Below, in pieces: positions 1-64,000 of a DNA stretch of 64,000 nt (the first letter of the stretch is position 1; each line of letters starts with the position of its first letter). The notes beneath the pieces were generated by a model. The model was not told where the DNA came from, made no database searches, and was given only the letters and a program-made list of their open reading frames with translations. Location: positions 4,277 through 68,276 of IMG/VR virus record IMGVR_UViG_2846458514_000001, one strand, 5' to 3'. The position numbers and the translations under genes are program-made. The DNA is from a virus. Its lineage: Duplodnaviria > Caudoviricetes.

Positions 1-33
1 GCGGCGCAGCAGGTTGATCTTTTTCTTGATTCC

Positions 34-828
34 ATGATGGGGCAGACCCTGCGCGGGGACCGCGCCCTGATGGAATTCCCTTTCTTTTCATTGGCCAAGC
101 GCCCCCGTCACACGCCCATCACTTATGACGATGGGCGGGTGATGATACGCGTCTCGCCCGGAGAACGGGGCATCGCGACCATCTGGGACAAGGACATTCT
201 GATCTATGTGACGTCCCTGATGAACGAGCAGCTGGAGCGTGGAATCGAGCCCGGCCGGACCATCCAGTTCGCGGCCGTGGATTTTCTGCGCGTGGCGGGC
301 CGCGGGACATCCGGAAAATCCTATGAGCAGCTGAAGGATGCGCTGTTCCGCCTGCGCTCAACGACGATCACCACGTCAATCGCGTCGGCCGGAGAGGAGG
401 AGGAGCGCGGTTTTGGCTGGATCGAGGCGTGGCGCATCGTCAAGCGCATGCGCAAGGACGGCAACCGGGTCATGGAGGCCATTGAAGTTACCCTCAGCGA
501 CTGGATGTACCGCGCCATCGTCAAGGAGCGCCGCGTTCTCGCGATGGATTCCAAATATTTCGAACTGACCATGGCAATGGAACGTCGGCTGTATGAACTG
601 GTACGCAAGCATTTGGGCAACCAGCAGACGTGGATGATCTCGCTTCCGCGCCTGGCAGAGAAAATTGGCACGCAGATGGAATTAAAGAAGCTGAAGGCGG
701 AACTGGTCGAGATATGCCGCCGCGACAGCCTGATCCATTACCAGATGAACCTGGAGGCACCGCCCGGGATCGTGCGCGTACCGCCGCGACGTGTGCAGGT
801 CGTATTTTCGCATAGGGACAGGGTTTGA
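34..828 (+). CDS. repA: Plasmid replication initiator RepA (RPA family); frame open to the window edge, probably 5'-truncated
   Basis: LMEFPFFSL, GIATIWDKDILIY, GTSGKSYEQLKDALFRL and ERRLYELVRKH are typical of RPA-family initiators; iterons follow the gene. Confidence 0.88.
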   Translation: MMGQTLRGDRALMEFPFFSLAKRPRHTPITYDDGRVMIRVSPGERGIATIWDKDILIYVTSLMNEQLERGIEPGRTIQFAAVDFLRVAGRGTSGKSYEQLKDALFRLRSTTITTSIASAGEEEERGFGWIEAWRIVKRMRKDGNRVMEAIEVTLSDWMYRAIVKERRVLAMDSKYFELTMAMERRLYELVRKHLGNQQTWMISLPRLAEKIGTQMELKKLKAELVEICRRDSLIHYQMNLEAPPGIVRVPPRRVQVVFSHRDRV

Positions 829-835
829 CCCATCC

Positions 836-1205
836 ATCGTGGTTTTACGGACCCAACAGACCATCCACTTGTTTATAAAGGGTTTTTATCAAAACCTGGC
901 TGTCCTGATGGCAGTCAATGAACGGCCCTGATGCCGCTCATGCGTGGAATAGCCTCTGGCGGCGTCACCAGAGGCGGGATTTCTGCCATTTCCTGTGGAA
1001 AATCAGATTTTTGTCGTATATCCGGGACCGGGCGTCGTAATATCGCGGACTGAAGCGTCGTAACATCACGGACCGTATGTCGTGGTTTTATGGACTGAAA
1101 AACGCGCAATATGCTGATTCGAAACCGGTTTTCAGACCCGTAACTGTTTTAACAAATTTAAATAACCTCTTAACGATAATGGTCTGTGGATAACCAGACA
1201 TTATT
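836..1205. other. Putative plasmid origin: iterons, AT-rich tract and DnaA box
   Basis: GTCGT...GGAC repeats start at 1013, 1034, 1057 and 1079 (period 21-23 bp), with another copy at 837-852; AT-rich tract 1141-1180; perfect DnaA box TGTGGATAA at 1185-1193. Confidence 0.75.
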
Positions 1206-1279
1206 GTCATCACGCCTGCCGCTTTTGGCCTGACAATCAACAATTTTCCGGTTCTTTCTCTTGGTTTTACGTGGGTATC

Positions 1280-1293
1280 TGGTTAGATAACCA
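1280..1293. promoter_or_regulatory. TGGT-N6-ACCA palindromic operator candidate
   Basis: TCTGGTTAGATAACCATGG (1278-1296) nearly matches TCTGGTTATTAAACCATGG (59641-59659). Confidence 0.45.
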
Positions 1294-1317
1294 TGGTTGA
1301 CCATAGGGGAGGCATCC

Positions 1318-1827
1318 ATGGAGCTTGTCGAATGTCCGACGCGACAGCTGAAACTCACGGAGGCAGGATGCGCCGCCCTGTGGAAATCAACCCGCATCAG
1401 GCCACCACAGGCGTGGGAAGGACGGCAGGCCTGCAGGGGATGCGCGCTAGGAGCGATGCGTGCTGGCGTCGCTCCTGAGAAAGCAGCGACGCCTCCAATG
1501 CGTGTGGCCCGTATCTGCGTACGCTGTCACAAACAGGCGGAAAGAGTGATCCAGAACCGCCTGTGCATCTCGTGCTACAATCGCGAGGGAGAGGCCCGTC
1601 GTGGACGTGACAGGAACGGACATCGTCCCGTACTGGCAGATCAACTGTACACCGACAGCATTGACGTCCACAATTCCAGCAGATCTTACACCGTTACCAG
1701 CACAGTTCTGAACCGAAGCGAACTGATGCTCCAGGCACTTCATACCGCAACGGAAAACCTGTGGTTTACCGCGCGGCGACGGTTGAACATCCCCGTTCCG
1801 GGGCTGCAACTGTCATTGCCACTATGA
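1318..1827 (+). CDS. Hypothetical Cys-rich (Zn-binding) phage protein
   Basis: Three CxxC pairs (CRGC, CVRC, CISC); GGAGG RBS before ATG 1318. Confidence 0.6.
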   Translation: MELVECPTRQLKLTEAGCAALWKSTRIRPPQAWEGRQACRGCALGAMRAGVAPEKAATPPMRVARICVRCHKQAERVIQNRLCISCYNREGEARRGRDRNGHRPVLADQLYTDSIDVHNSSRSYTVTSTVLNRSELMLQALHTATENLWFTARRRLNIPVPGLQLSLPL

Positions 1828-2105
1828 ATCTTCCTGCCGATCCGGACGCACATGGATGGTCGATAACGCGGCACGTCTGTGCCGTCTGCCAAGGACGCAT
1901 GCTTCAGCGGGGAGAGGAACTGCGCTGCTCGGGATGCGACCGCCGGGCACGGGGAAAAGTCTCGGCCCTGTGTGGCTGCGGGATGCGCGTAGGCAAGGAC
2001 CGGCCATTTATATGCATGCCCAATCCACGGAAATCGGCTGCTGACCCGGTTGAAATTGTGATCGGCTACCGGCCGGAAAAATCGGAAATTCCCAGAAATG
2101 TCTGA
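1824..2105 (+). CDS. Zinc-ribbon protein
   Basis: CAVC, CSGC and CGCG motifs; ATGA overlap with the previous gene. Confidence 0.6.
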   Translation: MNLPADPDAHGWSITRHVCAVCQGRMLQRGEELRCSGCDRRARGKVSALCGCGMRVGKDRPFICMPNPRKSAADPVEIVIGYRPEKSEIPRNV

Positions 2106-2631
2106 CGACGAGGAATTTGAGGCCTTTTCGGCTGCCCCTGAGACTGAAGACAGTCCGCTGGGCGTGATGACACGCCTGATTGACACCGAGGGGATGTTTT
2201 CCTTCCTGAAAACCGGTGAAGTCCGGATTGCCGTGTTCATGAGGCATTTTCCGAAGGAAAAGCAGGGACGGATCGTATTGGGCGAACTGGCATTGCCACG
2301 GTTCCAGGGGGGGCTTGCCCGCCTTGGTTCATGGCTTCTGCAGCGCGCAACGTGGTTTCAGGGACCGGATTACATCCTGATGATCGACCAGGACTGGTGG
2401 GATGGCGCACGTCCGGAAGCACAGGAAGCACTGGTCTTCCACGAACTGATGCACGCAGAGCATGCCGTGGACAGGGATGGGGAACTGAAATTCGATGATG
2501 AAGGACGCCCGGTCTGGAGCCTGAAAGGCCATGATCTCGAAGAGTTCCGCGAGGTGGTCCGGCGATATGGCGACTGGAGCGGAGAGATCGGAGCCTTCGT
2601 AGACGCCGCGCGGATCGGGGGCGTGACCTGA
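2098..2631 (+). CDS. Putative phage metallopeptidase
   Basis: ALVFHELMH (HExxH) and GHDLEEF..VVRRYG motifs. Confidence 0.75.
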   Translation: MSDDEEFEAFSAAPETEDSPLGVMTRLIDTEGMFSFLKTGEVRIAVFMRHFPKEKQGRIVLGELALPRFQGGLARLGSWLLQRATWFQGPDYILMIDQDWWDGARPEAQEALVFHELMHAEHAVDRDGELKFDDEGRPVWSLKGHDLEEFREVVRRYGDWSGEIGAFVDAARIGGVT

Positions 2632-3269
2632 TGGCGAGACCCGCGCTGGACCGCGTCCGCAAGAAGGAATTGCGTGCCGAATTTGAAAAGGAGGTCATGG
2701 CCGCGTTCGCCAATTTTGGACCCGATTTCGACAAATCCGCCCTCATGCGCAAATACACGGCTGCTGGGCTCAACACGTCGAGCCTGTATCGCTGGTTTGA
2801 CGCCATCAAATCATCGGGCGCCCCGGGCCGTGCATTTGCCGAGAAGGTTCGAGATAACGTGCGCGAACGCAGCCAGGCCAGCCAAGAGCCTGCGGTAGCG
2901 ATCGGCGCGGATATCGTCGCCGAACTGCCGGTGGTGCCCGATCCTGACGAGATCGTGGGGCTGGGCGTCGGCAAGATCGTTGACCAGATGCAGATGTGCA
3001 TGAATGTCGCACGCAGGATCCTCAAGCACAGTTTCCATGACGACGGTAAGCCCCGCAACGCCAAGCTGGCCCTGTCCGCGTCGGAGCACCTGCGCCGCTC
3101 GGTCGATACGATGGCACGCCTGTATGAAATGATGATCGCGTACCAACAGGTTGAGACGTTCCACAAGACGATTTTCGAGGTCATCCGTGACGTTGATCCG
3201 ATCGTGGCGGAGACGATCCTCGGGCGTTTGCGGCAACTGAACGCAACCCAGCGCGGAGGGGCGGGATGA
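2631..3269 (+). CDS. Probable terminase small subunit
   Basis: HTH-like SSLYRW segment, helical body, coupled directly upstream of the large subunit. Confidence 0.55.
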   Translation: MARPALDRVRKKELRAEFEKEVMAAFANFGPDFDKSALMRKYTAAGLNTSSLYRWFDAIKSSGAPGRAFAEKVRDNVRERSQASQEPAVAIGADIVAELPVVPDPDEIVGLGVGKIVDQMQMCMNVARRILKHSFHDDGKPRNAKLALSASEHLRRSVDTMARLYEMMIAYQQVETFHKTIFEVIRDVDPIVAETILGRLRQLNATQRGGAG

Positions 3270-5347
3270 ACCTGCTGCAGCGTTCTCTCGACTGCCAGCT
3301 CATGATGCTGGAGGAAACTGCGGCACGGCTGGGCTATGGCGGGACGGGCTCGATCCCGGAGGCCATGGGGTTTCTGGAGTGGTGCGAGGACCTGGCGGCA
3401 AAGGGGCTGAAAATTGACGGACGCCCTTTCCGCCTGGACAACCGGCCGGCCCTGCGCCCGATCTACGATGCAATCCCGACCACCCGCCAGCAGGCCTATG
3501 GCAAGACTCTCGTGATCCAGAAGGCGACCCAGCTGGGCCTTACCGTGTGGGAAGTGCTGGCCGACCTTTACATGGCCAAGAAATGGTCGCCGGTGAATAT
3601 CGGGATGTTCCTGCCCGACCAGAACACGGCGGCGTTCAAGTCCGAACGACGGTTCATGCCGATCATCCGGTCGTCGCCACAGCTGCTATCGGAACTGATC
3701 TATCGCTATGACGGCAAGGGCGGCCGGCAGAAGATCGGTGAAGGCAATGTCCTGACGCGCGAGATCGCGGGGTCGCTCCTGATGTTCCTGTGGACGTCGG
3801 GCAAGGTCTCCACGGAATCCCGGCCCATGGATATCGTCAGTCTGGACGAAGTCCAGGGTATGAGCCTGGAGGAAATTGACAAGGTCGCAGCCCGAATGGG
3901 TGACAGCGACGTGCGTTTCAAGATGCTGCTGTCCACGGCGAACATGCCGGACGAGGATATCAACAACTGGTACAAGCGTGGCACGCAGGAGGTGTGGCAC
4001 ACGCGATGTCCCGGTTGCGGGGCGCTGTCGGACCTGTCCGATCCCAACGGCATATTCCCGTCGCGCTCGATCGTTTTCAACAAGGGTCAGGTCCGCCCTG
4101 CCCCGCCATATCCCGGCGAAACGGCCCAGCACGCGCCGCCTGTTGATGATTATGTGTGGGTCTGCCCGGAGTGCCAGGGCTACATCCCCGACCCGCAATA
4201 TGGTGACTATATTGCCCAGAATCCCGGTGCTGGAAATGATATCCGCTCATTCCTGCTGCCCCGGACGATCAGCCCGAGGATGACCGCCCGGGAAATGTTC
4301 ACCGATTTCGGGTTTGCATCGACAGGAGCGCAGAAACAGAGTTTCTTCAATCGCACGCTGGCGCGCCCCTATGTTGATCCAGACCAGATCCCAGTTTCCT
4401 ACGAGGTCTGCCAGGCGGGCGTGGAGCGCGGACGTGCCGCTGGCGTGACATGGGAGGAAACGGGCAGCGGGACCTACATGGGGATCGACCAGATGGGGGG
4501 CTTTAACGCCGTCATCATCAAGAAGCGGCTGCCTGACAACCGGCAGGCGGTGATCCATGTGGAGGCTGTGTTCGACCTGTCCCCGTTTGACCGGTGTGCT
4601 GATCTGATGCGGCAGTACGGGGTTGAGGTCTGTGTCGTCGAACAGCTGCCGAATTTCAACGATGCGCGCAAATTCGCCAACCGCTTCCCCGGCCGCGTGT
4701 TCCTGTGCACCGGCTATCAGGACATGGGCGATGAATCCATGCACTGGGGGGACAGCCTGTCGCGGTCGGAGCGTATGACCAGCGAGGAAGAACGGACGCG
4801 CTACACAGTTCGCTTGGACCGATACAAATGCATGCAGACGTCCTTGTACCGCATTCGCGACGGTATCTGCCTGTTTCCCGACCCCAACGGGCTGGAGCAG
4901 GAAGTCATCGAGAACGGCAGGAAGCGGCGCATCGCGATCCTCTACGACTGGGTTTTCCTGCATTTTTCCCGTACTGCCCTGGTCACGGTTGCAGATCCGG
5001 AAACAGGGAAGACACGGCGCACTGTCCAGAAGATCGGGCTGGACCCGCATTTCAGTTTTGCACTGATGCTATGTGATGCGGCATGGGCACGTGTGCAGGG
5101 CAATTCCACGTTCATCCTTCCTGATGCTGGATTGGCAGGCGTGGGTACCGCCCAGTCGCCGTCTCCGTCCGCAGCCCAGAACCTGACGTCGCGGCTGGCA
5201 GAAATGATGGGAAGCGCCCCGGAGGGTGCCTGCGGGAAATGCCGGTATTTCGGAGGGGGCACCTGTTCGGAACGGGATCTGCGCGTTGGTGCGCTGGACC
5301 CGGGTTGCGTGTTCTACGAGCCCGCTGCGGACGACGTGACATCGTGA
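3266..5347 (+). CDS. terL: Terminase large subunit (GpA-like)
   Basis: QKATQLGLT Walker A variant, SLDEV Walker B, LLST motif III, CPGC/CPEC zinc knuckle, MGIDQ nuclease motif, DPHF. Confidence 0.88.
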   Translation: MNLLQRSLDCQLMMLEETAARLGYGGTGSIPEAMGFLEWCEDLAAKGLKIDGRPFRLDNRPALRPIYDAIPTTRQQAYGKTLVIQKATQLGLTVWEVLADLYMAKKWSPVNIGMFLPDQNTAAFKSERRFMPIIRSSPQLLSELIYRYDGKGGRQKIGEGNVLTREIAGSLLMFLWTSGKVSTESRPMDIVSLDEVQGMSLEEIDKVAARMGDSDVRFKMLLSTANMPDEDINNWYKRGTQEVWHTRCPGCGALSDLSDPNGIFPSRSIVFNKGQVRPAPPYPGETAQHAPPVDDYVWVCPECQGYIPDPQYGDYIAQNPGAGNDIRSFLLPRTISPRMTAREMFTDFGFASTGAQKQSFFNRTLARPYVDPDQIPVSYEVCQAGVERGRAAGVTWEETGSGTYMGIDQMGGFNAVIIKKRLPDNRQAVIHVEAVFDLSPFDRCADLMRQYGVEVCVVEQLPNFNDARKFANRFPGRVFLCTGYQDMGDESMHWGDSLSRSERMTSEEERTRYTVRLDRYKCMQTSLYRIRDGICLFPDPNGLEQEVIENGRKRRIAILYDWVFLHFSRTALVTVADPETGKTRRTVQKIGLDPHFSFALMLCDAAWARVQGNSTFILPDAGLAGVGTAQSPSPSAAQNLTSRLAEMMGSAPEGACGKCRYFGGGTCSERDLRVGALDPGCVFYEPAADDVTS

Positions 5348-5356
5348 TGCGACACT
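5341..5356 (+). promoter_or_regulatory. Late-promoter motif variant ATCGTGATGC-GACACT
   Basis: Matches the repeated motif; ATG 5364 lies 7 nt downstream. Confidence 0.5.
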
Positions 5357-5363
5357 GAACGGC

Positions 5364-5600
5364 ATGAACGAAACCGTGCGACAGTTGGCCCTCGGCCTCG
5401 ATACCCCGCCTGACGAACGTTTCGACGCGTCCGTGGAGATGCACAAGGCGTATCGCCCGCTGGCGTCCCAACTGATCCCGCCTGAAAACCTGCGCCCTGT
5501 GATTGACTACATCAACAATGGGTTGATGGACGCTGAGTTCTACAAGGCAACCCCGCGGCAGATCATCCGGCTGTCCATGCCGCAGCCGAAAAGGAAGGTG
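5364..5600 (+). pseudogene. Probable portal-gene N-terminal remnant
   Basis: Occupies the portal position after terL; ~75 protein-like codons with two K-A motifs, then reads as shadow sequence over the zeta gene; no full portal ORF in the window. Confidence 0.45.
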
Positions 5601-5602
5601 GC

Positions 5603-6616
5603 GTGCATCGCTCCATTCCGCCGGAACATTTCAACGCGGTGGATTTCGCAGCGCCCTATAACGATCATGCTGTGTCGTTGCCGGAGGTCTATCACGGATT
5701 TCCGGCCGATACGCAGGCCCGGCTGGATCAGTCTGCTGACGAACTTGCCAAGAAGCCGACGACGGTTGAACTGTTCTGCCATGACGGTGTCTACACGCCT
5801 GAGCGTGCAGCACTTCATGAGAGGATACTGGCCGATTATACGTCGGCAGAGCGCCTATCCAAGGCTTTCCCTGCCGAAGGGGAAGCGCCGACCTTCATTT
5901 TCCTTGGCGGCCGTGGTGGTTCCGGGAAATCCGCGTTGCGGGGTATCGCATATGGCGACGACGCGCTTGTCATCTATGCAGACGGCATCAAGGCGCGCCT
6001 GCCTGGTTATGACGGGACGAACGCACATCTCTATCATGAGGAATCGTCAGACATCGCAGAAGAATTGATGCGGCGTCTGAAGGCGATCAAAGCCAATATC
6101 GTTTATGATTCCACCATGCGCACGACAGCCAGGGCTGTAGCCCTTGCAAAGTCGATGAAAGCGGATCATTATCGGCTGGAAGTGCATTACATGTTTCTGC
6201 CGCGGCTTGATGCAGCACGTCGCGCCGTGAGCAGATATATCGAAGACGGGCGGCTGGTCCCTCCTTCCGTGGTGCTCGGAAACCTGACAAACGAAGCAAG
6301 TTTTGATGCCGTGAAAGACCTGGCGGACAGCTGGTCATTTCGCAGCAATCTGGTGGCGCGGGGCAGTCCGCCTGCCCTGATATCGGAGAAGAAAGATGAC
6401 CGTACTGAAAAATCCCGAAACGTGGGATTATCCGGACACGGTGGACATAGCCAGGGAGAGCCGCGTGAAGCTGTCTCCGGAGGCAGAGACGGCCTGGGAG
6501 GAACGCGTCAGGAAGGCGCGGCAGATGCGGGCGGAAGCCGACGCGACCGCCTCACGAAAGGACTGATCCCTTCAGCCCGTATTCTGGTGCTGCTTCCTGA
6601 CTGTCGGCGTGCATGA
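5603..6616 (+). CDS. Zeta-toxin-family P-loop kinase
   Basis: FIFLGGRGGSGKS Walker A, ADGIK, HEESS, NIVYDST, GRLVP. Confidence 0.8.
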   Translation: MHRSIPPEHFNAVDFAAPYNDHAVSLPEVYHGFPADTQARLDQSADELAKKPTTVELFCHDGVYTPERAALHERILADYTSAERLSKAFPAEGEAPTFIFLGGRGGSGKSALRGIAYGDDALVIYADGIKARLPGYDGTNAHLYHEESSDIAEELMRRLKAIKANIVYDSTMRTTARAVALAKSMKADHYRLEVHYMFLPRLDAARRAVSRYIEDGRLVPPSVVLGNLTNEASFDAVKDLADSWSFRSNLVARGSPPALISEKKDDRTEKSRNVGLSGHGGHSQGEPREAVSGGRDGLGGTRQEGAADAGGSRRDRLTKGLIPSARILVLLPDCRRA

Positions 6617-7824
6617 CCAGGCGCGCGGAAATTCTGGTCGATATTGGAGGTATAGCGTCATGCCAGTGCGATGATGCGCTGGAAAGCCTGTTCAAGGCCG
6701 CGACGGAAACGCCAGCCCGGAACCCCACCATGCTGTGGGATGACGTTCCCAATCCGATCATCCGCAGGCTGGTCGAACTGTTCACCCAGAAATATCAGGC
6801 GGTCCTGAAGCAACTGCAGGACCGCTTTGGCCAGATCCTTACCGGGAAGGGCACAGGCTCGCTCCAGAAGGCGCTATCCCCTGGATGGGGACGGTGGACG
6901 CCTGAACAGGAGCAGGAGGCCCGGGCGCATCTGGAGCGGCATCCTCCCGAAGATTATACCCTTGATGACTGGATGCTGCTGGTCGAGCTGCTGATGCAGG
7001 AATACCTGCCGCATGACGTGGCGGTGGACTGGGGGGACTGGCTGACGGTACGGGCTACGCTCGCGGGAAAGGCGCAGGCTGCGTTCGAGGCGCGGGGCAT
7101 CCGGGATGCCGAGAGCATCGCGAAAATGGCGGAATACATGCCCACGGGGTTCGGGGCGGTTCCGCGCAAGATCCTCACGCCAGTCGAGATGAAGACCATC
7201 GAGATTGCGCGGGCACGCGCGGCCGAGAACATCTCCGCCGTCACCGACGTGGCGCGCCACAAGATGAAGAACCTGATCATCCAGCACATGGAAGCGCAGA
7301 TGTTCGGGATGAAGCAGGGTCAGTTCACCGCACTGCGGCAGAGCCTTTTTGATGCGTTCGGGGAACTGAACCGAGATTTCCGGCGCATTGCAGTGACCGA
7401 GGCGGGGGAGGCCTGCAACCAGGGCCTGATCGCCACCCTCTCGCCCGGGCAGCGGGTCAAGCGCGTGGAAGCTTATCGCGGCGCGTGCGCGTTCTGCAAA
7501 TCGATCAACGGGAAAATCTTTACCGTCGTTGCGCCCGACGCGCCGGAGCAGAATGGCCAGACGCAGGTCTGGGTCGGGAAAACCAATATCGGGCGCTCTG
7601 CCGCTTCGCGGCGTCGCACTGACGAAGGGCTGATGCCCCGCAGCGAAAACGAGATGTGGTGGCCAGCCGCCGGCGTCCAGCACCCGAACTGCCGGGGCAG
7701 CTGGGTCACGGTTACGGATCCGGGACCTGATGTTTCCCCTGAATTCGTCAACTGGATGGACGGAATCCTGCGCAAGCATAGTCTCAAGCCAGTCGGCAGA
7801 CCAAGCGGGCAGCAACCAACGTAG
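6613..7824 (+). CDS. Head morphogenesis protein (MuF/SPP1 gp7-like)
   Basis: RRIAVTE, CAFC and QHPNCRG motifs. Confidence 0.75.
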   Translation: MTRRAEILVDIGGIASCQCDDALESLFKAATETPARNPTMLWDDVPNPIIRRLVELFTQKYQAVLKQLQDRFGQILTGKGTGSLQKALSPGWGRWTPEQEQEARAHLERHPPEDYTLDDWMLLVELLMQEYLPHDVAVDWGDWLTVRATLAGKAQAAFEARGIRDAESIAKMAEYMPTGFGAVPRKILTPVEMKTIEIARARAAENISAVTDVARHKMKNLIIQHMEAQMFGMKQGQFTALRQSLFDAFGELNRDFRRIAVTEAGEACNQGLIATLSPGQRVKRVEAYRGACAFCKSINGKIFTVVAPDAPEQNGQTQVWVGKTNIGRSAASRRRTDEGLMPRSENEMWWPAAGVQHPNCRGSWVTVTDPGPDVSPEFVNWMDGILRKHSLKPVGRPSGQQPT

Positions 7825-7829
7825 CCAGA

Positions 7830-7847
7830 TTGCATGCATGCATGCAA
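7830..7847. repeat. TTGCATGCATGCATGCAA palindrome, copy 1
   Basis: Exact 18-bp palindrome, four copies in the window. Confidence 0.9.
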
Positions 7848-7858
7848 AACACGCGTCT

Positions 7859-7874
7859 GTCGTGACGGCATGAT
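7859..7874 (+). promoter_or_regulatory. Late-promoter motif GTCGTGACGG-CATGAT
   Basis: Repeated intergenic motif. Confidence 0.6.
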
Positions 7875-7901
7875 GGGACATCATCATGCAGCGGAGCGAT
7901 T

Positions 7902-8261
7902 ATGCGCGGTTTTCTGACTTTCCTTGCGGTTCTGGCCTGCCCTGTGCTTGCCCTGGCGGCGAGCGTGGGGCCGTCCAGTCCCATGATGCCCGAGGCTCCG
8001 GCGATCATGGCCGCAGCCACGTGGCAGGAGATTTTCCCGGCTGGCACCCAAAATCATGGCGGCGTGTTCCAGAACACCTCTGCGGCGGTGGAGTATATCT
8101 GTCTGACGGGATGCTCGGGGGGTGATCTTGGTTCCACAGCGATTGCCGTCTATCCGGCATCGGCGACGAACCCCGGCATATTCCGGTGGGGGCCAGTCAG
8201 CGGCCCCATTACGGTCTATGGCGCGAAAGCAGGCCAGACCTACAGCGCGTTTGGAGGCTGA
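7902..8261 (+). CDS. Small secreted protein
   Basis: Signal peptide MRGFLTFLAVLACPVLALA; beta-rich mature region. Confidence 0.6.
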   Translation: MRGFLTFLAVLACPVLALAASVGPSSPMMPEAPAIMAAATWQEIFPAGTQNHGGVFQNTSAAVEYICLTGCSGGDLGSTAIAVYPASATNPGIFRWGPVSGPITVYGAKAGQTYSAFGG

Positions 8262-8306
8262 CATGCATGCTTGCAAGCAAATCGGCAAGCGCCGAGGCAT
8301 TCTGCC

Positions 8307-8858
8307 ATGCTGATCCTCCTCAAAGCCATGCCGCAGCATCCCCTGTCATGCTTCCATGAACCCACGGAGGGGCAGAAGCGGGCCGGAAATTATCGTAAGA
8401 CAAAAACCGATTTCGGAGGCTTGCCGATCACCATCGAGAACGAGGCCGGAAGTGTCCGGCGCGGTCGCGATCATGGCGGTAAGGAATGGGCCACCACCAT
8501 GACGTGCCATTACGGATATATCCGGGGCACCGTGGGGGCGGACGGCGACCATTATGACGTGTTCATCGGCCCGGACGAAAAGTCACGGCGTGTCTGGATC
8601 ATCCAGACCATGGCGCCGCCTGATTTTCGCAAGAAGGACGAGGAAAAGGCGATGCTCGGCTTTGGCAGCGAAAGTGAGGCCCGGGCCAGCTTTCTGCGCC
8701 ATTACGACAATCCTGCCTTCCTGGGAGCAATCCGCGAACTGCCGTTCGACATCTTCAAGCGACAGGTCATGGCGACCAAGGAGAACGGAGGAAAACTGCG
8801 GGATCCACAACCTGTGAGAAAATGCTTTATCGTGCTTGGGGGGCAACTGCCGGCATGA
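8307..8858 (+). CDS. Inorganic-pyrophosphatase-like (InPase) phage protein
   Basis: AGNYRK, ITIEN..GSVRRG, YGYIRGT.GADGDHYDVFIG and DEEKAMLGF motifs. Confidence 0.8.
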   Translation: MLILLKAMPQHPLSCFHEPTEGQKRAGNYRKTKTDFGGLPITIENEAGSVRRGRDHGGKEWATTMTCHYGYIRGTVGADGDHYDVFIGPDEKSRRVWIIQTMAPPDFRKKDEEKAMLGFGSESEARASFLRHYDNPAFLGAIRELPFDIFKRQVMATKENGGKLRDPQPVRKCFIVLGGQLPA

Positions 8859-8989
8859 TTGCGCCGCGCAACAGGATGTGGCGCGCACTGATCTGGCTGC
8901 TGGTCCGCAAGGAACGCGCCCGGGCGCGGGCATGGGCCGCGGTCATAGAGGCGTCCCGTCGCCAGCGGCGCCCGGGTCGTAAAAAATAG
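8855..8989 (+). CDS. 44-aa Arg/Trp-rich peptide
   Basis: MIAPRNRMWRALIWLLVRKERARARAWAAVIEASRRQRRPGRKK; ATGA-coupled to the upstream gene. Confidence 0.4.
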   Translation: MIAPRNRMWRALIWLLVRKERARARAWAAVIEASRRQRRPGRKK

Positions 8990-9099
8990 GGGGCTGGCAG
9001 GATGTCTGGTATGTTGACCAGACCGGCGACGGCCACTACCTAATTACGATCATCGTGGTATCGCGGACCGTTCCGTCGCCGCGTATCAAGACTGGGGGC

Positions 9100-9549
9100 A
9101 TGGTTATGCTGAGCGCGAAGCAGGTCGCTGATTATTTTCTGACGTTGGCAGATCCCGACGTTGGGGATGAGATTTCCAATCTGAAACTCCAGAAGCTCTG
9201 CTATTACGCGCAGGGGTTCAGTCTGGCATTGAACAACACGCCCCTGTTCAGGGAGCCGATTGTCGCGTGGCAGCATGGCCCCGTAGTGGAATCAATTTAC
9301 CACGCGTTCAAGGAGCACGGTCCGCACGGGATTCCATGTCCGGAGGGGCTGGATTTCACGGTATATGACGAGGACGACCGGGAACTGCTGGACGAAGTCT
9401 ATGACGTGTATGGGCAGTTTTCCGCATGGAAACTGCGCAATATGACGCATGAGGAAGCGCCGTGGTGCAACGCCTACAAGAGCGGTGCAAATAACGTGAT
9501 CTCCCAGGCAGCCATGAAAAAATTCTTCAAGAGGCGGCTGAAGGACTAG
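9100..9549 (+). CDS. Panacea (SocA/GepA, DUF4065) antitoxin
   Basis: ISNLKLQKLCYYAQG, AWQHGPVV, YGQFSAWKLRNMTHEEAPW. Confidence 0.9.
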   Translation: MVMLSAKQVADYFLTLADPDVGDEISNLKLQKLCYYAQGFSLALNNTPLFREPIVAWQHGPVVESIYHAFKEHGPHGIPCPEGLDFTVYDEDDRELLDEVYDVYGQFSAWKLRNMTHEEAPWCNAYKSGANNVISQAAMKKFFKRRLKD

Positions 9550-9553
9550 TGTC

Positions 9554-9982
9554 CTGTCAGCCAAGAAAAACAAAAAGCGTATCGCCGGTGGTCTAGCGCG
9601 GGCATCGGGCAGAATTGCTGCGCCGCAGTCATCCAGCGGCAGTACTGATCACCTGAAGCCCCATTTCAGTCTGGAAAACCTGCAGCCATCGCATGATATC
9701 GAATGCTGCGAGGAGAATGAGCGGGCAAGGTTCGCTATGGCAATCGCCAAACGCTCCAAATTAACGTGGAACGAACTGCGCGCATCCGGTCGTCACGGAC
9801 TTGGATACGAGAAGATCGGCCGATCATCCATGAAGGTGGCTATTCCGCCATTCATCACTGAAGAAACGCCAATAATCGCTTTTCGATGTGCGGGGATGGC
9901 GCCGATGGTCGGTTATCGGGGCGGCCGGGTTTTCTATGTCGTCTGGATTGACCGCGCGTTTGATGTGTACGATCATGGATAA
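9554..9982 (+). CDS. Putative RelE-like toxin paired with Panacea; probable CTG start
   Basis: Frame open well upstream of ATG 9737; LTWNEL...RHGLGYEKI...GYR...FYVVWID..FDVYDHG; AAGGA SD at 9541 precedes CTG 9554. Confidence 0.65.
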   Translation: MSAKKNKKRIAGGLARASGRIAAPQSSSGSTDHLKPHFSLENLQPSHDIECCEENERARFAMAIAKRSKLTWNELRASGRHGLGYEKIGRSSMKVAIPPFITEETPIIAFRCAGMAPMVGYRGGRVFYVVWIDRAFDVYDHG

Positions 9983-10015
9983 TTCGGAAACAATAATGAC
10001 ATATGGTGATATCTA

Positions 10016-10267
10016 ATGACAGAAGTTCCCGTTTGTAAAAAACGCGTTGAAGACGCCTGCATTGCAGCACTCCAAAACAGTGATGATGATTTGTTAGTTA
10101 TTTTTAATAGACTGCAAAAAATTTCAGGAATCGAAGAAATAGGACCCAAAAGAAAGGAAATAGAAATTTTATTGTTAAAAGCGCAATTATGTGAAGGAAA
10201 TATAATGAATATTTCAGATCACGATTTTCGTCTCATTGCGAGTGAATTGGAAAAGGAAAAAAATTAA
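10016..10267 (+). CDS. AT-rich hypothetical protein
   Basis: 83-aa ORF in a locally low-GC patch. Confidence 0.45.
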   Translation: MTEVPVCKKRVEDACIAALQNSDDDLLVIFNRLQKISGIEEIGPKRKEIEILLLKAQLCEGNIMNISDHDFRLIASELEKEKN

Positions 10268-10313
10268 TTCTATAAGAGTAGGACGCGCCGGACAGTTGGA
10301 CAGGAGCGCCCGA

Positions 10314-11009
10314 ATGGATGTCTGGGTCGGAAAATCGAACATCGGTCGCGCGCCCGAAAAGGCGCTGACACGTGCCGAGATGAAAACCATCGAAATGGCC
10401 GAGGTCTTCGGCATGCGTAGCGTGGAGGACGTGTCCGGTGCGGACAGGGCGCAGATGAAGGCGCTCCTGGTGGAGCACGTCAAGGCGGATGCCTTCGGGA
10501 TGAAGCAGGGCACGCATCGGGCATTGGCGTCCGCCCTGTTCGCGGAGTTCGCGGTCCTGAATCTGGATTTCGAGGAAATCGCCGCGACGGAAATGGGAGA
10601 GGCGCGCAATCAGGGCATGATCGCGGCGCAGGAGCCGGGAGCACATGTACGATGGCGTGACGCCTGCGACGGCTGTCCCAGCTGCACGGCGCTCAATGGC
10701 AAGACATTCAGGGTCGTCGCGCCGGATAGCCCGGACAGGAATGCCCGGACGGATGTCTGGGTAGGGAAATCTAATATCGGTTGCGTGCCCGGCCCGGGAT
10801 ATGGTCCAGACGATGAAGGATACGATCAGGCGTGGGCGCAGCCGCACTGGTTCCCGGCCGCAGGGCTGCAGCATGTGGGGTGCCGGGGCAACTGGTCAGC
10901 GATCCCCAAAGCCGACCCGCGCGTATCGCCGGAGTTCGTGGAATGGATGGATGAGATCCTGCGCAAGCATCATCTGAAGCCGACAAGCCCGCGCAAGATT
11001 GAGGAATAA
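10314..11009 (+). CDS. Second, N-truncated head-morphogenesis (MuF-like) paralog
   Basis: Shares EMKTIE, FGMKQG, VWVGK.NIG, PAAG.QH..CRG.W and VSPEFV.WMD.ILRKH.LKP with 6613..7824. Confidence 0.65.
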   Translation: MDVWVGKSNIGRAPEKALTRAEMKTIEMAEVFGMRSVEDVSGADRAQMKALLVEHVKADAFGMKQGTHRALASALFAEFAVLNLDFEEIAATEMGEARNQGMIAAQEPGAHVRWRDACDGCPSCTALNGKTFRVVAPDSPDRNARTDVWVGKSNIGCVPGPGYGPDDEGYDQAWAQPHWFPAAGLQHVGCRGNWSAIPKADPRVSPEFVEWMDEILRKHHLKPTSPRKIEE

Positions 11010-11041
11010 TCTGGCTGCCTCAGCTCCAATACCGCCTGGGG

Positions 11042-11569
11042 TCAGGCAGCCATGGCCTGCGGAACCGTATCCCACTCGTCCAGTTGTGTGACCTCAGCGG
11101 GTAGGGCGCGCCGGACCATCCGGATCCGTGGAGCGGTCTGGCTGGCACGTGGCTTGAGCGGGGAAAGCGATGTCACGGTTTTCGGGTCCACGCTGAAATG
11201 CGGGAAACGGTCACGCAGCGTGGTCACCACCACCATGCGCAACTGCTTGTCCGCCCACTGGCCGACTTCCTGCTTGCCATTCTCCCAACGGGAATAGGTG
11301 GCCGGGTTCATCATCAGGATCTTTGCCATATCCCCCGAAGACAGGTCCAGCACGTCGCGCAGGAACCGGATCTCCAGCGGCAGAAGGCCGGTAGGGATCA
11401 GGACACGCGCCATCGCCACGGCGGCCGCAAGTCCTTCCATGTCGGGCACGGAAACCCCGATCACTTCCCCGGTGTTTTCGTCAATTTCCTCTTCCGCGGC
11501 GTCAATCAGCGTCACCGCGTAAGGCAGCCCCAGGCCGTCTTCCTCGTACGAGGGCAGTGTTCTGAACAT
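11042..11569 (-). CDS. HTH (MqsA/XRE-like) antitoxin
   Basis: EIRFLRDVLDLSSGDMAKILMMNPATYSRWENG HTH. Confidence 0.75.
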   Translation of the reverse strand: MFRTLPSYEEDGLGLPYAVTLIDAAEEEIDENTGEVIGVSVPDMEGLAAAVAMARVLIPTGLLPLEIRFLRDVLDLSSGDMAKILMMNPATYSRWENGKQEVGQWADKQLRMVVVTTLRDRFPHFSVDPKTVTSLSPLKPRASQTAPRIRMVRRALPAEVTQLDEWDTVPQAMAA

Positions 11570-11581
11570 GAATTCTTCCTT

Positions 11582-11872
11582 TCAGCGGAGCGCCATGACC
11601 GTGATGATACGAATGATACAGACGTCATCTTTCAGAGTGACAACCACGCCTATCCGGCGACCGTCATTATCGGTCCCGACCACGCGCCAGGTTTCATCAC
11701 CGTCCAGTGGTGCTTCGATTTGATCAATGTTGCCGCGACGGAGTACGCGCTCCGCGATCAGCTTGGAGATATGGCGTTCCCGTGAACGTTTTGTCGCATG
11801 GTATGTCCATACGATCCGTGCTCCTTGCGTGATAGCGTTCTGCAATCTGCGACGTTCTGCATCGTGCGGCAC
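11582..11872 (-). CDS. DUF4258-like putative toxin
   Basis: WTYHA..R..ER.I...VLRRG...GTDNDGRRIGVVV...IITV; upstream of an HTH gene; start inferred at GTG 11872. Confidence 0.65.
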   Translation of the reverse strand: MPHDAERRRLQNAITQGARIVWTYHATKRSRERHISKLIAERVLRRGNIDQIEAPLDGDETWRVVGTDNDGRRIGVVVTLKDDVCIIRIITVMALR

Positions 11873-12008
11873 CGTTATCAAGTCCTCATCGTAAAAATAG
11901 GTATTTTTTGACGTACCGTCAAGTGGGGTTGCTTCACACGTGAGTGTCCAGCGATATGCGTCCCCGTCCAACGGTATTTCAATGGGAGACCGGTTTAAGG
12001 TCCGGGCG

Positions 12009-13592
12009 TCATGCCCGGATCGGTTCCACGTTGTCAGGTATGCCATTCAGCGAAGCTGCCCAGGCCGCAAGCTGGTCATGATGGAGGAGCGTCACATTGG
12101 TGGTGCGGGCCAATTGCTGGGCCGAGGCAGTATATCGGGCGTTGGAGACGACGGCCGCGTATTGCGCGGCATAGTGCAGGCGCGCGGCTGCGACCTGCTG
12201 GACCGCGGAATTGGGGACAGCGTTGCTGTAGAGCTTGCATTGCAGGACGATGCGGATGCCATTGCGTTCGGCTGTTACGTCGGCGCCCTGGTCCCCACTG
12301 CCGACCGTGGCGCGGGCGTTCCAGCCTTCGTTCGTGAGCACCTGGGCGCAGGCACGTTCGTAGGCATACGGGTCCATGTCGTCGCTGAACGGGATATCAC
12401 CGTTCTGGTTGGGCTGGTTGGCGGCGGCTGCCTGGATGATGGCCTTGCGGTAGTTTTCATCCAGTTGTGGATTGGCCTGACGATTGATGCCCTGCAGGGC
12501 CGGCAGCGTCCAGATGACGGTATTGAGGAAATAATCGATTTCCCGGTGCCATTTGCCGTACTGGGGCATCCCATAGTCGTCATAGGAGATGAGCTGCCAT
12601 CGTTTCAGGCCCAGTGTCCGGGCGTGATCGCGGATGGCGTCAAAGCCTGTGTTGATGCGCTGGTTGTACAGATCCTGCAGACGCTGTCTTTCTTTCTGCG
12701 CGTCTGATTTCAGTTTTCTGTCATGTTTCCCGAGTGCTGAAATCCCCATGCCCAGTATCGCGAGGAAGCCAATTCCGCCACAGACTTCGGCTGTCATGAT
12801 CAATGAATCCCAGTCCCAAAATGACGATGTATCCGCGGCAGGTTCGGAAATTTCGTCAGTGAAGGCTTTGGGATCAGGCGTATTGGGCGCAGGCCCGTCA
12901 CTGGGCTGGGGCATTGCCTGTGTCTTGGGAGCGCTGGGGAATGGATTAAAAGGCTGCGGCAAAGGAGTGCCCTGATCTTCAGCCGCTTTGGCAAGGGTGC
13001 CGATGGCGCTGGATGATCCGATCAGGGAAAATTCCACATGCCTACCATTGAACATGATTTCGACGTTGTTCTGTTTGGTCAGGTCATGGATGACGGCGGG
13101 GAGGTCTGACGCTGAGATCGACTTGGCAAAGATGGTAGCGGTATTATCGTTGATACTTGAATTGAACCTGAAAGGGTAATCGCGTCGTGCGAGTGGCAGG
13201 TCGATCTTCAGGTCGGGAAAGAGGAGGGAAAAATCATACACATCTGGCCGCAGGGCAATACCTGTCAGAACGACCTCCTGCGTCGAGGGCAACACCACGA
13301 CAGCGAGTTCGACATCAGAAGATTTTGAACTGGTTATCAGAATATTGGAGTTTTTGAGACGCTGTGTGAGCCAGTTACCCGGCGGGCTGTATAGACCGCC
13401 AGTTCGTGTGATGGGCGGTAGTGTTTCGCTGTCGTCCGAGGGCATGGCATCCAAGGGCGTGGCAACGGAATCAGCGTGGGCTCCGGCAGCTGAGAAAAGA
13501 AGTATGGCGGCAGCCAAGCCAACAACGTGTCGCAGTCTTGTCGTCAAGGTTCCCAGCCCCCGATGTTCTGCATGTCCGATATCACAGAACAT
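12009..13592 (-). CDS. Membrane-anchored protein with a C-terminal Mrr-type nuclease domain
   Basis: Signal peptide, extracytoplasmic domain, Pro-rich linker, TM helix; PYAYE...SGDQGAD...LQCK...AVQQV...YTASA Mrr_cat motif. Confidence 0.8.
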   Translation of the reverse strand: MFCDIGHAEHRGLGTLTTRLRHVVGLAAAILLFSAAGAHADSVATPLDAMPSDDSETLPPITRTGGLYSPPGNWLTQRLKNSNILITSSKSSDVELAVVVLPSTQEVVLTGIALRPDVYDFSLLFPDLKIDLPLARRDYPFRFNSSINDNTATIFAKSISASDLPAVIHDLTKQNNVEIMFNGRHVEFSLIGSSSAIGTLAKAAEDQGTPLPQPFNPFPSAPKTQAMPQPSDGPAPNTPDPKAFTDEISEPAADTSSFWDWDSLIMTAEVCGGIGFLAILGMGISALGKHDRKLKSDAQKERQRLQDLYNQRINTGFDAIRDHARTLGLKRWQLISYDDYGMPQYGKWHREIDYFLNTVIWTLPALQGINRQANPQLDENYRKAIIQAAAANQPNQNGDIPFSDDMDPYAYERACAQVLTNEGWNARATVGSGDQGADVTAERNGIRIVLQCKLYSNAVPNSAVQQVAAARLHYAAQYAAVVSNARYTASAQQLARTTNVTLLHHDQLAAWAASLNGIPDNVEPIRA

Positions 13593-13630
13593 TTCGAGAG
13601 CGGGTTAACGGGATGGCATGGCAGGGATGC

Positions 13631-13792
13631 TTATGCTGGATGCTCTTGTTCTGCTTGGAGCCCTAACTGGATAAGGCGTCGCGCAGCTTCCGCGCGTGTT
13701 GGAAGATCAGGCTGTTGCCTGCGCCACTCATCTATTTGATCGCCGAGTGCTGGCGGTAGCCGCAGTTCAAATCGGGTTGGTTTCTGCTCCAT
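13631..13792 (-). CDS. 53-aa ribbon-helix-helix regulator
   Basis: MEQKPTRFELRLPPALGDQIDEWRRQQPDLPTRAEAARRLIQLGL; translated by hand, below the ORF-track cutoff. Confidence 0.75.
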   Translation of the reverse strand: MEQKPTRFELRLPPALGDQIDEWRRQQPDLPTRAEAARRLIQLGLQAEQEHPA

Positions 13793-13932
13793 GACAAAAT
13801 CAAATACGGCAGATACGTATCATCCGTCAATTATGTTTGACAGCTCATGTTCGCGCCGGTAGCTACGTAGCAACCGGCGGAAGCGTTGTGACCGCTTCCG
13901 CCGGTCTAACCAACCGCAAGGGGATATGGCCC

Positions 13933-14727
13933 ATGCCACCGGCTGATCATTTTCATAACATTTCCAAGGGGCGTTCGTCGCCTACTCTGTTTGACAGCAT
14001 TGCGCCTGACACTGGCGATGCCGCTTCCCTTACTATGTCCAGTCGTGAGATTGCTGACCTCACGGGGAAAAAGCATCTTCATGTGGTCCGTGATATCGAA
14101 AAGATGCTCAAGGACATCATGCAGCCTGTAGAGGGGTATATCCAAACTTGGATACACCCCCAGAATGGCAGAGAATACCGCGAATTTCTGCTTCCCAAAA
14201 ACCTGACCCTCAACCTCATCACCGGCTACCGGGCGGACATGCGGCTGAAAATCATCGACCGCTGGCTTGAACTGGAGGCCTCGACGTCGCCCACTCCGGA
14301 CCCGCGCGTGCCGCGCACCCTGTCGGAGGCGCTGCGCCTTGCGGCCGACCAGCAGGACCGGATTGCGGCGCAGGCGGACACGATCGCGCAGCAGCAGGTG
14401 CGGATCGAACATGATGCGCCCAAGGTGTCCGCGCTGGCACGCATTGCGGGGACCGAGGGGTCGATCGACATGCGGCAGGCGGCGAAGAACCTGCAGGTCA
14501 AGCCGATCCTGTTGCGCAATTTCATGCGCGACCGGCGCTGGATCTACCGCAAGGGCGAGCACTGGTTGGCCTACCAGACCAAGCTGGACAGTGGCCTGCT
14601 GGAGCACAAGCTGGTCACCCTGCATCAGGAATCAGGGAGGACGAAGATTGTGACCCGCCTGCGGGTGACCGCGAAAGGCATCTCCCGCCTGGGGGAGATG
14701 TTGCACGGATGGGGGGCGGCACGATGA
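13933..14727 (+). CDS. Rha-N / ANT(KilAC) phage antirepressor
   Basis: TMSSREIADLTGK.H.HV.RDI N-domain; PRTLSEALRLAAD; C-domain AAKNL...WIYR...AYQ...VTAKG. Confidence 0.85.
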   Translation: MPPADHFHNISKGRSSPTLFDSIAPDTGDAASLTMSSREIADLTGKKHLHVVRDIEKMLKDIMQPVEGYIQTWIHPQNGREYREFLLPKNLTLNLITGYRADMRLKIIDRWLELEASTSPTPDPRVPRTLSEALRLAADQQDRIAAQADTIAQQQVRIEHDAPKVSALARIAGTEGSIDMRQAAKNLQVKPILLRNFMRDRRWIYRKGEHWLAYQTKLDSGLLEHKLVTLHQESGRTKIVTRLRVTAKGISRLGEMLHGWGAAR

Positions 14728-15086
14728 GCGCCGATACCACGATGCCGCCCGGCCTGCTGGCGGCGAACTATCCCCTCTCCTTCCTCGCGCCACTGTGGAC
14801 GCTGACGCAGGAGGCCGCGGCGCGGCTGGAGGCGATGCTGTCGCGCCCGGACGCGGAGGACTGGCGCGACGACGAGCTGACGCAGGTCTTTGCGGAGATG
14901 AAGGCCGTCGAGCGCGACATCATGGACACCGCATCGCCCACGTTCGGGGGCGTCATGCTGAAAATCGGCGTGGTGCGGGTATTGTCCCGCAACCCGGACT
15001 GTCTTGATCTGGTGCGCGATATGGTGGCATCGATTGAGGATGACATGCGGCGTCTGCTGGCGGAGGGGTCGGATCACGGAACGTAA
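14724..15086 (+). CDS. Hypothetical helical protein
   Basis: ATGA-coupled; C-terminal half resembles 41061..41372. Confidence 0.6.
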   Translation: MSADTTMPPGLLAANYPLSFLAPLWTLTQEAAARLEAMLSRPDAEDWRDDELTQVFAEMKAVERDIMDTASPTFGGVMLKIGVVRVLSRNPDCLDLVRDMVASIEDDMRRLLAEGSDHGT

Positions 15087-15156
15087 CCCGACCTGATCCC
15101 CCTTCCCGCTCCCCCGTCACAGCGGGGGAGCACCCAGATACGAACAGGATTTCGAG

Positions 15157-16113
15157 ATGAACCAGATTATTGTTCCGACCCAGCCCGACACCGCCATCGC
15201 CATCGTGCCGTCCGCGCGCGCGCGCCGCTTCATCCTGGAGGCCGAGGCCCCGAGCACGCGCCGCGCCTACATGACCGACATCAACACCTTCACCACCTGG
15301 TGCACGGCGCGCGGGGTCAGTTCCCTGCCCGCCGCGCCGGAGACGGTGGCCAACTTCATCGCGGATTCAGCGGAGCAGGGCCTGCGTCCGTCCACGATCG
15401 GGCGGCGGGTGGCGGCCATCCGTTACCTGCACCGGCTGGCGGACGAGGAGACACCGACCCGGTCCGAACTGGTGTCCAAGACGCTGAAGGGCATCCGGCG
15501 GGAGATGGGCGGTGCCCCGGACCGCAAGGCCGCCGCCACGGCGGATATCGTGGAGCGCATGATCGACACCTGCGATGACAGCCTGAAGGGGCTGCGCGAC
15601 CGGGCGATCCTCGCATTGGGCTTTGCCGGGGCGTTCCGGCGCAGCGAGCTGGTCGCGCTGCGTGTGGAGGACCTGTCGCGCACGGATGACGGATACCGGG
15701 TGCTGATCCGCAAGTCGAAGACCGACCAGGAGGGACAGGGCCAGACCATCGCGATCCCGCGCGGCAACCGCCTGCGCCCTGGCCCAGCCATTGAGGCATG
15801 GATGGCGGCGGCCGGGATCGAAAGTGGCCCCCTGTTCCGCCGCGTGCGCCGGGGCGGCAAGGTCGGCGCGCAGCCCCTGCGCCCGGCGGCCGTGGCGGAG
15901 ATCGTGAAGGAGCGGTGCCTGTTGATCAACGAAGACCCGGCGCAGTTTTCGGGGCATTCCCTGCGGTCAGGGTTCCTGACCAGCGCGGCGCGCGCCGGGG
16001 CGACGATTTTCAAGATGCGCGACGTCAGTCGGCACAAAAGTCTGGAGACGCTGAACGCGTATGTGCGGGATGCGGATCTGTTCAGGAACCATGCGGGTTC
16101 GGCGTTTTTGTGA
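15157..16113 (+). CDS. Cre/TnpS-like tyrosine recombinase
   Basis: Complete catalytic set: FRRSE, KSKTDQ, GHSLRSG, RHKS, AYVR; N-terminal TRRAY domain. Confidence 0.92.
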   Translation: MNQIIVPTQPDTAIAIVPSARARRFILEAEAPSTRRAYMTDINTFTTWCTARGVSSLPAAPETVANFIADSAEQGLRPSTIGRRVAAIRYLHRLADEETPTRSELVSKTLKGIRREMGGAPDRKAAATADIVERMIDTCDDSLKGLRDRAILALGFAGAFRRSELVALRVEDLSRTDDGYRVLIRKSKTDQEGQGQTIAIPRGNRLRPGPAIEAWMAAAGIESGPLFRRVRRGGKVGAQPLRPAAVAEIVKERCLLINEDPAQFSGHSLRSGFLTSAARAGATIFKMRDVSRHKSLETLNAYVRDADLFRNHAGSAFL

Positions 16114-16178
16114 GGATGCTTTGGCGACTGTATGGAGTTGCGGTCGTACAGGGCCAATAAATGGGATTTTAGTCAGGT

Positions 16179-16940
16179 ATGGATTGGACTGTTACGGGGC
16201 CTAGTGGTTCTGCGCCACTGCATGTGCATGCGATTTCACATGAAAATTGGTTTATGTGGGTAATTCATAATTTTGCGCCACTTATTGCTGTGTTGTTTAC
16301 AGGAGGAATCGCGATATGGGTTGCCTCTCGTGCGCGGGCGATAGCTACAGAACAGAAAGAAATTGCAAGGGAGAAATATATACTTGATCTCTTCGATAAA
16401 AGAATAGAGATATTTGACAATATATGCAGTATGGTTTCTGATATTTCTGTTATGGAAGACGATAAAGATATTGAAGAATTTATTACTTCAGATTCTGTAA
16501 AGAATACTGGCATATTAATTATTAAATCAGAATTTTATTTTAATAAAGACGTGAAGAGAGAATTCGGCATTATCTATAATAAATGTAGAGATTATTATAA
16601 TAAGTTTTATCAAAGCAAAAAAGAAAAAAGTTTTGTATTTAGCGAACAAGAAAAGGATAAGTTTAGAAAGGAAATGGCAATAGTTTTGAATACTAAACTT
16701 CCGATGATATTTAGACCTTATGCTCCGGATGTTGCGCGGTTCCACAATCGCGAGAAAAAAACAAAAACTTTCTGGTCTTTCAACCTGCTTAAGTTTCGGA
16801 AGTATATCGTGACGATATCCTTCCGGGATGCAGGTATTCCGCAATGTGAAGCAGAAGCTGGTGCTGATCGGCGCCAGCCTTCTAAAGGCCCTGGCTCCGG
16901 GGGAGCGGTGGCTGACGGTTCATCCCAACGGCCGGGATGA
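16179..16940 (+). CDS. AT-rich membrane protein (moron-like)
   Basis: One N-terminal TM helix followed by QKEIAREKY.LDLFDKR; markedly low GC. Confidence 0.6.
   Translation: MDWTVTGPSGSAPLHVHAISHENWFMWVIHNFAPLIAVLFTGGIAIWVASRARAIATEQKEIAREKYILDLFDKRIEIFDNICSMVSDISVMEDDKDIEEFITSDSVKNTGILIIKSEFYFNKDVKREFGIIYNKCRDYYNKFYQSKKEKSFVFSEQEKDKFRKEMAIVLNTKLPMIFRPYAPDVARFHNREKKTKTFWSFNLLKFRKYIVTISFRDAGIPQCEAEAGADRRQPSKGPGSGGAVADGSSQRPG
16806..16821 (+). promoter_or_regulatory. Late-promoter motif ATCGTGACGA-TATCCT
   Basis: ATG 16828 lies 6 nt downstream; no SD. Confidence 0.65.
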
Positions 16941-19050
16941 CAAGGGTGTGCATGTCCTTGTGCAGGTGCAGAAGGACGGCAGTGCCAAGGTGATCGGAGG
17001 CGCGGGCGGGGCGTTGAACCACCTGCGCCTGACCGGCGTGCGCAGCGAGGCCCAGTACCGCGAAGAAGCGGCCCAGCGGGCGCAGGAGCATCGCGCGCGG
17101 GAGAAAGAACGGCGCAAGGCCGACCGTGAAAAGGGCCTGACCCCCTCCAAGGACGAAGCCACCCACGCCGTGCGGGCGCAGGAACGCGCGCATGAGGACG
17201 CGTTCGTCAAACAGGTGGGCGATGCCCTGGGCTGGACCGAGGCCGAGACACGGTTTCCCGAGGAACAGTTCAGCGGCGCGACCGAAGCGGAGAAGACCCG
17301 GGCGCGCAACGCGCATGCGCAGATGCTGTTGTCCCGCGCGCGGGAGGCGGTGGGCATGCAGCGCAAGCGACTGCTGGCGGATGCGGACCTGCGGCGCAAG
17401 GCCGGGCTGGGCGAAGTGCCGATGGCGTCGGAGAGCGACCAGACCATCAGCATGCAGGATCTGGACCCGTCCGCGCCGTCGGGGGCCGGGCTTGGTTTCA
17501 CCGCGCATTACCGCGACCGGGCGGAGGCGAACGGCCTGACGCCGGAGGGGCTGGAGCAGGAGGTCAACGAAGCGCGGGAGGCCTCCCTGCCCGAAGGCCT
17601 CCCGAAGGTGACAGCGGACCGGATCGGGCGCGAACTGGACAAGGTGCGCGAGAACCCGCCGCCGCTGAAGGCGGGGTGGGAGATTGACGGCAGGCGGGCG
17701 ATCGACCTGCTGCGCGCGGAAAAGACCCTGAAGACGGCAAAGGCCGACGCGCGGAAAAAACTGCGCGAAATTTCCACGTCCGAGGCTCCCGTCGAGCCCA
17801 AGTCCTTCGTCATCGAGGCGGAGCCGGCCAGCCACGGCGCGGTGGCGGCGGACATCGAGAAGGACCTGCGCACTATCGGCACGCGGTCCTTCCTGAACGA
17901 GGCCAGCCGCATGGGCGGCCGGGAGGCGCTGGAACGCCATGTTGCGTCCGGGGCCTACAACGCCATGAACGCCCTGTCGCTGGCCAGCACGGGCGCATCG
18001 CAGATGGACCGGTCCGTGGTGGACGTGCTGGGCGTCGCGGGCGCGGCGCAGGTGCTGGCGCAGCGGATGCATGGCGACCTGTCGCCCGGGGACATGGCCG
18101 ACGCCGCCACGGCGATGGAGAGGTTCCACACCGACCATTACATGGACACGTCACGCCGAGCGCTGGCCGATGCGCGGGAAATGCACGACCAGGCGCAGGC
18201 CATCGACCTTTCGCCCGCCATGGACGCCTCGGACCTGACCGTTGCGCAGGAACTCAACACGAAGCGCAAGGATCTGGTCAGCGGGGCGCAGCGCAGGCTT
18301 GGCACTGCCTATGGCGAGATGGAGGCCAACGCCGCCATGGTCATGGCCATGAAGCAGGGGCGCAAGGATCACGTCCAGGTGCCGATGGGCAAGACCTCCC
18401 TGGAAACCGCGATCGTGCAGCTGCATGCGCTGGGCCTGCAGAAGGGCGATTACGAGGTGGGCAAGGCGGGGGCATCCACCATCGTCACGCTGAACCGGTC
18501 GGGCATCGAGCGCCTGACGAAACCTGTCGATCCGCAGGATCTGGCGCATGTGCGCGGGGCGCTCGACATCATCGAGGGGCGGCACGACGAGGATGGATGG
18601 CTGCCCCATGGCGTGGCCAACCGGCCAGATATGGCGATGGACAGCCAGCCGGGCATGCTGCCGCGCCTGGCCGCGCCCTATGCCACCCCGGACGATACGA
18701 CGTCGGTTGAGGGGCACGAGGCGGCGATCCGTTCGTTCATCGGCAGTCGTATTGCCGACGGGGAAACCCCGGCGAAGGCGCTGGCCGACCTGCTGTCGGA
18801 AACGACCATGCGGCGCGCGGGCGACCGGCAGGCCTTCATGCAGGCGCTGGGGCGGCAGGCCCCCCAGTATGACGCCGCCGGGAACATGGTCCGGGCGGAG
18901 GAGCATCGCCCCCGTTTCGAGGAAATGGCGGATGAGCATGTCGCCTCCCTCGGGGGGGCACGGACATCCCTGCAGCGTCAGAATTTCCCGGTGGACGAGA
19001 CATCTGTGGATGCTCTGCATCGCGCGCTGGCGGAGCATCCAGACGGGGCG
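16828..19050 (+). pseudogene. Large head-region protein, apparently truncated at ~19050
   Basis: Protein-like with GC3 bias up to HPDG, then shadow-like sequence; starts with LLKA..GERWLTVHPNG. Confidence 0.55.
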
Positions 19051-19423
19051 GCTGGCCAGCGAACTGGCAGCCGCTCGCGCAGAGAATGCCGGCGAGATGG
19101 TCAAGGCCCTGTCTGGCATGCAGTCGCTGCTGCGGCTGGTGAAGGATCAGGACACGGTCATCAAGTCCCTGTCCGATCGTCTCGATACGTTCGGCGCGCA
19201 GGGCCGCGGGCGCGCTTCGGTCCTGAGCATCATGGAAAAGAGCCAGCCTGCCGGTGCCCCGGCGCAGCCGCAGGGCGCGTCGCGGGCCGAAATCATGCAG
19301 GCATCGATGCAGGCCATGAAGAAGGGCCTCATCTCGGCCGTGGACGTGTCGATGATCGAAGGGTGCCTGAACCAGGGCGCTGAAATCCCCGAACCCCTCG
19401 TCAAGGCGATTCAGTCCGTCTGA
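19050..19423 (+). pseudogene. C-terminal remnant of a scaffold-like gene upstream of the capsid gene
   Basis: Coding signal switches frame at ~19050; coiled coil with MVKA, VIKS, MEKS, LVKA motifs and GRGRAS. Confidence 0.55.
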
Positions 19424-19456
19424 CGTCGGCCTGATCACAGCAAGGAAATAACGATC

Positions 19457-20950
19457 ATGAATTTCAACCCTGCGCTGATCCAGCCGAGTGATGCCCGATC
19501 CGGCATGATGTCGGTGAAAGACCTTGAAGGGCTGCGCAAAGCCCTTGAGGCGGGATACGGCACCGACGTCTCGCAGCTGACCGGGGGTGCCGCGCTGCGC
19601 ATCCAGTCGCTGGATATGACAATGCAGTCCACCATCCAGTCGAACGAGGATTTCCGCCTGTTCAACATGCTCCTCAAGCAGGGGGCAGGGGCGACCGTTG
19701 ACGAATGGACCGAACAGGATAGCGTCGGCGGCTTCCTCGGCGGCAGCACCAATTCGGAAATGGGGAACATCCCCAACGCGGTTGGCGATTACAACCGGCG
19801 CGTGGGCATGGTCAAATTCCTGATGACCCAGCGTCAGGTGTCGTTCGTGCAGACCCTGCAGAACACGATTTCCGATTCACAGGCCGTTGAGCAGAACAAC
19901 GGCGCGCTGCAGCTGCTGACCGATGCCGAATACCTGTCGTTCAGCGGTGATTCCGCCGTGGTCCCGACCGAGTTCGACGGTATCGAGGCGCAGATCCGTT
20001 ATGGCGTGGCGGCGGGGCAGGTCGATCCCGGCAATATCCTTGACTGCCGCGGGCAGCAGCTGGCCAGCGTCAACCTGGTCAACAAGGCAGCAGCGAAGGT
20101 GGCCGGGTACGGAAACTTCGGTCGCGCGACCAACCTGTTCTGCTCCTACAACACGCAGGCAGATTTCGACACGAACCTCGACCCGGCCTATCGCGTGCCG
20201 CTGACGGGTGTTTCGGATGGTGGCCTGAAGCTGGGTGCGCCCGTCAACGGTATCCGGACCTCGTTCGGCAATATCTCCAACGACCCGGACGTGTTCATCC
20301 CTGATTCCGAGATGCAGCAGCCGTTCGAGGTGATCTATCCGGCGATTGCGGCGGCGCAGGCCTCCATCGCACCGTCGGCAGTCACGCCCGTTGCGCTGGC
20401 TGCTGCGGATGTCTCGTCCCAGTTCACGGCGGCGCAGGCGGGGAACTACTACTATCTGGTGGCGGGCGTGAACGCGTCCGGCCAGTCCACCGGCGTCGTC
20501 TCTGCCCAGGTGGCGATTGCGTCCGGCATGGGGGCGACCCTGACGATCGCACGCAGCGTCGGCGCACAGGAAACGGGGTATGCGATCTATCGTTCCCGCC
20601 AGAACGGTCCGGGCGTAGTTGCCGGTTCCGTGCCGGGGCAGGGCAGCGATTTCCGCCTGGTCTGCCGTATCCCCTGCGCCGGAGCCACGACAGTCTGGAC
20701 GGACCTGAACCAGGATATCCCGGGCACGTCCAAGGCATTCTTGCTGCCGATGCGGCCCGGAAACAGCGCGGTGGTCTGGCGTCAGCTGCTACCGATGATT
20801 AAGTTCCCGCTGTATCCGACCAACCAGGCGGTGATCCCGTGGGCGCAGATGCTGTTCGGATACCTGCGCCTGTCCAAGCGCAAGCAGATCGCGGTGTTCA
20901 AGAACATCCTGTCGAACAACGACGTCTGGCTCCCGCACGCCAATAGCTGA
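19457..20950 (+). CDS. Major capsid protein (SPO1/Twort-like N-terminus)
   Basis: LRKALEAGYG...GAALRIQSLD and EFDGI resemble Herelleviridae capsid motifs; size and position fit. Confidence 0.8.
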   Translation: MNFNPALIQPSDARSGMMSVKDLEGLRKALEAGYGTDVSQLTGGAALRIQSLDMTMQSTIQSNEDFRLFNMLLKQGAGATVDEWTEQDSVGGFLGGSTNSEMGNIPNAVGDYNRRVGMVKFLMTQRQVSFVQTLQNTISDSQAVEQNNGALQLLTDAEYLSFSGDSAVVPTEFDGIEAQIRYGVAAGQVDPGNILDCRGQQLASVNLVNKAAAKVAGYGNFGRATNLFCSYNTQADFDTNLDPAYRVPLTGVSDGGLKLGAPVNGIRTSFGNISNDPDVFIPDSEMQQPFEVIYPAIAAAQASIAPSAVTPVALAAADVSSQFTAAQAGNYYYLVAGVNASGQSTGVVSAQVAIASGMGATLTIARSVGAQETGYAIYRSRQNGPGVVAGSVPGQGSDFRLVCRIPCAGATTVWTDLNQDIPGTSKAFLLPMRPGNSAVVWRQLLPMIKFPLYPTNQAVIPWAQMLFGYLRLSKRKQIAVFKNILSNNDVWLPHANS

Positions 20951-20955
20951 CGGGG

Positions 20956-20977
20956 AGGGGCGCTGGTCGCCCCTTTT
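20956..20977 (+). terminator. Intrinsic terminator after the capsid gene
   Basis: GGGGCG-CTGGT-CGCCCC followed by TTTT. Confidence 0.55.
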
Positions 20978-21011
20978 CCGATTTTCCTGACAGTCATGAG
21001 GAGATGCGTCG

Positions 21012-21308
21012 ATGCCACGCATTGTAAGCAAGATCCCGCATACCTCGTCGGAGGTGAACGGTGTGAAATTCAGCCCCGACAAGGGGCAGATGGTTTCCGA
21101 GGAGGTCAGCGACGACGTCGCCGCCCATTTCAAGGGGATCAAGGGGTATCGCGTGGTCGAGGACAAGAAGAGCACGCCCGCTGTCAGCAAGCCCGCCGGG
21201 AAGACCGACGGCGCAGGACCGGGCGGCGAGGTCGGGACGGACAGTGAAACCGACGCCAGCAAGGATGACCCCGCCGGCGGCAAAGAACCGGCTGCGCCCG
21301 CTGCGTAA
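21012..21308 (+). CDS. Hypothetical virion-region protein
   Basis: RBS present; in the structural operon. Confidence 0.6.
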   Translation: MPRIVSKIPHTSSEVNGVKFSPDKGQMVSEEVSDDVAAHFKGIKGYRVVEDKKSTPAVSKPAGKTDGAGPGGEVGTDSETDASKDDPAGGKEPAAPAA

Positions 21309-21334
21309 CGCGTATTTAACGAGGAGCCGCCTTC

Positions 21335-21550
21335 ATGACGTCCAACACGTTCAAGCCGACCGCGACCCTGCAGGACGAACTGAACCGCTGCATGCCGATC
21401 GCCCGGTCCGTGGGGCTGGGTGACCTGCTGTTTGGTCTGGTGCAGAACCAGAATGCCATCATTGAGCAACTGGCTGCGGCCGGGATCACGGGCATCACGG
21501 CCGATACGCTGCCCACGCCGCTGACACTGCCGGGGTTTGATCCCCAGTGA
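21335..21550 (+). CDS. Hypothetical virion-region protein
   Basis: GAGGAG RBS; coupled to the next gene. Confidence 0.55.
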   Translation: MTSNTFKPTATLQDELNRCMPIARSVGLGDLLFGLVQNQNAIIEQLAAAGITGITADTLPTPLTLPGFDPQ

Positions 21551-22362
21551 GCGAAAGCACGACGGCAGCGGGCACTACCGGCACCGTCGCGCAGGAGCCG
21601 AGCATGTTCGATCGTGCGAAGGCCCTGCCACTGCTGCGACAGAACCGCCTACTGTCCGTCGCCGCGCGTTATTTTCCGCAGGTTGAAATCAGCGACGACT
21701 TCCTGTGGGAGAAGCTTCGGGCGGAGGAATCACTGGCGGAGGCGCGTTTCCGCACCTTCTTCCATCCCAGGCAGATGTTTCCCCAGGGCTATGACCAGAC
21801 GGCTCTGGCGGCCCTGAACACGGCGGGTTATCCGACGCTGGAGGAGCCGGGATACGATTACGATCCGGGATTTTTCTCGGGTGACGAGTGGGGGTTCCTC
21901 CAGCTGCGCCGGACGCACATCGTGACGGTGCAGGAATTGCGGTTCTGCTACCCCAATCCGCAGGCGCCGCTCTACGTCGTTCCGTCGGACTGGATCAGGT
22001 ACGACCGGAAATACGGCCGGATCAACATCGTCGCCACCCAGACGCCGTCCAGCCTGCCGCTGAACGTATTTGTCATGGGGGCACTGTCGGGCGGCCGCAC
22101 CATCCCCCTGATGCTGCAGGTCGTTTATCAGGCAGGCCTGACCAACCCGTTCCTGACATGCCCGGAGGTGCCGGATTACGTGCTCAAGCGCGCAGTGCTG
22201 TCGTTGATTGAGGACCAGTTCCTGCCCCAGTCCGGATCGGTTTCAATCGACGGGATTTCGCAGAGCCTGTCCGTTCAGGTCGCGGGGCTGGCGCAGTCTC
22301 TGGAGGGGCGTGAGAGCGTGATCGAAGGGCGCCTGAACGGAATCCGTATGGGATTTGTGTGA
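21547..22362 (+). CDS. Head-tail adaptor/neck protein
   Basis: Position; VYQAG and SVSIDGISQS motifs. Confidence 0.6.
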   Translation: MSESTTAAGTTGTVAQEPSMFDRAKALPLLRQNRLLSVAARYFPQVEISDDFLWEKLRAEESLAEARFRTFFHPRQMFPQGYDQTALAALNTAGYPTLEEPGYDYDPGFFSGDEWGFLQLRRTHIVTVQELRFCYPNPQAPLYVVPSDWIRYDRKYGRINIVATQTPSSLPLNVFVMGALSGGRTIPLMLQVVYQAGLTNPFLTCPEVPDYVLKRAVLSLIEDQFLPQSGSVSIDGISQSLSVQVAGLAQSLEGRESVIEGRLNGIRMGFV

Positions 22363-23030
22363 TGCTGCCGAACGTCGCTGCGTGCAATGCCCTGTTATCC
22401 TCCACCGGGGGGCTGGGGCAGAACATTTCGTGGGAACCGTCCGCGCCGTGCCCGTGCATTGGCGGCACGATGAACGCCCCGCAGCCCAACTGCCCGCAAT
22501 GCCGCGGGATCGGCCACATTTGGTTTGCCGCGCAGTCCGCCTGGTCGGCGATGACGTCCATGAAACTGGTGCGGCAATGGGCGCAGTACGGGGAGTGGAT
22601 GAGCGGTGACATTGTCATGTCGATCCCGTCCGATTCCCCCTTTTTTGCAGCCGGAGAGTACGATCGCGTCACCCTGTCGCAGTCGAGCGAGCCATTCGGG
22701 CGGACCATTACCGTGGGGGAGAACGACCGTCTGGCGTTCACGCCCCTGAGCATTGATCGCGTGTTCTGGCTCTCGACCGATGGCAGCGGGATCATCACGG
22801 GGGGTATCCCCTCGGTGAACGCGGACGGGACGTTGGCTTGGCCTGCGGGCCTGCCTGTTCCTGCCGAGGGGCAAACCTTCACCATGACCGGACGCCGGGC
22901 GCCGCTGTATTTCCTGTTCCGCGATTTCCCCCAGGACCGTGAGCACGCGTCCGGCCTGCAGTTGCCGCGGCGCGTCGTGCTGCGCAAATTCGACCTGCTG
23001 GGCGCGACAGAGGGGGGAGTGACACGGTGA
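22359..23030 (+). CDS. Neck/head-closure protein
   Basis: CPC...CPQCRGIG motif; position. Confidence 0.6.
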   Translation: MMLPNVAACNALLSSTGGLGQNISWEPSAPCPCIGGTMNAPQPNCPQCRGIGHIWFAAQSAWSAMTSMKLVRQWAQYGEWMSGDIVMSIPSDSPFFAAGEYDRVTLSQSSEPFGRTITVGENDRLAFTPLSIDRVFWLSTDGSGIITGGIPSVNADGTLAWPAGLPVPAEGQTFTMTGRRAPLYFLFRDFPQDREHASGLQLPRRVVLRKFDLLGATEGGVTR

Positions 23031-23878
23031 GCCGCATCCGTGCCTCGGTCCTGACGGACCTGAATTTCTTTCGAGGACTTTCGGAACTGGAAGGTGACTT
23101 CCCTACTGTGTCTCGTGCAGTTTCCATGCTGGCCAAGCAGGCGCAGGATCTATGGAAGTCGTATGCGAACGGTGCCCCTCTGCCGGGCGGCAGCGTGATC
23201 CATCCACGAAGCGGAAAATATGTGAACTCTATTGAAATCAGAAAAATAAATGCGTTTTCTGCGGAGGTCTATTCCGATCTGCCCTATGCTAGGGTGATCG
23301 AGGAGGGCTGTCCCGAATATGACATGAAGAAGATGCTGGACAGCTCAATCAAGGTCCGGGTCTCAAAAGCTGGTCGAAGGTATCTGATCATCCCTTTTCG
23401 GTGGGGGACGCCCGGTGCAGAAATGGGCAATAACATGTCCAAGTCGGTCCATAAGTGGTGGCAGGGGAAGCGGGAGCGGTCGGATATCACCCTTCATACC
23501 AGCCGTCCGTCAGGCACTGGCATATACGACATGCGGACCCGGCGTCGGGTGACGGTCGATGCCTGGAAATATAAATGGGGTGACCGACTCACCGGGGAAA
23601 CCCTTGATCAGCTCGGCCATGGTGGGACGAAACTGGGTTCTCGCATGGCGGGTATGGTCAATTTTCGGAGTCCCGGAAAGAAAGGTGGCAGCGCACATTC
23701 CGAATACATGACATTTCGCGTCATGTCGGAGGGCTCGGCCGGCTGGATCAGGCCCGCGCAGCCCGGAAAGTGGCCTGCCCGGACAGTCGCTGAACAGCTG
23801 AAGCCTGCGATGGAGGAGGCCCTATCGCAGGCGCTGGAAATCGACATCACAAGCCTGGTCGGCGGCGAGAAGTCATAG
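23027..23878 (+). CDS. Neck/tail-completion protein
   Basis: YARVIEEG..YDMK, YLIIPF and YMTFRVMS..S.GWI motifs. Confidence 0.55.
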   Translation: MSRIRASVLTDLNFFRGLSELEGDFPTVSRAVSMLAKQAQDLWKSYANGAPLPGGSVIHPRSGKYVNSIEIRKINAFSAEVYSDLPYARVIEEGCPEYDMKKMLDSSIKVRVSKAGRRYLIIPFRWGTPGAEMGNNMSKSVHKWWQGKRERSDITLHTSRPSGTGIYDMRTRRRVTVDAWKYKWGDRLTGETLDQLGHGGTKLGSRMAGMVNFRSPGKKGGSAHSEYMTFRVMSEGSAGWIRPAQPGKWPARTVAEQLKPAMEEALSQALEIDITSLVGGEKS

Positions 23879-23906
23879 AGTCCGACAAGGCATCCGGCTA
23901 TACAGA

Positions 23907-23924
23907 TTGCATGCATGCATGCAA
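23907..23924. repeat. TTGCATGCATGCATGCAA palindrome, copy 2
   Basis: Exact match. Confidence 0.9.
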
Positions 23925-23972
23925 TTTATGTCGCATGCGGCATGGATGTGCTGATTGACTGTTGGCCGCCAT

Positions 23973-23988
23973 GTCGTGACGACATCAT
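23973..23988 (+). promoter_or_regulatory. Late-promoter motif GTCGTGACGA-CATCAT
   Basis: ATG 23995 lies 6 nt downstream. Confidence 0.65.
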
Positions 23989-23994
23989 GCGGGC

Positions 23995-24822
23995 ATGAGC
24001 ATTGTCGCATCTCCCCTGGCCTGCGGGTCTGCCGTGCGCCTGATCGTGTCGCCTCCCGCCGGGGCGCGGTACTGGCGGTTGCTGCGTGGCACGGTCGCCC
24101 CGTCTGGCCCTGACGATCTGGCCGCCACGGTGTTGGCGTCGTGCAGCACTGTGACGGACCGGCTGGACTGGCAGGGCCTGACTGACGGGACGCCCTACAG
24201 CTATGCCGTCTATTACTGGAACGGTGCCGAGTGGAGTGGGCCGGATACCGCCCAGGCAACACCCGCGCAGGCCATGGATTTTGATACGGTCGAGCCTGTT
24301 GCTGCGCTGCTGGAGCGGTTCAGGAAAGGCGTCGCGGCAGAGCTGTCGTCTGGCCGGATGAAGGTGCCCTCAGGAGAAATCAAGGTCGTGTCGTCTCCAC
24401 TGATGGCGGACGGACGCGCCACGTGGCCGATGGTGGTCATCCATCTCAACAGCAGCACGCCGTTTGCCCAGTTTGTGGGCGATGTTGTCCGCTCGCCGAG
24501 CGATAACGGCGACGGGACCGTGTCAGTCTGGCAGGGACAGATCTACGATTACAATATCACGGTCTCCGGATGGTCTCCCAACGAGGTCGAGCGCCTGTCG
24601 TTGCGCAAGATGCTCTGGCGCATCTTCGAGGCCAACCGGTTGCTGTTTGCCGATCTCGGGTTCGAGAACGCCACGCTGTCGCAGCGGGATTCCGAAGATC
24701 TGGAGCAGAAAAACTGCCCGCTGTTTATCTCGGAGGGGGTGATCTCATTCCAGATGATGCACTGGACAGCCGAGATCGTGCCGAAACTTCAGGCGCAGTC
24801 AATTACCGTGAAACAGAATTAG
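23995..24822 (+). CDS. Probable tail terminator
   Basis: Position before the sheath; FN3-like N-terminus. Confidence 0.5.
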   Translation: MSIVASPLACGSAVRLIVSPPAGARYWRLLRGTVAPSGPDDLAATVLASCSTVTDRLDWQGLTDGTPYSYAVYYWNGAEWSGPDTAQATPAQAMDFDTVEPVAALLERFRKGVAAELSSGRMKVPSGEIKVVSSPLMADGRATWPMVVIHLNSSTPFAQFVGDVVRSPSDNGDGTVSVWQGQIYDYNITVSGWSPNEVERLSLRKMLWRIFEANRLLFADLGFENATLSQRDSEDLEQKNCPLFISEGVISFQMMHWTAEIVPKLQAQSITVKQN

Positions 24823-24837
24823 ATCGGGAAACCCACG

Positions 24838-25149
24838 ATGGCCGATGAATCCACCAAGGCCGGCGCAGCGTCGAGTGCGGCGGCAAATGCACAACCGGCA
24901 GTCTCTTCGACCTCCGGCACAGGTGCCCCTGCAGCGCAAACTGCGGCCGCGCCCCCAGCTGTCGGCGCGGGGGCGGACCGGGCGCAACCCCGTATGTCAG
25001 CCGCCAGGTACTGCGCGCGGCTTGCACGAACGCGCGGGCAGGAGATCGCGGGGCTTTTCCGCTCCTATTGCGCGAAAAACAACCTGCATTTTGCAACGGT
25101 GGCGGATTTTGACGCGCGTGTCGCGGACGTCCTGAAGACGGAGGCCTGA
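24838..25149 (+). CDS. Hypothetical tail-region protein
   Basis: ORF within the operon. Confidence 0.55.
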   Translation: MADESTKAGAASSAAANAQPAVSSTSGTGAPAAQTAAAPPAVGAGADRAQPRMSAARYCARLARTRGQEIAGLFRSYCAKNNLHFATVADFDARVADVLKTEA

Positions 25150-25150
25150 T

Positions 25151-26941
25151 ATGGCGGACAGCACCCTGATCAACGGATCGGCGACATACACGCCGGGCGT
25201 TTTCTCCTCCACCTCTGACACGGCGATGAACCCGGTTTCGGCCGGGACAGGCAATATCCTATGCGTGATGGGGATTTCAACTGGTGGAAAGCCGAACACG
25301 CTGCTCGGGCCGTTCGCGACGCCGGGGGCGGCAGCGGACGTCCTTGTGGGCGGAGAACTGCTGACGGCGGTCCAGAAATGCTTTTCTGTCTCCGACCAGG
25401 TGGACGCGCCCTCGACCATTTATGCGGTCAACGTGGGATCGGCTCCTGCCGGGACGCTGACCCTGAAGGACAGCGCCGGGAACGACGCGATCAATCTGGT
25501 CACGGACCAGTATGGGACGGTCGCCAATACCGCTCAGATCGCGGTTTATGCCGGGACCGTGCAGGGCAGCGAGATCAGCGTGGGCTATGCCGGGCAGCAG
25601 GCCATCACGCAGGATAATATTGCCCGGGGTGCGTTTGGGGTCGCCTACACGGGTGCTGGGAGCAGCCCCACGATCGAGGTCGCCTCCGAGAGCGTCACGC
25701 TATCGGACGGGACCAAGACCACCGTGCTGGATCTGAACCAGTACCAGTCCATCGCGCAACTGGTGGACGCCATCAACACCGTCTCCGGGTTTGAGGCGAC
25801 GATCGTCGCGACGGCGGTCAACCAGACGGCACTGAACGCGCTTGATCCCGTTACGACACAGGCGCTCACATCCGCGCCTTACGCCGTGACGGCCAACCTT
25901 CAGGCACAGATTGATTTCCTCAACAGCACCGCGGGTGGGGGAATTTTCACCGCGTCACGCGCGACCACGGCCTCCGGGGCTGCGGCGCCTGTCGGGTGGC
26001 AGTCGCCCGCGCCGGTCACGGTGCCCGCGCCTCTGGTGACGGACTGGACGAACGCCCTGACGATGCTGCAGGGCACGAGCGTGAACTGGCTGGCGATCCT
26101 GTCGCCGAACCCGGCAGTCTGGGCCGCCGTGGACGCGCATGTGCAGTATATGTCCAAGACGGCGCAGCGGGAGCGGCGCGCGTGGGTGGGGCCGGACGTG
26201 GGGATGTCCCTTTCGGATGCAGCGGCGCTTGGCGTGCAGCTTAACAGTGATCGCGTCTCGATCGCGTGGCCCGGTTTTTACGGATACGACGCGAACGGCA
26301 ACGAAACGCTCTATCCGCCCTATATCACCGCCGCGCTGATCGCATCCGGCTTTGCCGGACTTTCGCCGGGCCAGACCATGACAAACGTGTCCCTTGACGT
26401 CATCGGTCCGGAGGTCGCGGTAAATATCCCGACGGACACTGACGTCCTGATCCCCGCCGGGATCACGCCCATTGCGCAGGGGCGCAGCGGCACGACGATC
26501 GTGGTGCGGGCAATCTCCTCCTGGCTGAACGATAACTATTATGACCGGGTCGAGGTCAGCACCGGGGCAGCGGCCGATTTCACGAACCAGCAGGTCAGGA
26601 ATGCCGTCCAGGCGCGGCTGGGGTCGGATGCATCGCAGGGAATGGGCGTTTCGCCCATCACGATGAACGGCTGCCTGTCCGATGCCGAGACGGCCCTGAA
26701 CTATTGCGCGACGCCGCGTCCGCTCGGGCCGGGGGTGATCGTGGGTGACACCAGTTCTCCGGCATGGGATGCCCTTACTGCGGTTGCCAGTGGTGACACC
26801 ATTGAGATCACGTTCAATTCCCAACCGGTAATCCCGCTGAATTTCATCAAAACCAACAATGCCCTGCGCCCCTACACGGGCACGGTAACCGTCAACGTCT
26901 CGTCCACCGGTAGCGCCTCCGGCGGCACGACCAGCAGCTGA
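25151..26941 (+). CDS. Contractile tail sheath protein
   Basis: TPGV, G.STGGKP...GGELL, AHVQYMS...ERR, PVIPLNFI; 596 aa. Confidence 0.88.
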   Translation: MADSTLINGSATYTPGVFSSTSDTAMNPVSAGTGNILCVMGISTGGKPNTLLGPFATPGAAADVLVGGELLTAVQKCFSVSDQVDAPSTIYAVNVGSAPAGTLTLKDSAGNDAINLVTDQYGTVANTAQIAVYAGTVQGSEISVGYAGQQAITQDNIARGAFGVAYTGAGSSPTIEVASESVTLSDGTKTTVLDLNQYQSIAQLVDAINTVSGFEATIVATAVNQTALNALDPVTTQALTSAPYAVTANLQAQIDFLNSTAGGGIFTASRATTASGAAAPVGWQSPAPVTVPAPLVTDWTNALTMLQGTSVNWLAILSPNPAVWAAVDAHVQYMSKTAQRERRAWVGPDVGMSLSDAAALGVQLNSDRVSIAWPGFYGYDANGNETLYPPYITAALIASGFAGLSPGQTMTNVSLDVIGPEVAVNIPTDTDVLIPAGITPIAQGRSGTTIVVRAISSWLNDNYYDRVEVSTGAAADFTNQQVRNAVQARLGSDASQGMGVSPITMNGCLSDAETALNYCATPRPLGPGVIVGDTSSPAWDALTAVASGDTIEITFNSQPVIPLNFIKTNNALRPYTGTVTVNVSSTGSASGGTTSS

Positions 26942-26952
26942 GGGAGCGCGTC

Positions 26953-27384
26953 ATGATTACCACGAGGACGAACGTCCATACCCAGTCCGGGAACCGGATC
27001 ATCATCGAGATGGGCGGTGCGCGGGTCGGGCTGATCCAGAGCTGCTCCCCCAGTGACGATTACGGTCTGGAACCTGCGACGGGGGTGGGGGATATCCACG
27101 TCTCGGAATGGGTGCCCACGCTTGCGCGGCATACCCTGTCCGTTCGCCGGATGATGCTGATCACTCAGTCGCTGCGCAATCTCGGGATTGCTACCATCAA
27201 CGGCGATAACGCGCTTCAGGGTCTGGTGTTCGACATCCTTTTCTTCAGCCGCGATAGTGGCGAGGTCATGCGGAAATACGTCAGCTGCTCGTGGGGGCGT
27301 GGCGCGGTTGATGTCAGCGCCAACAGGATCACGATGGAGGAGGGGACGCTCTACGCCCTGGATGCGTCGGGGGTTGACCTGTGA
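26953..27384 (+). CDS. Tail tube protein
   Basis: 143 aa after the sheath; SGNRI...VGLIQS...DDYG...GVGDIH..E.VP. Confidence 0.8.
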   Translation: MITTRTNVHTQSGNRIIIEMGGARVGLIQSCSPSDDYGLEPATGVGDIHVSEWVPTLARHTLSVRRMMLITQSLRNLGIATINGDNALQGLVFDILFFSRDSGEVMRKYVSCSWGRGAVDVSANRITMEEGTLYALDASGVDL

Positions 27385-27788
27385 ACAAAACGCTGTCGGT
27401 GCCGGTCGAGGGGATCGGTGATTTCGTGTTCCGCCAGCGCACGATGCGCGACGATATCCGCATCCAGGCGGAGATCGGGCGACTGCTGGGAGGCGATGCG
27501 GGTGAAGTGGGGGAGGTCGCGGTGGTGCGCGCGGAATCCTTCGCCACGATTTCCATTCTTCTGCAGGAGGGGCCGCCGGGGTGGAATGCGGAGGCCCTGG
27601 ACCCGTTGGATCGGGACGCATCGAAGGACATCCTGAAGGTATGGGGAGCCCTCCGCAATGCGGAGGACGAATTTCGTGGCGTCACTGCCACGAATGGCGC
27701 GGGAACGGGCACTGGAGCGGTGCGATCAGATCCGGTTCCGGTGGCGGCGCCAGTACAACCTGCCCCCGACGGACCCGCGATACCTTGA
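27381..27788 (+). CDS. Tail assembly chaperone (G)
   Basis: Between tube and tape measure; conserved-looking part ends at EDEFR. Confidence 0.7.
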   Translation: MNKTLSVPVEGIGDFVFRQRTMRDDIRIQAEIGRLLGGDAGEVGEVAVVRAESFATISILLQEGPPGWNAEALDPLDRDASKDILKVWGALRNAEDEFRGVTATNGAGTGTGAVRSDPVPVAAPVQPAPDGPAIP

Positions 27789-27984
27789 AATGACGGTGGG
27801 CGAGATGCTGGAGGACCTTCTGTGCCACCAGTTCCTCGACCACCCCGAAACCCGGGCCACGATGATCACCGACGACTTTGACGAGGAACTGGCGCTTCTG
27901 GAAGCGGAGGCGGCCAGGGAACCGGCGTCCCCTGCTGATGGAGGGACGGATATCCCTGATGATTTCATCGACCCGGTGGTGTGA
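27673..27984 (+). CDS. Tail assembly chaperone extension (T) in the +1 frame
   Basis: WRRQYNLPPTDPRYL motif; frame entered at TTT CGT 27672-27677. Confidence 0.65.
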   Translation, partial: FVASLPRMARERALERCDQIRFRWRRQYNLPPTDPRYLEMTVGEMLEDLLCHQFLDHPETRATMITDDFDEELALLEAEAAREPASPADGGTDIPDDFIDPVV

Positions 27985-27993
27985 GGAAGCAGC

Positions 27994-30927
27994 GTGAGCG
28001 TCAAGATCCCCATTGAGGCGGACGTCCAGAAGTCCGTCCGTGAAATCGACCAGATCGCGGCTGCCCTGGGCCGGGCCGGGCAGCAGGCCCAGAAACTGTC
28101 GGACATCGATTTCAGCCATCCGGAACTGAAGGAGCTGCAGGCGGACCTCACCCGGATCCAGAAGCAGTGGGAAGACATCCTGCGCCTGAAGCAGGGGAAG
28201 ACCAGTCAACGGGTCCAGCAGGGCGTTGCGGAGGGCGCGTTCACGGGGCCGCTCGACTTTCCTGCCGGTGCGGCCCGGCAGGTGCCCGATCCCGCGCAGC
28301 AGCGGGCCTATATCGACAATGTGCTCGGGCGTGTTCTGGAGGGAACGCGCTTTGACCCTGATCTGACCCCCGTTCCCCGTCGCACGTCCTCCGGCGGAAG
28401 TGGTCCTGCCGAGACGTCCGAGGAAAAGGAAAACGACCGGGAGGAGGGCGAGGCCGAAAACCGTGTCCGGTCTGAATCCGGGCCAGCGCCAGAACCGACC
28501 GTCGTCAATGCCAGCGGCGCTGGCGGGGCGGGCGGCGCAGCAGGGGGAGCATCAAGAGGCGCGGGAGGGGCCGGAGGCGGGGTCGATCCGAAACTCGCTG
28601 CCCTGTCCCGTTTCCGGGGCGGCCCCGTTGTCGGTGCGATGCTGGGGGCGGCGGGCATTGGCGGCGGCCTGCGGTCCATCACGTCGCATGTCCAGCAGGC
28701 CGAGCGCGAACAGGTCATGAACGACAGCCTGATGCGGCGTATGGGAGACACCAGCACCGGGTTCGCGGAACTGCTGCATAATGTGCGTAACGTGTCGTCA
28801 TCGTTGCATGTGCTGCAGACGGAGGGGCAGTCACTGACCGAGGAGTGGGTCAGGATTGCGAACGAAAGCCGGTCCGGTGCGGCGCTGGCCAACGTCGAGA
28901 TGGCGGGGAATGTCGCCCGCGGGTATGGTGTTGCCCCCTCCACCATGGTGCAGGGTTTCGCCCGGGCAAGCTTCGCGGGGGAGGACCCGCGCAGGTTCGC
29001 GCTGATGCTGGCGGACGCGGTCCAGGACGGCCACATGAATGCGCAGGCGGACAAAGTTCAGGACTCTTTGTTGACGTGGCTTGAGAATGCCAACCGACAG
29101 GGGCAGGATCGCGGGGCCGAAGATTTCTCACGTCTGATGACCTCCATGAACGCCAGTGGCGATCCGATGGTGCGCGGTGAGAACGGGGTGAACCTGATCA
29201 ACACTGCTAACGCATCGATCTCCCACGGGGGCGGTGCGGGGATGGCGGGGCAGGTGATGTCGCTGATGACGATGATCCGGCATGGCTCCCCCAGTGTTTA
29301 TGATGCCCAATACCGACTTTCGAAAGGAATGTTCTCCCGCGCTCCTGACGGGACCATGATCCTTAATGATGTCATGGAGGAGATTCAAAAGACCTACAGG
29401 GGCCGTCCTGATGTCGATCGGTTTGTCGGCGGCGGGAATTACATGGGCATGAGCCCGGCACATTACGAGCAATTCGAACGGTACTGGAGGAGTGCCCAGA
29501 CATCTCAGGCTGCGAACGGGGGCGTGGACGGATATCTTCGTAAAATCGGCGTTGACACCAATAAGCTCAATATGAGCGGCCTGAACGATATCATGCAGAC
29601 CATGGACAGCCACGCGGACCTCGGGGCGATCCGTCAGCGACTGATGGCCCGTACAGACCTGAGCACGGCGGATCGCACCGCCCTCAGGGATACCGGGACG
29701 AGTGACCCGGAAGCCTTGCGTGCGGCGGAGGTGCGTGCGTTTGCCAACTCCGGTCTGGAAAATACCATGGGGCGTCGTGTCGCGGATTCCGGAGCCGACG
29801 CCTCCAACGTCCTGACCAATGCGGCGAGCACACTGGTGGGGCCGATCACCCAGTTGCGCGAGGAAATCGCGAAACTGCAAGGCCCGGTCGAGACGATCGC
29901 AGAGCAGTTGGGAGACGGAACGACAGGCGAGAGTCTGACATCAATGGCAGGATGGCTGACGGCAGGTGCCGCCGGGATCCTTGGGCCTGGGATTGCAAAA
30001 AAAGTCCTGACGTCTGGTTTCCGTGGTGTGGCTGGAGCGGGCGGAGCCGCCGCAGGTGCTGCTGCCACGGGTGCGGCCGAAGGGGGGGCAGTCGCAGCAG
30101 GAGTCACTGTCGGAGGCGCACTTATTGCTGGAGGGGGGGCGCTAGGGATTGCAGCCCCGTCCCTTCACGGTGCGTATCAGAACTATCGCGACCAGCAAAA
30201 AATTGCAGCGTTCCGCAATAACCCCGAACTGATTGCCAAGGCCCGTCGCTACATGACGTATTTTGAGCAGCATGACCACCTGACGCATGCTGGTGCATCT
30301 GTGCTCGTCGGTGGATTGGAGCAGGAATCTGGTTTGGATGCGAACGCGGTGGAACATCACCGTGATGGGAGTGTGGGTCCTGGTTACGGTCTGGCACAAT
30401 GGACAGATCCGACGCGTGTGCGGGCGTTCAAGGAAGCAGAAGGCGTAGATCTGCGCCATTCTACCGAGGCGCAGCAACTTGATTTCATGAGCCGCGAACT
30501 CAATGGAGACTATCGCAAACAGCTGACCCTTTTGCAGAAACTGGGTCCATATGCAGATATAGGAGAGGCCTCCCGCACTTTTGGTTATGGATATGAGGGA
30601 TACGGCATTGAAGGCGCGCGCGGAGGGTACGCAGACGTCCTGAACAACCTGCCGCGGGATCTGCGTCCTGCGGATCCGGCGATGCCAAAGGCGATGCGCT
30701 CCTCAGGGCAGCCCGGGCAGGGGAGTGTTGGTGGTGGCAGATCGGGCGATACCACCCACCACGTCAGGGGATCTGTTACTCTGCTATATCCCAACGGGGC
30801 TACGCAGGATGTGCCGCTCAACATGTTCTCCCTCGCGAGCGGTCCTCCAGTCTCCCCTACGCCCGCAGGGATGCCGGCGCACGAGGCCAGTGCATACGGG
30901 CACGCCGGGCGGAAGGGGGTCTACTGA
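27994..30927 (+). CDS. Tape measure protein with C-terminal phage tail lysozyme domain
   Basis: Ala/Gly-rich helical 977 aa; QESGLD...GYGLAQW...QQLDF lysozyme motif. Confidence 0.85.
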   Translation: MSVKIPIEADVQKSVREIDQIAAALGRAGQQAQKLSDIDFSHPELKELQADLTRIQKQWEDILRLKQGKTSQRVQQGVAEGAFTGPLDFPAGAARQVPDPAQQRAYIDNVLGRVLEGTRFDPDLTPVPRRTSSGGSGPAETSEEKENDREEGEAENRVRSESGPAPEPTVVNASGAGGAGGAAGGASRGAGGAGGGVDPKLAALSRFRGGPVVGAMLGAAGIGGGLRSITSHVQQAEREQVMNDSLMRRMGDTSTGFAELLHNVRNVSSSLHVLQTEGQSLTEEWVRIANESRSGAALANVEMAGNVARGYGVAPSTMVQGFARASFAGEDPRRFALMLADAVQDGHMNAQADKVQDSLLTWLENANRQGQDRGAEDFSRLMTSMNASGDPMVRGENGVNLINTANASISHGGGAGMAGQVMSLMTMIRHGSPSVYDAQYRLSKGMFSRAPDGTMILNDVMEEIQKTYRGRPDVDRFVGGGNYMGMSPAHYEQFERYWRSAQTSQAANGGVDGYLRKIGVDTNKLNMSGLNDIMQTMDSHADLGAIRQRLMARTDLSTADRTALRDTGTSDPEALRAAEVRAFANSGLENTMGRRVADSGADASNVLTNAASTLVGPITQLREEIAKLQGPVETIAEQLGDGTTGESLTSMAGWLTAGAAGILGPGIAKKVLTSGFRGVAGAGGAAAGAAATGAAEGGAVAAGVTVGGALIAGGGALGIAAPSLHGAYQNYRDQQKIAAFRNNPELIAKARRYMTYFEQHDHLTHAGASVLVGGLEQESGLDANAVEHHRDGSVGPGYGLAQWTDPTRVRAFKEAEGVDLRHSTEAQQLDFMSRELNGDYRKQLTLLQKLGPYADIGEASRTFGYGYEGYGIEGARGGYADVLNNLPRDLRPADPAMPKAMRSSGQPGQGSVGGGRSGDTTHHVRGSVTLLYPNGATQDVPLNMFSLASGPPVSPTPAGMPAHEASAYGHAGRKGVY

Positions 30928-32384
30928 TGGTGGACCTGCATGCCTTCAGCGTTTCGGTCATGCTCTACAAGGTGACGGCAGGGGGAGCGCCGGGCCGTGT
31001 CATTCAGGCATACGACCTGACACCATATCTGGGGGACGGCGGGAGCGTGCGCATGGCGACCTCCGTGCGTAGCTTGGTAGGGAACGTGTTTTCCGTCTCG
31101 TTCTCTGATCGCATTCCGCCTGATCTGGCGGACTCCATCTATGCCTATGTGTCGCCCATGGACCTGATCGAAATCCGCGCCAGCAGGAAACCGTGGAAAT
31201 ACCAGGGCCAGAAGCTGCCGCTGCTGATGCGCGGGTTCGTGCGCCGCGTGCGCCGCCCGCGTGCCATGCAGGGGGAGGGGGCACCGATGCAGACGGTGGT
31301 GATCGAGGGGAAGGATTGCGGGCGGCTGCTGGAAACCAACCAGATCCTCTATCCGCTCCTCAATACCAAGGGGGAACTGTATCTGGATCAGTTCCCCCTG
31401 CAGGCCCAGTTTGGCATTTCCCCGGTGATCGAAGGGGTGGGGGATTTCGTGCGTGAGGTCGTGACGAAGATCATCAACCCCAAGATCAACCAGATGGCGG
31501 CGTTTTCAACCGGCGCGATCAAGCCGTTCCTGACCTCCGACATAACCGTTGCGGAGGGGACGTTCAGCCCATTCAACACTATGACATTCCAGGGGTCGGT
31601 TGCGGACCTGCTGGCCGCCGCGCGCGACGCGCCCTGGAACGAAATGTTCGTCCGCACGACGGAAGCGGGGCCGTCACTGGTGTTCAGGCCGGTACCATTC
31701 CGCGATCTGAACGGGAAATTGATCATGGACGGCGCGGCAGACCCGGGCCTGGTCGGCATTTCGGATCGCACGGTGAGCAGTTGCGAGGTAGGGCGCAGCG
31801 ACGACGGGGCGGCCAACTATTTCTGGGTTCCTCCGGGTGCGGCAGCCCTCGACAGTGAGTTTACGGCTGCCATCGCATATATCGACAGCCAGTCCGACGT
31901 GACCTACGCGAACAATCGTCCGGAAATTTTTGGTCTGCGTCTGATGAGCACCTCAAGCTATCTGCTGCCGACCGGGTTTGAATGTGCGCCATCGCGGATG
32001 GTTACCGACCTTAAACAGCAGGTTCAGCAACTTACCGGGGAGTGGATCACGAAACGGGCGACGGACCTGAAAATGCTCAACCGCGACAATGTGGTGTTTG
32101 AAAGCGGGGCACTGACATGCATGGGCCGTGAGGAACTGGCCTGCGGGCAGGAACTGGAGGTCGCATTCGGGGCGACCACCCTGCGCGGATATATGCCGGC
32201 GGTGGAGCACACGATCATGCCGACGGCGTCGTGGACATGCTCTGTCCAGCTTGAGCGCGGGACCAGCTATGTGGACCGGGCGAAAATGGCCGGTATTCGC
32301 CCCGGTTGGGCGGAGGGGCGCCCCGGCGTCTACGCCCCCCGCCGGGGCCGTATCAGTGTAAGTGAAACGGCAGGTTCGTCGTGA
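30927..32384 (+). CDS. Baseplate hub protein
   Basis: Position, size, PWNEMF and LVFRPVPF motifs. Confidence 0.65.
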   Translation: MVDLHAFSVSVMLYKVTAGGAPGRVIQAYDLTPYLGDGGSVRMATSVRSLVGNVFSVSFSDRIPPDLADSIYAYVSPMDLIEIRASRKPWKYQGQKLPLLMRGFVRRVRRPRAMQGEGAPMQTVVIEGKDCGRLLETNQILYPLLNTKGELYLDQFPLQAQFGISPVIEGVGDFVREVVTKIINPKINQMAAFSTGAIKPFLTSDITVAEGTFSPFNTMTFQGSVADLLAAARDAPWNEMFVRTTEAGPSLVFRPVPFRDLNGKLIMDGAADPGLVGISDRTVSSCEVGRSDDGAANYFWVPPGAAALDSEFTAAIAYIDSQSDVTYANNRPEIFGLRLMSTSSYLLPTGFECAPSRMVTDLKQQVQQLTGEWITKRATDLKMLNRDNVVFESGALTCMGREELACGQELEVAFGATTLRGYMPAVEHTIMPTASWTCSVQLERGTSYVDRAKMAGIRPGWAEGRPGVYAPRRGRISVSETAGSS

Positions 32385-33079
32385 TACGGTTCGGGCAGGT
32401 CGTGGCCGTCTACCCAGAAATCGGCCGGGTAGACCTGGTTGATCTGGATTCCGGGATACCGGTGGGCAATGCAATCGTGCTGTCGGCCGACGGGTCAACC
32501 GACGGGGGCACATGGTCGATCCCGGATGTCCCGCGGCCTCCGGCCGGCAGGGTCGGCGGTATCAACCCGGACGGACGCACCATGATCGCGGCGTACGAAT
32601 TGGGAGCAGGAGGACGCGGGGTTGTGCATGGTTTTGCACGATTTGACGGCAGCCAGATCGTTTTCAAACAGCAGAACCGGACCATCACACGCCATGCCGC
32701 CAGCGGGGCGTACACGACCATCGCACCCGACGGGTCGATTGAGGCATGGCATCCGTCGGGGACGTACTTCAGGATCGGGACGGGTGGCCATGAGGACCTG
32801 ACGGATCTATGCGCCGCGAACTGGGTCACGCCGCCAGAGGCACCTGAACCCACGGTCACGCTCGCAACGCCGAATTTCTCATTTGTCGTGGCGCCGGGCG
32901 GAAACGTCACCACCAAATTTGCCTCGTGGAAAATGAGCGGGCCGGTGGAGGTGGACGGGCCTCTGACGGTGAAAGACAGCATTACTGCCAGTGGCGATGT
33001 CACCGCGAATGGCATCAGTCTGGAAAGCCATACGCATACCGACAGCATGGGCGGGACCACTAGCAAGCCGCTAGGATAG
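32381..33079 (+). CDS. Baseplate spike (gpV-like)
   Basis: OB-fold start GQVVAV; C-terminal GISLESHTH iron-binding tip. Confidence 0.8.
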   Translation: MIRFGQVVAVYPEIGRVDLVDLDSGIPVGNAIVLSADGSTDGGTWSIPDVPRPPAGRVGGINPDGRTMIAAYELGAGGRGVVHGFARFDGSQIVFKQQNRTITRHAASGAYTTIAPDGSIEAWHPSGTYFRIGTGGHEDLTDLCAANWVTPPEAPEPTVTLATPNFSFVVAPGGNVTTKFASWKMSGPVEVDGPLTVKDSITASGDVTANGISLESHTHTDSMGGTTSKPLG

Positions 33080-33092
33080 CCACCGTGCCAAA

Positions 33093-33110
33093 TTGCATGC
33101 ATGCATGCAA
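33093..33110. repeat. TTGCATGCATGCATGCAA palindrome, copy 3
   Basis: Exact match. Confidence 0.9.
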
Positions 33111-33138
33111 ACTAGACGAGTGGACTGTATGGCGGCGT

Positions 33139-33154
33139 GTCGTGACGACAACAT
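33139..33154 (+). promoter_or_regulatory. Late-promoter motif GTCGTGACGA-CAACAT
   Basis: ATG 33161 lies 6 nt downstream. Confidence 0.65.
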
Positions 33155-33160
33155 GCGGGA

Positions 33161-34315
33161 ATGGCAGCACCTCCGTCACAGAAATACCGGCAGATTTCGT
33201 TCCTGCTGACAGGCGGATCGGGCGCGGACGTGCAATTCACGTTTGCCCTGCGACCGGAGGAACTGAGCGTTACCGACCCCACGCGTATGACGACCAACCA
33301 GACCCTCGGGGGGGCATGGGCCGATGTGTTCGGACGGGGCATCCGCACCATCACCCTGACAGGGAATAACGGCTGGCGGGGCGGCCTGCTGCAAAGTGGG
33401 GAGGACATGTTCCTGTCCCTACGGCAGGCCGTATACGACGGCTGGCACCAACGGCGTCGCCTGCTGCTGGCAGCAGGTCAGGATCCATCCGCAGTAGAAC
33501 TGATTTTTACGGACAATCTCGACGGTATCCACGACGTGGTGGTGCCGCGCACGTTCTCGCTGCACAGGAGCCGCTCGCGCCCCCTGCTGATGCAGTACAG
33601 CATCCAGTTGGACGTGCTGCGCGACGCGACCACCGCGCTGTCGCTGTCGGACGAGATCACGGATGCCCTGTCCAATCCCCTGCGCTGGCTGCTGGCTCAG
33701 ACAGGACTGGGCAACGTCGTGACGATGTTGGGGCAGTTCCAGGACTATCTGACGCAGGGCCTGAACATGCTGGGGGCAGCGCGCGGCGTGCTCGCGCAGT
33801 TGGTGGATACCGCCATCCAGTTGTTTCAGGGTGTGGCGGATATCGCGGGCGAGACGGAGGGCATTTTCACAGGGCAGAATTCCCTGTTGCTGGAATTCTC
33901 GACGCAATATGCGCTTGCAGCAACCAGCGGTCTTGAAGCGCTCGGTGCCGACAGCACGCTGCCGATGGATGACCGGATCGCGCTGATGCAGGCGGCGTCC
34001 ACGTTTGCGGACGGTGCATGCACGATGGCCAACGGGTTCAACGTCAATCAGACCATTCCGCTGATCACGCCCCTGTTCGGAGCATCGATGTGTTCCTCCA
34101 CCGGCGGAGGGGACGCTGCAAGCCAGTTCATGCTGAACAACACGTCGCCATTTGAATCGATGCTTGACCCGGGCACCTCCATCTTGACCGTCTCATCAGG
34201 GGCCCAGGCTGCTATCTCAGGGCTGCGCCTCGACCCGCTTCTCCTGATCGGCCATTCCGATGACGTGATCTCCAATTTTGATGCAATGGGCAACGGTGTG
34301 CAGGTGGCAGCATGA
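33161..34315 (+). CDS. Tail tube initiator/baseplate protein
   Basis: RPEEL...QTLGG...ITLTG..G...RSRSRPLL.QY. Confidence 0.6.
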   Translation: MAAPPSQKYRQISFLLTGGSGADVQFTFALRPEELSVTDPTRMTTNQTLGGAWADVFGRGIRTITLTGNNGWRGGLLQSGEDMFLSLRQAVYDGWHQRRRLLLAAGQDPSAVELIFTDNLDGIHDVVVPRTFSLHRSRSRPLLMQYSIQLDVLRDATTALSLSDEITDALSNPLRWLLAQTGLGNVVTMLGQFQDYLTQGLNMLGAARGVLAQLVDTAIQLFQGVADIAGETEGIFTGQNSLLLEFSTQYALAATSGLEALGADSTLPMDDRIALMQAASTFADGACTMANGFNVNQTIPLITPLFGASMCSSTGGGDAASQFMLNNTSPFESMLDPGTSILTVSSGAQAAISGLRLDPLLLIGHSDDVISNFDAMGNGVQVAA

Positions 34316-34965
34316 CGACAGGCACCTCTACGCCCCTGTGGACGGGTCCGCTCAGTGGCACACGCAAGGCCCGGACCCTGATTGGCGATACGCCCGAACG
34401 CATCGCCCTGCGTGAAACCGGGGATGCCGCAAACTGGTACACGCTGATCTGGCTCAATTGCCTCCGCGCGCCCTATATCACCGACAACCCGGCGCACAGG
34501 TCCGATACCGTCCTTCTGGCAGGGCAGGATGAGATCGTGGTTCCGGCCACGGGTACGACGCCAACCGGCGTGGCGGACAGCAGTGACCTGTTCGGAACCG
34601 ATATTGCCCTGACCGGTGGCGTCGTTACCACTGGGGAGAACGGAGATCTGGCGACCGTGTCAGGGGTCAGTAACCTGGTGCAGGCAGTTGACAACCGCAT
34701 GTCCAGCCAGCCGGGTGATCTCGTCTACGAGCCATCCTATGGGAACGGGGTCTACGCGCTGCTGGGACGGTCAACCGATCCCATCAATGCTGATCTTGCC
34801 GGCGTGTTCGTGGGTCGCTGCATCTCGGCGGATCCCCGCATTGATTCGATCACGTCGATCACGGTCGGAGTGAACGGAGGCAGTCTGGACGTGGATGGGC
34901 AATACATGACGATCGGAGGCAAGTCGGTTCCTGTTGGCGGCGTGCTGACCGGAGGGGGGAACTGA
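34312..34965 (+). CDS. Baseplate wedge protein (LysM-like + gp25-like)
   Basis: GDT..RIA...W..L...N; GDLATVSG..NL.QA...P.YG...DPRI. Confidence 0.75.
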   Translation: MTTGTSTPLWTGPLSGTRKARTLIGDTPERIALRETGDAANWYTLIWLNCLRAPYITDNPAHRSDTVLLAGQDEIVVPATGTTPTGVADSSDLFGTDIALTGGVVTTGENGDLATVSGVSNLVQAVDNRMSSQPGDLVYEPSYGNGVYALLGRSTDPINADLAGVFVGRCISADPRIDSITSITVGVNGGSLDVDGQYMTIGGKSVPVGGVLTGGGN

Positions 34966-36080
34966 TGGCATTTCAGATCAAATCAAGACTTTCGATCCTC
35001 GCCTCCATGATCAACCGCGCCCGCATGGTATGTTCGCTGACGGATTATAACGTCGGCGGCGTCATGCGGACGTTTCTGGATGCCGTCGCGCAGGAGATTG
35101 ATCGCCTCTATCAGGATCTGGTTCTGGCCCTGAAGGATGCCATTCAGACCTCGACCTATACGACCTTTGATTTTCCCGCCCTCGCGGCCGTGGCGGCGTC
35201 CGGGACATTGACCGTGACGATCAGCGTGCAGTCCAGCGATACGGTAATCCCGGCCGGGAGCGTCTTCACGCCGGCGGGGGGGACGCTAACCTATGCCAGC
35301 GTGGCGGCCGTGACGATCCCGGCCGCCCTGACCACGGGGATCGTCCAGGTCGCGTGCACCACGACGGGCACAGCCGGGAATGTAGCGGCCGGCACGACGT
35401 TTTCCATGGGTGCGCCCGTCACGGGGTTTGTGTCGGCAGTCAATGGCAACCTGTTCTCCAACGGCGCGCCGGCGGAGACGGCACAGGCGCGGCAGGCGCG
35501 CTTCGCGCGTTTCATCCTTGGACTGGCCCGCAGCACGACAGCGGGCGTGACGACGGGGCTGTCCATCGTTCAGTTGACGGATTCAAACGGAAACGTAACA
35601 GAAGCCGCCAAATTTCAGTACGTGTACGAGCCGTATCTGAGCGACCCAACGCAGCCGACCGCGAAAATCTACGGATATATCCACAACGGCGTCGGGAGCA
35701 CGTCAACGGCGCTGGTCGCGCAGGCTCAATCGATAATAGACGGATATTACGAAGCGGACGGCACGACCGTCCCGGGCTACGTTGCTGCTGGCGTTACGTT
35801 CATCGCGGAGGCCGCGCCGGAGCAGATCGTTGCCGTAGCCGGGAGCATTACGGCTGGGACCGGCTACACGGTCGCGGATCTGGACGCATTGGTTCAGGCG
35901 GCGCATCAGGCATACATCCTGGCGCTGCCGCTGGGCGCCACGGTTGAGGTCGCAAAACTCGATGCACTTGCCATGGGCGTGGACGGTGTCCTGAATTTCG
36001 TGCGCACTGCGCCGGCGGCGGATGTAGCGGCGGCCACGGCATGGACCAAGCCAATGCCGGGCGCCGGTACCTACACATGA
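34965..36080 (+). CDS. Baseplate J-like protein
   Basis: TDYNVGGV.RT, IPAG, GTAGNV, GAPAET..R..RF. Confidence 0.85.
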   Translation: MAFQIKSRLSILASMINRARMVCSLTDYNVGGVMRTFLDAVAQEIDRLYQDLVLALKDAIQTSTYTTFDFPALAAVAASGTLTVTISVQSSDTVIPAGSVFTPAGGTLTYASVAAVTIPAALTTGIVQVACTTTGTAGNVAAGTTFSMGAPVTGFVSAVNGNLFSNGAPAETAQARQARFARFILGLARSTTAGVTTGLSIVQLTDSNGNVTEAAKFQYVYEPYLSDPTQPTAKIYGYIHNGVGSTSTALVAQAQSIIDGYYEADGTTVPGYVAAGVTFIAEAAPEQIVAVAGSITAGTGYTVADLDALVQAAHQAYILALPLGATVEVAKLDALAMGVDGVLNFVRTAPAADVAAATAWTKPMPGAGTYT

Positions 36081-37162
36081 GCATCATGAAACGCCTGCTC
36101 GGGCGTCTGACGCGGGCCTATGATATTTCCCCGCGGGGGCGACAGGCGTTGTCTTTCGGGGCCACTCTGGATTTCGGCTGGGTGGTAGAGGATGACGCAC
36201 TGGTGCTGTCGCCCTCCGGCCGTGGCACCGTGACGATCGCATTGACCGATCTGACGGTAATGGGGCTTGCGCTGGCGATCGGCGAGGTGCCCGGTTTTTT
36301 TGTCCTGAACGATATCGGGGCGAGCGTTTCCGCCATGAGTTCGCTGCGTTGCATTGTCAGCTCCGGCAGCGTGGCCGGCAGCGCCGGTTATCGGTTTTCG
36401 GACACTGCATATCCTGGAGGGAACACCTGCCTCGGTGGGGCACTCTGGGTTGACGCCTCGTACCCTCTCCAGACACTGACAGTGTTCACCAGCGACAACT
36501 GGGGACTGCTGGATGGACCCAGGGCGGAACTGCGGGCTGCTTGCGATCTGATCAGGATTGCTCCGAACCAGATGGCCATTCCGTCAGCCGAGGACGAATG
36601 GCTGGATTATCTGGGCGCGATCTACGGAAATATTGCGCGCAACACTGATGAGCCGGACGTAACCTACGGCGCGCGCATCATTTCCACAATTCTGCGTCCG
36701 GCATGCAACAACAAGGCGCTTGAACTGGCGATCGAGGCTTACTCCGGGCAGTCGGCGCGTGTCACCAATTCTGCCCAGGCTCCGGCGACGTCCGTAGTTT
36801 ATGGTGGCGCTTTCCGTTTTGACGGCAGCGAGGCGTACGATAACCCGGCAACAACGCCGATTTACGGATTGTTCGATATTGCTGCCAATTACGATACGGC
36901 CGCATCAGGCGTGTCCCCTACTGATTTCCGGGCGGCCATTATCTGGATTGCGAACAGCCTGAGGGCAGCGGGGACGTACCTGCGGAACACGGTTATCGAC
37001 AATGCAGATCCGGCCCTGACCGATACCGACCCGGTCACGTCGGACAGTGCATTCGCACTGACAGAGGCATGGAACACTACCTATGACGGCGTGCGCCAAT
37101 ACGACGGTAGCGCGGCGTACCGGGGGGAAGCGGTCGTCAGCGATCTGGAGGATGAAAACTGA
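36077..37162 (+). CDS. Baseplate I-like protein
   Basis: WLDYLG.IYG..R..E.D..Y..RI and LRAAGT motifs. Confidence 0.7.
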   Translation: MSIMKRLLGRLTRAYDISPRGRQALSFGATLDFGWVVEDDALVLSPSGRGTVTIALTDLTVMGLALAIGEVPGFFVLNDIGASVSAMSSLRCIVSSGSVAGSAGYRFSDTAYPGGNTCLGGALWVDASYPLQTLTVFTSDNWGLLDGPRAELRAACDLIRIAPNQMAIPSAEDEWLDYLGAIYGNIARNTDEPDVTYGARIISTILRPACNNKALELAIEAYSGQSARVTNSAQAPATSVVYGGAFRFDGSEAYDNPATTPIYGLFDIAANYDTAASGVSPTDFRAAIIWIANSLRAAGTYLRNTVIDNADPALTDTDPVTSDSAFALTEAWNTTYDGVRQYDGSAAYRGEAVVSDLEDEN

Positions 37163-37616
37163 TATGGCGCACCTATTCGAGAAAATGCGCAGGGAACATG
37201 GGCGCGTAGATCTGAAAATCTGGCGCGCCGGTATGCTGATCGCGCATGAAACCGACAGCAACCTGATTGTCGAGGGTGCAGCCAATATGAAAGCGGCGCT
37301 GCTGTCGGGCGATACAACCGGGAAATACGCGATAGCCCAGATCGGGTTCGGGACCAATGACGTCGCAGCGCAGGAGACGGACAGTGCACTGACCGGCGCC
37401 TATCTCAAACCGGTGGACGGGATCACAGCCAATTCGGCTACGGGACAGCTCACCGTGGATTTTTCACTGGCTGCGACGGAGGCGAATGGGATCAACATTT
37501 CCGAATATGGCCTCCTGTCAGCAAATGGTTTGCTGTTCGCGCGACGGGTGCGGGATCTGCCGCTGCTGAAGGCATCTGACCTGTCATTCAGCGGGACATG
37601 GCAGATTACTTTTTGA
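37152..37616 (+). CDS. Tail fibre attachment/collar protein
   Basis: NLIV..., IGFGT, EANG.NISEYGL...LFAR. Confidence 0.7.
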   Translation: MKTDMAHLFEKMRREHGRVDLKIWRAGMLIAHETDSNLIVEGAANMKAALLSGDTTGKYAIAQIGFGTNDVAAQETDSALTGAYLKPVDGITANSATGQLTVDFSLAATEANGINISEYGLLSANGLLFARRVRDLPLLKASDLSFSGTWQITF

Positions 37617-37646
37617 ATTTTACGCAGAGTAGAGGGAGAGAACTGC

Positions 37647-37862
37647 ATGGCCAATCGTAAAAAGAAGGGAAAGTTTATGGTGTCGAGTGGTGACGGCGGT
37701 CTAGGTCACATGAAAGACCATTCCGGCGACGCCACCGTCATGGTGGGAAATGGTCGCGGAGGTCCGGGCTTCCTGGGCACGGAGAGAGGGGAAAGTCACG
37801 TTTATGAGGTTCGGCCAGGCGATACCCTGACATTCGTAATCGGCTCTCGGGACCATTGCTGA
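37647..37862 (+). CDS. Small ORF similar to part of the tail fibre
   Basis: YEVRPGDTLTFVIGS versus fibre YAVTPGDVLTFTIGS. Confidence 0.45.
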   Translation: MANRKKKGKFMVSSGDGGLGHMKDHSGDATVMVGNGRGGPGFLGTERGESHVYEVRPGDTLTFVIGSRDHC

Positions 37863-37911
37863 TCTTATATCGTGACTGAATAGAGAGGAGGGATAGATCG
37901 GGAGCGAATAC

Positions 37912-38883
37912 ATGTCGGGAACTACAAGCGCGTCAACCACGACATCTTCGTCACTCCCACCGACCGGGTTTACCCCTCTGACCGAACTGTCTGAGTTCGA
38001 GGAGGGGATCTACCAGATTGCGACAGATGACCCTGTGCTGGGAGGGCCTGGTGGTATTGCAAATTATCAGGCGCAGGGGCTGGCCAACCGAACGAAGTAT
38101 TTGTTGCAGCAGACGACTGCGCTTCAGGCATCTCTCGCATCGTTATCCGAAGAAAGCGCATCGCTTCAGAACGCATTGACATCAGAAACGACGCGGGCGG
38201 CAGCAGCGGAATCCCTGCTTTCGACGGATATCGTGCTGACCTCGTCCACACTCTATCCGATCAGGGCGTCTACCACTGTTGTGGTCCCGGCGGCTGCGAC
38301 GAGGATTTATCTCGAAGGGAAAGGGGCGGGCGGCGGCGGCGGTGGCTGCGAGGCATCAAATAGTTCCCAGACGTTTTCAGGTGCCGGTGGTGGCGGGGGC
38401 GGGTTCATGCGTGGCGTTTACGCGGTAACGCCTGGCGATGTCCTGACATTTACAATTGGTTCAGGTGGGGCCGGTTATTTGGGGGCCGGTGATGGTTATG
38501 CTGGCAGCAGCACAAAAGTTACCAACGGTGCGGGAAAAAATCTCCAACTGCTGTACGGCGCGCAGGGGGGGCAGGTGGCGGCCGTCACTAATACGTCTGG
38601 CGGAGCGGGTGGCCCTGCTGGTTCGTCTGACCTCCCCGGAACTTTTGAAAACGAAATAGGAAATTGCGGTTTTGATGGGCAGGCAGGCGGACAGCAGCTG
38701 ACTGGCGCGGGCGGCGTGGGGCCCGGCGGGTTGGGTGGAGCACGTTCAGGTCTCGCAGGCGGTATTAGCGGAACAGCTCCGGGTGCGGGTGGTGGTGGCG
38801 CGTATGACTCCGGGTTCTCCGGCAACCAGTATGCTGGCGGCAGCGGTGCCCCAGGCTGCTTTTATTACAAATGGCTTCCATAA
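37912..38883 (+). CDS. Glycine-rich tail fibre
   Basis: IYQI...DPVLGG..G.AN.QA..LANRT.YL N-terminus; GAGGGGG repeats. Confidence 0.8.
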   Translation: MSGTTSASTTTSSSLPPTGFTPLTELSEFEEGIYQIATDDPVLGGPGGIANYQAQGLANRTKYLLQQTTALQASLASLSEESASLQNALTSETTRAAAAESLLSTDIVLTSSTLYPIRASTTVVVPAAATRIYLEGKGAGGGGGGCEASNSSQTFSGAGGGGGGFMRGVYAVTPGDVLTFTIGSGGAGYLGAGDGYAGSSTKVTNGAGKNLQLLYGAQGGQVAAVTNTSGGAGGPAGSSDLPGTFENEIGNCGFDGQAGGQQLTGAGGVGPGGLGGARSGLAGGISGTAPGAGGGGAYDSGFSGNQYAGGSGAPGCFYYKWLP

Positions 38884-38895
38884 CGGAGACACATC

Positions 38896-39081
38896 ATGGC
38901 AACAGTACAGACATATGCCGTCTACCTGGCGGTGGCGTCGGGCACCAAGTCGGCAGGATACGTGGTCGATAACGTCGAATGGGATGGCGTGTCCCCGTGG
39001 ACGCCCCCGACCGGCACGGCCACCATTGCCGATCCTGATCGGAAATATCCGATCGGCAGCACTTACGACTCAGCGACGTGA
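38896..39081 (+). CDS. Tail fibre assembly protein
   Basis: YAV...VVDNVEWDG...WTPP.G...IGSTYD. Confidence 0.7.
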   Translation: MATVQTYAVYLAVASGTKSAGYVVDNVEWDGVSPWTPPTGTATIADPDRKYPIGSTYDSAT

Positions 39082-39512
39082 GCAGGCAACCCGTAATGAC
39101 TGACGATGGCGTTCTGGTCGAGGTCGTGGGAAGGCATTCTCACGAAATCAACGATAATCGCAGAAACATTTCCGAATTGCGGGAGGATTTTCGACAGATC
39201 GAACTGCGTGTGGAGCGCAGCCAGGAGGAGCAGAGGCGGGCACTGGCGGATTTCGCGGGCGAGATGCGTGGTCGTTGGGATGAGGCAAGAAAGTACGATA
39301 CGGAGGCAGCCAGAGCGCGGGACGAAAAGATCGGAAAAGTCGCCACCCAGACGGATCAGATCCTCGGTGGGCTGTTGCTGATCAAGTGGGCACTTGCTGC
39401 GCTGGCTGTGCCATTTCTGCTCGGAGCGCTGACGTTGCTGATTGAAATTGTCGGAGCACTCCTCGGCTGGGGAGAGTTCGGCACATGGGTCTGGCATAAA
39501 GCGTTCGGTTGA
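39078..39512 (+). CDS. Coiled-coil membrane protein (holin-like)
   Basis: Coiled coil plus C-terminal hydrophobic segments at the end of the tail operon. Confidence 0.5.
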   Translation: MSRQPVMTDDGVLVEVVGRHSHEINDNRRNISELREDFRQIELRVERSQEEQRRALADFAGEMRGRWDEARKYDTEAARARDEKIGKVATQTDQILGGLLLIKWALAALAVPFLLGALTLLIEIVGALLGWGEFGTWVWHKAFG

Positions 39513-39784
39513 CCGTCGGCTGTGATCTGAACCAGCGCATCAAACGATGCCTGATCCTGCAGGACAATCACCGGGCCGAGTTCCCGACATTCCTGCATGA
39601 GGCGCTGCCGTTGGATCTGGACGGACCGTTTCAGATGACTCCGGGCAATATGCGCCTGACGCGCCCAGCTGATACGCCACACGCGACCATCGGCATGGAG
39701 TGTATCAACGTGGAACGCATCATCGCTGCCTTTTTTTCCCGAGATCACAGGACCGATCCCGATCACCCGCGGACGCATGTCGTG

Positions 39785-40099
39785 TTACTGCCGATCGGAG
39801 GGGACGCCTCGCTTGGTCAACTCCTTGCGCACGTAGGCCTCCATGGCTTCGATCACGAACGTCTGTTTGGACTGCCGCGCATGTAGGCGGCGTCCTGCTG
39901 ATTTACTCAGCAGCCATTCCATCTGCAGCATCAGTTTTTCTGGCACACGCGTGCTCATGCTGACCAGCAGGTCAGAACGCACGTCCTGATGCTCCCACGG
40001 ATAGACTTCCTTGTTGGGGGCCCCACCAATAAAGGCTTCTGCCTCGGCAGAGGATGGCTGCGTAGAGGGAAGGGAAGGGAGTTTTTTCGGGATGCTCAT
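39785..40099 (-). CDS. Small partition partner protein (ParG-like RHH)
   Basis: EAFIGGA N-terminal motif, STRVPEKL strand-helix, SKQ.FV.EA; coupled downstream of parA. Confidence 0.65.
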   Translation of the reverse strand: MSIPKKLPSLPSTQPSSAEAEAFIGGAPNKEVYPWEHQDVRSDLLVSMSTRVPEKLMLQMEWLLSKSAGRRLHARQSKQTFVIEAMEAYVRKELTKRGVPSDRQ

Positions 40100-40767
40100 T
40101 GTGAAATAGCCTCGTAGACAGCACGCATTTCATTCGCCGCTTTTGCGTCCAGCTCGCGCCCCTTCAATTCACATACACCGACCCCTTCGCCGGTTGCGCG
40201 GCCATACGCCGCGCGTGCAACCAGTGTGGTAAACGGGTGGGTGGCCAGTGTGGGCGTTTCCTGCAGCATCCATTCGCGTAGTTCGGCGGGTGCGCGTTCC
40301 GCCGATTGGTGCAGGATCCGGTTGACGACAATGCGCGCCTGAAGTTTCGGGTTCAGCTGCTGTGCCCGGTCGTAGATATTGGCGATCGTCGGGAGCGCCC
40401 AGACATCCAGCGCGTCTGGCTGGACCGGCACGATCAGCGTATCGGCAACCATTGCACATGCCCGGAGGGCCGGTGAGTCCACAGCCCCCGTATCAATGAT
40501 CAGGGCCTGATATCGCGTAGCCAGATCTTCGATTACGGGGCCGATTGTGCGGCCGTCAGACCGTTCGACACAACTGATGCGGGGATAGTCCGGGTGGCCT
40601 TCCAGCCGATGTGACGCCCACAATGCGCTCGATTTCTGGCCGGGGTCCGCGTCTACCAGCAGGGTGTCGATACCATTCAGTGCCGACAGGACGGCCAGGT
40701 TCGTGGCAATCGTGGTTTTGCCCGATCCCCCTTTTTCGTTTCCGACCACAATGATTCGAGCCGTCAT
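40096..40767 (-). CDS. parA: ParA-family partition ATPase (short form)
   Basis: NEKGGSGKTT, LLVDADP, IIDTG, AD.LIVPVQP. Confidence 0.92.
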   Translation of the reverse strand: MTARIIVVGNEKGGSGKTTIATNLAVLSALNGIDTLLVDADPGQKSSALWASHRLEGHPDYPRISCVERSDGRTIGPVIEDLATRYQALIIDTGAVDSPALRACAMVADTLIVPVQPDALDVWALPTIANIYDRAQQLNPKLQARIVVNRILHQSAERAPAELREWMLQETPTLATHPFTTLVARAAYGRATGEGVGVCELKGRELDAKAANEMRAVYEAISQ

Positions 40768-40809
40768 TCCGCCCTCCGAGCAACAATCTACGGCAGCACA
40801 TCTGCCAGA

Positions 40810-40827
40810 TTGCATGCATGCATGCAA
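40810..40827. repeat. TTGCATGCATGCATGCAA palindrome, copy 4, upstream of parA
   Basis: Exact match about 43 bp upstream of the parA start. Confidence 0.9.
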
Positions 40828-41060
40828 GTGGAAGCGAGATAATCCGGTTATGCGGAAGAAGCCAACACCTAAATCGTTTGGAAAGTATAGAAATAAGATG
40901 GTCTGCATATTTTATGAAGAAAATTAAGCAAATACAAAAAATAAAGAAATATAACAAAAATATGCGAAATCTCTTTACGGTAAAAATATACGGTGTTATT
41001 TCAAGTTAGAGACTTACCGGTATTTCTGATATTTTACATTTATTGCAATGCGGGGAAGTT

Positions 41061-41372
41061 ATGCATTTCATAAATCAGAAAAATAAATGGGTCGAACTGA
41101 ACCGGAGGCTGCAAACACTTGAGGGCGAGTCCTCTGATCGTGCGATGCCATGCCTGCATATCTGCCGCGAACTAGAACTCATCTGTGGGGAGATGGCTGC
41201 CATTGAGGATGCGGGGATCTCTGCACCATCAGGTAGCCAGACCGACATTGTGGCCAAAATTGGCCTTGCCCGTGCCATGCTGGCCAACCCTGATGCCAGT
41301 TTCAAGGTGGGCCAGTTACTGGAAACGATAGAGTCTGATCTGATCAGGGCACCTCGATCCACCGTACCTTGA
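41061..41372 (+). CDS. Hypothetical protein
   Basis: Paralog-like to 14724..15086. Confidence 0.5.
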   Translation: MHFINQKNKWVELNRRLQTLEGESSDRAMPCLHICRELELICGEMAAIEDAGISAPSGSQTDIVAKIGLARAMLANPDASFKVGQLLETIESDLIRAPRSTVP

Positions 41373-42036
41373 GGGCTTTGCTGGCCGACAGGTCAACCGT
41401 TGTTTCATTGCCGGGGGCCGGGCAGACAACAGCCATGCCCTCGGTCTGATCTGTCAGGTCGCCTATCGTCTCAATATTCCCGTCGCGTACGACCACGACC
41501 GTGTCGCCAATACGCGGAGAACGGGTCAGGTCAACGTACGCAATATCGCCAGCACGTAATCTCCCGCGCGGCGTGCTGATCCAGACGGCCAGCAGATCAG
41601 AGGCAGGCACACGGGCACCTGGTTTTATAGCGTATGTGGGAGGAGGCTGGTCCAGGTTATCTGTTTCCCGGAATGCGGGAATATCGCCTGCCGATGATGG
41701 TACAGGCCGCCCCTCCGCGATGGGGCGTTCACTGATGCGCCCGGACGTGATCGACGCGAAAACCGGGATTTGTTTGTGCGCCTCAGGATCCGCAAGGTCT
41801 GCGGGATCCAGGCCCAGGATTACGCCGACGGCCTCGCGTATTTCCGCCGGGAGATATCGTGGCACTCCACGGGTCAGATATTGGTGGATGTAGCCGTCGC
41901 TTTTGCCAATCGCACGACTCAGGCTGACCAGACTCATGCGTCTTTGGTCCAGGGCATCACGTATCAACAGACGCGCCGAATCCAGTTTTTTTTGCCCTGC
42001 CGGGCTATTTTCGTTCGTTTCCATGCGTTCCCTCAT
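41344..42036 (-). CDS. CI-like repressor (HTH + degenerate S24 domain)
   Basis: SLSRAIGK..GYIHQYL.RGVPR.L HTH; GDIAYVD....PRIGDTVVV; divergent from a cro-like gene. Confidence 0.75.
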   Translation of the reverse strand: MRERMETNENSPAGQKKLDSARLLIRDALDQRRMSLVSLSRAIGKSDGYIHQYLTRGVPRYLPAEIREAVGVILGLDPADLADPEAHKQIPVFASITSGRISERPIAEGRPVPSSAGDIPAFRETDNLDQPPPTYAIKPGARVPASDLLAVWISTPRGRLRAGDIAYVDLTRSPRIGDTVVVVRDGNIETIGDLTDQTEGMAVVCPAPGNETTVDLSASKALKVRWIEVP

Positions 42037-42108
42037 ATGGGCGAACGATGGATCAAACCAGACATAAATAACATTGTTATGGTTGGCATAATGGTTTAAT
42101 GACCACGA

Positions 42109-42786
42109 ATGGACGATATATTAAACCAGATAGACGCGTTCCTGACCGAGCAGGGGATGGCCCCCAGCACGTTCGGGAAAATGGCCGTCAACGACGAGCA
42201 TTATGTCGCGCATCTCCGGAATGGTCGCGAGAATTTTTCGCGGACCCGGGCAAAGGTGTTGGCGTTCATGGACGGATTTCGTCAGCGCAAGCTCAACGAG
42301 AAAAGCGAGGCCGAACAGATGCTGGAGGGTCGGATTCCAGCGCGATCCCTCCGCTTTACATTGCCCCGGCCCTACCTGCTGCTGAACCCATACCTGCGCC
42401 TGCACTGGTCAGCACGGCGGAAATATATGCGCTCGCTGGTGTGGGACATCAAAATGGCGACCGTAACGCCGCCCGATCATGCGCAGCCATTCGATTATGC
42501 CCGCGTGACGATCCATCGTTATTCGCCCGGGATAGCCGACAAGGACGGAGTGGAGGGCGGCGCGAAGCCAGTGATCGACTGCCTGACAACGCCGACACCG
42601 ATGCGCATGAAAAAAGGCGCGACAGCGGTGAAAATGCGCAATCCGTATGGCCTCGGTTTTATTCGCGACGACAGTCCGCGCCATTGTTTCCAGGTAGCTC
42701 TCGGTTTCCGAAGTGATCATCAGACCGCACGGACAGAGATCCTGATTGAGGAAATGGTTTATCCGGACCGTGATGAACCTCCCTGA
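42109..42786 (+). CDS. Cro-like HTH fused to a RusA-like nuclease domain
   Basis: IDAFL...MAPSTFG..AVND...V..LR.GR; D.DG..GGAK.VID.L...G.IRDDS. Confidence 0.7.
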   Translation: MDDILNQIDAFLTEQGMAPSTFGKMAVNDEHYVAHLRNGRENFSRTRAKVLAFMDGFRQRKLNEKSEAEQMLEGRIPARSLRFTLPRPYLLLNPYLRLHWSARRKYMRSLVWDIKMATVTPPDHAQPFDYARVTIHRYSPGIADKDGVEGGAKPVIDCLTTPTPMRMKKGATAVKMRNPYGLGFIRDDSPRHCFQVALGFRSDHQTARTEILIEEMVYPDRDEPP

Positions 42787-42816
42787 CGTGAAAATCACGT
42801 CAAAACCACGTTCAGA

Positions 42817-43101
42817 ATGGTTTTATTGATGGGGAATCAAATGGTTGCATCCTTTGACAGTCTGGTTTCTGGTTTCAGCCCATATCCAGCCGCCTATAGC
42901 CTAGACCAGATCGGGCCAACATGGGTTGCCGTTGGCGCCCTGGACCCAGAAACCAACAAATGGACCCATACTTTTCAGGGCCTGGGTCCTGTTTTGGCGG
43001 AACAGCGCGAAATGGGACTCTATCTGACCTCCCAGAAACGCGCCGGAAACGGGATCATGCTGCTGCTGGCGTGTCGTGCGACGGGGAGGCCCCGGCCATG
43101 A
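42817..43101 (+). CDS. Hypothetical protein
   Basis: ORF in the early operon. Confidence 0.5.
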   Translation: MVLLMGNQMVASFDSLVSGFSPYPAAYSLDQIGPTWVAVGALDPETNKWTHTFQGLGPVLAEQREMGLYLTSQKRAGNGIMLLLACRATGRPRP

Positions 43102-43310
43102 ACGCCTGTGCGCAATGCGCGGGCAACGGCTGGCATTACACCACATGGACTGGGGGTGACCTCCTGTCGCGCAGAACGGTGCCAGCGCTTGCGATCTGCT
43201 GCGCATGCGATGGATCCGGCAGTGCATCGTCACCAGCACCGTCCATGCCTTTTCAATGCAACGCACTCGCGCGGCCGGCGTCGCCGTTGCCCCTGACGAA
43301 AGGATCCTGA
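43098..43310 (+). CDS. Small zinc-finger protein
   Basis: CAQCAGNG...CCACDGSG; ATGA-coupled. Confidence 0.5.
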   Translation: MNACAQCAGNGWHYTTWTGGDLLSRRTVPALAICCACDGSGSASSPAPSMPFQCNALARPASPLPLTKGS

Positions 43311-43311
43311 C

Positions 43312-44238
43312 ATGGCAGGACATACAGACTTGGGGGAGCAACTGCCCTGGTCGAAATTCCACTGGGCTGATTACGAGCGTGACCCCGATCTGCTCGTCTG
43401 TTCGTTCGCGGCGCAGGGGCTATGGATGCGCCTGCTCTGTTTCATGGCGCGTGCGGAGCGCCACGGCTATCTGATCCATAAGGGGCGTCCCTTGCCGATA
43501 GACCGTCTCCTGCGCGTGGTGGGCGGCACTTCGGGCGAGGTCGTGCCCCTTTTGCGCGAGCTAGAGGAACAGGGTGTCCTCGCGCGTGATGCGGATGGGG
43601 TGATCTACAGCCGCCGGATGGTGCGTGATCGTGAGCGCCTGGAGCGCGATCGGGCCAACGGGCGAACGGGCGGCAATCCTGCACTGGTCGGACGGCGCCG
43701 CGCCCGCGCCGTGCACGAGGCGCAGGAAGAACTGGATCTGACCGAACGGCATGACCTTCAGTCCACGCGCGAAGCCTTAAATAAGGGGGTTAACCCCAGA
43801 GAAGATAAGAATAAGAACAAAATAGAAGATACTTCTCTCGGCCGAGAGTGCGTGGACGCCGACGTTATTAACCTGACAGGTCATGTAGGTGATGCAGTCC
43901 GGCAGGCCGTCGCAGCATGGAACAAGCTGGCGGAGCGGGAAGGGCTGCCGGTCGCACAGCGGCTGACGACGCGACGCAGCCGGTCCATCCGCGCCCGGTT
44001 GGCCGATGCCGGCGGCCTGTCCGGATGGAATGCCGCGCTGGAGAAGGTCGCGGGTAGCGCGTTCCTGAAGGGCGGCGGCGCCAACGGCTGGAAAATCACG
44101 CTGGATGACCTGCTGACGCCTGATCGTTTCACGCGCCTGATGGAAGGGGCGTATGCGGACCGGACGCCTGCCCAGAAAACTGCACGCACGCTGGGCAACG
44201 AGGAGTGGCGCCGCCAGTGCCTGGAGGGCGTCGCGTGA
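43312..44238 (+). CDS. Phage replication initiator (O-like)
   Basis: PWSKF.W.D...D..L..CS..AQGLW..LLC..M, IYSRRMVRD; purine-rich AT tract 43800-43830; FL.G...GW...G.Y C-terminus. Confidence 0.75.
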   Translation: MAGHTDLGEQLPWSKFHWADYERDPDLLVCSFAAQGLWMRLLCFMARAERHGYLIHKGRPLPIDRLLRVVGGTSGEVVPLLRELEEQGVLARDADGVIYSRRMVRDRERLERDRANGRTGGNPALVGRRRARAVHEAQEELDLTERHDLQSTREALNKGVNPREDKNKNKIEDTSLGRECVDADVINLTGHVGDAVRQAVAAWNKLAEREGLPVAQRLTTRRSRSIRARLADAGGLSGWNAALEKVAGSAFLKGGGANGWKITLDDLLTPDRFTRLMEGAYADRTPAQKTARTLGNEEWRRQCLEGVA

Positions 44239-44783
44239 GCAGCGTGGCAGAGAAAACCGCCGTCAGCCGTGTCGTGATCGAGTGGCTGATGCAACTGGCG
44301 CTCCTGTTCGTCGCGGATGGCTCTGTGACGCCGGAACGACTGCGCCTCTACGCGAAGGTGCTCGGGGCCGAGTTCGGCGCGCATGTCTTCACGGATGTTG
44401 CCCTGCAACGGGCAGCCATTGGAGAGGGACGCGGATATTTCCCGGCGTGCGAGGTGATCGCGCAGCGCCTGCGGGAATACCAGCTTGAACTGGACCCGGT
44501 GGGTGTGCAGCGCGGCGGCAAGCTGAATTACTGGCTGCGGGCCATGGAGACGCGGCGTATCGCCATCCGGCAGGGGCCGGAAGAGCTGCGCCAGCAGGAA
44601 TCCCGATCTGCGCGTATCTGGCTCCTCTGGCTGGAGAACAATGAACCTCTGATCTTCCGAGACCTGATGGCTGGACCGCACTCTGACGAGTGGAGTGCCG
44701 TGCTGAAGTGGCCGAGCGCAGAACTTCATCAATTCCCAACCCCAACATCACGTAAACAACTGAAAACAGGTGCGAAAGCATGA
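44235..44783 (+). CDS. Hypothetical protein, possible helicase loader
   Basis: Directly after the initiator; YFP motif. Confidence 0.5.
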   Translation: MSSVAEKTAVSRVVIEWLMQLALLFVADGSVTPERLRLYAKVLGAEFGAHVFTDVALQRAAIGEGRGYFPACEVIAQRLREYQLELDPVGVQRGGKLNYWLRAMETRRIAIRQGPEELRQQESRSARIWLLWLENNEPLIFRDLMAGPHSDEWSAVLKWPSAELHQFPTPTSRKQLKTGAKA

Positions 44784-45439
44784 GCAATGGGAACGGTTCC
44801 CATCCGGAATGGGAAAATGGGAAAGCGTATGGGAATGGCGAGGATGGGAAGCCAGCGCGAAATTCCGATGAAAATCCCACGCGCTGCCCGATGACGGACG
44901 TCATGTTCGGCTGGCCGGAAATTGCCATGTTGGCTGACCTACTGCGGTGCCCGCTGACAGTGGTTACGAAATCGGACATCCTCAGCATCTGTGGGCATTT
45001 CAGGGGTGCCACGGACTGGTTGTTGTCGCATGGGATGTTGCGATCTCGTTTGACCGATAACCTGGAGGTAAACCGGCCCCTCCTCTGGAGGTTCGGAAGT
45101 GCCCTTGCGTCCTCACGGACAAAACCGGTTTCCGTAAATGCGGTGATAAGTGAACTTCTCGCCGGTAAAAAACAGGATGATCTGCGGAGCGTCCTCAAGG
45201 TCATTGACCAGATCCCGACGGATTTTGCCGGAGCCATTTTGGTCACGCCCCCCAGTCCTCTGGAGCCGGAGGATATGGAATACCTCGCCAGGCAGTTCGC
45301 CAAGCAGTTGCAGGCCCACGGGCTGCTTTCCGTATCCGTTTGCCTGATCCCTTCGGGTGTGCAGGTATCGACGTTGTCGCGCGTCGCGATGGAGCAGTTG
45401 CTCGCGTCAAAGGCGCAGGAGAGCGACGATGTTTCTTGA
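44780..45439 (+). CDS. Hypothetical protein
   Basis: Coupled ORF. Confidence 0.5.
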   Translation: MSNGNGSHPEWENGKAYGNGEDGKPARNSDENPTRCPMTDVMFGWPEIAMLADLLRCPLTVVTKSDILSICGHFRGATDWLLSHGMLRSRLTDNLEVNRPLLWRFGSALASSRTKPVSVNAVISELLAGKKQDDLRSVLKVIDQIPTDFAGAILVTPPSPLEPEDMEYLARQFAKQLQAHGLLSVSVCLIPSGVQVSTLSRVAMEQLLASKAQESDDVS

Positions 45440-46559
45440 GGCGCGCAATGACACCCTGATCGGGGCGCTGTCCGCGATCAGGGGGGCGATATCGAAGGCG
45501 CACACCATCCCGGTGTTGGAATGCGTCCTGATCGCCGTGCGTCCGTCGGGCGTGGTGCTGACGGCTACGGACATGATGATCCGCGCGGAAATCCGCATCC
45601 AGGCGGACAGGACGCAGGATGGCAGCGTGGCCGTGCCGCTCGGGGCGCTCCTGGAGGCCCTGAAATCCCAGCCGCGCGATCGCACGGTATCCGTTGGCAT
45701 TGAGGACCAGACGGGCCGTGTCACAGTCCGCAGCGGGAAATTTTCCAGCCACCTGAGCGCCTATGAGCCGGATGATTTCCCCAGTCTGGCAGGAGCAGTT
45801 GGTCAGGAGAAAGCCATCGGCATCGCATTGCCCCAGTCGCGGCTGGTGCGTCTGCTGAAAACAGTCCGGTTTGCCGCGTCTACGGAAGAAACACGGTACT
45901 ACCTGTGCGGCGTGTACCTGCACCCGGTTGACGGTCCGGATGGCGTGGCCATGGTCCGTACCGTCGCCACCGATGGCCATCGCCTGGCGTGGTGTCAGGA
46001 CGTGCCCGAGAAGATGGCCAGTGCGCCCGATCCGGTGATCCTGCCGACACGGCTCGTGACCGAGATGCTGGCGCATCTGGATGACAAAAGCGATGATAGC
46101 GTTACGCTGGAAATCTGGGGACGCCGCGTCGGGATCTGGATCGGGAATTACTATCTGACCTCGACAGTCATTGACGGCACATATCCCGAATACGCGCGGG
46201 TGATCCCGACAGATCACCCCAATACGGCCCGGATGCCTGCGCGTGCTCTGGAACACTGCGTGCAGGCCGCGTCCTCTGTCATTCAGGAGCGCAGCAAACC
46301 GGTCAAGATGACGTTTTCCGATACGCTGACCGTGGCGTCGCAGGACGAGCGCGGCAGCGCTGTTGACGTCGTGGAGGAAGGATATTCCCTGCGCGGCCGC
46401 CGGACGGAAATCGGTTTCCAGGCGCGCTATGTGCTGGATGTCCTGCAGCATGTCGGCGAAACCGTTGAATTTCATCTGCACAATGAAACGGCGCCAGCCG
46501 TGGTGCGCGACGTGGATGATGCGAACAAACTGTTCGTTGTCATGCCAATGCGCGTCTGA
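45429..46559 (+). CDS. dnaN: DNA polymerase III beta sliding clamp
   Basis: TIPVL..V, LTATD, ETRYYL.GV, VATDGHRLA, IDGTYPEY.RVIP, VVMPMRV. Confidence 0.95.
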   Translation: MFLEARNDTLIGALSAIRGAISKAHTIPVLECVLIAVRPSGVVLTATDMMIRAEIRIQADRTQDGSVAVPLGALLEALKSQPRDRTVSVGIEDQTGRVTVRSGKFSSHLSAYEPDDFPSLAGAVGQEKAIGIALPQSRLVRLLKTVRFAASTEETRYYLCGVYLHPVDGPDGVAMVRTVATDGHRLAWCQDVPEKMASAPDPVILPTRLVTEMLAHLDDKSDDSVTLEIWGRRVGIWIGNYYLTSTVIDGTYPEYARVIPTDHPNTARMPARALEHCVQAASSVIQERSKPVKMTFSDTLTVASQDERGSAVDVVEEGYSLRGRRTEIGFQARYVLDVLQHVGETVEFHLHNETAPAVVRDVDDANKLFVVMPMRV

Positions 46560-47932
46560 TGATCCATGCCGCGACAATGTGCAGTGGTATCGGCGCGCCA
46601 GAAGCGGCCATGCCCGGCTGGGACTGGCGCTGGTGTGCCGAGATCGAGCCATTCCCTGCGCGTGTCCTCGCCCGCAGGTTTCCCGGGTCGGTCAACATGG
46701 GCGACCTGATGGCAGAAGATTTCAGCGCCCGGTCGTGCGCGCTGGGGCCTCTCGACGTAGTGGTCGCCGGCACACCCTGTCAGGATTTCAGCGTGGCAGG
46801 CCCACGCGACGGGCTGGATGGCATGCGCGGGAACCTGAGCCTGCGCGCAATCCAGATATACGAGGACCACTGTGATGCAGCCCGATCTGCTGGACGCCCT
46901 GAGCCCCTCTACGTCTGGGAAAACGTTCCCGGCGTCCTGTCGGACAAAACCAACGCGTTCGGAAATATCATTGCAGCGCTTGCAGGATGCGAGACCCCCA
47001 TCGTTCCGCCATCAGGACTGCACTGGACCCGCGCGGGTGTGGTTGCTGGACCCCGACGAACAGTCACATGGCGTGTGCTGGACGCTCAATATTTCGGCCT
47101 GGCCCAACGACGCGAGCGTGTGTTCGTTGTGGCAGGTGCTGTGGGGGGGGCAGATCCCACAACGATACTTTTTGAGCCCGAAAGCCTGCCGGGGAATCCT
47201 GCGCCGCGCCGCGGCACGGGGGAAAACATTGCCCCGACAGTTGCACGCGGCTCTCCAGGCGGTCGCGTCTACGGGTTAGATGCCGACACGGTAGAGAGCC
47301 TGCAGGTACACCCGGTCGCATTCGGTGGCGGAAACTGCTCGGGTCCGATCGATGTGGCGAGATCGCTTTTAACGAGTGGCCTTCATCAGGATTTTGAAAC
47401 TGAAACGTTCATCACCCATACCCTGCGCGGCGAAGGATTTGACGCCAGTGAAGACGGTACCGGACGCGGGACACCTCTGGTCCCGGTTGCGTTCGACTGC
47501 AAAGCGTCGGGACAAAACGGTTTTGGCGTAGGCGATATTGCCAGCACGATGCGCGCGATGGGGCACGCAGGCAGCTATTCCAACGGCGGCGGTCATCTGG
47601 CGGTCATGCAGCCGCTTTCCGTCGCATTGCGTGGCCGGGACGGTGGCAGCCAGATCGAGGTTGGCGACGATGTGGCACACACCCTGCGCGCCAGTCAGGG
47701 CGGGTCGGACAAACCGCACGTCCTGACCAGTGCCGTACGACGCCTGATGCCCGTCGAGTGCGAACGCCTGCAGGGTTTCGCCGACGACCATACCGACGTG
47801 CCCAATGGCAACAGGCCGGCGGCAGACGGCCCACGATACAAGGCACTGGGCAATTCAATGCCCGTGCCGGTGTTGCACTGGATCTTGACGCGCGTGGAGC
47901 GGGAGATTGCCCAGGTGAGGGAAATACGATGA
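46559..47932 (+). CDS. C5-cytosine DNA methyltransferase
   Basis: CSGIG, GTPCQDFS, WENVPG, QRRERVF, ECERLQGF, YKALGNS. Confidence 0.92.
   Translation: MIHAATMCSGIGAPEAAMPGWDWRWCAEIEPFPARVLARRFPGSVNMGDLMAEDFSARSCALGPLDVVVAGTPCQDFSVAGPRDGLDGMRGNLSLRAIQIYEDHCDAARSAGRPEPLYVWENVPGVLSDKTNAFGNIIAALAGCETPIVPPSGLHWTRAGVVAGPRRTVTWRVLDAQYFGLAQRRERVFVVAGAVGGADPTTILFEPESLPGNPAPRRGTGENIAPTVARGSPGGRVYGLDADTVESLQVHPVAFGGGNCSGPIDVARSLLTSGLHQDFETETFITHTLRGEGFDASEDGTGRGTPLVPVAFDCKASGQNGFGVGDIASTMRAMGHAGSYSNGGGHLAVMQPLSVALRGRDGGSQIEVGDDVAHTLRASQGGSDKPHVLTSAVRRLMPVECERLQGFADDHTDVPNGNRPAADGPRYKALGNSMPVPVLHWILTRVEREIAQVREIR
46872..47279 (+). CDS. Overprinted ORF inside the C5-methyltransferase gene (beta-like polypeptide)
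   Basis: GAGGA SD before GTG/ATG; IPQRYFLSPKACRGILRRA..RGK.LP. Confidence 0.5.
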   Translation: MMQPDLLDALSPSTSGKTFPASCRTKPTRSEISLQRLQDARPPSFRHQDCTGPARVWLLDPDEQSHGVCWTLNISAWPNDASVCSLWQVLWGGQIPQRYFLSPKACRGILRRAAARGKTLPRQLHAALQAVASTG

Positions 47933-48915
47933 AACCAGCCGATAATGACGGTAATCCAGTCCCCTCTTACCCCCGTGAACTGGCCCTGCCGGTCGTATCG
48001 CTATCTGGCTGGAAAGATAGCCTCGCGACCGCATTGCTGGCGATCGAACGGCACGGCCGGGATCGGGTGCGATTGCAGTATGCGGACACAGGAAACGAAC
48101 ATCCCTTGGTCGAGGAGTATGTTTACGAATATCTGCCTGATGCACTGGGTGTAACAATCGAGACGGTGCGTGCTGATTTTTCAAAGGAAATCGAACGGAA
48201 ACGCACATACATTGATACGGTCTGGCGCGATGAAGGTGTCGCCGAAGATACCATCAAAACAGCGCTCGAATTTCTTGTCCCAACAGGCATTCCTTTTCTT
48301 GATCTGTGCGTATGGAAAGGGAGGTTTCCCTCCCGCCGTGCCCAGTTTTGCACACAGGAACTGAAAACCAGGCCGCTCACGCGCGCATTGTTCGATATCG
48401 CCCGGAGCACAAATCTCTACGTCGAAAACTGGCAGGGCGTGCGCCGTGACGAATCATCTGCCCGGAAAAATGCGCTGGTCTGGGAGGACGGGGATTGTGG
48501 TCTCTGGATTCACCGGCCGATTGCGACGTGGACAGCTCAGGACACGTTTGATATTGCGCGCCGCCACGGAATCAAGAGCAATCCACTCTATTCGTTTGGA
48601 TGTACACGTGTTGGATGCATGATGTGCATCAATACAAGCAAATCTGAAATTTCTAATGTTCAGTCACGCTGGCCATTCGTAATCGAAAAGATAGAAAAAT
48701 GGGAGTTTATTGTTAGAAAATGCTCGAAAAGGCAGCTTGCAACCTTCTTTTTCTTTGACTCTAAAGAAGGACGGACCGACATCGAGCATTATCAGGCCAA
48801 CAATATTCGGCAGGCGGTCGCTTGGTCGCAGACAAGCCGCGGTGGTCAGCAGTTCGACCTCGAACATTTTATGCCCAGATCCGAATGCTCCTCTCAATAT
48901 GGTCTGTGTGAATAA
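47929..48915 (+). CDS. PAPS-reductase-family protein
   Basis: SGWKDS (PP-loop variant), ADTGNE, FCTQELK, GVRRDES..R, NPLY..G..RVGC..CI, CSSQYGLCE. Confidence 0.85.
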   Translation: MKPADNDGNPVPSYPRELALPVVSLSGWKDSLATALLAIERHGRDRVRLQYADTGNEHPLVEEYVYEYLPDALGVTIETVRADFSKEIERKRTYIDTVWRDEGVAEDTIKTALEFLVPTGIPFLDLCVWKGRFPSRRAQFCTQELKTRPLTRALFDIARSTNLYVENWQGVRRDESSARKNALVWEDGDCGLWIHRPIATWTAQDTFDIARRHGIKSNPLYSFGCTRVGCMMCINTSKSEISNVQSRWPFVIEKIEKWEFIVRKCSKRQLATFFFFDSKEGRTDIEHYQANNIRQAVAWSQTSRGGQQFDLEHFMPRSECSSQYGLCE

Positions 48916-48929
48916 ACGCCGACTGGCAA

Positions 48930-48947
48930 CGATAATTCATATTCCCG
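48930..48947 (-). repeat. Recombination-site-like element 1 (CGGGAA-TATGAA-TTATCG)
   Basis: + strand reads CGATAATTCATATTCCCG; intergenic. Confidence 0.75.
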
Positions 48948-48953
48948 AAGGTA

Positions 48954-49418
48954 ATGACCATGGCAAACGAAGTGAAGATGTATCTCGTGCCGGATCAAGC
49001 AACGCCCGAGCAGGAACATCGGGCGGAAACAGTCGTAATTGACAGGTATGGGCACCAAATTACGTGGCCCGAGTTCCATGCCTACATGACGGCCATCGCC
49101 ACCCCCATCCAGCCGTGCGCGGATGTGGAGACAATAACCCATGAAATGAAAACGTGTATTGAAGTCGATGAGATGACCGGAATGTCTTACCCGGTTGACT
49201 ATCCAATAAATGAATTAGTCCGCCGCACCGACATGGAGGCGCAGGTTGCCCGTGTGGCGGCTGAGAAGGATGCGGAGATTGCGCGGTTGCGAGACGGATT
49301 AACGCGGATCATGGCGGTCCCCGACGACGGCGGAATCAGCCCCGAAGACGGGTACGGGATTGGTGCTAAAATGACAGAGATCGCCCGCGCAACTCGCGAC
49401 GAAGGAGCAGCGGGATGA
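48954..49418 (+). CDS. Hypothetical phage protein
   Basis: ORF with a coiled-coil segment. Confidence 0.55.
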   Translation: MTMANEVKMYLVPDQATPEQEHRAETVVIDRYGHQITWPEFHAYMTAIATPIQPCADVETITHEMKTCIEVDEMTGMSYPVDYPINELVRRTDMEAQVARVAAEKDAEIARLRDGLTRIMAVPDDGGISPEDGYGIGAKMTEIARATRDEGAAG

Positions 49419-49819
49419 TCACTCTCATGGTCTGTTCTCGTTGTGGGGTTGCATCCACACTCACCAGTCAGTTTGTTTTTCGTGACAACAATCCGGAATG
49501 CCTCCCATGCTACCGGCGTCTATCCGGTAGTGGTGCAGGAGGCGCCATATGGAACGGCCCATCGGAAGTGCGGGAATATGCACGCAAGCAGGTAGACGAA
49601 GCCTTCCAGCGCGGGCGTGAACAGGAGCGCGCGGAGAGAAAAACGGATGATACCTGCCGGTTGGACTTCATGGAACATACGCAGATCGATGCCATGAAGG
49701 TAAATGGGCAATGGGAAATTCTATCTATGAGCGGCGACACGGCGGAAACGATAGGAACTGGCGACACCTTACGTGCCGCCATTGACGCCGCCATGAACGC
49801 GGAGAACGGGGATGTTTGA
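49415..49819 (+). CDS. Hypothetical phage protein
   Basis: CxxC pairs; D..RLDF and LRAAIDAAM phage motifs. Confidence 0.55.
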   Translation: MITLMVCSRCGVASTLTSQFVFRDNNPECLPCYRRLSGSGAGGAIWNGPSEVREYARKQVDEAFQRGREQERAERKTDDTCRLDFMEHTQIDAMKVNGQWEILSMSGDTAETIGTGDTLRAAIDAAMNAENGDV

Positions 49820-50012
49820 CAAAATATTCCTCTATTTGTGGCTTGTTTTAATTTCTGCATGGGTCGGAAGCTTTGATCTGTGTGCAGCCAATAGTATTTT
49901 GCTTTCGAGACCTTGGATTGCGATGTATTTCTACGTCAATACCGCAGCATGTTTTGCTGTCGCGCTATTTTCCTCAGAAAACGTCATGAAAATATGGCAG
50001 GAACGGAAATGA
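49812..50012 (+). CDS. Small membrane protein
   Basis: Two hydrophobic segments; coupled. Confidence 0.45.
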   Translation: MFDKIFLYLWLVLISAWVGSFDLCAANSILLSRPWIAMYFYVNTAACFAVALFSSENVMKIWQERK

Positions 50013-50242
50013 CCAGTCCTCCCTATGTCACCACCATATTTGCTCTGTATTGGGCGTTCGGCATGTATCTGGTTTCAAGAAAGAAATTCCAGATGGGCAT
50101 GCGTGAGAAAATGAACGAACTGGCCTGCCGGCCGGATTTCATAGGTCGGGAGTATATTGTGCAGGCGGCCGGTTGCCTCTGTATGCTTATCGCATCTCTC
50201 ACATATCCATGGTTTCTGATCATGAAGTCGAAGCGCGGCTGA
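50009..50242 (+). CDS. Small membrane protein
   Basis: Two hydrophobic segments; ATGA-coupled. Confidence 0.45.
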   Translation: MTSPPYVTTIFALYWAFGMYLVSRKKFQMGMREKMNELACRPDFIGREYIVQAAGCLCMLIASLTYPWFLIMKSKRG

Positions 50243-50257
50243 TCGAATGTCAGCCGA

Positions 50258-50275
50258 CGGGAAACTCTCTTATCG
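50258..50275 (+). repeat. Recombination-site-like element 2 (CGGGAA-ACTCTC-TTATCG)
   Basis: Between convergent genes. Confidence 0.75.
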
Positions 50276-50288
50276 CGGATAGAAGCCC

Positions 50289-51686
50289 CTATGCGGGGCT
50301 TGTCGGCTTATCCAGCACCACGATCCGGGTGCCGATCATCGTGCCCGCCGCCTTGAACACGCCTTCCGGGACATCCTCGATCAGCGCGGCGCTGCCGATC
50401 AGTGCTGCCGCGTCGGCTTTCAATACCGCAGGACCAGCGCCTGGGCCCTTGGGCACCAGCGCCACCAGTCGGCCGCCGGGTGCCAGCCGTTCCCATGCCA
50501 CCAGAAGGTTGCGGATCCACTGTCCGGAGGAATAGGGCGGGTTCATGACGATCCGGTCATAGCGGGCTGTGTCGGGGTCAAGCCAGTCCGCGCGCTGTGT
50601 GCTGACCCGCGGGTTCCCCGCATAGCGTTCTGTCAGGAAGTCCGCCCGGCCTGCATTCTTCTCCACCGCCACGATTGATGCTGCCGGCGTCTCCAGCAGG
50701 GCATCCACCAGCGCGCCTTTCCCCGCGCTGGGCTCACACACGGTCATGCCATCGTCTATATCAGCCAGATCGGCCATGCGTTCGGCCGTATCGACGGGGG
50801 TAGGATAGAAGTCCTCCGACCAGGTATCCTTGCGCCCGGCGGCCGGGTCTGCCTTCCGCCTGGCGCCCGCGGCATCCGGTCCGGCGCCCAGCGTCTCGCC
50901 GTAAAATTCGGCGATGATCCGGTTTGCCTTTTCCACCAGGTCGGGCCGGAGGAAATAGAACTGCGCATTGCCGTTCTTGAAGAACTTGACCCGGAAATAG
51001 TCGGTCTCGATGGTGCCGGCGCCCGGGCGGAAAGATGAGGCCGTGCGGATGGCCTCCGCCAGTGCGCCACGTAGGCCTTCATTGTAGCTAGTGGGCGGTT
51101 CCCGGCCGTCCAGGACATAGAAAATCCGGTCAAGATCACGAATTGAATCGTCCCGGTAGGAGTTGAGCGACCCGTAGGAGGTCTGGACGCCGGTCATGAC
51201 GATCCGCTTGGCCAGCCGGAACCCGTTGTTGGACCGGTATTCCCGGCAGAGCCCCCGGAATACCTCAACCAGACCACGCCGGAAGATCATGTCGGACTCT
51301 GCAAACAGCCCTTCCATCGTGACCCGCAGGTTGTCGGGGCTGGCCTCCGGCGGCACACCCGCCATGTCTTTTTCGAACTGGGCGCGTGCGGTCGCGTCCA
51401 TCATGCCCCACAGCGGGGTGCCGATCACGAATGACCGCCACATGGCCCGGTCCACCTCGATGCGGACCTGCTCTGGCAGGCCTTTCGTGTCTGACCAGCC
51501 TTTCAGGGATCGTTCGATTACCTGGTCGATCTTGCTGCCCACGCCATTCGTGCCCACGCAGGCGGCCTGCATGTCCGTACGCGCCTGCCGGATCTGTTCC
51601 ACGCCAGACAGGAAACCTTCGATCGCCTTCGCCCGGTTCGCGCACAGCTCATCGACAGACGCCTTGATGGCAATTTGCTGGGTCAT
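50289..51686 (-). CDS. DUF4942-like domain + amino-methyltransferase
   Basis: YFRVKFFKNGN; FYPTP, EPSAGKG, IVMNPPY. Confidence 0.8.
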   Translation of the reverse strand: MTQQIAIKASVDELCANRAKAIEGFLSGVEQIRQARTDMQAACVGTNGVGSKIDQVIERSLKGWSDTKGLPEQVRIEVDRAMWRSFVIGTPLWGMMDATARAQFEKDMAGVPPEASPDNLRVTMEGLFAESDMIFRRGLVEVFRGLCREYRSNNGFRLAKRIVMTGVQTSYGSLNSYRDDSIRDLDRIFYVLDGREPPTSYNEGLRGALAEAIRTASSFRPGAGTIETDYFRVKFFKNGNAQFYFLRPDLVEKANRIIAEFYGETLGAGPDAAGARRKADPAAGRKDTWSEDFYPTPVDTAERMADLADIDDGMTVCEPSAGKGALVDALLETPAASIVAVEKNAGRADFLTERYAGNPRVSTQRADWLDPDTARYDRIVMNPPYSSGQWIRNLLVAWERLAPGGRLVALVPKGPGAGPAVLKADAAALIGSAALIEDVPEGVFKAAGTMIGTRIVVLDKPTSPA

Positions 51687-51780
51687 TTTCTGTCCCTCTT
51701 CGATTGTCGGTAATGGGGTGCGGCGATGATTTCCGGAAGAACCGGGGATCAGGGAATTTCCTGTCCGCCGCATGCTTATT

Positions 51781-51797
51781 ATATACGCAGCGTATAT
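51781..51797. promoter_or_regulatory. Palindromic operator candidate ATATACGCAGCGTATAT
   Basis: Perfect 8-1-8 palindrome between divergent genes. Confidence 0.5.
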
Positions 51798-51858
51798 TAA
51801 AAAGGCAAGGGCAATAAAACACGTTGCGTTGATTATTTTTGGCCCATAGGGTTGAGGA

Positions 51859-52089
51859 ATGGGACGAGCACCGACATCACCGTGGGGGCTGCGCGCACGC
51901 GACGCAGGCCTTGACCAGAAGACGCTCGCTGCACTGACCGGCCTTGCGCCGAACTCGGTATCGCGCGGGTTGCGCGGGGAGTGGGAGAAAGGCATTCCGG
52001 CCTATCTGCCAACCATTATCCGGGCATGGGAAATGCTAAACGATGAACAGCGCACGACGCTGCTGGCCAAATCTAAGATGGATGAGTGA
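51859..52089 (+). CDS. Small HTH regulator
   Basis: AGLDQKTLAALTGLAPNSVSRGL. Confidence 0.7.
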   Translation: MGRAPTSPWGLRARDAGLDQKTLAALTGLAPNSVSRGLRGEWEKGIPAYLPTIIRAWEMLNDEQRTTLLAKSKMDE

Positions 52090-52295
52090 TGGGGAAGAAA
52101 TACGGCGACTGCGAGTACGATGTGAACCCAAACCTGCGACAAGGGTATAGTTGGATTGCGTATGCTCCTCGAGGAGCAAAAAAACCGATAATTGCCAGCG
52201 GGTTTAATTGCGACACAAAAGACCAGGCTGCACAGGAAGCAATGGCAGCGATTGACAAGTATGACAGGGAGAAAATCGCGAAGGGCCGCTGGTAG
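52086..52295 (+). CDS. Hypothetical protein
   Basis: Coupled small ORF. Confidence 0.45.
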   Translation: MMGKKYGDCEYDVNPNLRQGYSWIAYAPRGAKKPIIASGFNCDTKDQAAQEAMAAIDKYDREKIAKGRW

Positions 52296-52310
52296 GAACT
52301 GACACACCGG

Positions 52311-52328
52311 CGAGAATAACAGTTATCG
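52311..52328 (+). repeat. Recombination-site-like element 3 (CGAGAA-TAACAG-TTATCG)
   Basis: Intergenic; flanked by ACCGG/CCGGT outer symmetry. Confidence 0.75.
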
Positions 52329-52342
52329 CCGGTAAACGGCGG

Positions 52343-52358
52343 ATCGTGACGATAGGCT
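52343..52358 (+). promoter_or_regulatory. Late-promoter motif ATCGTGACGA-TAGGCT
   Basis: Repeated motif upstream of 52397. Confidence 0.6.
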
Positions 52359-52396
52359 GGGGCATCCCGTTCCCATCATCGTCATGAGGCCGCATC

Positions 52397-53029
52397 ATGC
52401 CCGATCTCGTCAAAATCGAAGCCGTGCGCGGCACACGCCGCAATTTTCTCGGCTTCGCGTTCCTGTCCGGCCTGGCCGTCGCCTCCCTTGCGGCGCTGCC
52501 CGGGTGCTCGTCCAGTAAGGATGGCAACGTCACCACCATCACCGTCAACGTGTCCGAGATCGATACCGACGGCACGGCCGCATTGAATATCCTCAAAACC
52601 GTTCTCGCGTTCACCGGTCTGCCGCTGGCCGTTGCTGATGTCGTGGATGATGCGATCGACGGTGTCGAGGCGGCATTGGCCACCTGGGACAAATATTGCA
52701 GCGGCAAGCAGACGGTCGTTTTTGACGCCACCAGCGTCCCGACGGAAGCGTCCAGCGTGATCGCAGCGCTGCAGAATGCCGCCACGACCATCGGAAACGT
52801 CGCGACGTCGGAGGCGGCCACCCTCGGCACCACCCTGACGTCCAAAATCACCTCCGTATCGTCGGACATCGCGTCGCTTGCGGCGATCGTCTCCAGCATC
52901 GTCCGGACAACGGCGGGACTGTCGCTGGGCGCGCAGGCGAGCACGCTGACCCCGACGCAGGCCCGCATGCTGCAGGTCAACGGCATCCTTGCGCGGCATG
53001 GCCTGCCGCCGGTCGCCGTCAAGGGCTGA
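52397..53029 (+). CDS. Putative Tat-exported lipoprotein
   Basis: TRRNFLG twin-arginine signal and LPGC lipobox; Ala/Thr-rich helices. Confidence 0.7.
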   Translation: MPDLVKIEAVRGTRRNFLGFAFLSGLAVASLAALPGCSSSKDGNVTTITVNVSEIDTDGTAALNILKTVLAFTGLPLAVADVVDDAIDGVEAALATWDKYCSGKQTVVFDATSVPTEASSVIAALQNAATTIGNVATSEAATLGTTLTSKITSVSSDIASLAAIVSSIVRTTAGLSLGAQASTLTPTQARMLQVNGILARHGLPPVAVKG

Positions 53030-53031
53030 CG

Positions 53032-53124
53032 TTGCTGATCGCCTGCGTCGCGCTGGCGGCGTTCGTCGGGGGTGCCGTATTCGGTGCCGCCGCTTTCATG
53101 GTCCTCTCTTCCTGGTATCTCTGA
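53032..53124 (+). CDS. 30-aa hydrophobic peptide
   Basis: TTG start; LIACVALAAFVGGAVFGAAAFMVLSSWYL exactly fills the gap. Confidence 0.4.
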   Translation: MLIACVALAAFVGGAVFGAAAFMVLSSWYL

Positions 53125-53125
53125 C

Positions 53126-54130
53126 ATGCTCAAGCCTTCCGACCTGCACGTTGTCTCCGTTTTCTCCAACAACCGGCGCTGGCGCTCGCGTGAGCGTCTG
53201 CTGCGCAGGTTCATTCCCCATATGCAGGCGTCGGGCGTGACCCTGACGATGGTCGAGCATGTGATGGGCGAGCGCGATTTCGTGCTGGATCCTGATGACC
53301 CGGCCTTGGCCGGGGTGCGCCTGTTCCAGGTCCGCGGCGACAGCCGGCAGGAGAACTGGCTGAAGGAAGGGCTGATCCGCTATGGCGTCAGCCGCCTGCC
53401 GGCCGACGCGAAGTATCTGGCCGTGATCGACGCCGACGTGTTTTTCCAGCGACAGGACTGGGCACTGGCCACGCTCGACATGCTTCAGGTGCATCGCGTG
53501 GGGCAGCCCTGGTCCTATTCCGTTGACCTCGGCCCCGATGAAAACCCGGTCTGCGACGAGCATGGGCGGCAGATGGACCGCTCGTTCTGCGCCGCGTGGG
53601 CGGCGGGCGACATCATCGTCACCGACGAGGATTACGGCATCGGGCAGTCCAGCGCCCAGTGGCTGCTGGACCCGGAGCGTAAGCGCGACTGGCGGCAGCA
53701 TTACGGATACGCCTGGGCGTTCCGTCTGGATGTCTGGAACGATTTCGGCGGCCTGCCCGACTGGCTGGTGACGGGTGCTGCCGATTATATCGCCGCCATG
53801 GCGTTCGCGGGGAAGCTGGATACCTCGGACGCCTACACGTCACCCGCCTGCGCGCGGCGTCTGCGCCATTTTGCCGCGGCCTGCGACCGGGCCGTGCGTC
53901 AGGATATCGGCGTCGTGCCCGGGTTGCTGTCGCATGGATTCCACGGATCGAAGAAAAAGCGGTTTTACCTCGACCGCAAGGACATCCTGCGGGAGGCCAA
54001 TTTCGATCCGGACGTGGATATCGGATATGACCGCCACGGGCTGCCATTCCTCGCCAGCGACAATCGCATCCTGCGCGACGGCCTGCGGCGCCTGTCGGTC
54101 GCCCGGGATGAAGACAGCAACGCGCTGTAG
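53126..54130 (+). CDS. Glycosyltransferase-like (GT-A) protein
   Basis: WLKE.LI..G, YLAVIDADV DxD motif, GYAWAFR...FGGL, HG.HGS. Confidence 0.65.
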   Translation: MLKPSDLHVVSVFSNNRRWRSRERLLRRFIPHMQASGVTLTMVEHVMGERDFVLDPDDPALAGVRLFQVRGDSRQENWLKEGLIRYGVSRLPADAKYLAVIDADVFFQRQDWALATLDMLQVHRVGQPWSYSVDLGPDENPVCDEHGRQMDRSFCAAWAAGDIIVTDEDYGIGQSSAQWLLDPERKRDWRQHYGYAWAFRLDVWNDFGGLPDWLVTGAADYIAAMAFAGKLDTSDAYTSPACARRLRHFAAACDRAVRQDIGVVPGLLSHGFHGSKKKRFYLDRKDILREANFDPDVDIGYDRHGLPFLASDNRILRDGLRRLSVARDEDSNAL

Positions 54131-54140
54131 GAGGCCGGCC

Positions 54141-54242
54141 ATGAACCCGACGGTCGCCGTCCTTCTCTGGCTCAGTGGCGTCGTGAGCGGCGTTGCTGGC
54201 GCGTTCTTCCTTTACGCATATCTGGCGAGCAATTCACGATGA
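54141..54242 (+). CDS. 33-aa membrane peptide
   Basis: AGGAGG SD; single TM segment. Confidence 0.55.
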   Translation: MNPTVAVLLWLSGVVSGVAGAFFLYAYLASNSR

Positions 54243-54294
54243 GCAGTTCTGAAGATCCGGGGGGCTATCTGCTTCGGCAGCGGCTTCGTGACGC

Positions 54295-54459
54295 ATGACG
54301 GTGCAATTTCTGGCAGCGGTCGGTCTTTTCCTGACCGGCTGCGCATTCTCGCAGGTCGTCGCGTTCGCTCTGGCCGCGTGGCGGGAGCGCGCCCGTGAGC
54401 GAAAAATCGACGCCACACTGGGTCCTCCTCCGCCTGATCCATCGGATGCCCCACGATGA
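54295..54459 (+). CDS. 54-aa membrane/lipoprotein peptide
   Basis: LTGC and a Pro-rich tail; ATGA-coupled at both ends. Confidence 0.5.
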   Translation: MTVQFLAAVGLFLTGCAFSQVVAFALAAWRERARERKIDATLGPPPPDPSDAPR

Positions 54460-55259
54460 TGCTCCGCAAATTTGGCTGCAAGCCGCCAGAGACCCGTGCT
54501 GGCCAGCCGACCATGGCGGTCATGCGCAGCTTCATGGCCCGCAGGGCGCCAAGCAGTCTGATCCGGTCCCATATTGACCCCGGCGTTCTCATGCTGGGGA
54601 ACGACACGACGAATGACTGTACCAGCGCGGGTATCGGGAATCATATCCGCGCCACGGCGGCGCTCAACCGGTTCCAGGTGGACGTGACCACGGCGCAGGC
54701 GCTGACGTTCTACGGCCGCCACACGGGGTTCGTGCCGGGCAATCCTGCCACGGACACCGGCGCAGTAGAGGTGGACATGCTCACCGCGGCGGCCCGGGAC
54801 GGATACGACGTGACCAACCAGACGCTGTTCCCGATCTGGGGCAGCACGGACCCGCATGACCGCAACGGGCTGTGCAACATCATGGCGGACCTGACGGCTC
54901 CATATTTCGGGGTGCAGTTCGCCGATGCGGATCTGTACGAGGATGAGGCTGGCCAGCTGCCGCCCGTCTGGGACACGCGCACACCGGCCAGATATGGCGA
55001 TCCCACTCCCAATCCCCGCAAGGGGCATTGCCTGCTGGGCTGGTCCTATACCGGGATGGCCGACGATGATCTGGTCGAACTGCTGACGTGGGGCGGCCAG
55101 CAGCGTGCGACGTGGCGCTGGTTGCGCAGCCGCGCAGTAGAGGCGCATGCCCTGGCATGGCGTCAACTGCTGGCCGCCGACAGTCCGCTCCCGCTGTGGG
55201 AGGAGTGGCAGAACCTGGTAGCGGCCAACGACAACTATCTGCGCGCGGCGGCGGCCTGA
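54456..55259 (+). CDS. Papain-fold cysteine peptidase-like protein
   Basis: MLGND..NDCTSAG (Cys), GHCLL (His), LTWG. Confidence 0.65.
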   Translation: MMLRKFGCKPPETRAGQPTMAVMRSFMARRAPSSLIRSHIDPGVLMLGNDTTNDCTSAGIGNHIRATAALNRFQVDVTTAQALTFYGRHTGFVPGNPATDTGAVEVDMLTAAARDGYDVTNQTLFPIWGSTDPHDRNGLCNIMADLTAPYFGVQFADADLYEDEAGQLPPVWDTRTPARYGDPTPNPRKGHCLLGWSYTGMADDDLVELLTWGGQQRATWRWLRSRAVEAHALAWRQLLAADSPLPLWEEWQNLVAANDNYLRAAAA

Positions 55260-55337
55260 TGCCGAGGCTTGTACCGGCCCGAGCCTTCCGGTAAGATTCT
55301 GCAAGTTCATCCTCTGGTTCCGTCAGTGGTTGAATCA

Positions 55338-55372
55338 GAAGGCCGCCAGCGCTGCACTCGCTGGCGGCCTTC
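55338..55372. terminator. Hairpin terminator between convergent modules
   Basis: 14-bp stem GAAGGCCGCCAGCG/CGCTGGCGGCCTTC. Confidence 0.65.
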
Positions 55373-55402
55373 GTTTAGGCTGTCGTCACGGTATTAAGGG
55401 CG

Positions 55403-55420
55403 CGGGAATGTGCGTTATCG
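55403..55420 (+). repeat. Recombination-site-like element 4 (CGGGAA-TGTGCG-TTATCG)
   Basis: Just downstream of umuC; shares the CCGGTAAAC flank with element 3. Confidence 0.75.
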
Positions 55421-55434
55421 CCGGTAAACCGGCA

Positions 55435-56700
55435 TCACCACGCATGGACCTGCATGATGTCCTCAAACCGCGTGGTATAGGCAGGTGACAGGAAGGCCTG
55501 CCGCGGGCGCCAGTCCTGCCGCGTGCCGGTCGCCAGCGGGCGCACGGTCCCGCGGCCAAACCGGGCATTGAGGGCGTCCATCGTTGCCATCACGCTTTCG
55601 GCGCGTTGTGGATCGCGGGTTGAGAACAGCGCGCCCTGCCGCGCGGCCGGTGCCAGAGCGTCAAGAATGACGCCAGCCTTGAAATACCGATATCCCGGTT
55701 TCCAGATTTTTCGCAGCAGCCGCAGTGATGCCGCGATCAGCGCCATCGTATCATTGGTCGGCTCGATGCTGATCGATTGCTGGTTGGCATACCATCCCGC
55801 CTCGGTCGATGTGCGGGGGTTAGTCCGTATGAAAACACTGATGCTGCCGGCATGCAGCCGATCGCGTCGGAGTTTGGCTGCGGCCGTCGTCGCATATGAA
55901 GCGACGGCCTCGCGCAGATCCGACCAGTTGTCGATCGGCCTGCCGAATGTGCGCGTACAGGCGAGTCCCTGTCGTGGAGCTGCCAGATCCGCCAGGGGGA
56001 GGCACGATTGCCCCTGCAGTTCCGCCTGCACCCGCGCACCCACGACCGTAAGCAGGTTGCGGACGGCGCGTGTATCCATCTCGACAAAATCCGCGATCGT
56101 GTGAATGCCTGCCCGCCGGAGGCGTTCGGCCCCCTTGCGGCCTATGCCCCACACATCCTCGATGTCAGTCCGGCGGTACCAGTCATGCCGGAGGGCCGTA
56201 TCATTGAGATCGCACAGCCCCTGTAGCGCGGGATCCGCTTTTGCGATGCGGTTGGCCACCTTGGCTATGGTCTTCGTTGGCCCCCAGCCAATGCAGGTCG
56301 GAATCTTGGAGATTTCCAGAACGTCACGCCGCAGGTCCGCGCAGAAGGTGGCCAGATCATATGGGAGCGCCGTGAGGTCGAGGAACATTTCATCGATCGA
56401 GTAGGGTTCGACGCGGGGAACCCGATATTCCAGCACCTGGAACATGCGTCGGCTCATGTCAGCATACAGCGGATAATTGCTCGAGTACCACCGCACGCCC
56501 TGGAGTGCTGGGCGCCTGCGTGCCAGATGCCATGGCTCGCCCATCTTGATGCCCAGCTGCTTGGCCTCGGCCGTCCGGGCGATCGCGCACCCGTCGTTGT
56601 TGCTCAGAACCACGACGGGCGAGTTCCTGATGCTGGCGTCAAAGGCCCGCTGGCAGGAACAGTAAAACGAGTTCCCATCGATGAGGCCAAAGACCGGCAT
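55435..56700 (-). CDS. umuC: Y-family DNA polymerase V catalytic subunit
   Basis: IDGNSFYCSC, VVLSNNDGC, SSNY.LY.DMS.R, YSIDE, TKT.AK.AN, VWGIG, LSPAYTT. Confidence 0.95.
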   Translation of the reverse strand: MPVFGLIDGNSFYCSCQRAFDASIRNSPVVVLSNNDGCAIARTAEAKQLGIKMGEPWHLARRRPALQGVRWYSSNYPLYADMSRRMFQVLEYRVPRVEPYSIDEMFLDLTALPYDLATFCADLRRDVLEISKIPTCIGWGPTKTIAKVANRIAKADPALQGLCDLNDTALRHDWYRRTDIEDVWGIGRKGAERLRRAGIHTIADFVEMDTRAVRNLLTVVGARVQAELQGQSCLPLADLAAPRQGLACTRTFGRPIDNWSDLREAVASYATTAAAKLRRDRLHAGSISVFIRTNPRTSTEAGWYANQQSISIEPTNDTMALIAASLRLLRKIWKPGYRYFKAGVILDALAPAARQGALFSTRDPQRAESVMATMDALNARFGRGTVRPLATGTRQDWRPRQAFLSPAYTTRFEDIMQVHAW

Positions 56701-56702
56701 AT

Positions 56703-57089
56703 TCACACCTCGGTCCGCACCAGGGCGCAGACCACGGCCCATATCCCCGCGTCCTGGTCTCCGTCCACCGGGCGAAGGGTATGACCATCGCCCGAGCGGC
56801 CCGACCGCAGAAACCATCCGTTCCGGTTGCGGGTAATCTCGCAGACAATGGTCTGATCCTGCCAGCGTGCGATGACCACGTTGCCCGTGCGTGGCGATGC
56901 TGCCGTATCCACGATCAGCACATCCCCGTGCAGGATTCCGCGCGCGGACAGGGCATCTCCTACGACGCGCACCGGATACCGATTGGGACGATAGAGGTCG
57001 AGCACAGCGCTCAGATCAATAGGCCCCTCAGCGCTGTCCGCAGCAGGCGATGCAAATCCGGTTGTCCTGTCGCCTGCGTAGCCAGACAT
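56703..57089 (-). CDS. umuD: UmuD-like protein lacking the catalytic Ser/Lys
   Basis: GFASPAAD, V.GDAL...GI.HGD.LIVD; upstream of umuC. Confidence 0.8.
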   Translation of the reverse strand: MSGYAGDRTTGFASPAADSAEGPIDLSAVLDLYRPNRYPVRVVGDALSARGILHGDVLIVDTAASPRTGNVVIARWQDQTIVCEITRNRNGWFLRSGRSGDGHTLRPVDGDQDAGIWAVVCALVRTEV

Positions 57090-57117
57090 CGTCTGTTCCC
57101 CTTTCATTCGCAGAACC

Positions 57118-57132
57118 GAACGTAACATGAAC
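57118..57132 (-). promoter_or_regulatory. Alphaproteobacterial LexA (SOS) box
   Basis: GAAC-GTAACAT-GAAC (GTTC-N7-GTTC on the minus strand), 29 bp upstream of umuD. Confidence 0.85.
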
Positions 57133-57180
57133 ATCATGTAAGAAGTCAAGGGGCAAGCGGGTGACGCGCGGGGTAGCCGG

Positions 57181-57196
57181 GTCGTGACGATAGGAT
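57181..57196 (+). promoter_or_regulatory. Late-promoter motif GTCGTGACGA-TAGGAT
   Basis: Repeated motif. Confidence 0.6.
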
Positions 57197-57203
57197 GAAC
57201 GGG

Positions 57204-57221
57204 CGAGAATACCATTTATCG
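57204..57221 (+). repeat. Recombination-site-like element 5 (CGAGAA-TACCAT-TTATCG)
   Basis: Between umuD and the lipoprotein gene. Confidence 0.75.
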
Positions 57222-57263
57222 CGCGTAAAGCGCGACCTGCTGCATGCGGCCGAAGGAGATATC

Positions 57264-57950
57264 ATGAGCGTCGAACGGAAATCGCTTTTCAGGCAGTTCG
57301 CGATTCCAAAAGGGGGTGCCGCCAATTTTATGCCCTGTATGATAGCAGGCGCCATTCTCATCATGGCGGTGGCGTTTCTGACTGGATGCAGCGACCGGCC
57401 GCAGGTTGCCACCACGATCCCCCAGGCAATGGCGTCCATACAGGACAGCCTGGCGCGTTCGGGGGCGGTGTCTGTCTCCCATGCAGCATCCTGGACGCCC
57501 GAGCAGGCAACCAGGTTTGAGCAGGATGTGCAGGCCGTCCAGTGCTCGCAACAGCGGTCTGATCCTGTGGTGGGGGTTTTAGCCGGCACCGTGACGGGCA
57601 CCCTGTCTGTGCAGTTCACACAGGGCGCACAGGCAACGGTCGGCGCGCTGACAACGGCACCGACCATCGGAGCAGAACTGAGCGGGAGCCGGACCCATGG
57701 GCAATCCCTGACAGTTCCTCTGTCGTACGCACCGCTGTCCTCCCTGCCTGACGTCGAGATGTCGCGGCAAATTGGCTACGAGACGGAGCTGCTCGCCCAA
57801 AATGATGACACGCGGCACCAAGAAGCGGCGCGGCTGATTCAGGACCGGGAAGAGCTGCGGGCGCATGTCGCGGAACTGATTGCAAACTGGGATATGGCTC
57901 AGTGCGCTCCGCACGCGCCAGTCGCACCACTTGTCGGCGTAAGGAGATAA
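57264..57950 (+). CDS. Putative lipoprotein
   Basis: AAGGAG SD; hydrophobic stretch with FLTGC lipobox. Confidence 0.6.
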   Translation: MSVERKSLFRQFAIPKGGAANFMPCMIAGAILIMAVAFLTGCSDRPQVATTIPQAMASIQDSLARSGAVSVSHAASWTPEQATRFEQDVQAVQCSQQRSDPVVGVLAGTVTGTLSVQFTQGAQATVGALTTAPTIGAELSGSRTHGQSLTVPLSYAPLSSLPDVEMSRQIGYETELLAQNDDTRHQEAARLIQDREELRAHVAELIANWDMAQCAPHAPVAPLVGVRR

Positions 57951-58099
57951 GCACTCTAAAAAGATGAAGTCACAATATACAACAAATAACAAAAAACAGG
58001 ACTATTGTATAAAAGTCTTGACGACGTTTGGGGGAAGTATTCTAGGATGAGGGATGTCACGAGTTCGTGGCATAACATCCAGCCTGAAAGGAAAGGAGA

Positions 58100-58417
58100 A
58101 TGAAACTCTCCGATCAAATGCAACGCTTTGTAAAAGCCTCTGATATGACGCAAGTCATTGCCCTTCTTGATGCCCTTTTGGCGGCTCCTGGCCACATGCT
58201 ATCTGCCACAGATCTACCCCGGGCCTTCCTTCGTGGGCGGTTTCGGGGAAAGGTCGGATATACCTCGCTCCGGAAAGCAGTTATTACTGCCATCAAAGAG
58301 AACCTTATCCATCAGGATAATTCGTTCTTTAAATTGAATTCATTCACTCCAGAACAAATCGAACGGCTGCGGTTGTTTATTAACGCCGCGCACCGTAGAG
58401 TCACATACGGAACATAA
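58100..58417 (+). CDS. Hypothetical (winged-helix-like) protein
   Basis: AAGGAG SD; lower GC. Confidence 0.55.
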   Translation: MKLSDQMQRFVKASDMTQVIALLDALLAAPGHMLSATDLPRAFLRGRFRGKVGYTSLRKAVITAIKENLIHQDNSFFKLNSFTPEQIERLRLFINAAHRRVTYGT

Positions 58418-58471
58418 TCCGTATAAGTTATGGATAAGACCCCGCCCCTTATTGAGGGGCGGGGTTGTGCG

Positions 58472-58852
58472 TTACGATGAAGACGTCGTCGTTTTCTTCT
58501 CAATCACCTGTTTTAACTTCGTCGGCAGGTGAAGCCGCGTCGGCGTGACAGGAATACCGCTCTTATCGAGGATCGTGGTTGCAGTCGGCTTCTGCACCCG
58601 ATCCACCATGACGGCAGTTTTCCCGCGGCGCACCGCGTTGACGGCCCATCCGACGTTGGCCGCAATGCCATTGATCAGGACGTAGATGATGCCCTCGATC
58701 CGCGCGCCAGGCGGTGGCGGCTGGATGATGGCGGCCGCAATGGCGCACGCCGCGATCACGGTGCATACGGGGGCCACGTACTGCTGCGGCACCTCGTAGA
58801 GCAGGATGGAAAATGCGGCGGTAATGGATGCCAGTGACGACGACGGTTTCAT
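58472..58852 (-). CDS. Holin-like membrane protein
   Basis: TM segments; IAANVGWA.NA; coupled to the endolysin. Confidence 0.6.
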   Translation of the reverse strand: MKPSSSLASITAAFSILLYEVPQQYVAPVCTVIAACAIAAAIIQPPPPGARIEGIIYVLINGIAANVGWAVNAVRRGKTAVMVDRVQKPTATTILDKSGIPVTPTRLHLPTKLKQVIEKKTTTSSS

Positions 58853-59490
58853 GATGCAGCCTTTCGCGCGGCATTGGATAATTGGAATGCACTGGTGACA
58901 CGACGCGCGGTGCGGCCAAGCCAGTCAGTACCGAATTCAGTGAACCCGGCATCGCGCCGGTAGACATTGTCCTGTAACGATCCGAGCGCGCAGATTTGCA
59001 CCAGATCCAGCGCATCCGCTGTGGCGATCGCGTCAAGGGTCACGGGGCCAATAATCCCGTCGGCCGGCACCCCGAGGCTGCCCTGCAGTCGCATCGCAAA
59101 AAGCGGTGCAATCAATCTTGTCGGTGTCAGGGATGACCTGACTTCATCCAGCAGACGCAGGCTCGTTTCCTCGCCCGTGTTGAATGCCTCGTCCACCACC
59201 ATCAGGTTGATCCCGGATGGCAGTTCCGCGCCGCCGCACGGGGTCCAGAACAGATCAGCATATATCTGGGAAAATGTAACTTCAGTTAGGCCGCGCATAT
59301 CGGCCTCGGTCGGTACGCGGTTCAGCCAGCCACGAAGGCATGGCGCGGAGATTCCCATATTGGTACCGATCAGGATCCCGTGCCCAATTTCTCCCCCTGT
59401 CCAGTTGCCTGGGTCAGAAGAGCATTTCTGATAACCGCCCTCCTCGTTCAGCGTGAAGTCGGCGCAGAAATCAAGGTCGGTTTTTGGCAT
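58849..59490 (-). CDS. GH108 endolysin
   Basis: EEGGY...DPG, GTNMGIS, D.AFN.G, ADGIIGP.T peptidoglycan-binding motif, FG..W..R. Confidence 0.88.
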   Translation of the reverse strand: MPKTDLDFCADFTLNEEGGYQKCSSDPGNWTGGEIGHGILIGTNMGISAPCLRGWLNRVPTEADMRGLTEVTFSQIYADLFWTPCGGAELPSGINLMVVDEAFNTGEETSLRLLDEVRSSLTPTRLIAPLFAMRLQGSLGVPADGIIGPVTLDAIATADALDLVQICALGSLQDNVYRRDAGFTEFGTDWLGRTARRVTSAFQLSNAARKAAS

Positions 59491-59538
59491 CGTTATTCCT
59501 AGATATATATGGTTTCCGAAACCATATTTAATCCGGAT

Positions 59539-59554
59539 ATCATGCCGTCACGAC
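59539..59554 (-). promoter_or_regulatory. Late-promoter motif GTCGTGACGG-CATGAT driving the lysis genes
   Basis: Reverse-complement copy identical to 7859-7874. Confidence 0.65.
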
Positions 59555-59663
59555 CTCACGAATAACATATATTACCACGAGTAACGCTAATTTTCTGCCA
59601 AACTTAGGATAATCCGCTTGACGGGATAAACGTTTTCCGCTCTGGTTATTAAACCATGGACAT

Positions 59664-59882
59664 ATGGAGATAACCATGCAGTTTGAACGATCCGCTGTCG
59701 CCCCCTCTCCGACGCAGACACCTGTGGAGGTTTTGGAAACATTCTGGCGTCGTAAGAAAATGGAAGCTGAAAATTCAGCGTTCCGGACGGGCGTCATCTC
59801 GGGCGCGGCCGTATGTGCGGCGCTTGCATGCGGCGTGTGGGCAATCAATATCGCGCTGCACTACCTGATCGGGACAATCTGA
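59664..59882 (+). CDS. Small membrane protein
   Basis: C-terminal TM segment. Confidence 0.5.
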   Translation: MEITMQFERSAVAPSPTQTPVEVLETFWRRKKMEAENSAFRTGVISGAAVCAALACGVWAINIALHYLIGTI

Positions 59883-59883
59883 C

Positions 59884-60240
59884 GTGGAGAACATGGCCCG
59901 TGGTGCAGACACACACTGCGCTCTGTTTGAAATTCTCCACCATGGTTATCTGGGTGGCGACGCTTCTGGAATCGCTACCGTTCGACAGTGGTGCGTATTC
60001 CTTTGCGCCGATCGCGAGGAGTTTGTGCGCAATATCGCAAAGGTGGTCGGGATTAGCAAAGGAGCAGCCGTTCGCGCGATTGATGCGCTGGCGGCGGAGG
60101 GGCTTGTCGAACGTGTGACAAACGCGGCTGACCGACGCTCCCCATACATCCGTGTCACTCCCAAGGGGTCGCGTCTCATCGCATCCGCGCGTAAGCGTCT
60201 GGACGCCGTTTTCCGGCGCCAGATGGATAACCGTCGATAA
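59884..60240 (+). CDS. MarR-like winged-helix protein
   Basis: IA..VGISKGAAVRAIDAL...GLVER.....DRR...IRVT.KG. Confidence 0.8.
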   Translation: MENMARGADTHCALFEILHHGYLGGDASGIATVRQWCVFLCADREEFVRNIAKVVGISKGAAVRAIDALAAEGLVERVTNAADRRSPYIRVTPKGSRLIASARKRLDAVFRRQMDNRR

Positions 60241-60252
60241 TCGTTATTCTCG
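60235..60252 (-). repeat. Recombination-site-like element 6 (CGAGAA-TAACGA-TTATCG)
   Basis: + strand reads CGATAATCGTTATTCTCG and supplies the MarR stop codon. Confidence 0.75.
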
Positions 60253-60266
60253 CGGGTAAACCGAAA

Positions 60267-61007
60267 ATGGAATTTTCCAGCACCAGATTGCGGGGCGATG
60301 CGACAGGGTCGCATGCGACCCAGCCATGGAAACAGACCTATACGGGCATGAAGTTCGATCTGCTCGATCCTCGGCCCGAGCAGGTGCGTCTGATGGATAT
60401 CGGCGTGCATCTTTCTCGCACACCGCGTTTCAATGGCGCGACGACGGTTGAAAGCTGGAACGTCGCGCAGCATTCGCTGCTTGTGCGCGACATCCTCCTG
60501 CAACTTTATCCTGATGCGGGGCCGATAGTTCAGATCTATGCCCTGCTGCACGATGCGCATGAGGCCTACACGGGCGACATCACCACCCCGATGAAAATGG
60601 CTATCCGCGCAGTCCTGCGCTCGGCCGGCCGGTCCGACGATCCCGTCGAGATCCTCCAACACCGGATACAGAAGGCGGTCCACAGGCATTTCCGCCTGCC
60701 GGAAATGGCCAGCGTTTCCATTATGGAACGTGTGCACCGGGCCGACATGCATGCCCTGTCGTGCGAAAAAGAGGCGTTCATGGGGCCGTCACCGGACAGT
60801 TGGGGCAATCTGGCCCCGGTCATCAGGGGCACCGCGCCGGAGCCTCTGGGTGCGGAGGACAGCGCCATCCTGTTCATCGGGGCTGTGCGCGAATGCCTGG
60901 AGGCTCTGGGACTGCTCATTTTCTGTGAGGTTGATGATCAGTGTTCCGTCCTGGTGGCGGAAATGGAGGGTGCAAAGTGCGAAAGGGGCAATCGTGAACT
61001 GGCCTGA
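60267..61007 (+). CDS. HD-domain deoxynucleotide hydrolase (YfbR-like)
   Basis: LS..PRFNG, VAQHS, ALLHDAHEAY.GDI.TP.K. Confidence 0.85.
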   Translation: MEFSSTRLRGDATGSHATQPWKQTYTGMKFDLLDPRPEQVRLMDIGVHLSRTPRFNGATTVESWNVAQHSLLVRDILLQLYPDAGPIVQIYALLHDAHEAYTGDITTPMKMAIRAVLRSAGRSDDPVEILQHRIQKAVHRHFRLPEMASVSIMERVHRADMHALSCEKEAFMGPSPDSWGNLAPVIRGTAPEPLGAEDSAILFIGAVRECLEALGLLIFCEVDDQCSVLVAEMEGAKCERGNRELA

Positions 61008-61563
61008 TCGCATTGACAATTATTGCGCCGTCACCGGGTTTCCGCGCTCGCTGTTCGTGGATGGGACCGGTCGCGTGGTCGGCACATGGATCATGGGGGC
61101 CGATTATCGTGTCTCAAGCGGGTATTATGGGGGCTATCCGGCGGGATACCTGAAACGGGTCCGCGCGCTGTTTCCCGAAAAACGCAGCACTCTGCACCTG
61201 TTTAGCGGATGCGTGGATCTGGCTGCGTTTCCCGGCGACACCGTGGATATCAATCCGGACCGATCCCCGACATATGTCGATTGCGCGCAAACCCTGACCA
61301 ATGTCCCGCTGGACAAATATGACCTCGTGCTGGCGGACCCGCCGTATTCGGTCGAGGACTGCGAGCATTACGGCACCACCATGGTCAAGCGGAACCTCGT
61401 CATGCGCGCGCTGCAGCGCCTGCCGGCAGGGGCGCATATCGTATGGCTGGACCAGGTGCTGCCGATGTTTCGAAAGGACCATTTCATGGTCGAGGCCACC
61501 ATTGGGATGTGGAAAAGCACCAACCACCGCTTTCGCGGGGTAACAGTATTCCGCCGTCTCTGA
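60994..61563 (+). CDS. Small amino-methyltransferase-like protein
   Basis: YYGGYP, LHLFSG, VDI, LADPPY. Confidence 0.7.
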   Translation: MNWPDRIDNYCAVTGFPRSLFVDGTGRVVGTWIMGADYRVSSGYYGGYPAGYLKRVRALFPEKRSTLHLFSGCVDLAAFPGDTVDINPDRSPTYVDCAQTLTNVPLDKYDLVLADPPYSVEDCEHYGTTMVKRNLVMRALQRLPAGAHIVWLDQVLPMFRKDHFMVEATIGMWKSTNHRFRGVTVFRRL

Positions 61564-61674
61564 ACAAGTATCCATGGATATGACGGAAATAATCGAACGT
61601 ATTCGAACGCCATGGCGGATTGACCGTGTGACGGATGCCCGCGCGCATGCGCCGCATGGCCAATCAGGGCCAGC

Positions 61675-62049
61675 ATGACGGAGAATTTCATGAGTGCAGA
61701 AAGGGGAGCCGCCACGTCGTTTTCCCAGCTGGTCGCCCAGGTTGAGGACGGTCAGTTCAATCACGACGCCGGGGATGCCATCCAGGACCTCGTCGCCGCG
61801 ATGAGTGATGCGGCCATGTCCAAAAATGGCCGCAGCAAGGGAAAAATTGCGATCACGATCGGCTTCGAACTGGAAGGCGGCGTCATCACGACGACGACCG
61901 ATTTCAAGGTGACGAAGCCGCGCATGGCGCGTGCGAAATCCGTGTTCTGGGCCACGCCCGAGAACCACCTGACCAGGCGCAACCCGCGCCAGCAGGAAAT
62001 GGAACTGCGTGAGGTTCCGACGTCATCGTCACCCATCAGGAACGTATAA
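61675..62049 (+). CDS. Conserved phage hypothetical protein
   Basis: FWATPEN.L.R.NPRQ motif; typical upstream partner of DUF2303. Confidence 0.7.
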   Translation: MTENFMSAERGAATSFSQLVAQVEDGQFNHDAGDAIQDLVAAMSDAAMSKNGRSKGKIAITIGFELEGGVITTTTDFKVTKPRMARAKSVFWATPENHLTRRNPRQQEMELREVPTSSSPIRNV

Positions 62050-63017
62050 TGTCTGAAAAAACTCCCGAAAAAATCGCCGCCGTCGATAATTCCGGCGCCG
62101 CCGTCGTGCGCGATATCATGCCGGCCGCCATTGGCCCCAAGGGTATGATGGTGGATCGTGGTACTGATGCGAGCGCGGTGGTCCTCTCGGTTCCGGACGG
62201 CGTGAAGCTGCATTCGGTCAAGGCGTTTCTGGACGAAAACCGGATTGTGCCCGAACGGCGCAAGGGCACTGCGGTGTTCACCGACGTTCCGTCGTTCTGT
62301 GCCCATGCATTACGTTTCCAGGCGGTAAACAGCGTCATTTTCGCGAATGATGACCGCGAAAACCCGTCCATGATGTCCGTCCTCGATTATCATGAGGCCG
62401 GCCCTGACGAGCGCACCGGCACGCATAACTGCGAACATCGTGGCCTGTACCGATTCCCCCTGTCTGATGAATGGAAGGCATGGCAGGCGTTTGAAAAGCG
62501 CGGTTATGTCAGCATCACCGATTTTGCCGAATTCATCGAAAACCGGCTTCTGGACGTGATGGAGCCGATTTCCTCCACGCCGGTGGATGGCGAAAGCCCG
62601 CTGGACGCCGCAATGCGCGAGACCGTGGCCAAGCTGGGCGGAAACCTCGCTGATTCACACAGGCTCCTGGAACTGTCCCGCGGGCTGAAGGTGCACGAGA
62701 ACAGCAGGGTGGCGCAGGCGGTCAATCTGTCCAGCGGCGAGGGGCAGATGGTTTTCCAGACCGAGCATGCGGATGAGAAGGGCGAGCCGCTCAAGGTGCC
62801 GAACCTGTTCCTGATCGCGATCCCGGTATTCGCCAACGACGCGGCGTATCGACTGCTGGTGCGCCTGCGGTACCGCCTGCGCGGAGGTTCGGTGACCTGG
62901 GCTGTGGAGCGCTATCGCGCGGATGTCGCGTTTGACGATGCGTTCGCGGGTGTCCTGTTGCAGGCCAGTGGAACGACACAGATGCCCGTGATGCGGGGCA
63001 AGCCCGAAATTTCCTGA
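62049..63017 (+). CDS. DUF2303-family phage protein
   Basis: P.RRKGT...SF, LDYH, S.EW.AW, FAEFIE, IPVF...RLRYR. Confidence 0.8.
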   Translation: MSEKTPEKIAAVDNSGAAVVRDIMPAAIGPKGMMVDRGTDASAVVLSVPDGVKLHSVKAFLDENRIVPERRKGTAVFTDVPSFCAHALRFQAVNSVIFANDDRENPSMMSVLDYHEAGPDERTGTHNCEHRGLYRFPLSDEWKAWQAFEKRGYVSITDFAEFIENRLLDVMEPISSTPVDGESPLDAAMRETVAKLGGNLADSHRLLELSRGLKVHENSRVAQAVNLSSGEGQMVFQTEHADEKGEPLKVPNLFLIAIPVFANDAAYRLLVRLRYRLRGGSVTWAVERYRADVAFDDAFAGVLLQASGTTQMPVMRGKPEIS

Positions 63018-63073
63018 CCTTCCCGCCACCATGCTTCCCCGGGTGACCGGGGAAGCAGCACCGGAATGATGCC

Positions 63074-63253
63074 ATGACGTTTGATTCCTTTCTGATTTTC
63101 GTCAAAGAACTGGTTTTCATACGCTCCGCCACGGACATGTCGGCCCGTGCCGATATGGAGGATGCCTGCCGGACCTGCTTTACCCAGCGGATGTCCATCT
63201 CCGATACCGCGAACCATCTCATCGAGATGGACCAGGTGGAGGAAGCGGCATGA
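63074..63253 (+). CDS. Small hypothetical protein
   Basis: 59-aa ORF, ATGA-coupled to the next gene. Confidence 0.45.
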   Translation: MTFDSFLIFVKELVFIRSATDMSARADMEDACRTCFTQRMSISDTANHLIEMDQVEEAA

Positions 63254-63837
63254 AAACCGCAAACCTGACGCACGAACGCCTGGATGCCGCCGATAAGGGT
63301 AATTCCCGCCGGTTACCGGATGTGCCCGAAAACAACGGCTGGCCCGGGGAGTTGGGAAAGCCGGAAAAGTCCCACGTTGACGGGCGGCATTGGGTCGCAG
63401 CCATACGCGGCGACCGCGTGGGTGCCCCCTTCCCGATCGCCTGGTCGGCACAGGCGGGCTGGGGCGGATTTGATTACACGCCAGCCGAGTTTGGCGCACG
63501 CTACATCTACCACGGTGCGGTGCTGACTCCGTCGCAGGTGCGCGCCCTGGTGTACGAGGTCCGGCATGCGGCCTACGCTGCAGGCAGGGCATCACTGGCC
63601 CAGACGTCAAAGGGTGACGTCGCAGATGCGATGCAATGGAGACGTGTATCCGTCCTGATGCCAGCAGAGGATTGGTTTGAGGACGAGGGCGACGTGCTTT
63701 GGCATCGCCCTGACGAACATGGAAAGCTATGCGAGGCACCTATCGTTGGACACCCATTATCCAGCGATTGGGATGATGATGACATGGCCCCTTACACACT
63801 GTGGTCGCGTATCCCCAACATCGTGCAGAAGCCGTAA
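63250..63837 (+). CDS. Hypothetical phage protein
   Basis: W.EDEGDVLW...P.VG.PL.SDW motif. Confidence 0.6.
   Translation: MKTANLTHERLDAADKGNSRRLPDVPENNGWPGELGKPEKSHVDGRHWVAAIRGDRVGAPFPIAWSAQAGWGGFDYTPAEFGARYIYHGAVLTPSQVRALVYEVRHAAYAAGRASLAQTSKGDVADAMQWRRVSVLMPAEDWFEDEGDVLWHRPDEHGKLCEAPIVGHPLSSDWDDDDMAPYTLWSRIPNIVQKP
63291..63308 (-). repeat. Recombination-site-like element 7 (CGGGAA-TTACCC-TTATCG)
   Basis: + strand reads CGATAAGGGTAATTCCCG; in the 5' end of ORF 63250. Confidence 0.7.
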
Positions 63838-64000
63838 TGCCATGGCCCTGCCCATTCCATTTTGCCAGCATTTCGCGGATCGCCTGTTCGAACGGTACGG
63901 TATCGCGCTGCGCGCGGGGGAATACGAGGATCTGTTCATACAGATCCGGGACCGGCGGGGCCTGTTCCTCAACCGACTGGATCGCTCCGGGTCCGAGATA
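63837..64000 (+). CDS. Hypothetical protein, 3'-truncated by the window
   Basis: TAATG-coupled; HFADRLFERYG. Confidence 0.45.
   Translation, partial: MPWPCPFHFASISRIACSNGTVSRCARGNTRICSYRSGTGGACSSTDWIAPGPR

Follow-up and report, generated by a model that had tools for sequence, protein, structure and literature searches.

The question raised by this locus is what function can be assigned to a short motif, CG(A/G)GAA-N6-TTATCG, which recurs seven times with a different spacer each time in the window, i.e., the whole stretch of 64,000 nucleotides that was analysed (G000:C1:4277-68276). The underlying record comprises 68,276 bp with a 68-bp end overlap and, thus, the element is circular.

Site array and host element

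An earlier note on this DNA had listed seven exact matches (sites C to I below). Rescanning the window gave the same positions, strands and 6-bp spacers, compared to a mean of 0.01 matches in 100 dinucleotide-preserving shuffles, none of which reached 7. The statement that the first 48 kb are free of sites held for exact matches and failed for one copy identical at 17 of 18 positions; its position-weight score is 21.2 bits, whereas the maximum in 20 shuffles was 18.8. The motif scan was extended to the whole replicon and two exact sites (A and B) were found just beyond the window, which gives 9 exact sites and the one 17/18 copy in the 68-kb circular element. The sites are:

45144..45161, - strand: near-exact site with TTATCA replacing TTATCG, ACCGG flank kept, within a 219-aa ORF
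48930..48947, - strand: site C, spacer TATGAA, occupying the 44-bp gap between a PAPS-reductase-like gene and the next ORF
50258..50275, + strand: site D, spacer ACTCTC, in the 46-bp gap of convergent genes, with an adjoining hairpin
52311..52328, + strand: site E, spacer TAACAG, of all sites the closest to the full 30-bp consensus
55403..55420, + strand: site F, spacer TGTGCG, in a convergent gene gap, with umuC ending 14 nt away
57204..57221, + strand: site G, spacer TACCAT, in the gap that separates umuD from a divergent 228-aa ORF
60235..60252, - strand: site H, spacer TAACGA, covering the final 6 nt of a MarR-like gene, with an HD-hydrolase gene 14 nt on
63291..63308, - strand: site I, spacer TTACCC, 41 nt into a 195-aa ORF
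G000 1467, + strand: site A, exact, outside the window
G000 4124-4141, - strand: site B, exact, outside the window, 132 nt upstream of the RepA gene

Independent gene calls assign six of the seven window sites to intergenic gaps, which are 26-175 bp long, or to the edge of such a gap, in agreement with the gene boundaries claimed before; the exception is site I at 63291, 41 nt inside an ORF starting at 63250. Read round the circle, the orientation of the 10 sites is -,-,+,+,+,+,-,-,+,-; hence, 4 of the 9 neighbouring pairs are inverted and 5 are direct. The array amounts to 10-11 copies over an arc of ~28 kb which contains early and accessory genes.

The host element is a phage-plasmid of Novacetimonas, a cellulose-making vinegar bacterium. 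The phage-plasmid reading had been proposed previously and agrees with a RepA protein (PF10134), ParA-type ATPase domains and an intact portal gene in a sister element. RepA and the ParA-type ATPase were taken as context for a plasmid lifestyle:

1..828, + strand: RepA (PF10134), plasmid replication initiator (Pfam)
40096..40767, - strand: ParA-type partition ATPase with the domains MipZ, CbiA and AAA_31

The module labels given previously were compared with Pfam and PHROGs. Those for umuC/umuD, a GH108 endolysin, the MarR-like protein, the HD hydrolase, methyltransferases and DUF2303 stood; the label 'lipoprotein/GT/peptidase' did not, as the proteins encoded at 52397-53029, 53126-54130 and 54456-55259 matched no Pfam or PHROGs family. 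For the protein encoded at 57264-57950, matches in these databases were below threshold only.

Anatomy of the sites

In the alignment of the 10 sites, the full site is an imperfect inverted repeat of 30 bp with the layout 12-6-12, and the spacer differs in every copy. The weaker outer symmetry remarked on earlier is present across the 10 sites as wACC-NN-core-NN-GGTA, with A in 7/10, C in 9/10 and C in 8/10 sites in the left flank, and G in 8/10, G in 6/10, T in 8/10 and A in 9/10 in the right flank. The asymmetry of the arms is fixed (position 4 is G and position 15 is T in 10/10 sites) and none of the 10 spacers equals its own reverse complement, as judged by eye. These features are consistent with the core site of a simple recombinase.

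Cre-type recombinase and its relatives

The enzyme which may act on the array is encoded within the window:

15157..16113, + strand: Cre-type tyrosine recombinase of 318 aa, the proposed enzyme (Pfam Phage_integrase and SAM_1)

Among PDB structures, it matches P1 Cre best (E = 6.5e-20, over residues 35-307), and XerD is matched with 8e-9. The R, H-x-x-R and Y of the protein line up with R173, H289, R292 and Y324 of Cre, and H is found at the position of Cre W315. The protein is 99% identical to the copy in the sister element. Within 1 kb of the element's own recombinase gene, no copy of the site was found. The only 13-7-13 repeat near this gene is a hairpin, which differs in the sister element.

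That the sites are tyrosine-recombinase core sites, and that this enzyme possibly serves them, had both been suggested before. Both gained support from relatives and the enzyme is the best candidate, since the 12 core bases and the 6-bp gap recur next to the genes of homologues. An exact CGRKAA-N6-TTATCG was found within 1.2 kb of the gene at 6 of 13 IMG/VR loci, with 0.014 expected (Poisson p 1.2e-14), given that 217 other loci, 2.66 Mb in total, contain a single such place; at five further loci of the 13, a copy differing at 1-2 positions is located no farther than 0.9 kb from the gene. Whole records were searched for 10 viral records, 7 of which hold one site. Among 29 recombinase loci of Acetobacteraceae, an exact copy is present at 5 and one with at most 1 mismatch at 16. 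The exact copies are located 78-154 bp upstream of the recombinase gene, their arms being lengthened to 14-15 bp, and in 11 further gene-site pairs the motif match is 45-154 bp away from the gene. In one relative (L228), the single lox-like site is placed between the recombinase gene and a ParA homologue. Because relatives carry the identical core beside the gene, the sites appear to be the lox-like targets of this enzyme family, multiplied here. The outer arm bases are ACC/GGT in this array and mostly GTC/GAC in the relatives; for this reason, recognition of the array by the enzyme encoded at 15157..16113 is something we infer.

A motif survey of 400 other Acetobacteraceae genomes yielded none with 10 sites and only one (G269) with 9, across 7 contigs. 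This genome has a second array of ~25 sites, in which the recombinase-proximal site has the same arms as the ~24 dispersed copies, and in a stretch of one contig (G269:C30) modules are bracketed by such sites.

Comparison with the sister element

The sister element, from Novacetimonas hansenii JCM 7643, has 10 exact sites, all on its 75.7-kb contig; elsewhere in the 3.7-Mb genome, chromosome included, the exact motif was absent. The 9 shared sites are identical including their spacers, despite flanks with identities down to 77-90%. Inversion or excision, as proposed by the earlier note, was not reflected in this pair: order, orientation and spacer of all 9 shared sites are unchanged, and comparison of the two elements revealed no module which was gained, lost or inverted with a site at either border. 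Likewise, three contig runs and one run of raw reads, the strain of which is without the element, showed no site-to-site joint. Among the loose ends listed (18 of 93), none lay at a site, and only one joint was at a site; in run X19, the replaced gene terminates 8 bp left of site C.

Coincidence of breakpoints with the sites was assessed for this one genome pair by an HMM segmentation of divergence, which gave 50 change-points genome-wide. In line with the prediction made for close relatives, change-points were enriched at the sites: 5 of them are at most 30 bp away from one of the 10 sites, where 0.57 would be expected (p = 2.7e-4), and widening the limit to 50 bp raises the count to 7 (p = 2.4e-5). 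A change-point was found at 5/10 sites compared to 5/65 other gene junctions (Fisher p = 0.0027), which corresponds to densities of 6.4 and 0.69 per kb, respectively. No change-point accompanies the other five sites, and most change-points (45 of 50) are located away from sites. In a coarser test with windows of 300 bp on each side, sites (4/10) and junctions (14/71) did not differ significantly (p = 0.22), and with block thresholds of at least 1000 bp and the 9 exact sites only, the p-value was 0.06.

A block of 5.2 kb, with a single mismatch between the elements, has a site at each end, and its left edge is 7 bp from the site at 45144..45161. Further change-points are located 22 bp right of site D, 20 bp left of site H and 28 bp right of site I; homology with the sister element begins 5 bp left of site E, the edges of a small indel lie 36-49 bp left of site G, and the HMM segmentation placed none at site F. 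The excess of breakpoints could be explained by ordinary homologous recombination favouring conserved islands.

Alternative explanations

Four other origins of the sites were weighed. According to the first, which we regard as unlikely, they are fossil junctions, i.e., functionless scars of the capture of circular DNA by a recombinase at a resident site, whose spacers drifted later. Gene junctions do hold most sites, the G+C content of the inter-site segments varies from 0.526 to 0.648 and the single-site state which would be ancestral is seen in relatives. However, none of the 12 core positions varies among the 10 sites, and the 9 shared sites are identical amid flanks diverged to 77-90%, which indicates present selection. 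Moreover, a fresh capture is expected to leave a spacer common to two neighbouring sites, which was never observed, and breakpoints of recent exchange are found at the sites.

According to the second, an element-encoded DNA-binding protein insulates or represses modules via the sites as dispersed operators or roadblocks. Candidate proteins are the MarR-like protein (59884-60240) and two small proteins (51859-52089 and G000 1235-1456), which are HTH-like by eye and without family hit. Sites A, E and H directly follow these small genes, sites E, F and G are 11-17 nt from a late-promoter-like motif, tcGTGACGAYA, and dispersed palindromic operators are present in another phage locus (L009). The palindromes of that locus overlap a clear -35/-10 pair, whereas none of the 4 σ70-like matches between 47500 and 64000 is located at a site. 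In addition, the control region of the CI-like repressor is without a copy of the site, the sites are mixed in orientation with respect to transcription, and two of them are between convergent gene ends and two within ORFs. Since the same core is also found next to the genes of Cre-type recombinases in dozens of unrelated replicons, this explanation, the main alternative in the earlier note, is now considered quite improbable.

According to the third, the sites are genuine pdif sites, and the host enzymes for dimer resolution, XerC and XerD, move the modules. The 11/12-6-11/12 geometry is similar, and the inner arms GAA / TTAT resemble ATAA / TTAT of dif. The best candidate host dif (G001:C64, 11-6-11, in AT-rich DNA), provisionally identified with a short degenerate pattern, shares only ATAA/TTAT with the motif and differs in the outer arms and the register. 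The motif is absent from the host chromosome, it is associated with Cre-type genes, and its orientation does not alternate around modules; the pdif analogy of the earlier note is not supported as a mechanism, and we see very little chance for it. Finally, a hairpin element of RNA or DNA, e.g., a terminator or processing site, is barely credible: the arms are partly complementary and a 7-bp stem is possible at some sites (E), but a G-A mismatch is conserved in the stem, orientation relative to the flanking genes is mixed, conservation concerns the sequence and not the pairing, and the NN flank positions are, by eye, paired in a minority of sites only, which speaks for a protein site in duplex DNA instead of a hairpin.

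Proposed mechanism

Judged from sequence comparison, the sites are probably lox-like core sites for the Cre-type recombinase which the element itself encodes (15157-16113), multiplied in the phage-plasmid. The inverted arms of ~12 bp, wACC-NN-CGRGAA / TTATCG-NN-GGTw, would enclose a 6-bp spacer as the place of strand exchange. Relatives of the enzyme have one such site adjacent to the gene, whereas the Novacetimonas phage-plasmid of 68-76 kb would have multiplied it to 10-11 copies. As in Cre/lox, exchange would be completed between matching spacers only. The Cre/lox literature assumes matching spacers, and matched pairs of non-loxP spacers mostly recombine, according to PMC11260471.

If exchange needs matching spacers, the only partner of each copy would be its own counterpart on another copy of the DNA. 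This partner may be the sister copy within a plasmid dimer, leading to resolution; possibly the end repeat of packaged DNA, leading to closure of the circle; or the same-numbered site of a related element in the same cell, leading to an in-register swap of the DNA between sites. Mismatched spacers would shield the element from deletion or inversion of its own modules. What we infer are binding and cleavage of the sites, the requirement for matched spacers and the relevant use among the three.

More tentatively, and with doubts outweighing confidence, the system may perform natural recombinase-mediated cassette exchange, combining a Cre-type enzyme with an array of 'numbered' lox-like sites which have the same arms and different spacers. 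If true, related phage-plasmids and plasmids would swap DNA between like-numbered sites with gene order intact and self-deletion avoided. The architecture is recurrent in accessory replicons of Acetobacteraceae; G269 has ~25 sites, and one of these adjoins the Cre-type gene of that genome.

Comparison with known systems

Dispersed repressor operators, e.g., of the phiC31 CIR type, the stoperators of mycobacteriophages or the KorB type, overlap promoters or run with transcription and are present in the repressor's own control region. In contrast, the sites here coincide with none of the 4 promoter-like matches, are mixed in orientation and are absent at the intergenic region of the CI-like repressor.

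The pdif/dif modules of Acinetobacter are similar in that many core sites with 6-bp spacers are located between accessory plasmid modules. Sites of the pdif type mimic the host dif and their enzymes are the host XerC and XerD. The array differs from these by its element-borne Cre-type partner, by showing no resemblance to the candidate host dif and by its orientation, which does not alternate.

PeSLs (promoter-early stem-loops) of T4-type phages are short conserved elements between non-essential genes, where relatives differ by insertion, deletion or replacement (PMC2839356). In this, they resemble the sites described here, which are also short conserved elements at phage gene junctions where relatives differ. 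PeSLs are promoter-plus-terminator cassettes which recombine with each other by homology and form mini-circles, whereas the sites of the array are without a σ70 promoter, are not stem-loops, have unique centres and are linked to a site-specific recombinase.

With Cre/loxP of P1 and its relatives (Dre/rox, VCre/VloxP, Vika/vox, Nigri/nox, Panto/pox and the YR series), the element shares a simple Cre-type recombinase on a plasmid-like prophage and a target in which a short asymmetric spacer is flanked by inverted arms. Targets of Cre-type enzymes are normally within ~1 kb of the recombinase gene, a rule which has been used to find them (PMC10250229). Relatives of the enzyme encoded at 15157..16113 fit this rule, having a single site adjacent to the gene and, in one case, to parA, whereas none of the 10-11 copies with different spacers (28 kb) is beside the element's own gene. 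LoxP and its published relatives have arms of 13-15 bp and a spacer of 8 bp (PMC10250229). The spacer here has 6 bp instead of 8 (or 4 in rox), and the arms of ~12 bp have two unconstrained positions and a fixed asymmetry of one base.

Engineered sets of heterospecific lox or FRT sites for cassette exchange, like this array, combine common arms with different spacers, so that each site would pair with its own kind only. Those sets are man-made and the array is natural, the need for matching being borrowed from Cre (PMC11260471). Two-site exchange between molecules would keep the gene order, and the identical block of 5.2 kb resembles such an exchange. Compared to the single site which is usual, the array resembles a natural set of numbered crossover points.

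Sites in the element and in other genomes

All seven exact matches to CGRGAA-N6-TTATCG which the earlier note had listed for the window were recovered by a pattern scan, with positions and strands as claimed, and two further exact copies were found in the 4.3 kb of the virus record (G000) outside the window, giving a total of nine. Together with a near-exact copy, the sites are:

G000 1467 (+), site A
G000 4124 (-), site B
45144-45161 (-), near-exact site
48930 (-), site C
50258 (+), site D
52311 (+), site E
55403 (+), site F
57204 (+), site G
60235 (-), site H
63291 (-), site I

In dinucleotide-preserving shuffles (n = 100) the mean was 0.01 copies and a count of seven was never reached; a control pattern (reversed, uncomplemented) had no copy in the record. 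The near-exact site was detected by a position-weight scan. It matches at 17 of 18 positions, has a conserved flank and scores 21.2 bits, compared to a best score of 18.8 bits in 20 shuffled genomes. Thus, the claim that no site is present in the first 48 kb holds for exact copies and fails for this one. The record has a length of 68,276 bp and its ends overlap by 68 bp, therefore the molecule is circular.

The scan was extended to relatives, as had been proposed. The 3.7-Mb genome of Novacetimonas hansenii JCM 7643 (G001) contains ten exact matches, all of which are restricted to C372, a circular contig of 75,702 bp representing a sister element. At least one match is present in 128 of 400 further Acetobacteraceae genomes, and in no case are there ten; the only genome with nine (G269) has them spread over 7 contigs. 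The element was absent from four other genomes of the genus, and no close relative was found in the phage, plasmid, IMG/VR or JGI metagenome collections searched. The extended site pattern gave one match in IMG/VR, which was read as chance.

Gene content

The element has a G+C content of 60% and encodes:

RepA (PF10134)
ParA-type ATPase
15157-16113, tyrosine recombinase, 318 aa
41344-42024, CI-like repressor, with a divergent early operon
O/DnaD-like loader and beta clamp
methyltransferase genes, three intact and one fragment
umuDC, GH108 endolysin and Rha/KilAC antirepressor

The sister element aligns in colinear blocks of 90-99.8% identity. It has an intact 559-aa portal gene, and the tenth exact site (J) is located 3 nt past the stop codon. 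Site J and the greater part of the portal gene are missing from the window's element owing to a 1.6-kb deletion at 5572 (G000 9848; matching sister region C372 (rotated) 11642-13342), so that this element can probably not form heads unaided. A GAAC-N7-GAAC direct repeat, which has the form of the alphaproteobacterial LexA box, was seen by eye some 40 nt upstream of umuD (57117-57131; G000 61393-61407). A stretch of about 200 bp (49097-49296) is 98% identical to the Komagataeibacter phages phiKX1 and phiKX2.

Anatomy and placement of the sites

Ten sites were aligned and form a 30-bp imperfect inverted repeat, wACC-NN-CGRGAA-N6-TTATCG-NN-GGTA, in which the imperfectly inverted arms and the weaker outer symmetry (wACC ... 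GGTA) described before are both borne out. One difference between the half-sites is fixed, G in one and T in the other (10/10 sites). The NN positions are not complementary, which indicates that a sequence is conserved and not a stem. The spacers are all unlike, as had been stated for the seven, with positions 7 and 8 biased to T and A/T.

Intergenic DNA accounts for 14% of the genome according to our own gene calls. Seven of the nine exact sites are situated in gaps 26-175 bp wide, and in four cases the gap (26-46 bp) is nearly filled by the site; of the remaining two, one overlaps a doubtful ORF in its final 25 nt and the other is 41 nt into an ORF. The orientation with respect to the flanking genes is mixed and two sites lie between convergent gene ends.

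Two other dispersed repeats were observed. The intergenic motif tcGTGACGAYA occurs at 16809, 23976, 33142, 52346, 55381 (-) and 57184; sites E, F and G each have a copy at a distance of 11-17 nt, and the one at F is directed into the end of the upstream gene. Four exact TTGCATGCATGCATGCAA palindromes (7830, 23907, 33093 and 40810) constitute a repeat of their own, with no sequence relationship to the recombinase sites.

Alternative functions of the sites

A dispersed operator had been named as the main alternative, and such operators do occur in other phages: a bipartite-repeat search of 142 fetched loci gave operator-type palindromes (viral loci L009, L008 and L114) and no second array of the site motif. 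L009, an unrelated 72-kb viral contig, has a textbook dispersed operator-promoter set of five co-oriented TTGTAACC-N5-GGTTAC palindromes (6044-13621), each followed after 4 nt by a TAAGTT -10-like hexamer. The palindromes of L009 overlap an evident -35/-10 pair and are co-oriented, whereas the sites of the array do neither, which argues against an operator. In the control region of the CI-like repressor, repeats of another kind are present and the motif is absent, so the sites were rejected as operators of this repressor.

The analogy to pdif and Xer did not hold at the level of the site. The best candidate for the host dif, picked out by means of a short pattern (G001:C64:4930-4965; 11-6-11, AT-rich spacer/DNA), shares only ATAA/TTAT with the motif. 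A hairpin or RNA element was rejected on account of the conserved G-A mismatch, the unpaired NN flanks and the mixed orientation. A σ70 promoter within the site was rejected, as none of four promoter-like matches in 47500-64000 is at any site; the same scan gave 16 terminator-like matches versus 13.4 expected. None of the σ54, ECF, FliA, CtrA, DnaA, IHF and LexA motifs appears to fit the sites. A fork-trap (Ter-like), iteron or centromere function was dropped by reasoning on position and orientation.

Association with Cre-type recombinases

The closest solved homologue of the element's recombinase is P1 Cre (E = 6.5e-20; XerD, 8e-9), with which the catalytic R, H-x-x-R and Y align. Thirteen viral loci encoding relatives of 35-53% identity were fetched. 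An exact CGRKAA-N6-TTATCG is located ≤ 1.2 kb from the gene in six of them, compared to 0.014 expected (Poisson p = 1.2e-14); five more have a copy with 1-2 mismatches at a distance of 130-883 bp, and the two loci without a copy have nearly no upstream flank. As background, the pattern was found at one place in 217 unrelated loci (2.66 Mb) and at one in the remaining 164 kb of the 13 loci. Whole viral records of relatives (n = 10) contain the site exactly once in seven cases and not at all in three. The viral locus L228 has a 14-6-14 version of the site with the same one-position G/T asymmetry; it is flanked by a ParA homologue on one side and by the recombinase gene on the other.

A recombinase homologue (E-value 1e-30 or better) was found in 132 of 401 Acetobacteraceae genomes. 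Among 29 fetched loci of this family (gene ± 1.5 kb), an exact copy is present in five, and 16 have a copy with no more than one mismatch; the exact copies are located 78-154 bp upstream of the gene and their arms are lengthened to 14-15 bp. Eleven scattered motif matches lie 45-154 bp from recombinase genes (two each in G139 and G145, one each in G038, G223, G385, G293, G111, G163 and G033). From these gene-proximal copies across viral and Acetobacteraceae relatives it follows that the core with a 6-bp gap is the target type of the Cre-like clade, with one copy beside the gene as the norm. The proposal that the sites are tyrosine-recombinase cores served by the enzyme at 15157-16113 is therefore supported by the relatives, whose genes the core adjoins, but not by the element's own gene, within 1 kb of which no copy was found.

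Two repeats were considered as gene-proximal lox sites and rejected. The perfect 13-7-13 repeat at 13873-13905 lies in an operon leader behind TTGACA-N17-TAGCTA, and the sister element has another hairpin in its place; this leader (13840-13905, promoter-like pair followed by the hairpin) precedes the genes of the antirepressor, a 125-aa protein and the recombinase, and homology between the elements starts exactly at the leader hairpin. The AT-rich 11-6-11 repeat at 16519 is part of a stretch of about 700 bp after the recombinase gene (16114-16827), AT-rich and unrelated in the two elements, which is probably a swapped small gene. The IMG/VR provirus record L229 has two lox-like sites with different spacers (7303 and 9620), 883 bp upstream and 529 bp downstream of a Cre-type gene; this pair could be an intermediate between a single site and an array.

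In G269 (6.4 Mb), eight of the nine exact matches share the longer arms CAACACG-core-CGTGTTG, and all spacers differ. With a 26-bp pattern (array arms CACG-CGRGAA / TTATCG-CGTG) and ≤ 3 mismatches, 25 distinct places were found, compared to one for a control pattern. One site precedes the Cre-type gene of G269 itself by 131 bp, and several are clustered 2-7 kb apart on single contigs (examples from the pattern scan: C30:4445, 8628, 14206 and 21419; C73:236339). Contig C30 has four sites in the spaces between ORFs, which set the following accessory metabolic modules apart:

NmrA and carbonic anhydrase
PHB-depolymerase-type esterase
AsmA and ferritin
ABC sugar-uptake operon with ROK regulator

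Divergence between the two elements

The nine shared sites are identical in both elements including their spacers, with flanks down to 77-90% identity. Their order and orientation are kept, which argues against the cassette inversion suggested earlier. The element pair, a single genome pair, was segmented by an HMM with the states identical, about 4%, about 15% and unaligned, resulting in 50 change-points genome-wide. Five of these are ≤ 30 bp from the ten sites versus 0.57 expected (p = 2.7e-4) and seven are ≤ 50 bp away (p = 2.4e-5); for the nine exact sites alone, the numbers are four (p = 1.8e-3) and six (p = 1.3e-4), respectively. A change-point within 30 bp is present at 5/10 sites versus 5/65 other gene junctions (Fisher p = 0.0027), and the density of change-points is 6.4 per kb around sites, compared to 0.73 over the whole genome and 0.69 for the other junctions.

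One block, 5,160 bp long and with a single mismatch, has its ends 7 bp from the near-exact site and 22 bp from site D, and two more near-identical blocks begin or finish at sites E and I. No site or half-site was found within 80 bp of the other ends of the latter two, or of both ends of a fourth block. Compared with the sister element, nothing has changed at sites B, C and F, and at G there is only an indel nearby. A coarse left/right divergence test in 300-bp windows was not significant (4/10 sites versus 14/71 junctions, p = 0.22; random positions also 'shift' in 20%), and perfect-run thresholds ≥ 1000 bp with exact sites only gave p ~0.06. Larger insertions or replacements flanked by two sites were absent from the element pair. 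The expectation of breakpoints at the sites is supported in this one genome pair by divergence change-points at half of the sites, but not by larger exchanges from site to site. Just left of site E, a 68-aa gene (52089-52295) has a 29% identical homologue in its place in the sister element; this is an allelic swap with its right edge at site E.

The excess of breakpoints could have arisen passively, by homologous recombination in conserved islands, but two of the five sites concerned sit in DNA of 90-95% identity, where many other such islands are found.

Sequencing runs

Parts of the window are contained in 20 of 23 public runs (nine studies). The contig runs X2, X5 and X19 (short contigs) and the raw-read run X23 were compared with the window. 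Among six joints, one abuts a site (X19, 47909 to 48922, 8 bp left of site C): a PAPS-reductase-like gene is replaced, the replacement having its right edge at this position. None of the six joints links two sites, and of the loose ends listed (18 of 93), none is ≤ 30 bp from a site. Reads of X23 cover only 49092-49129, 55268-55408 and 57735-57769, so this strain lacks the element; the first patch, a 38-bp part of the phiKX1/phiKX2-like stretch, is present at depth.

Proposed mechanism and comparison with known systems

For Cre/lox, PMC10250229 and PMC11260471 describe one monomer per arm, exchange inside the spacer and a requirement for matching spacers. By analogy, one recombinase monomer would occupy each arm of the element's sites, strands would be exchanged in the spacer and a spacer match would be needed. 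Each numbered site would find its only recombination partner in its own copy, present in a plasmid dimer or a related co-resident element, and perhaps also in terminally redundant packaged DNA, closing the circle. Circle closure is a weak idea, since the usual packaging direction puts only site J in the repeat of the first headful. Unlike spacers would prevent self-deletion, which agrees with the two elements being perfectly syntenic.

Cre/lox is familiar as a system of one enzyme and a single site, and lox sets with incompatible spacers are regarded as an invention of the laboratory. In the present case, such a set has apparently been built by a natural mobile element itself, and a second, larger set is present in a further genome from the same bacterial family. 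If the enzyme acts as inferred, this would give a mechanistic account of ordered module exchange at fixed junctions in mosaic phage and plasmid genomes, as well as an orthogonal recombinase with at least ten naturally tested, mutually incompatible targets with a 6-bp spacer. No paper describing a natural multi-lox array or the element was found in the literature searched; the supplements of PMC10250229 comprise about 500 predicted recombinase-site pairs and could already include members of this recombinase family.

The closest known system is Cre/loxP with its relatives; the element departs from it in the length of the spacer, the structure of the arms, and the number and position of the copies. 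The pdif modules have the same layout as the array but are unlike it in enzyme and site, and PeSLs (PMC2839356) play a similar evolutionary role but are of a different nature.
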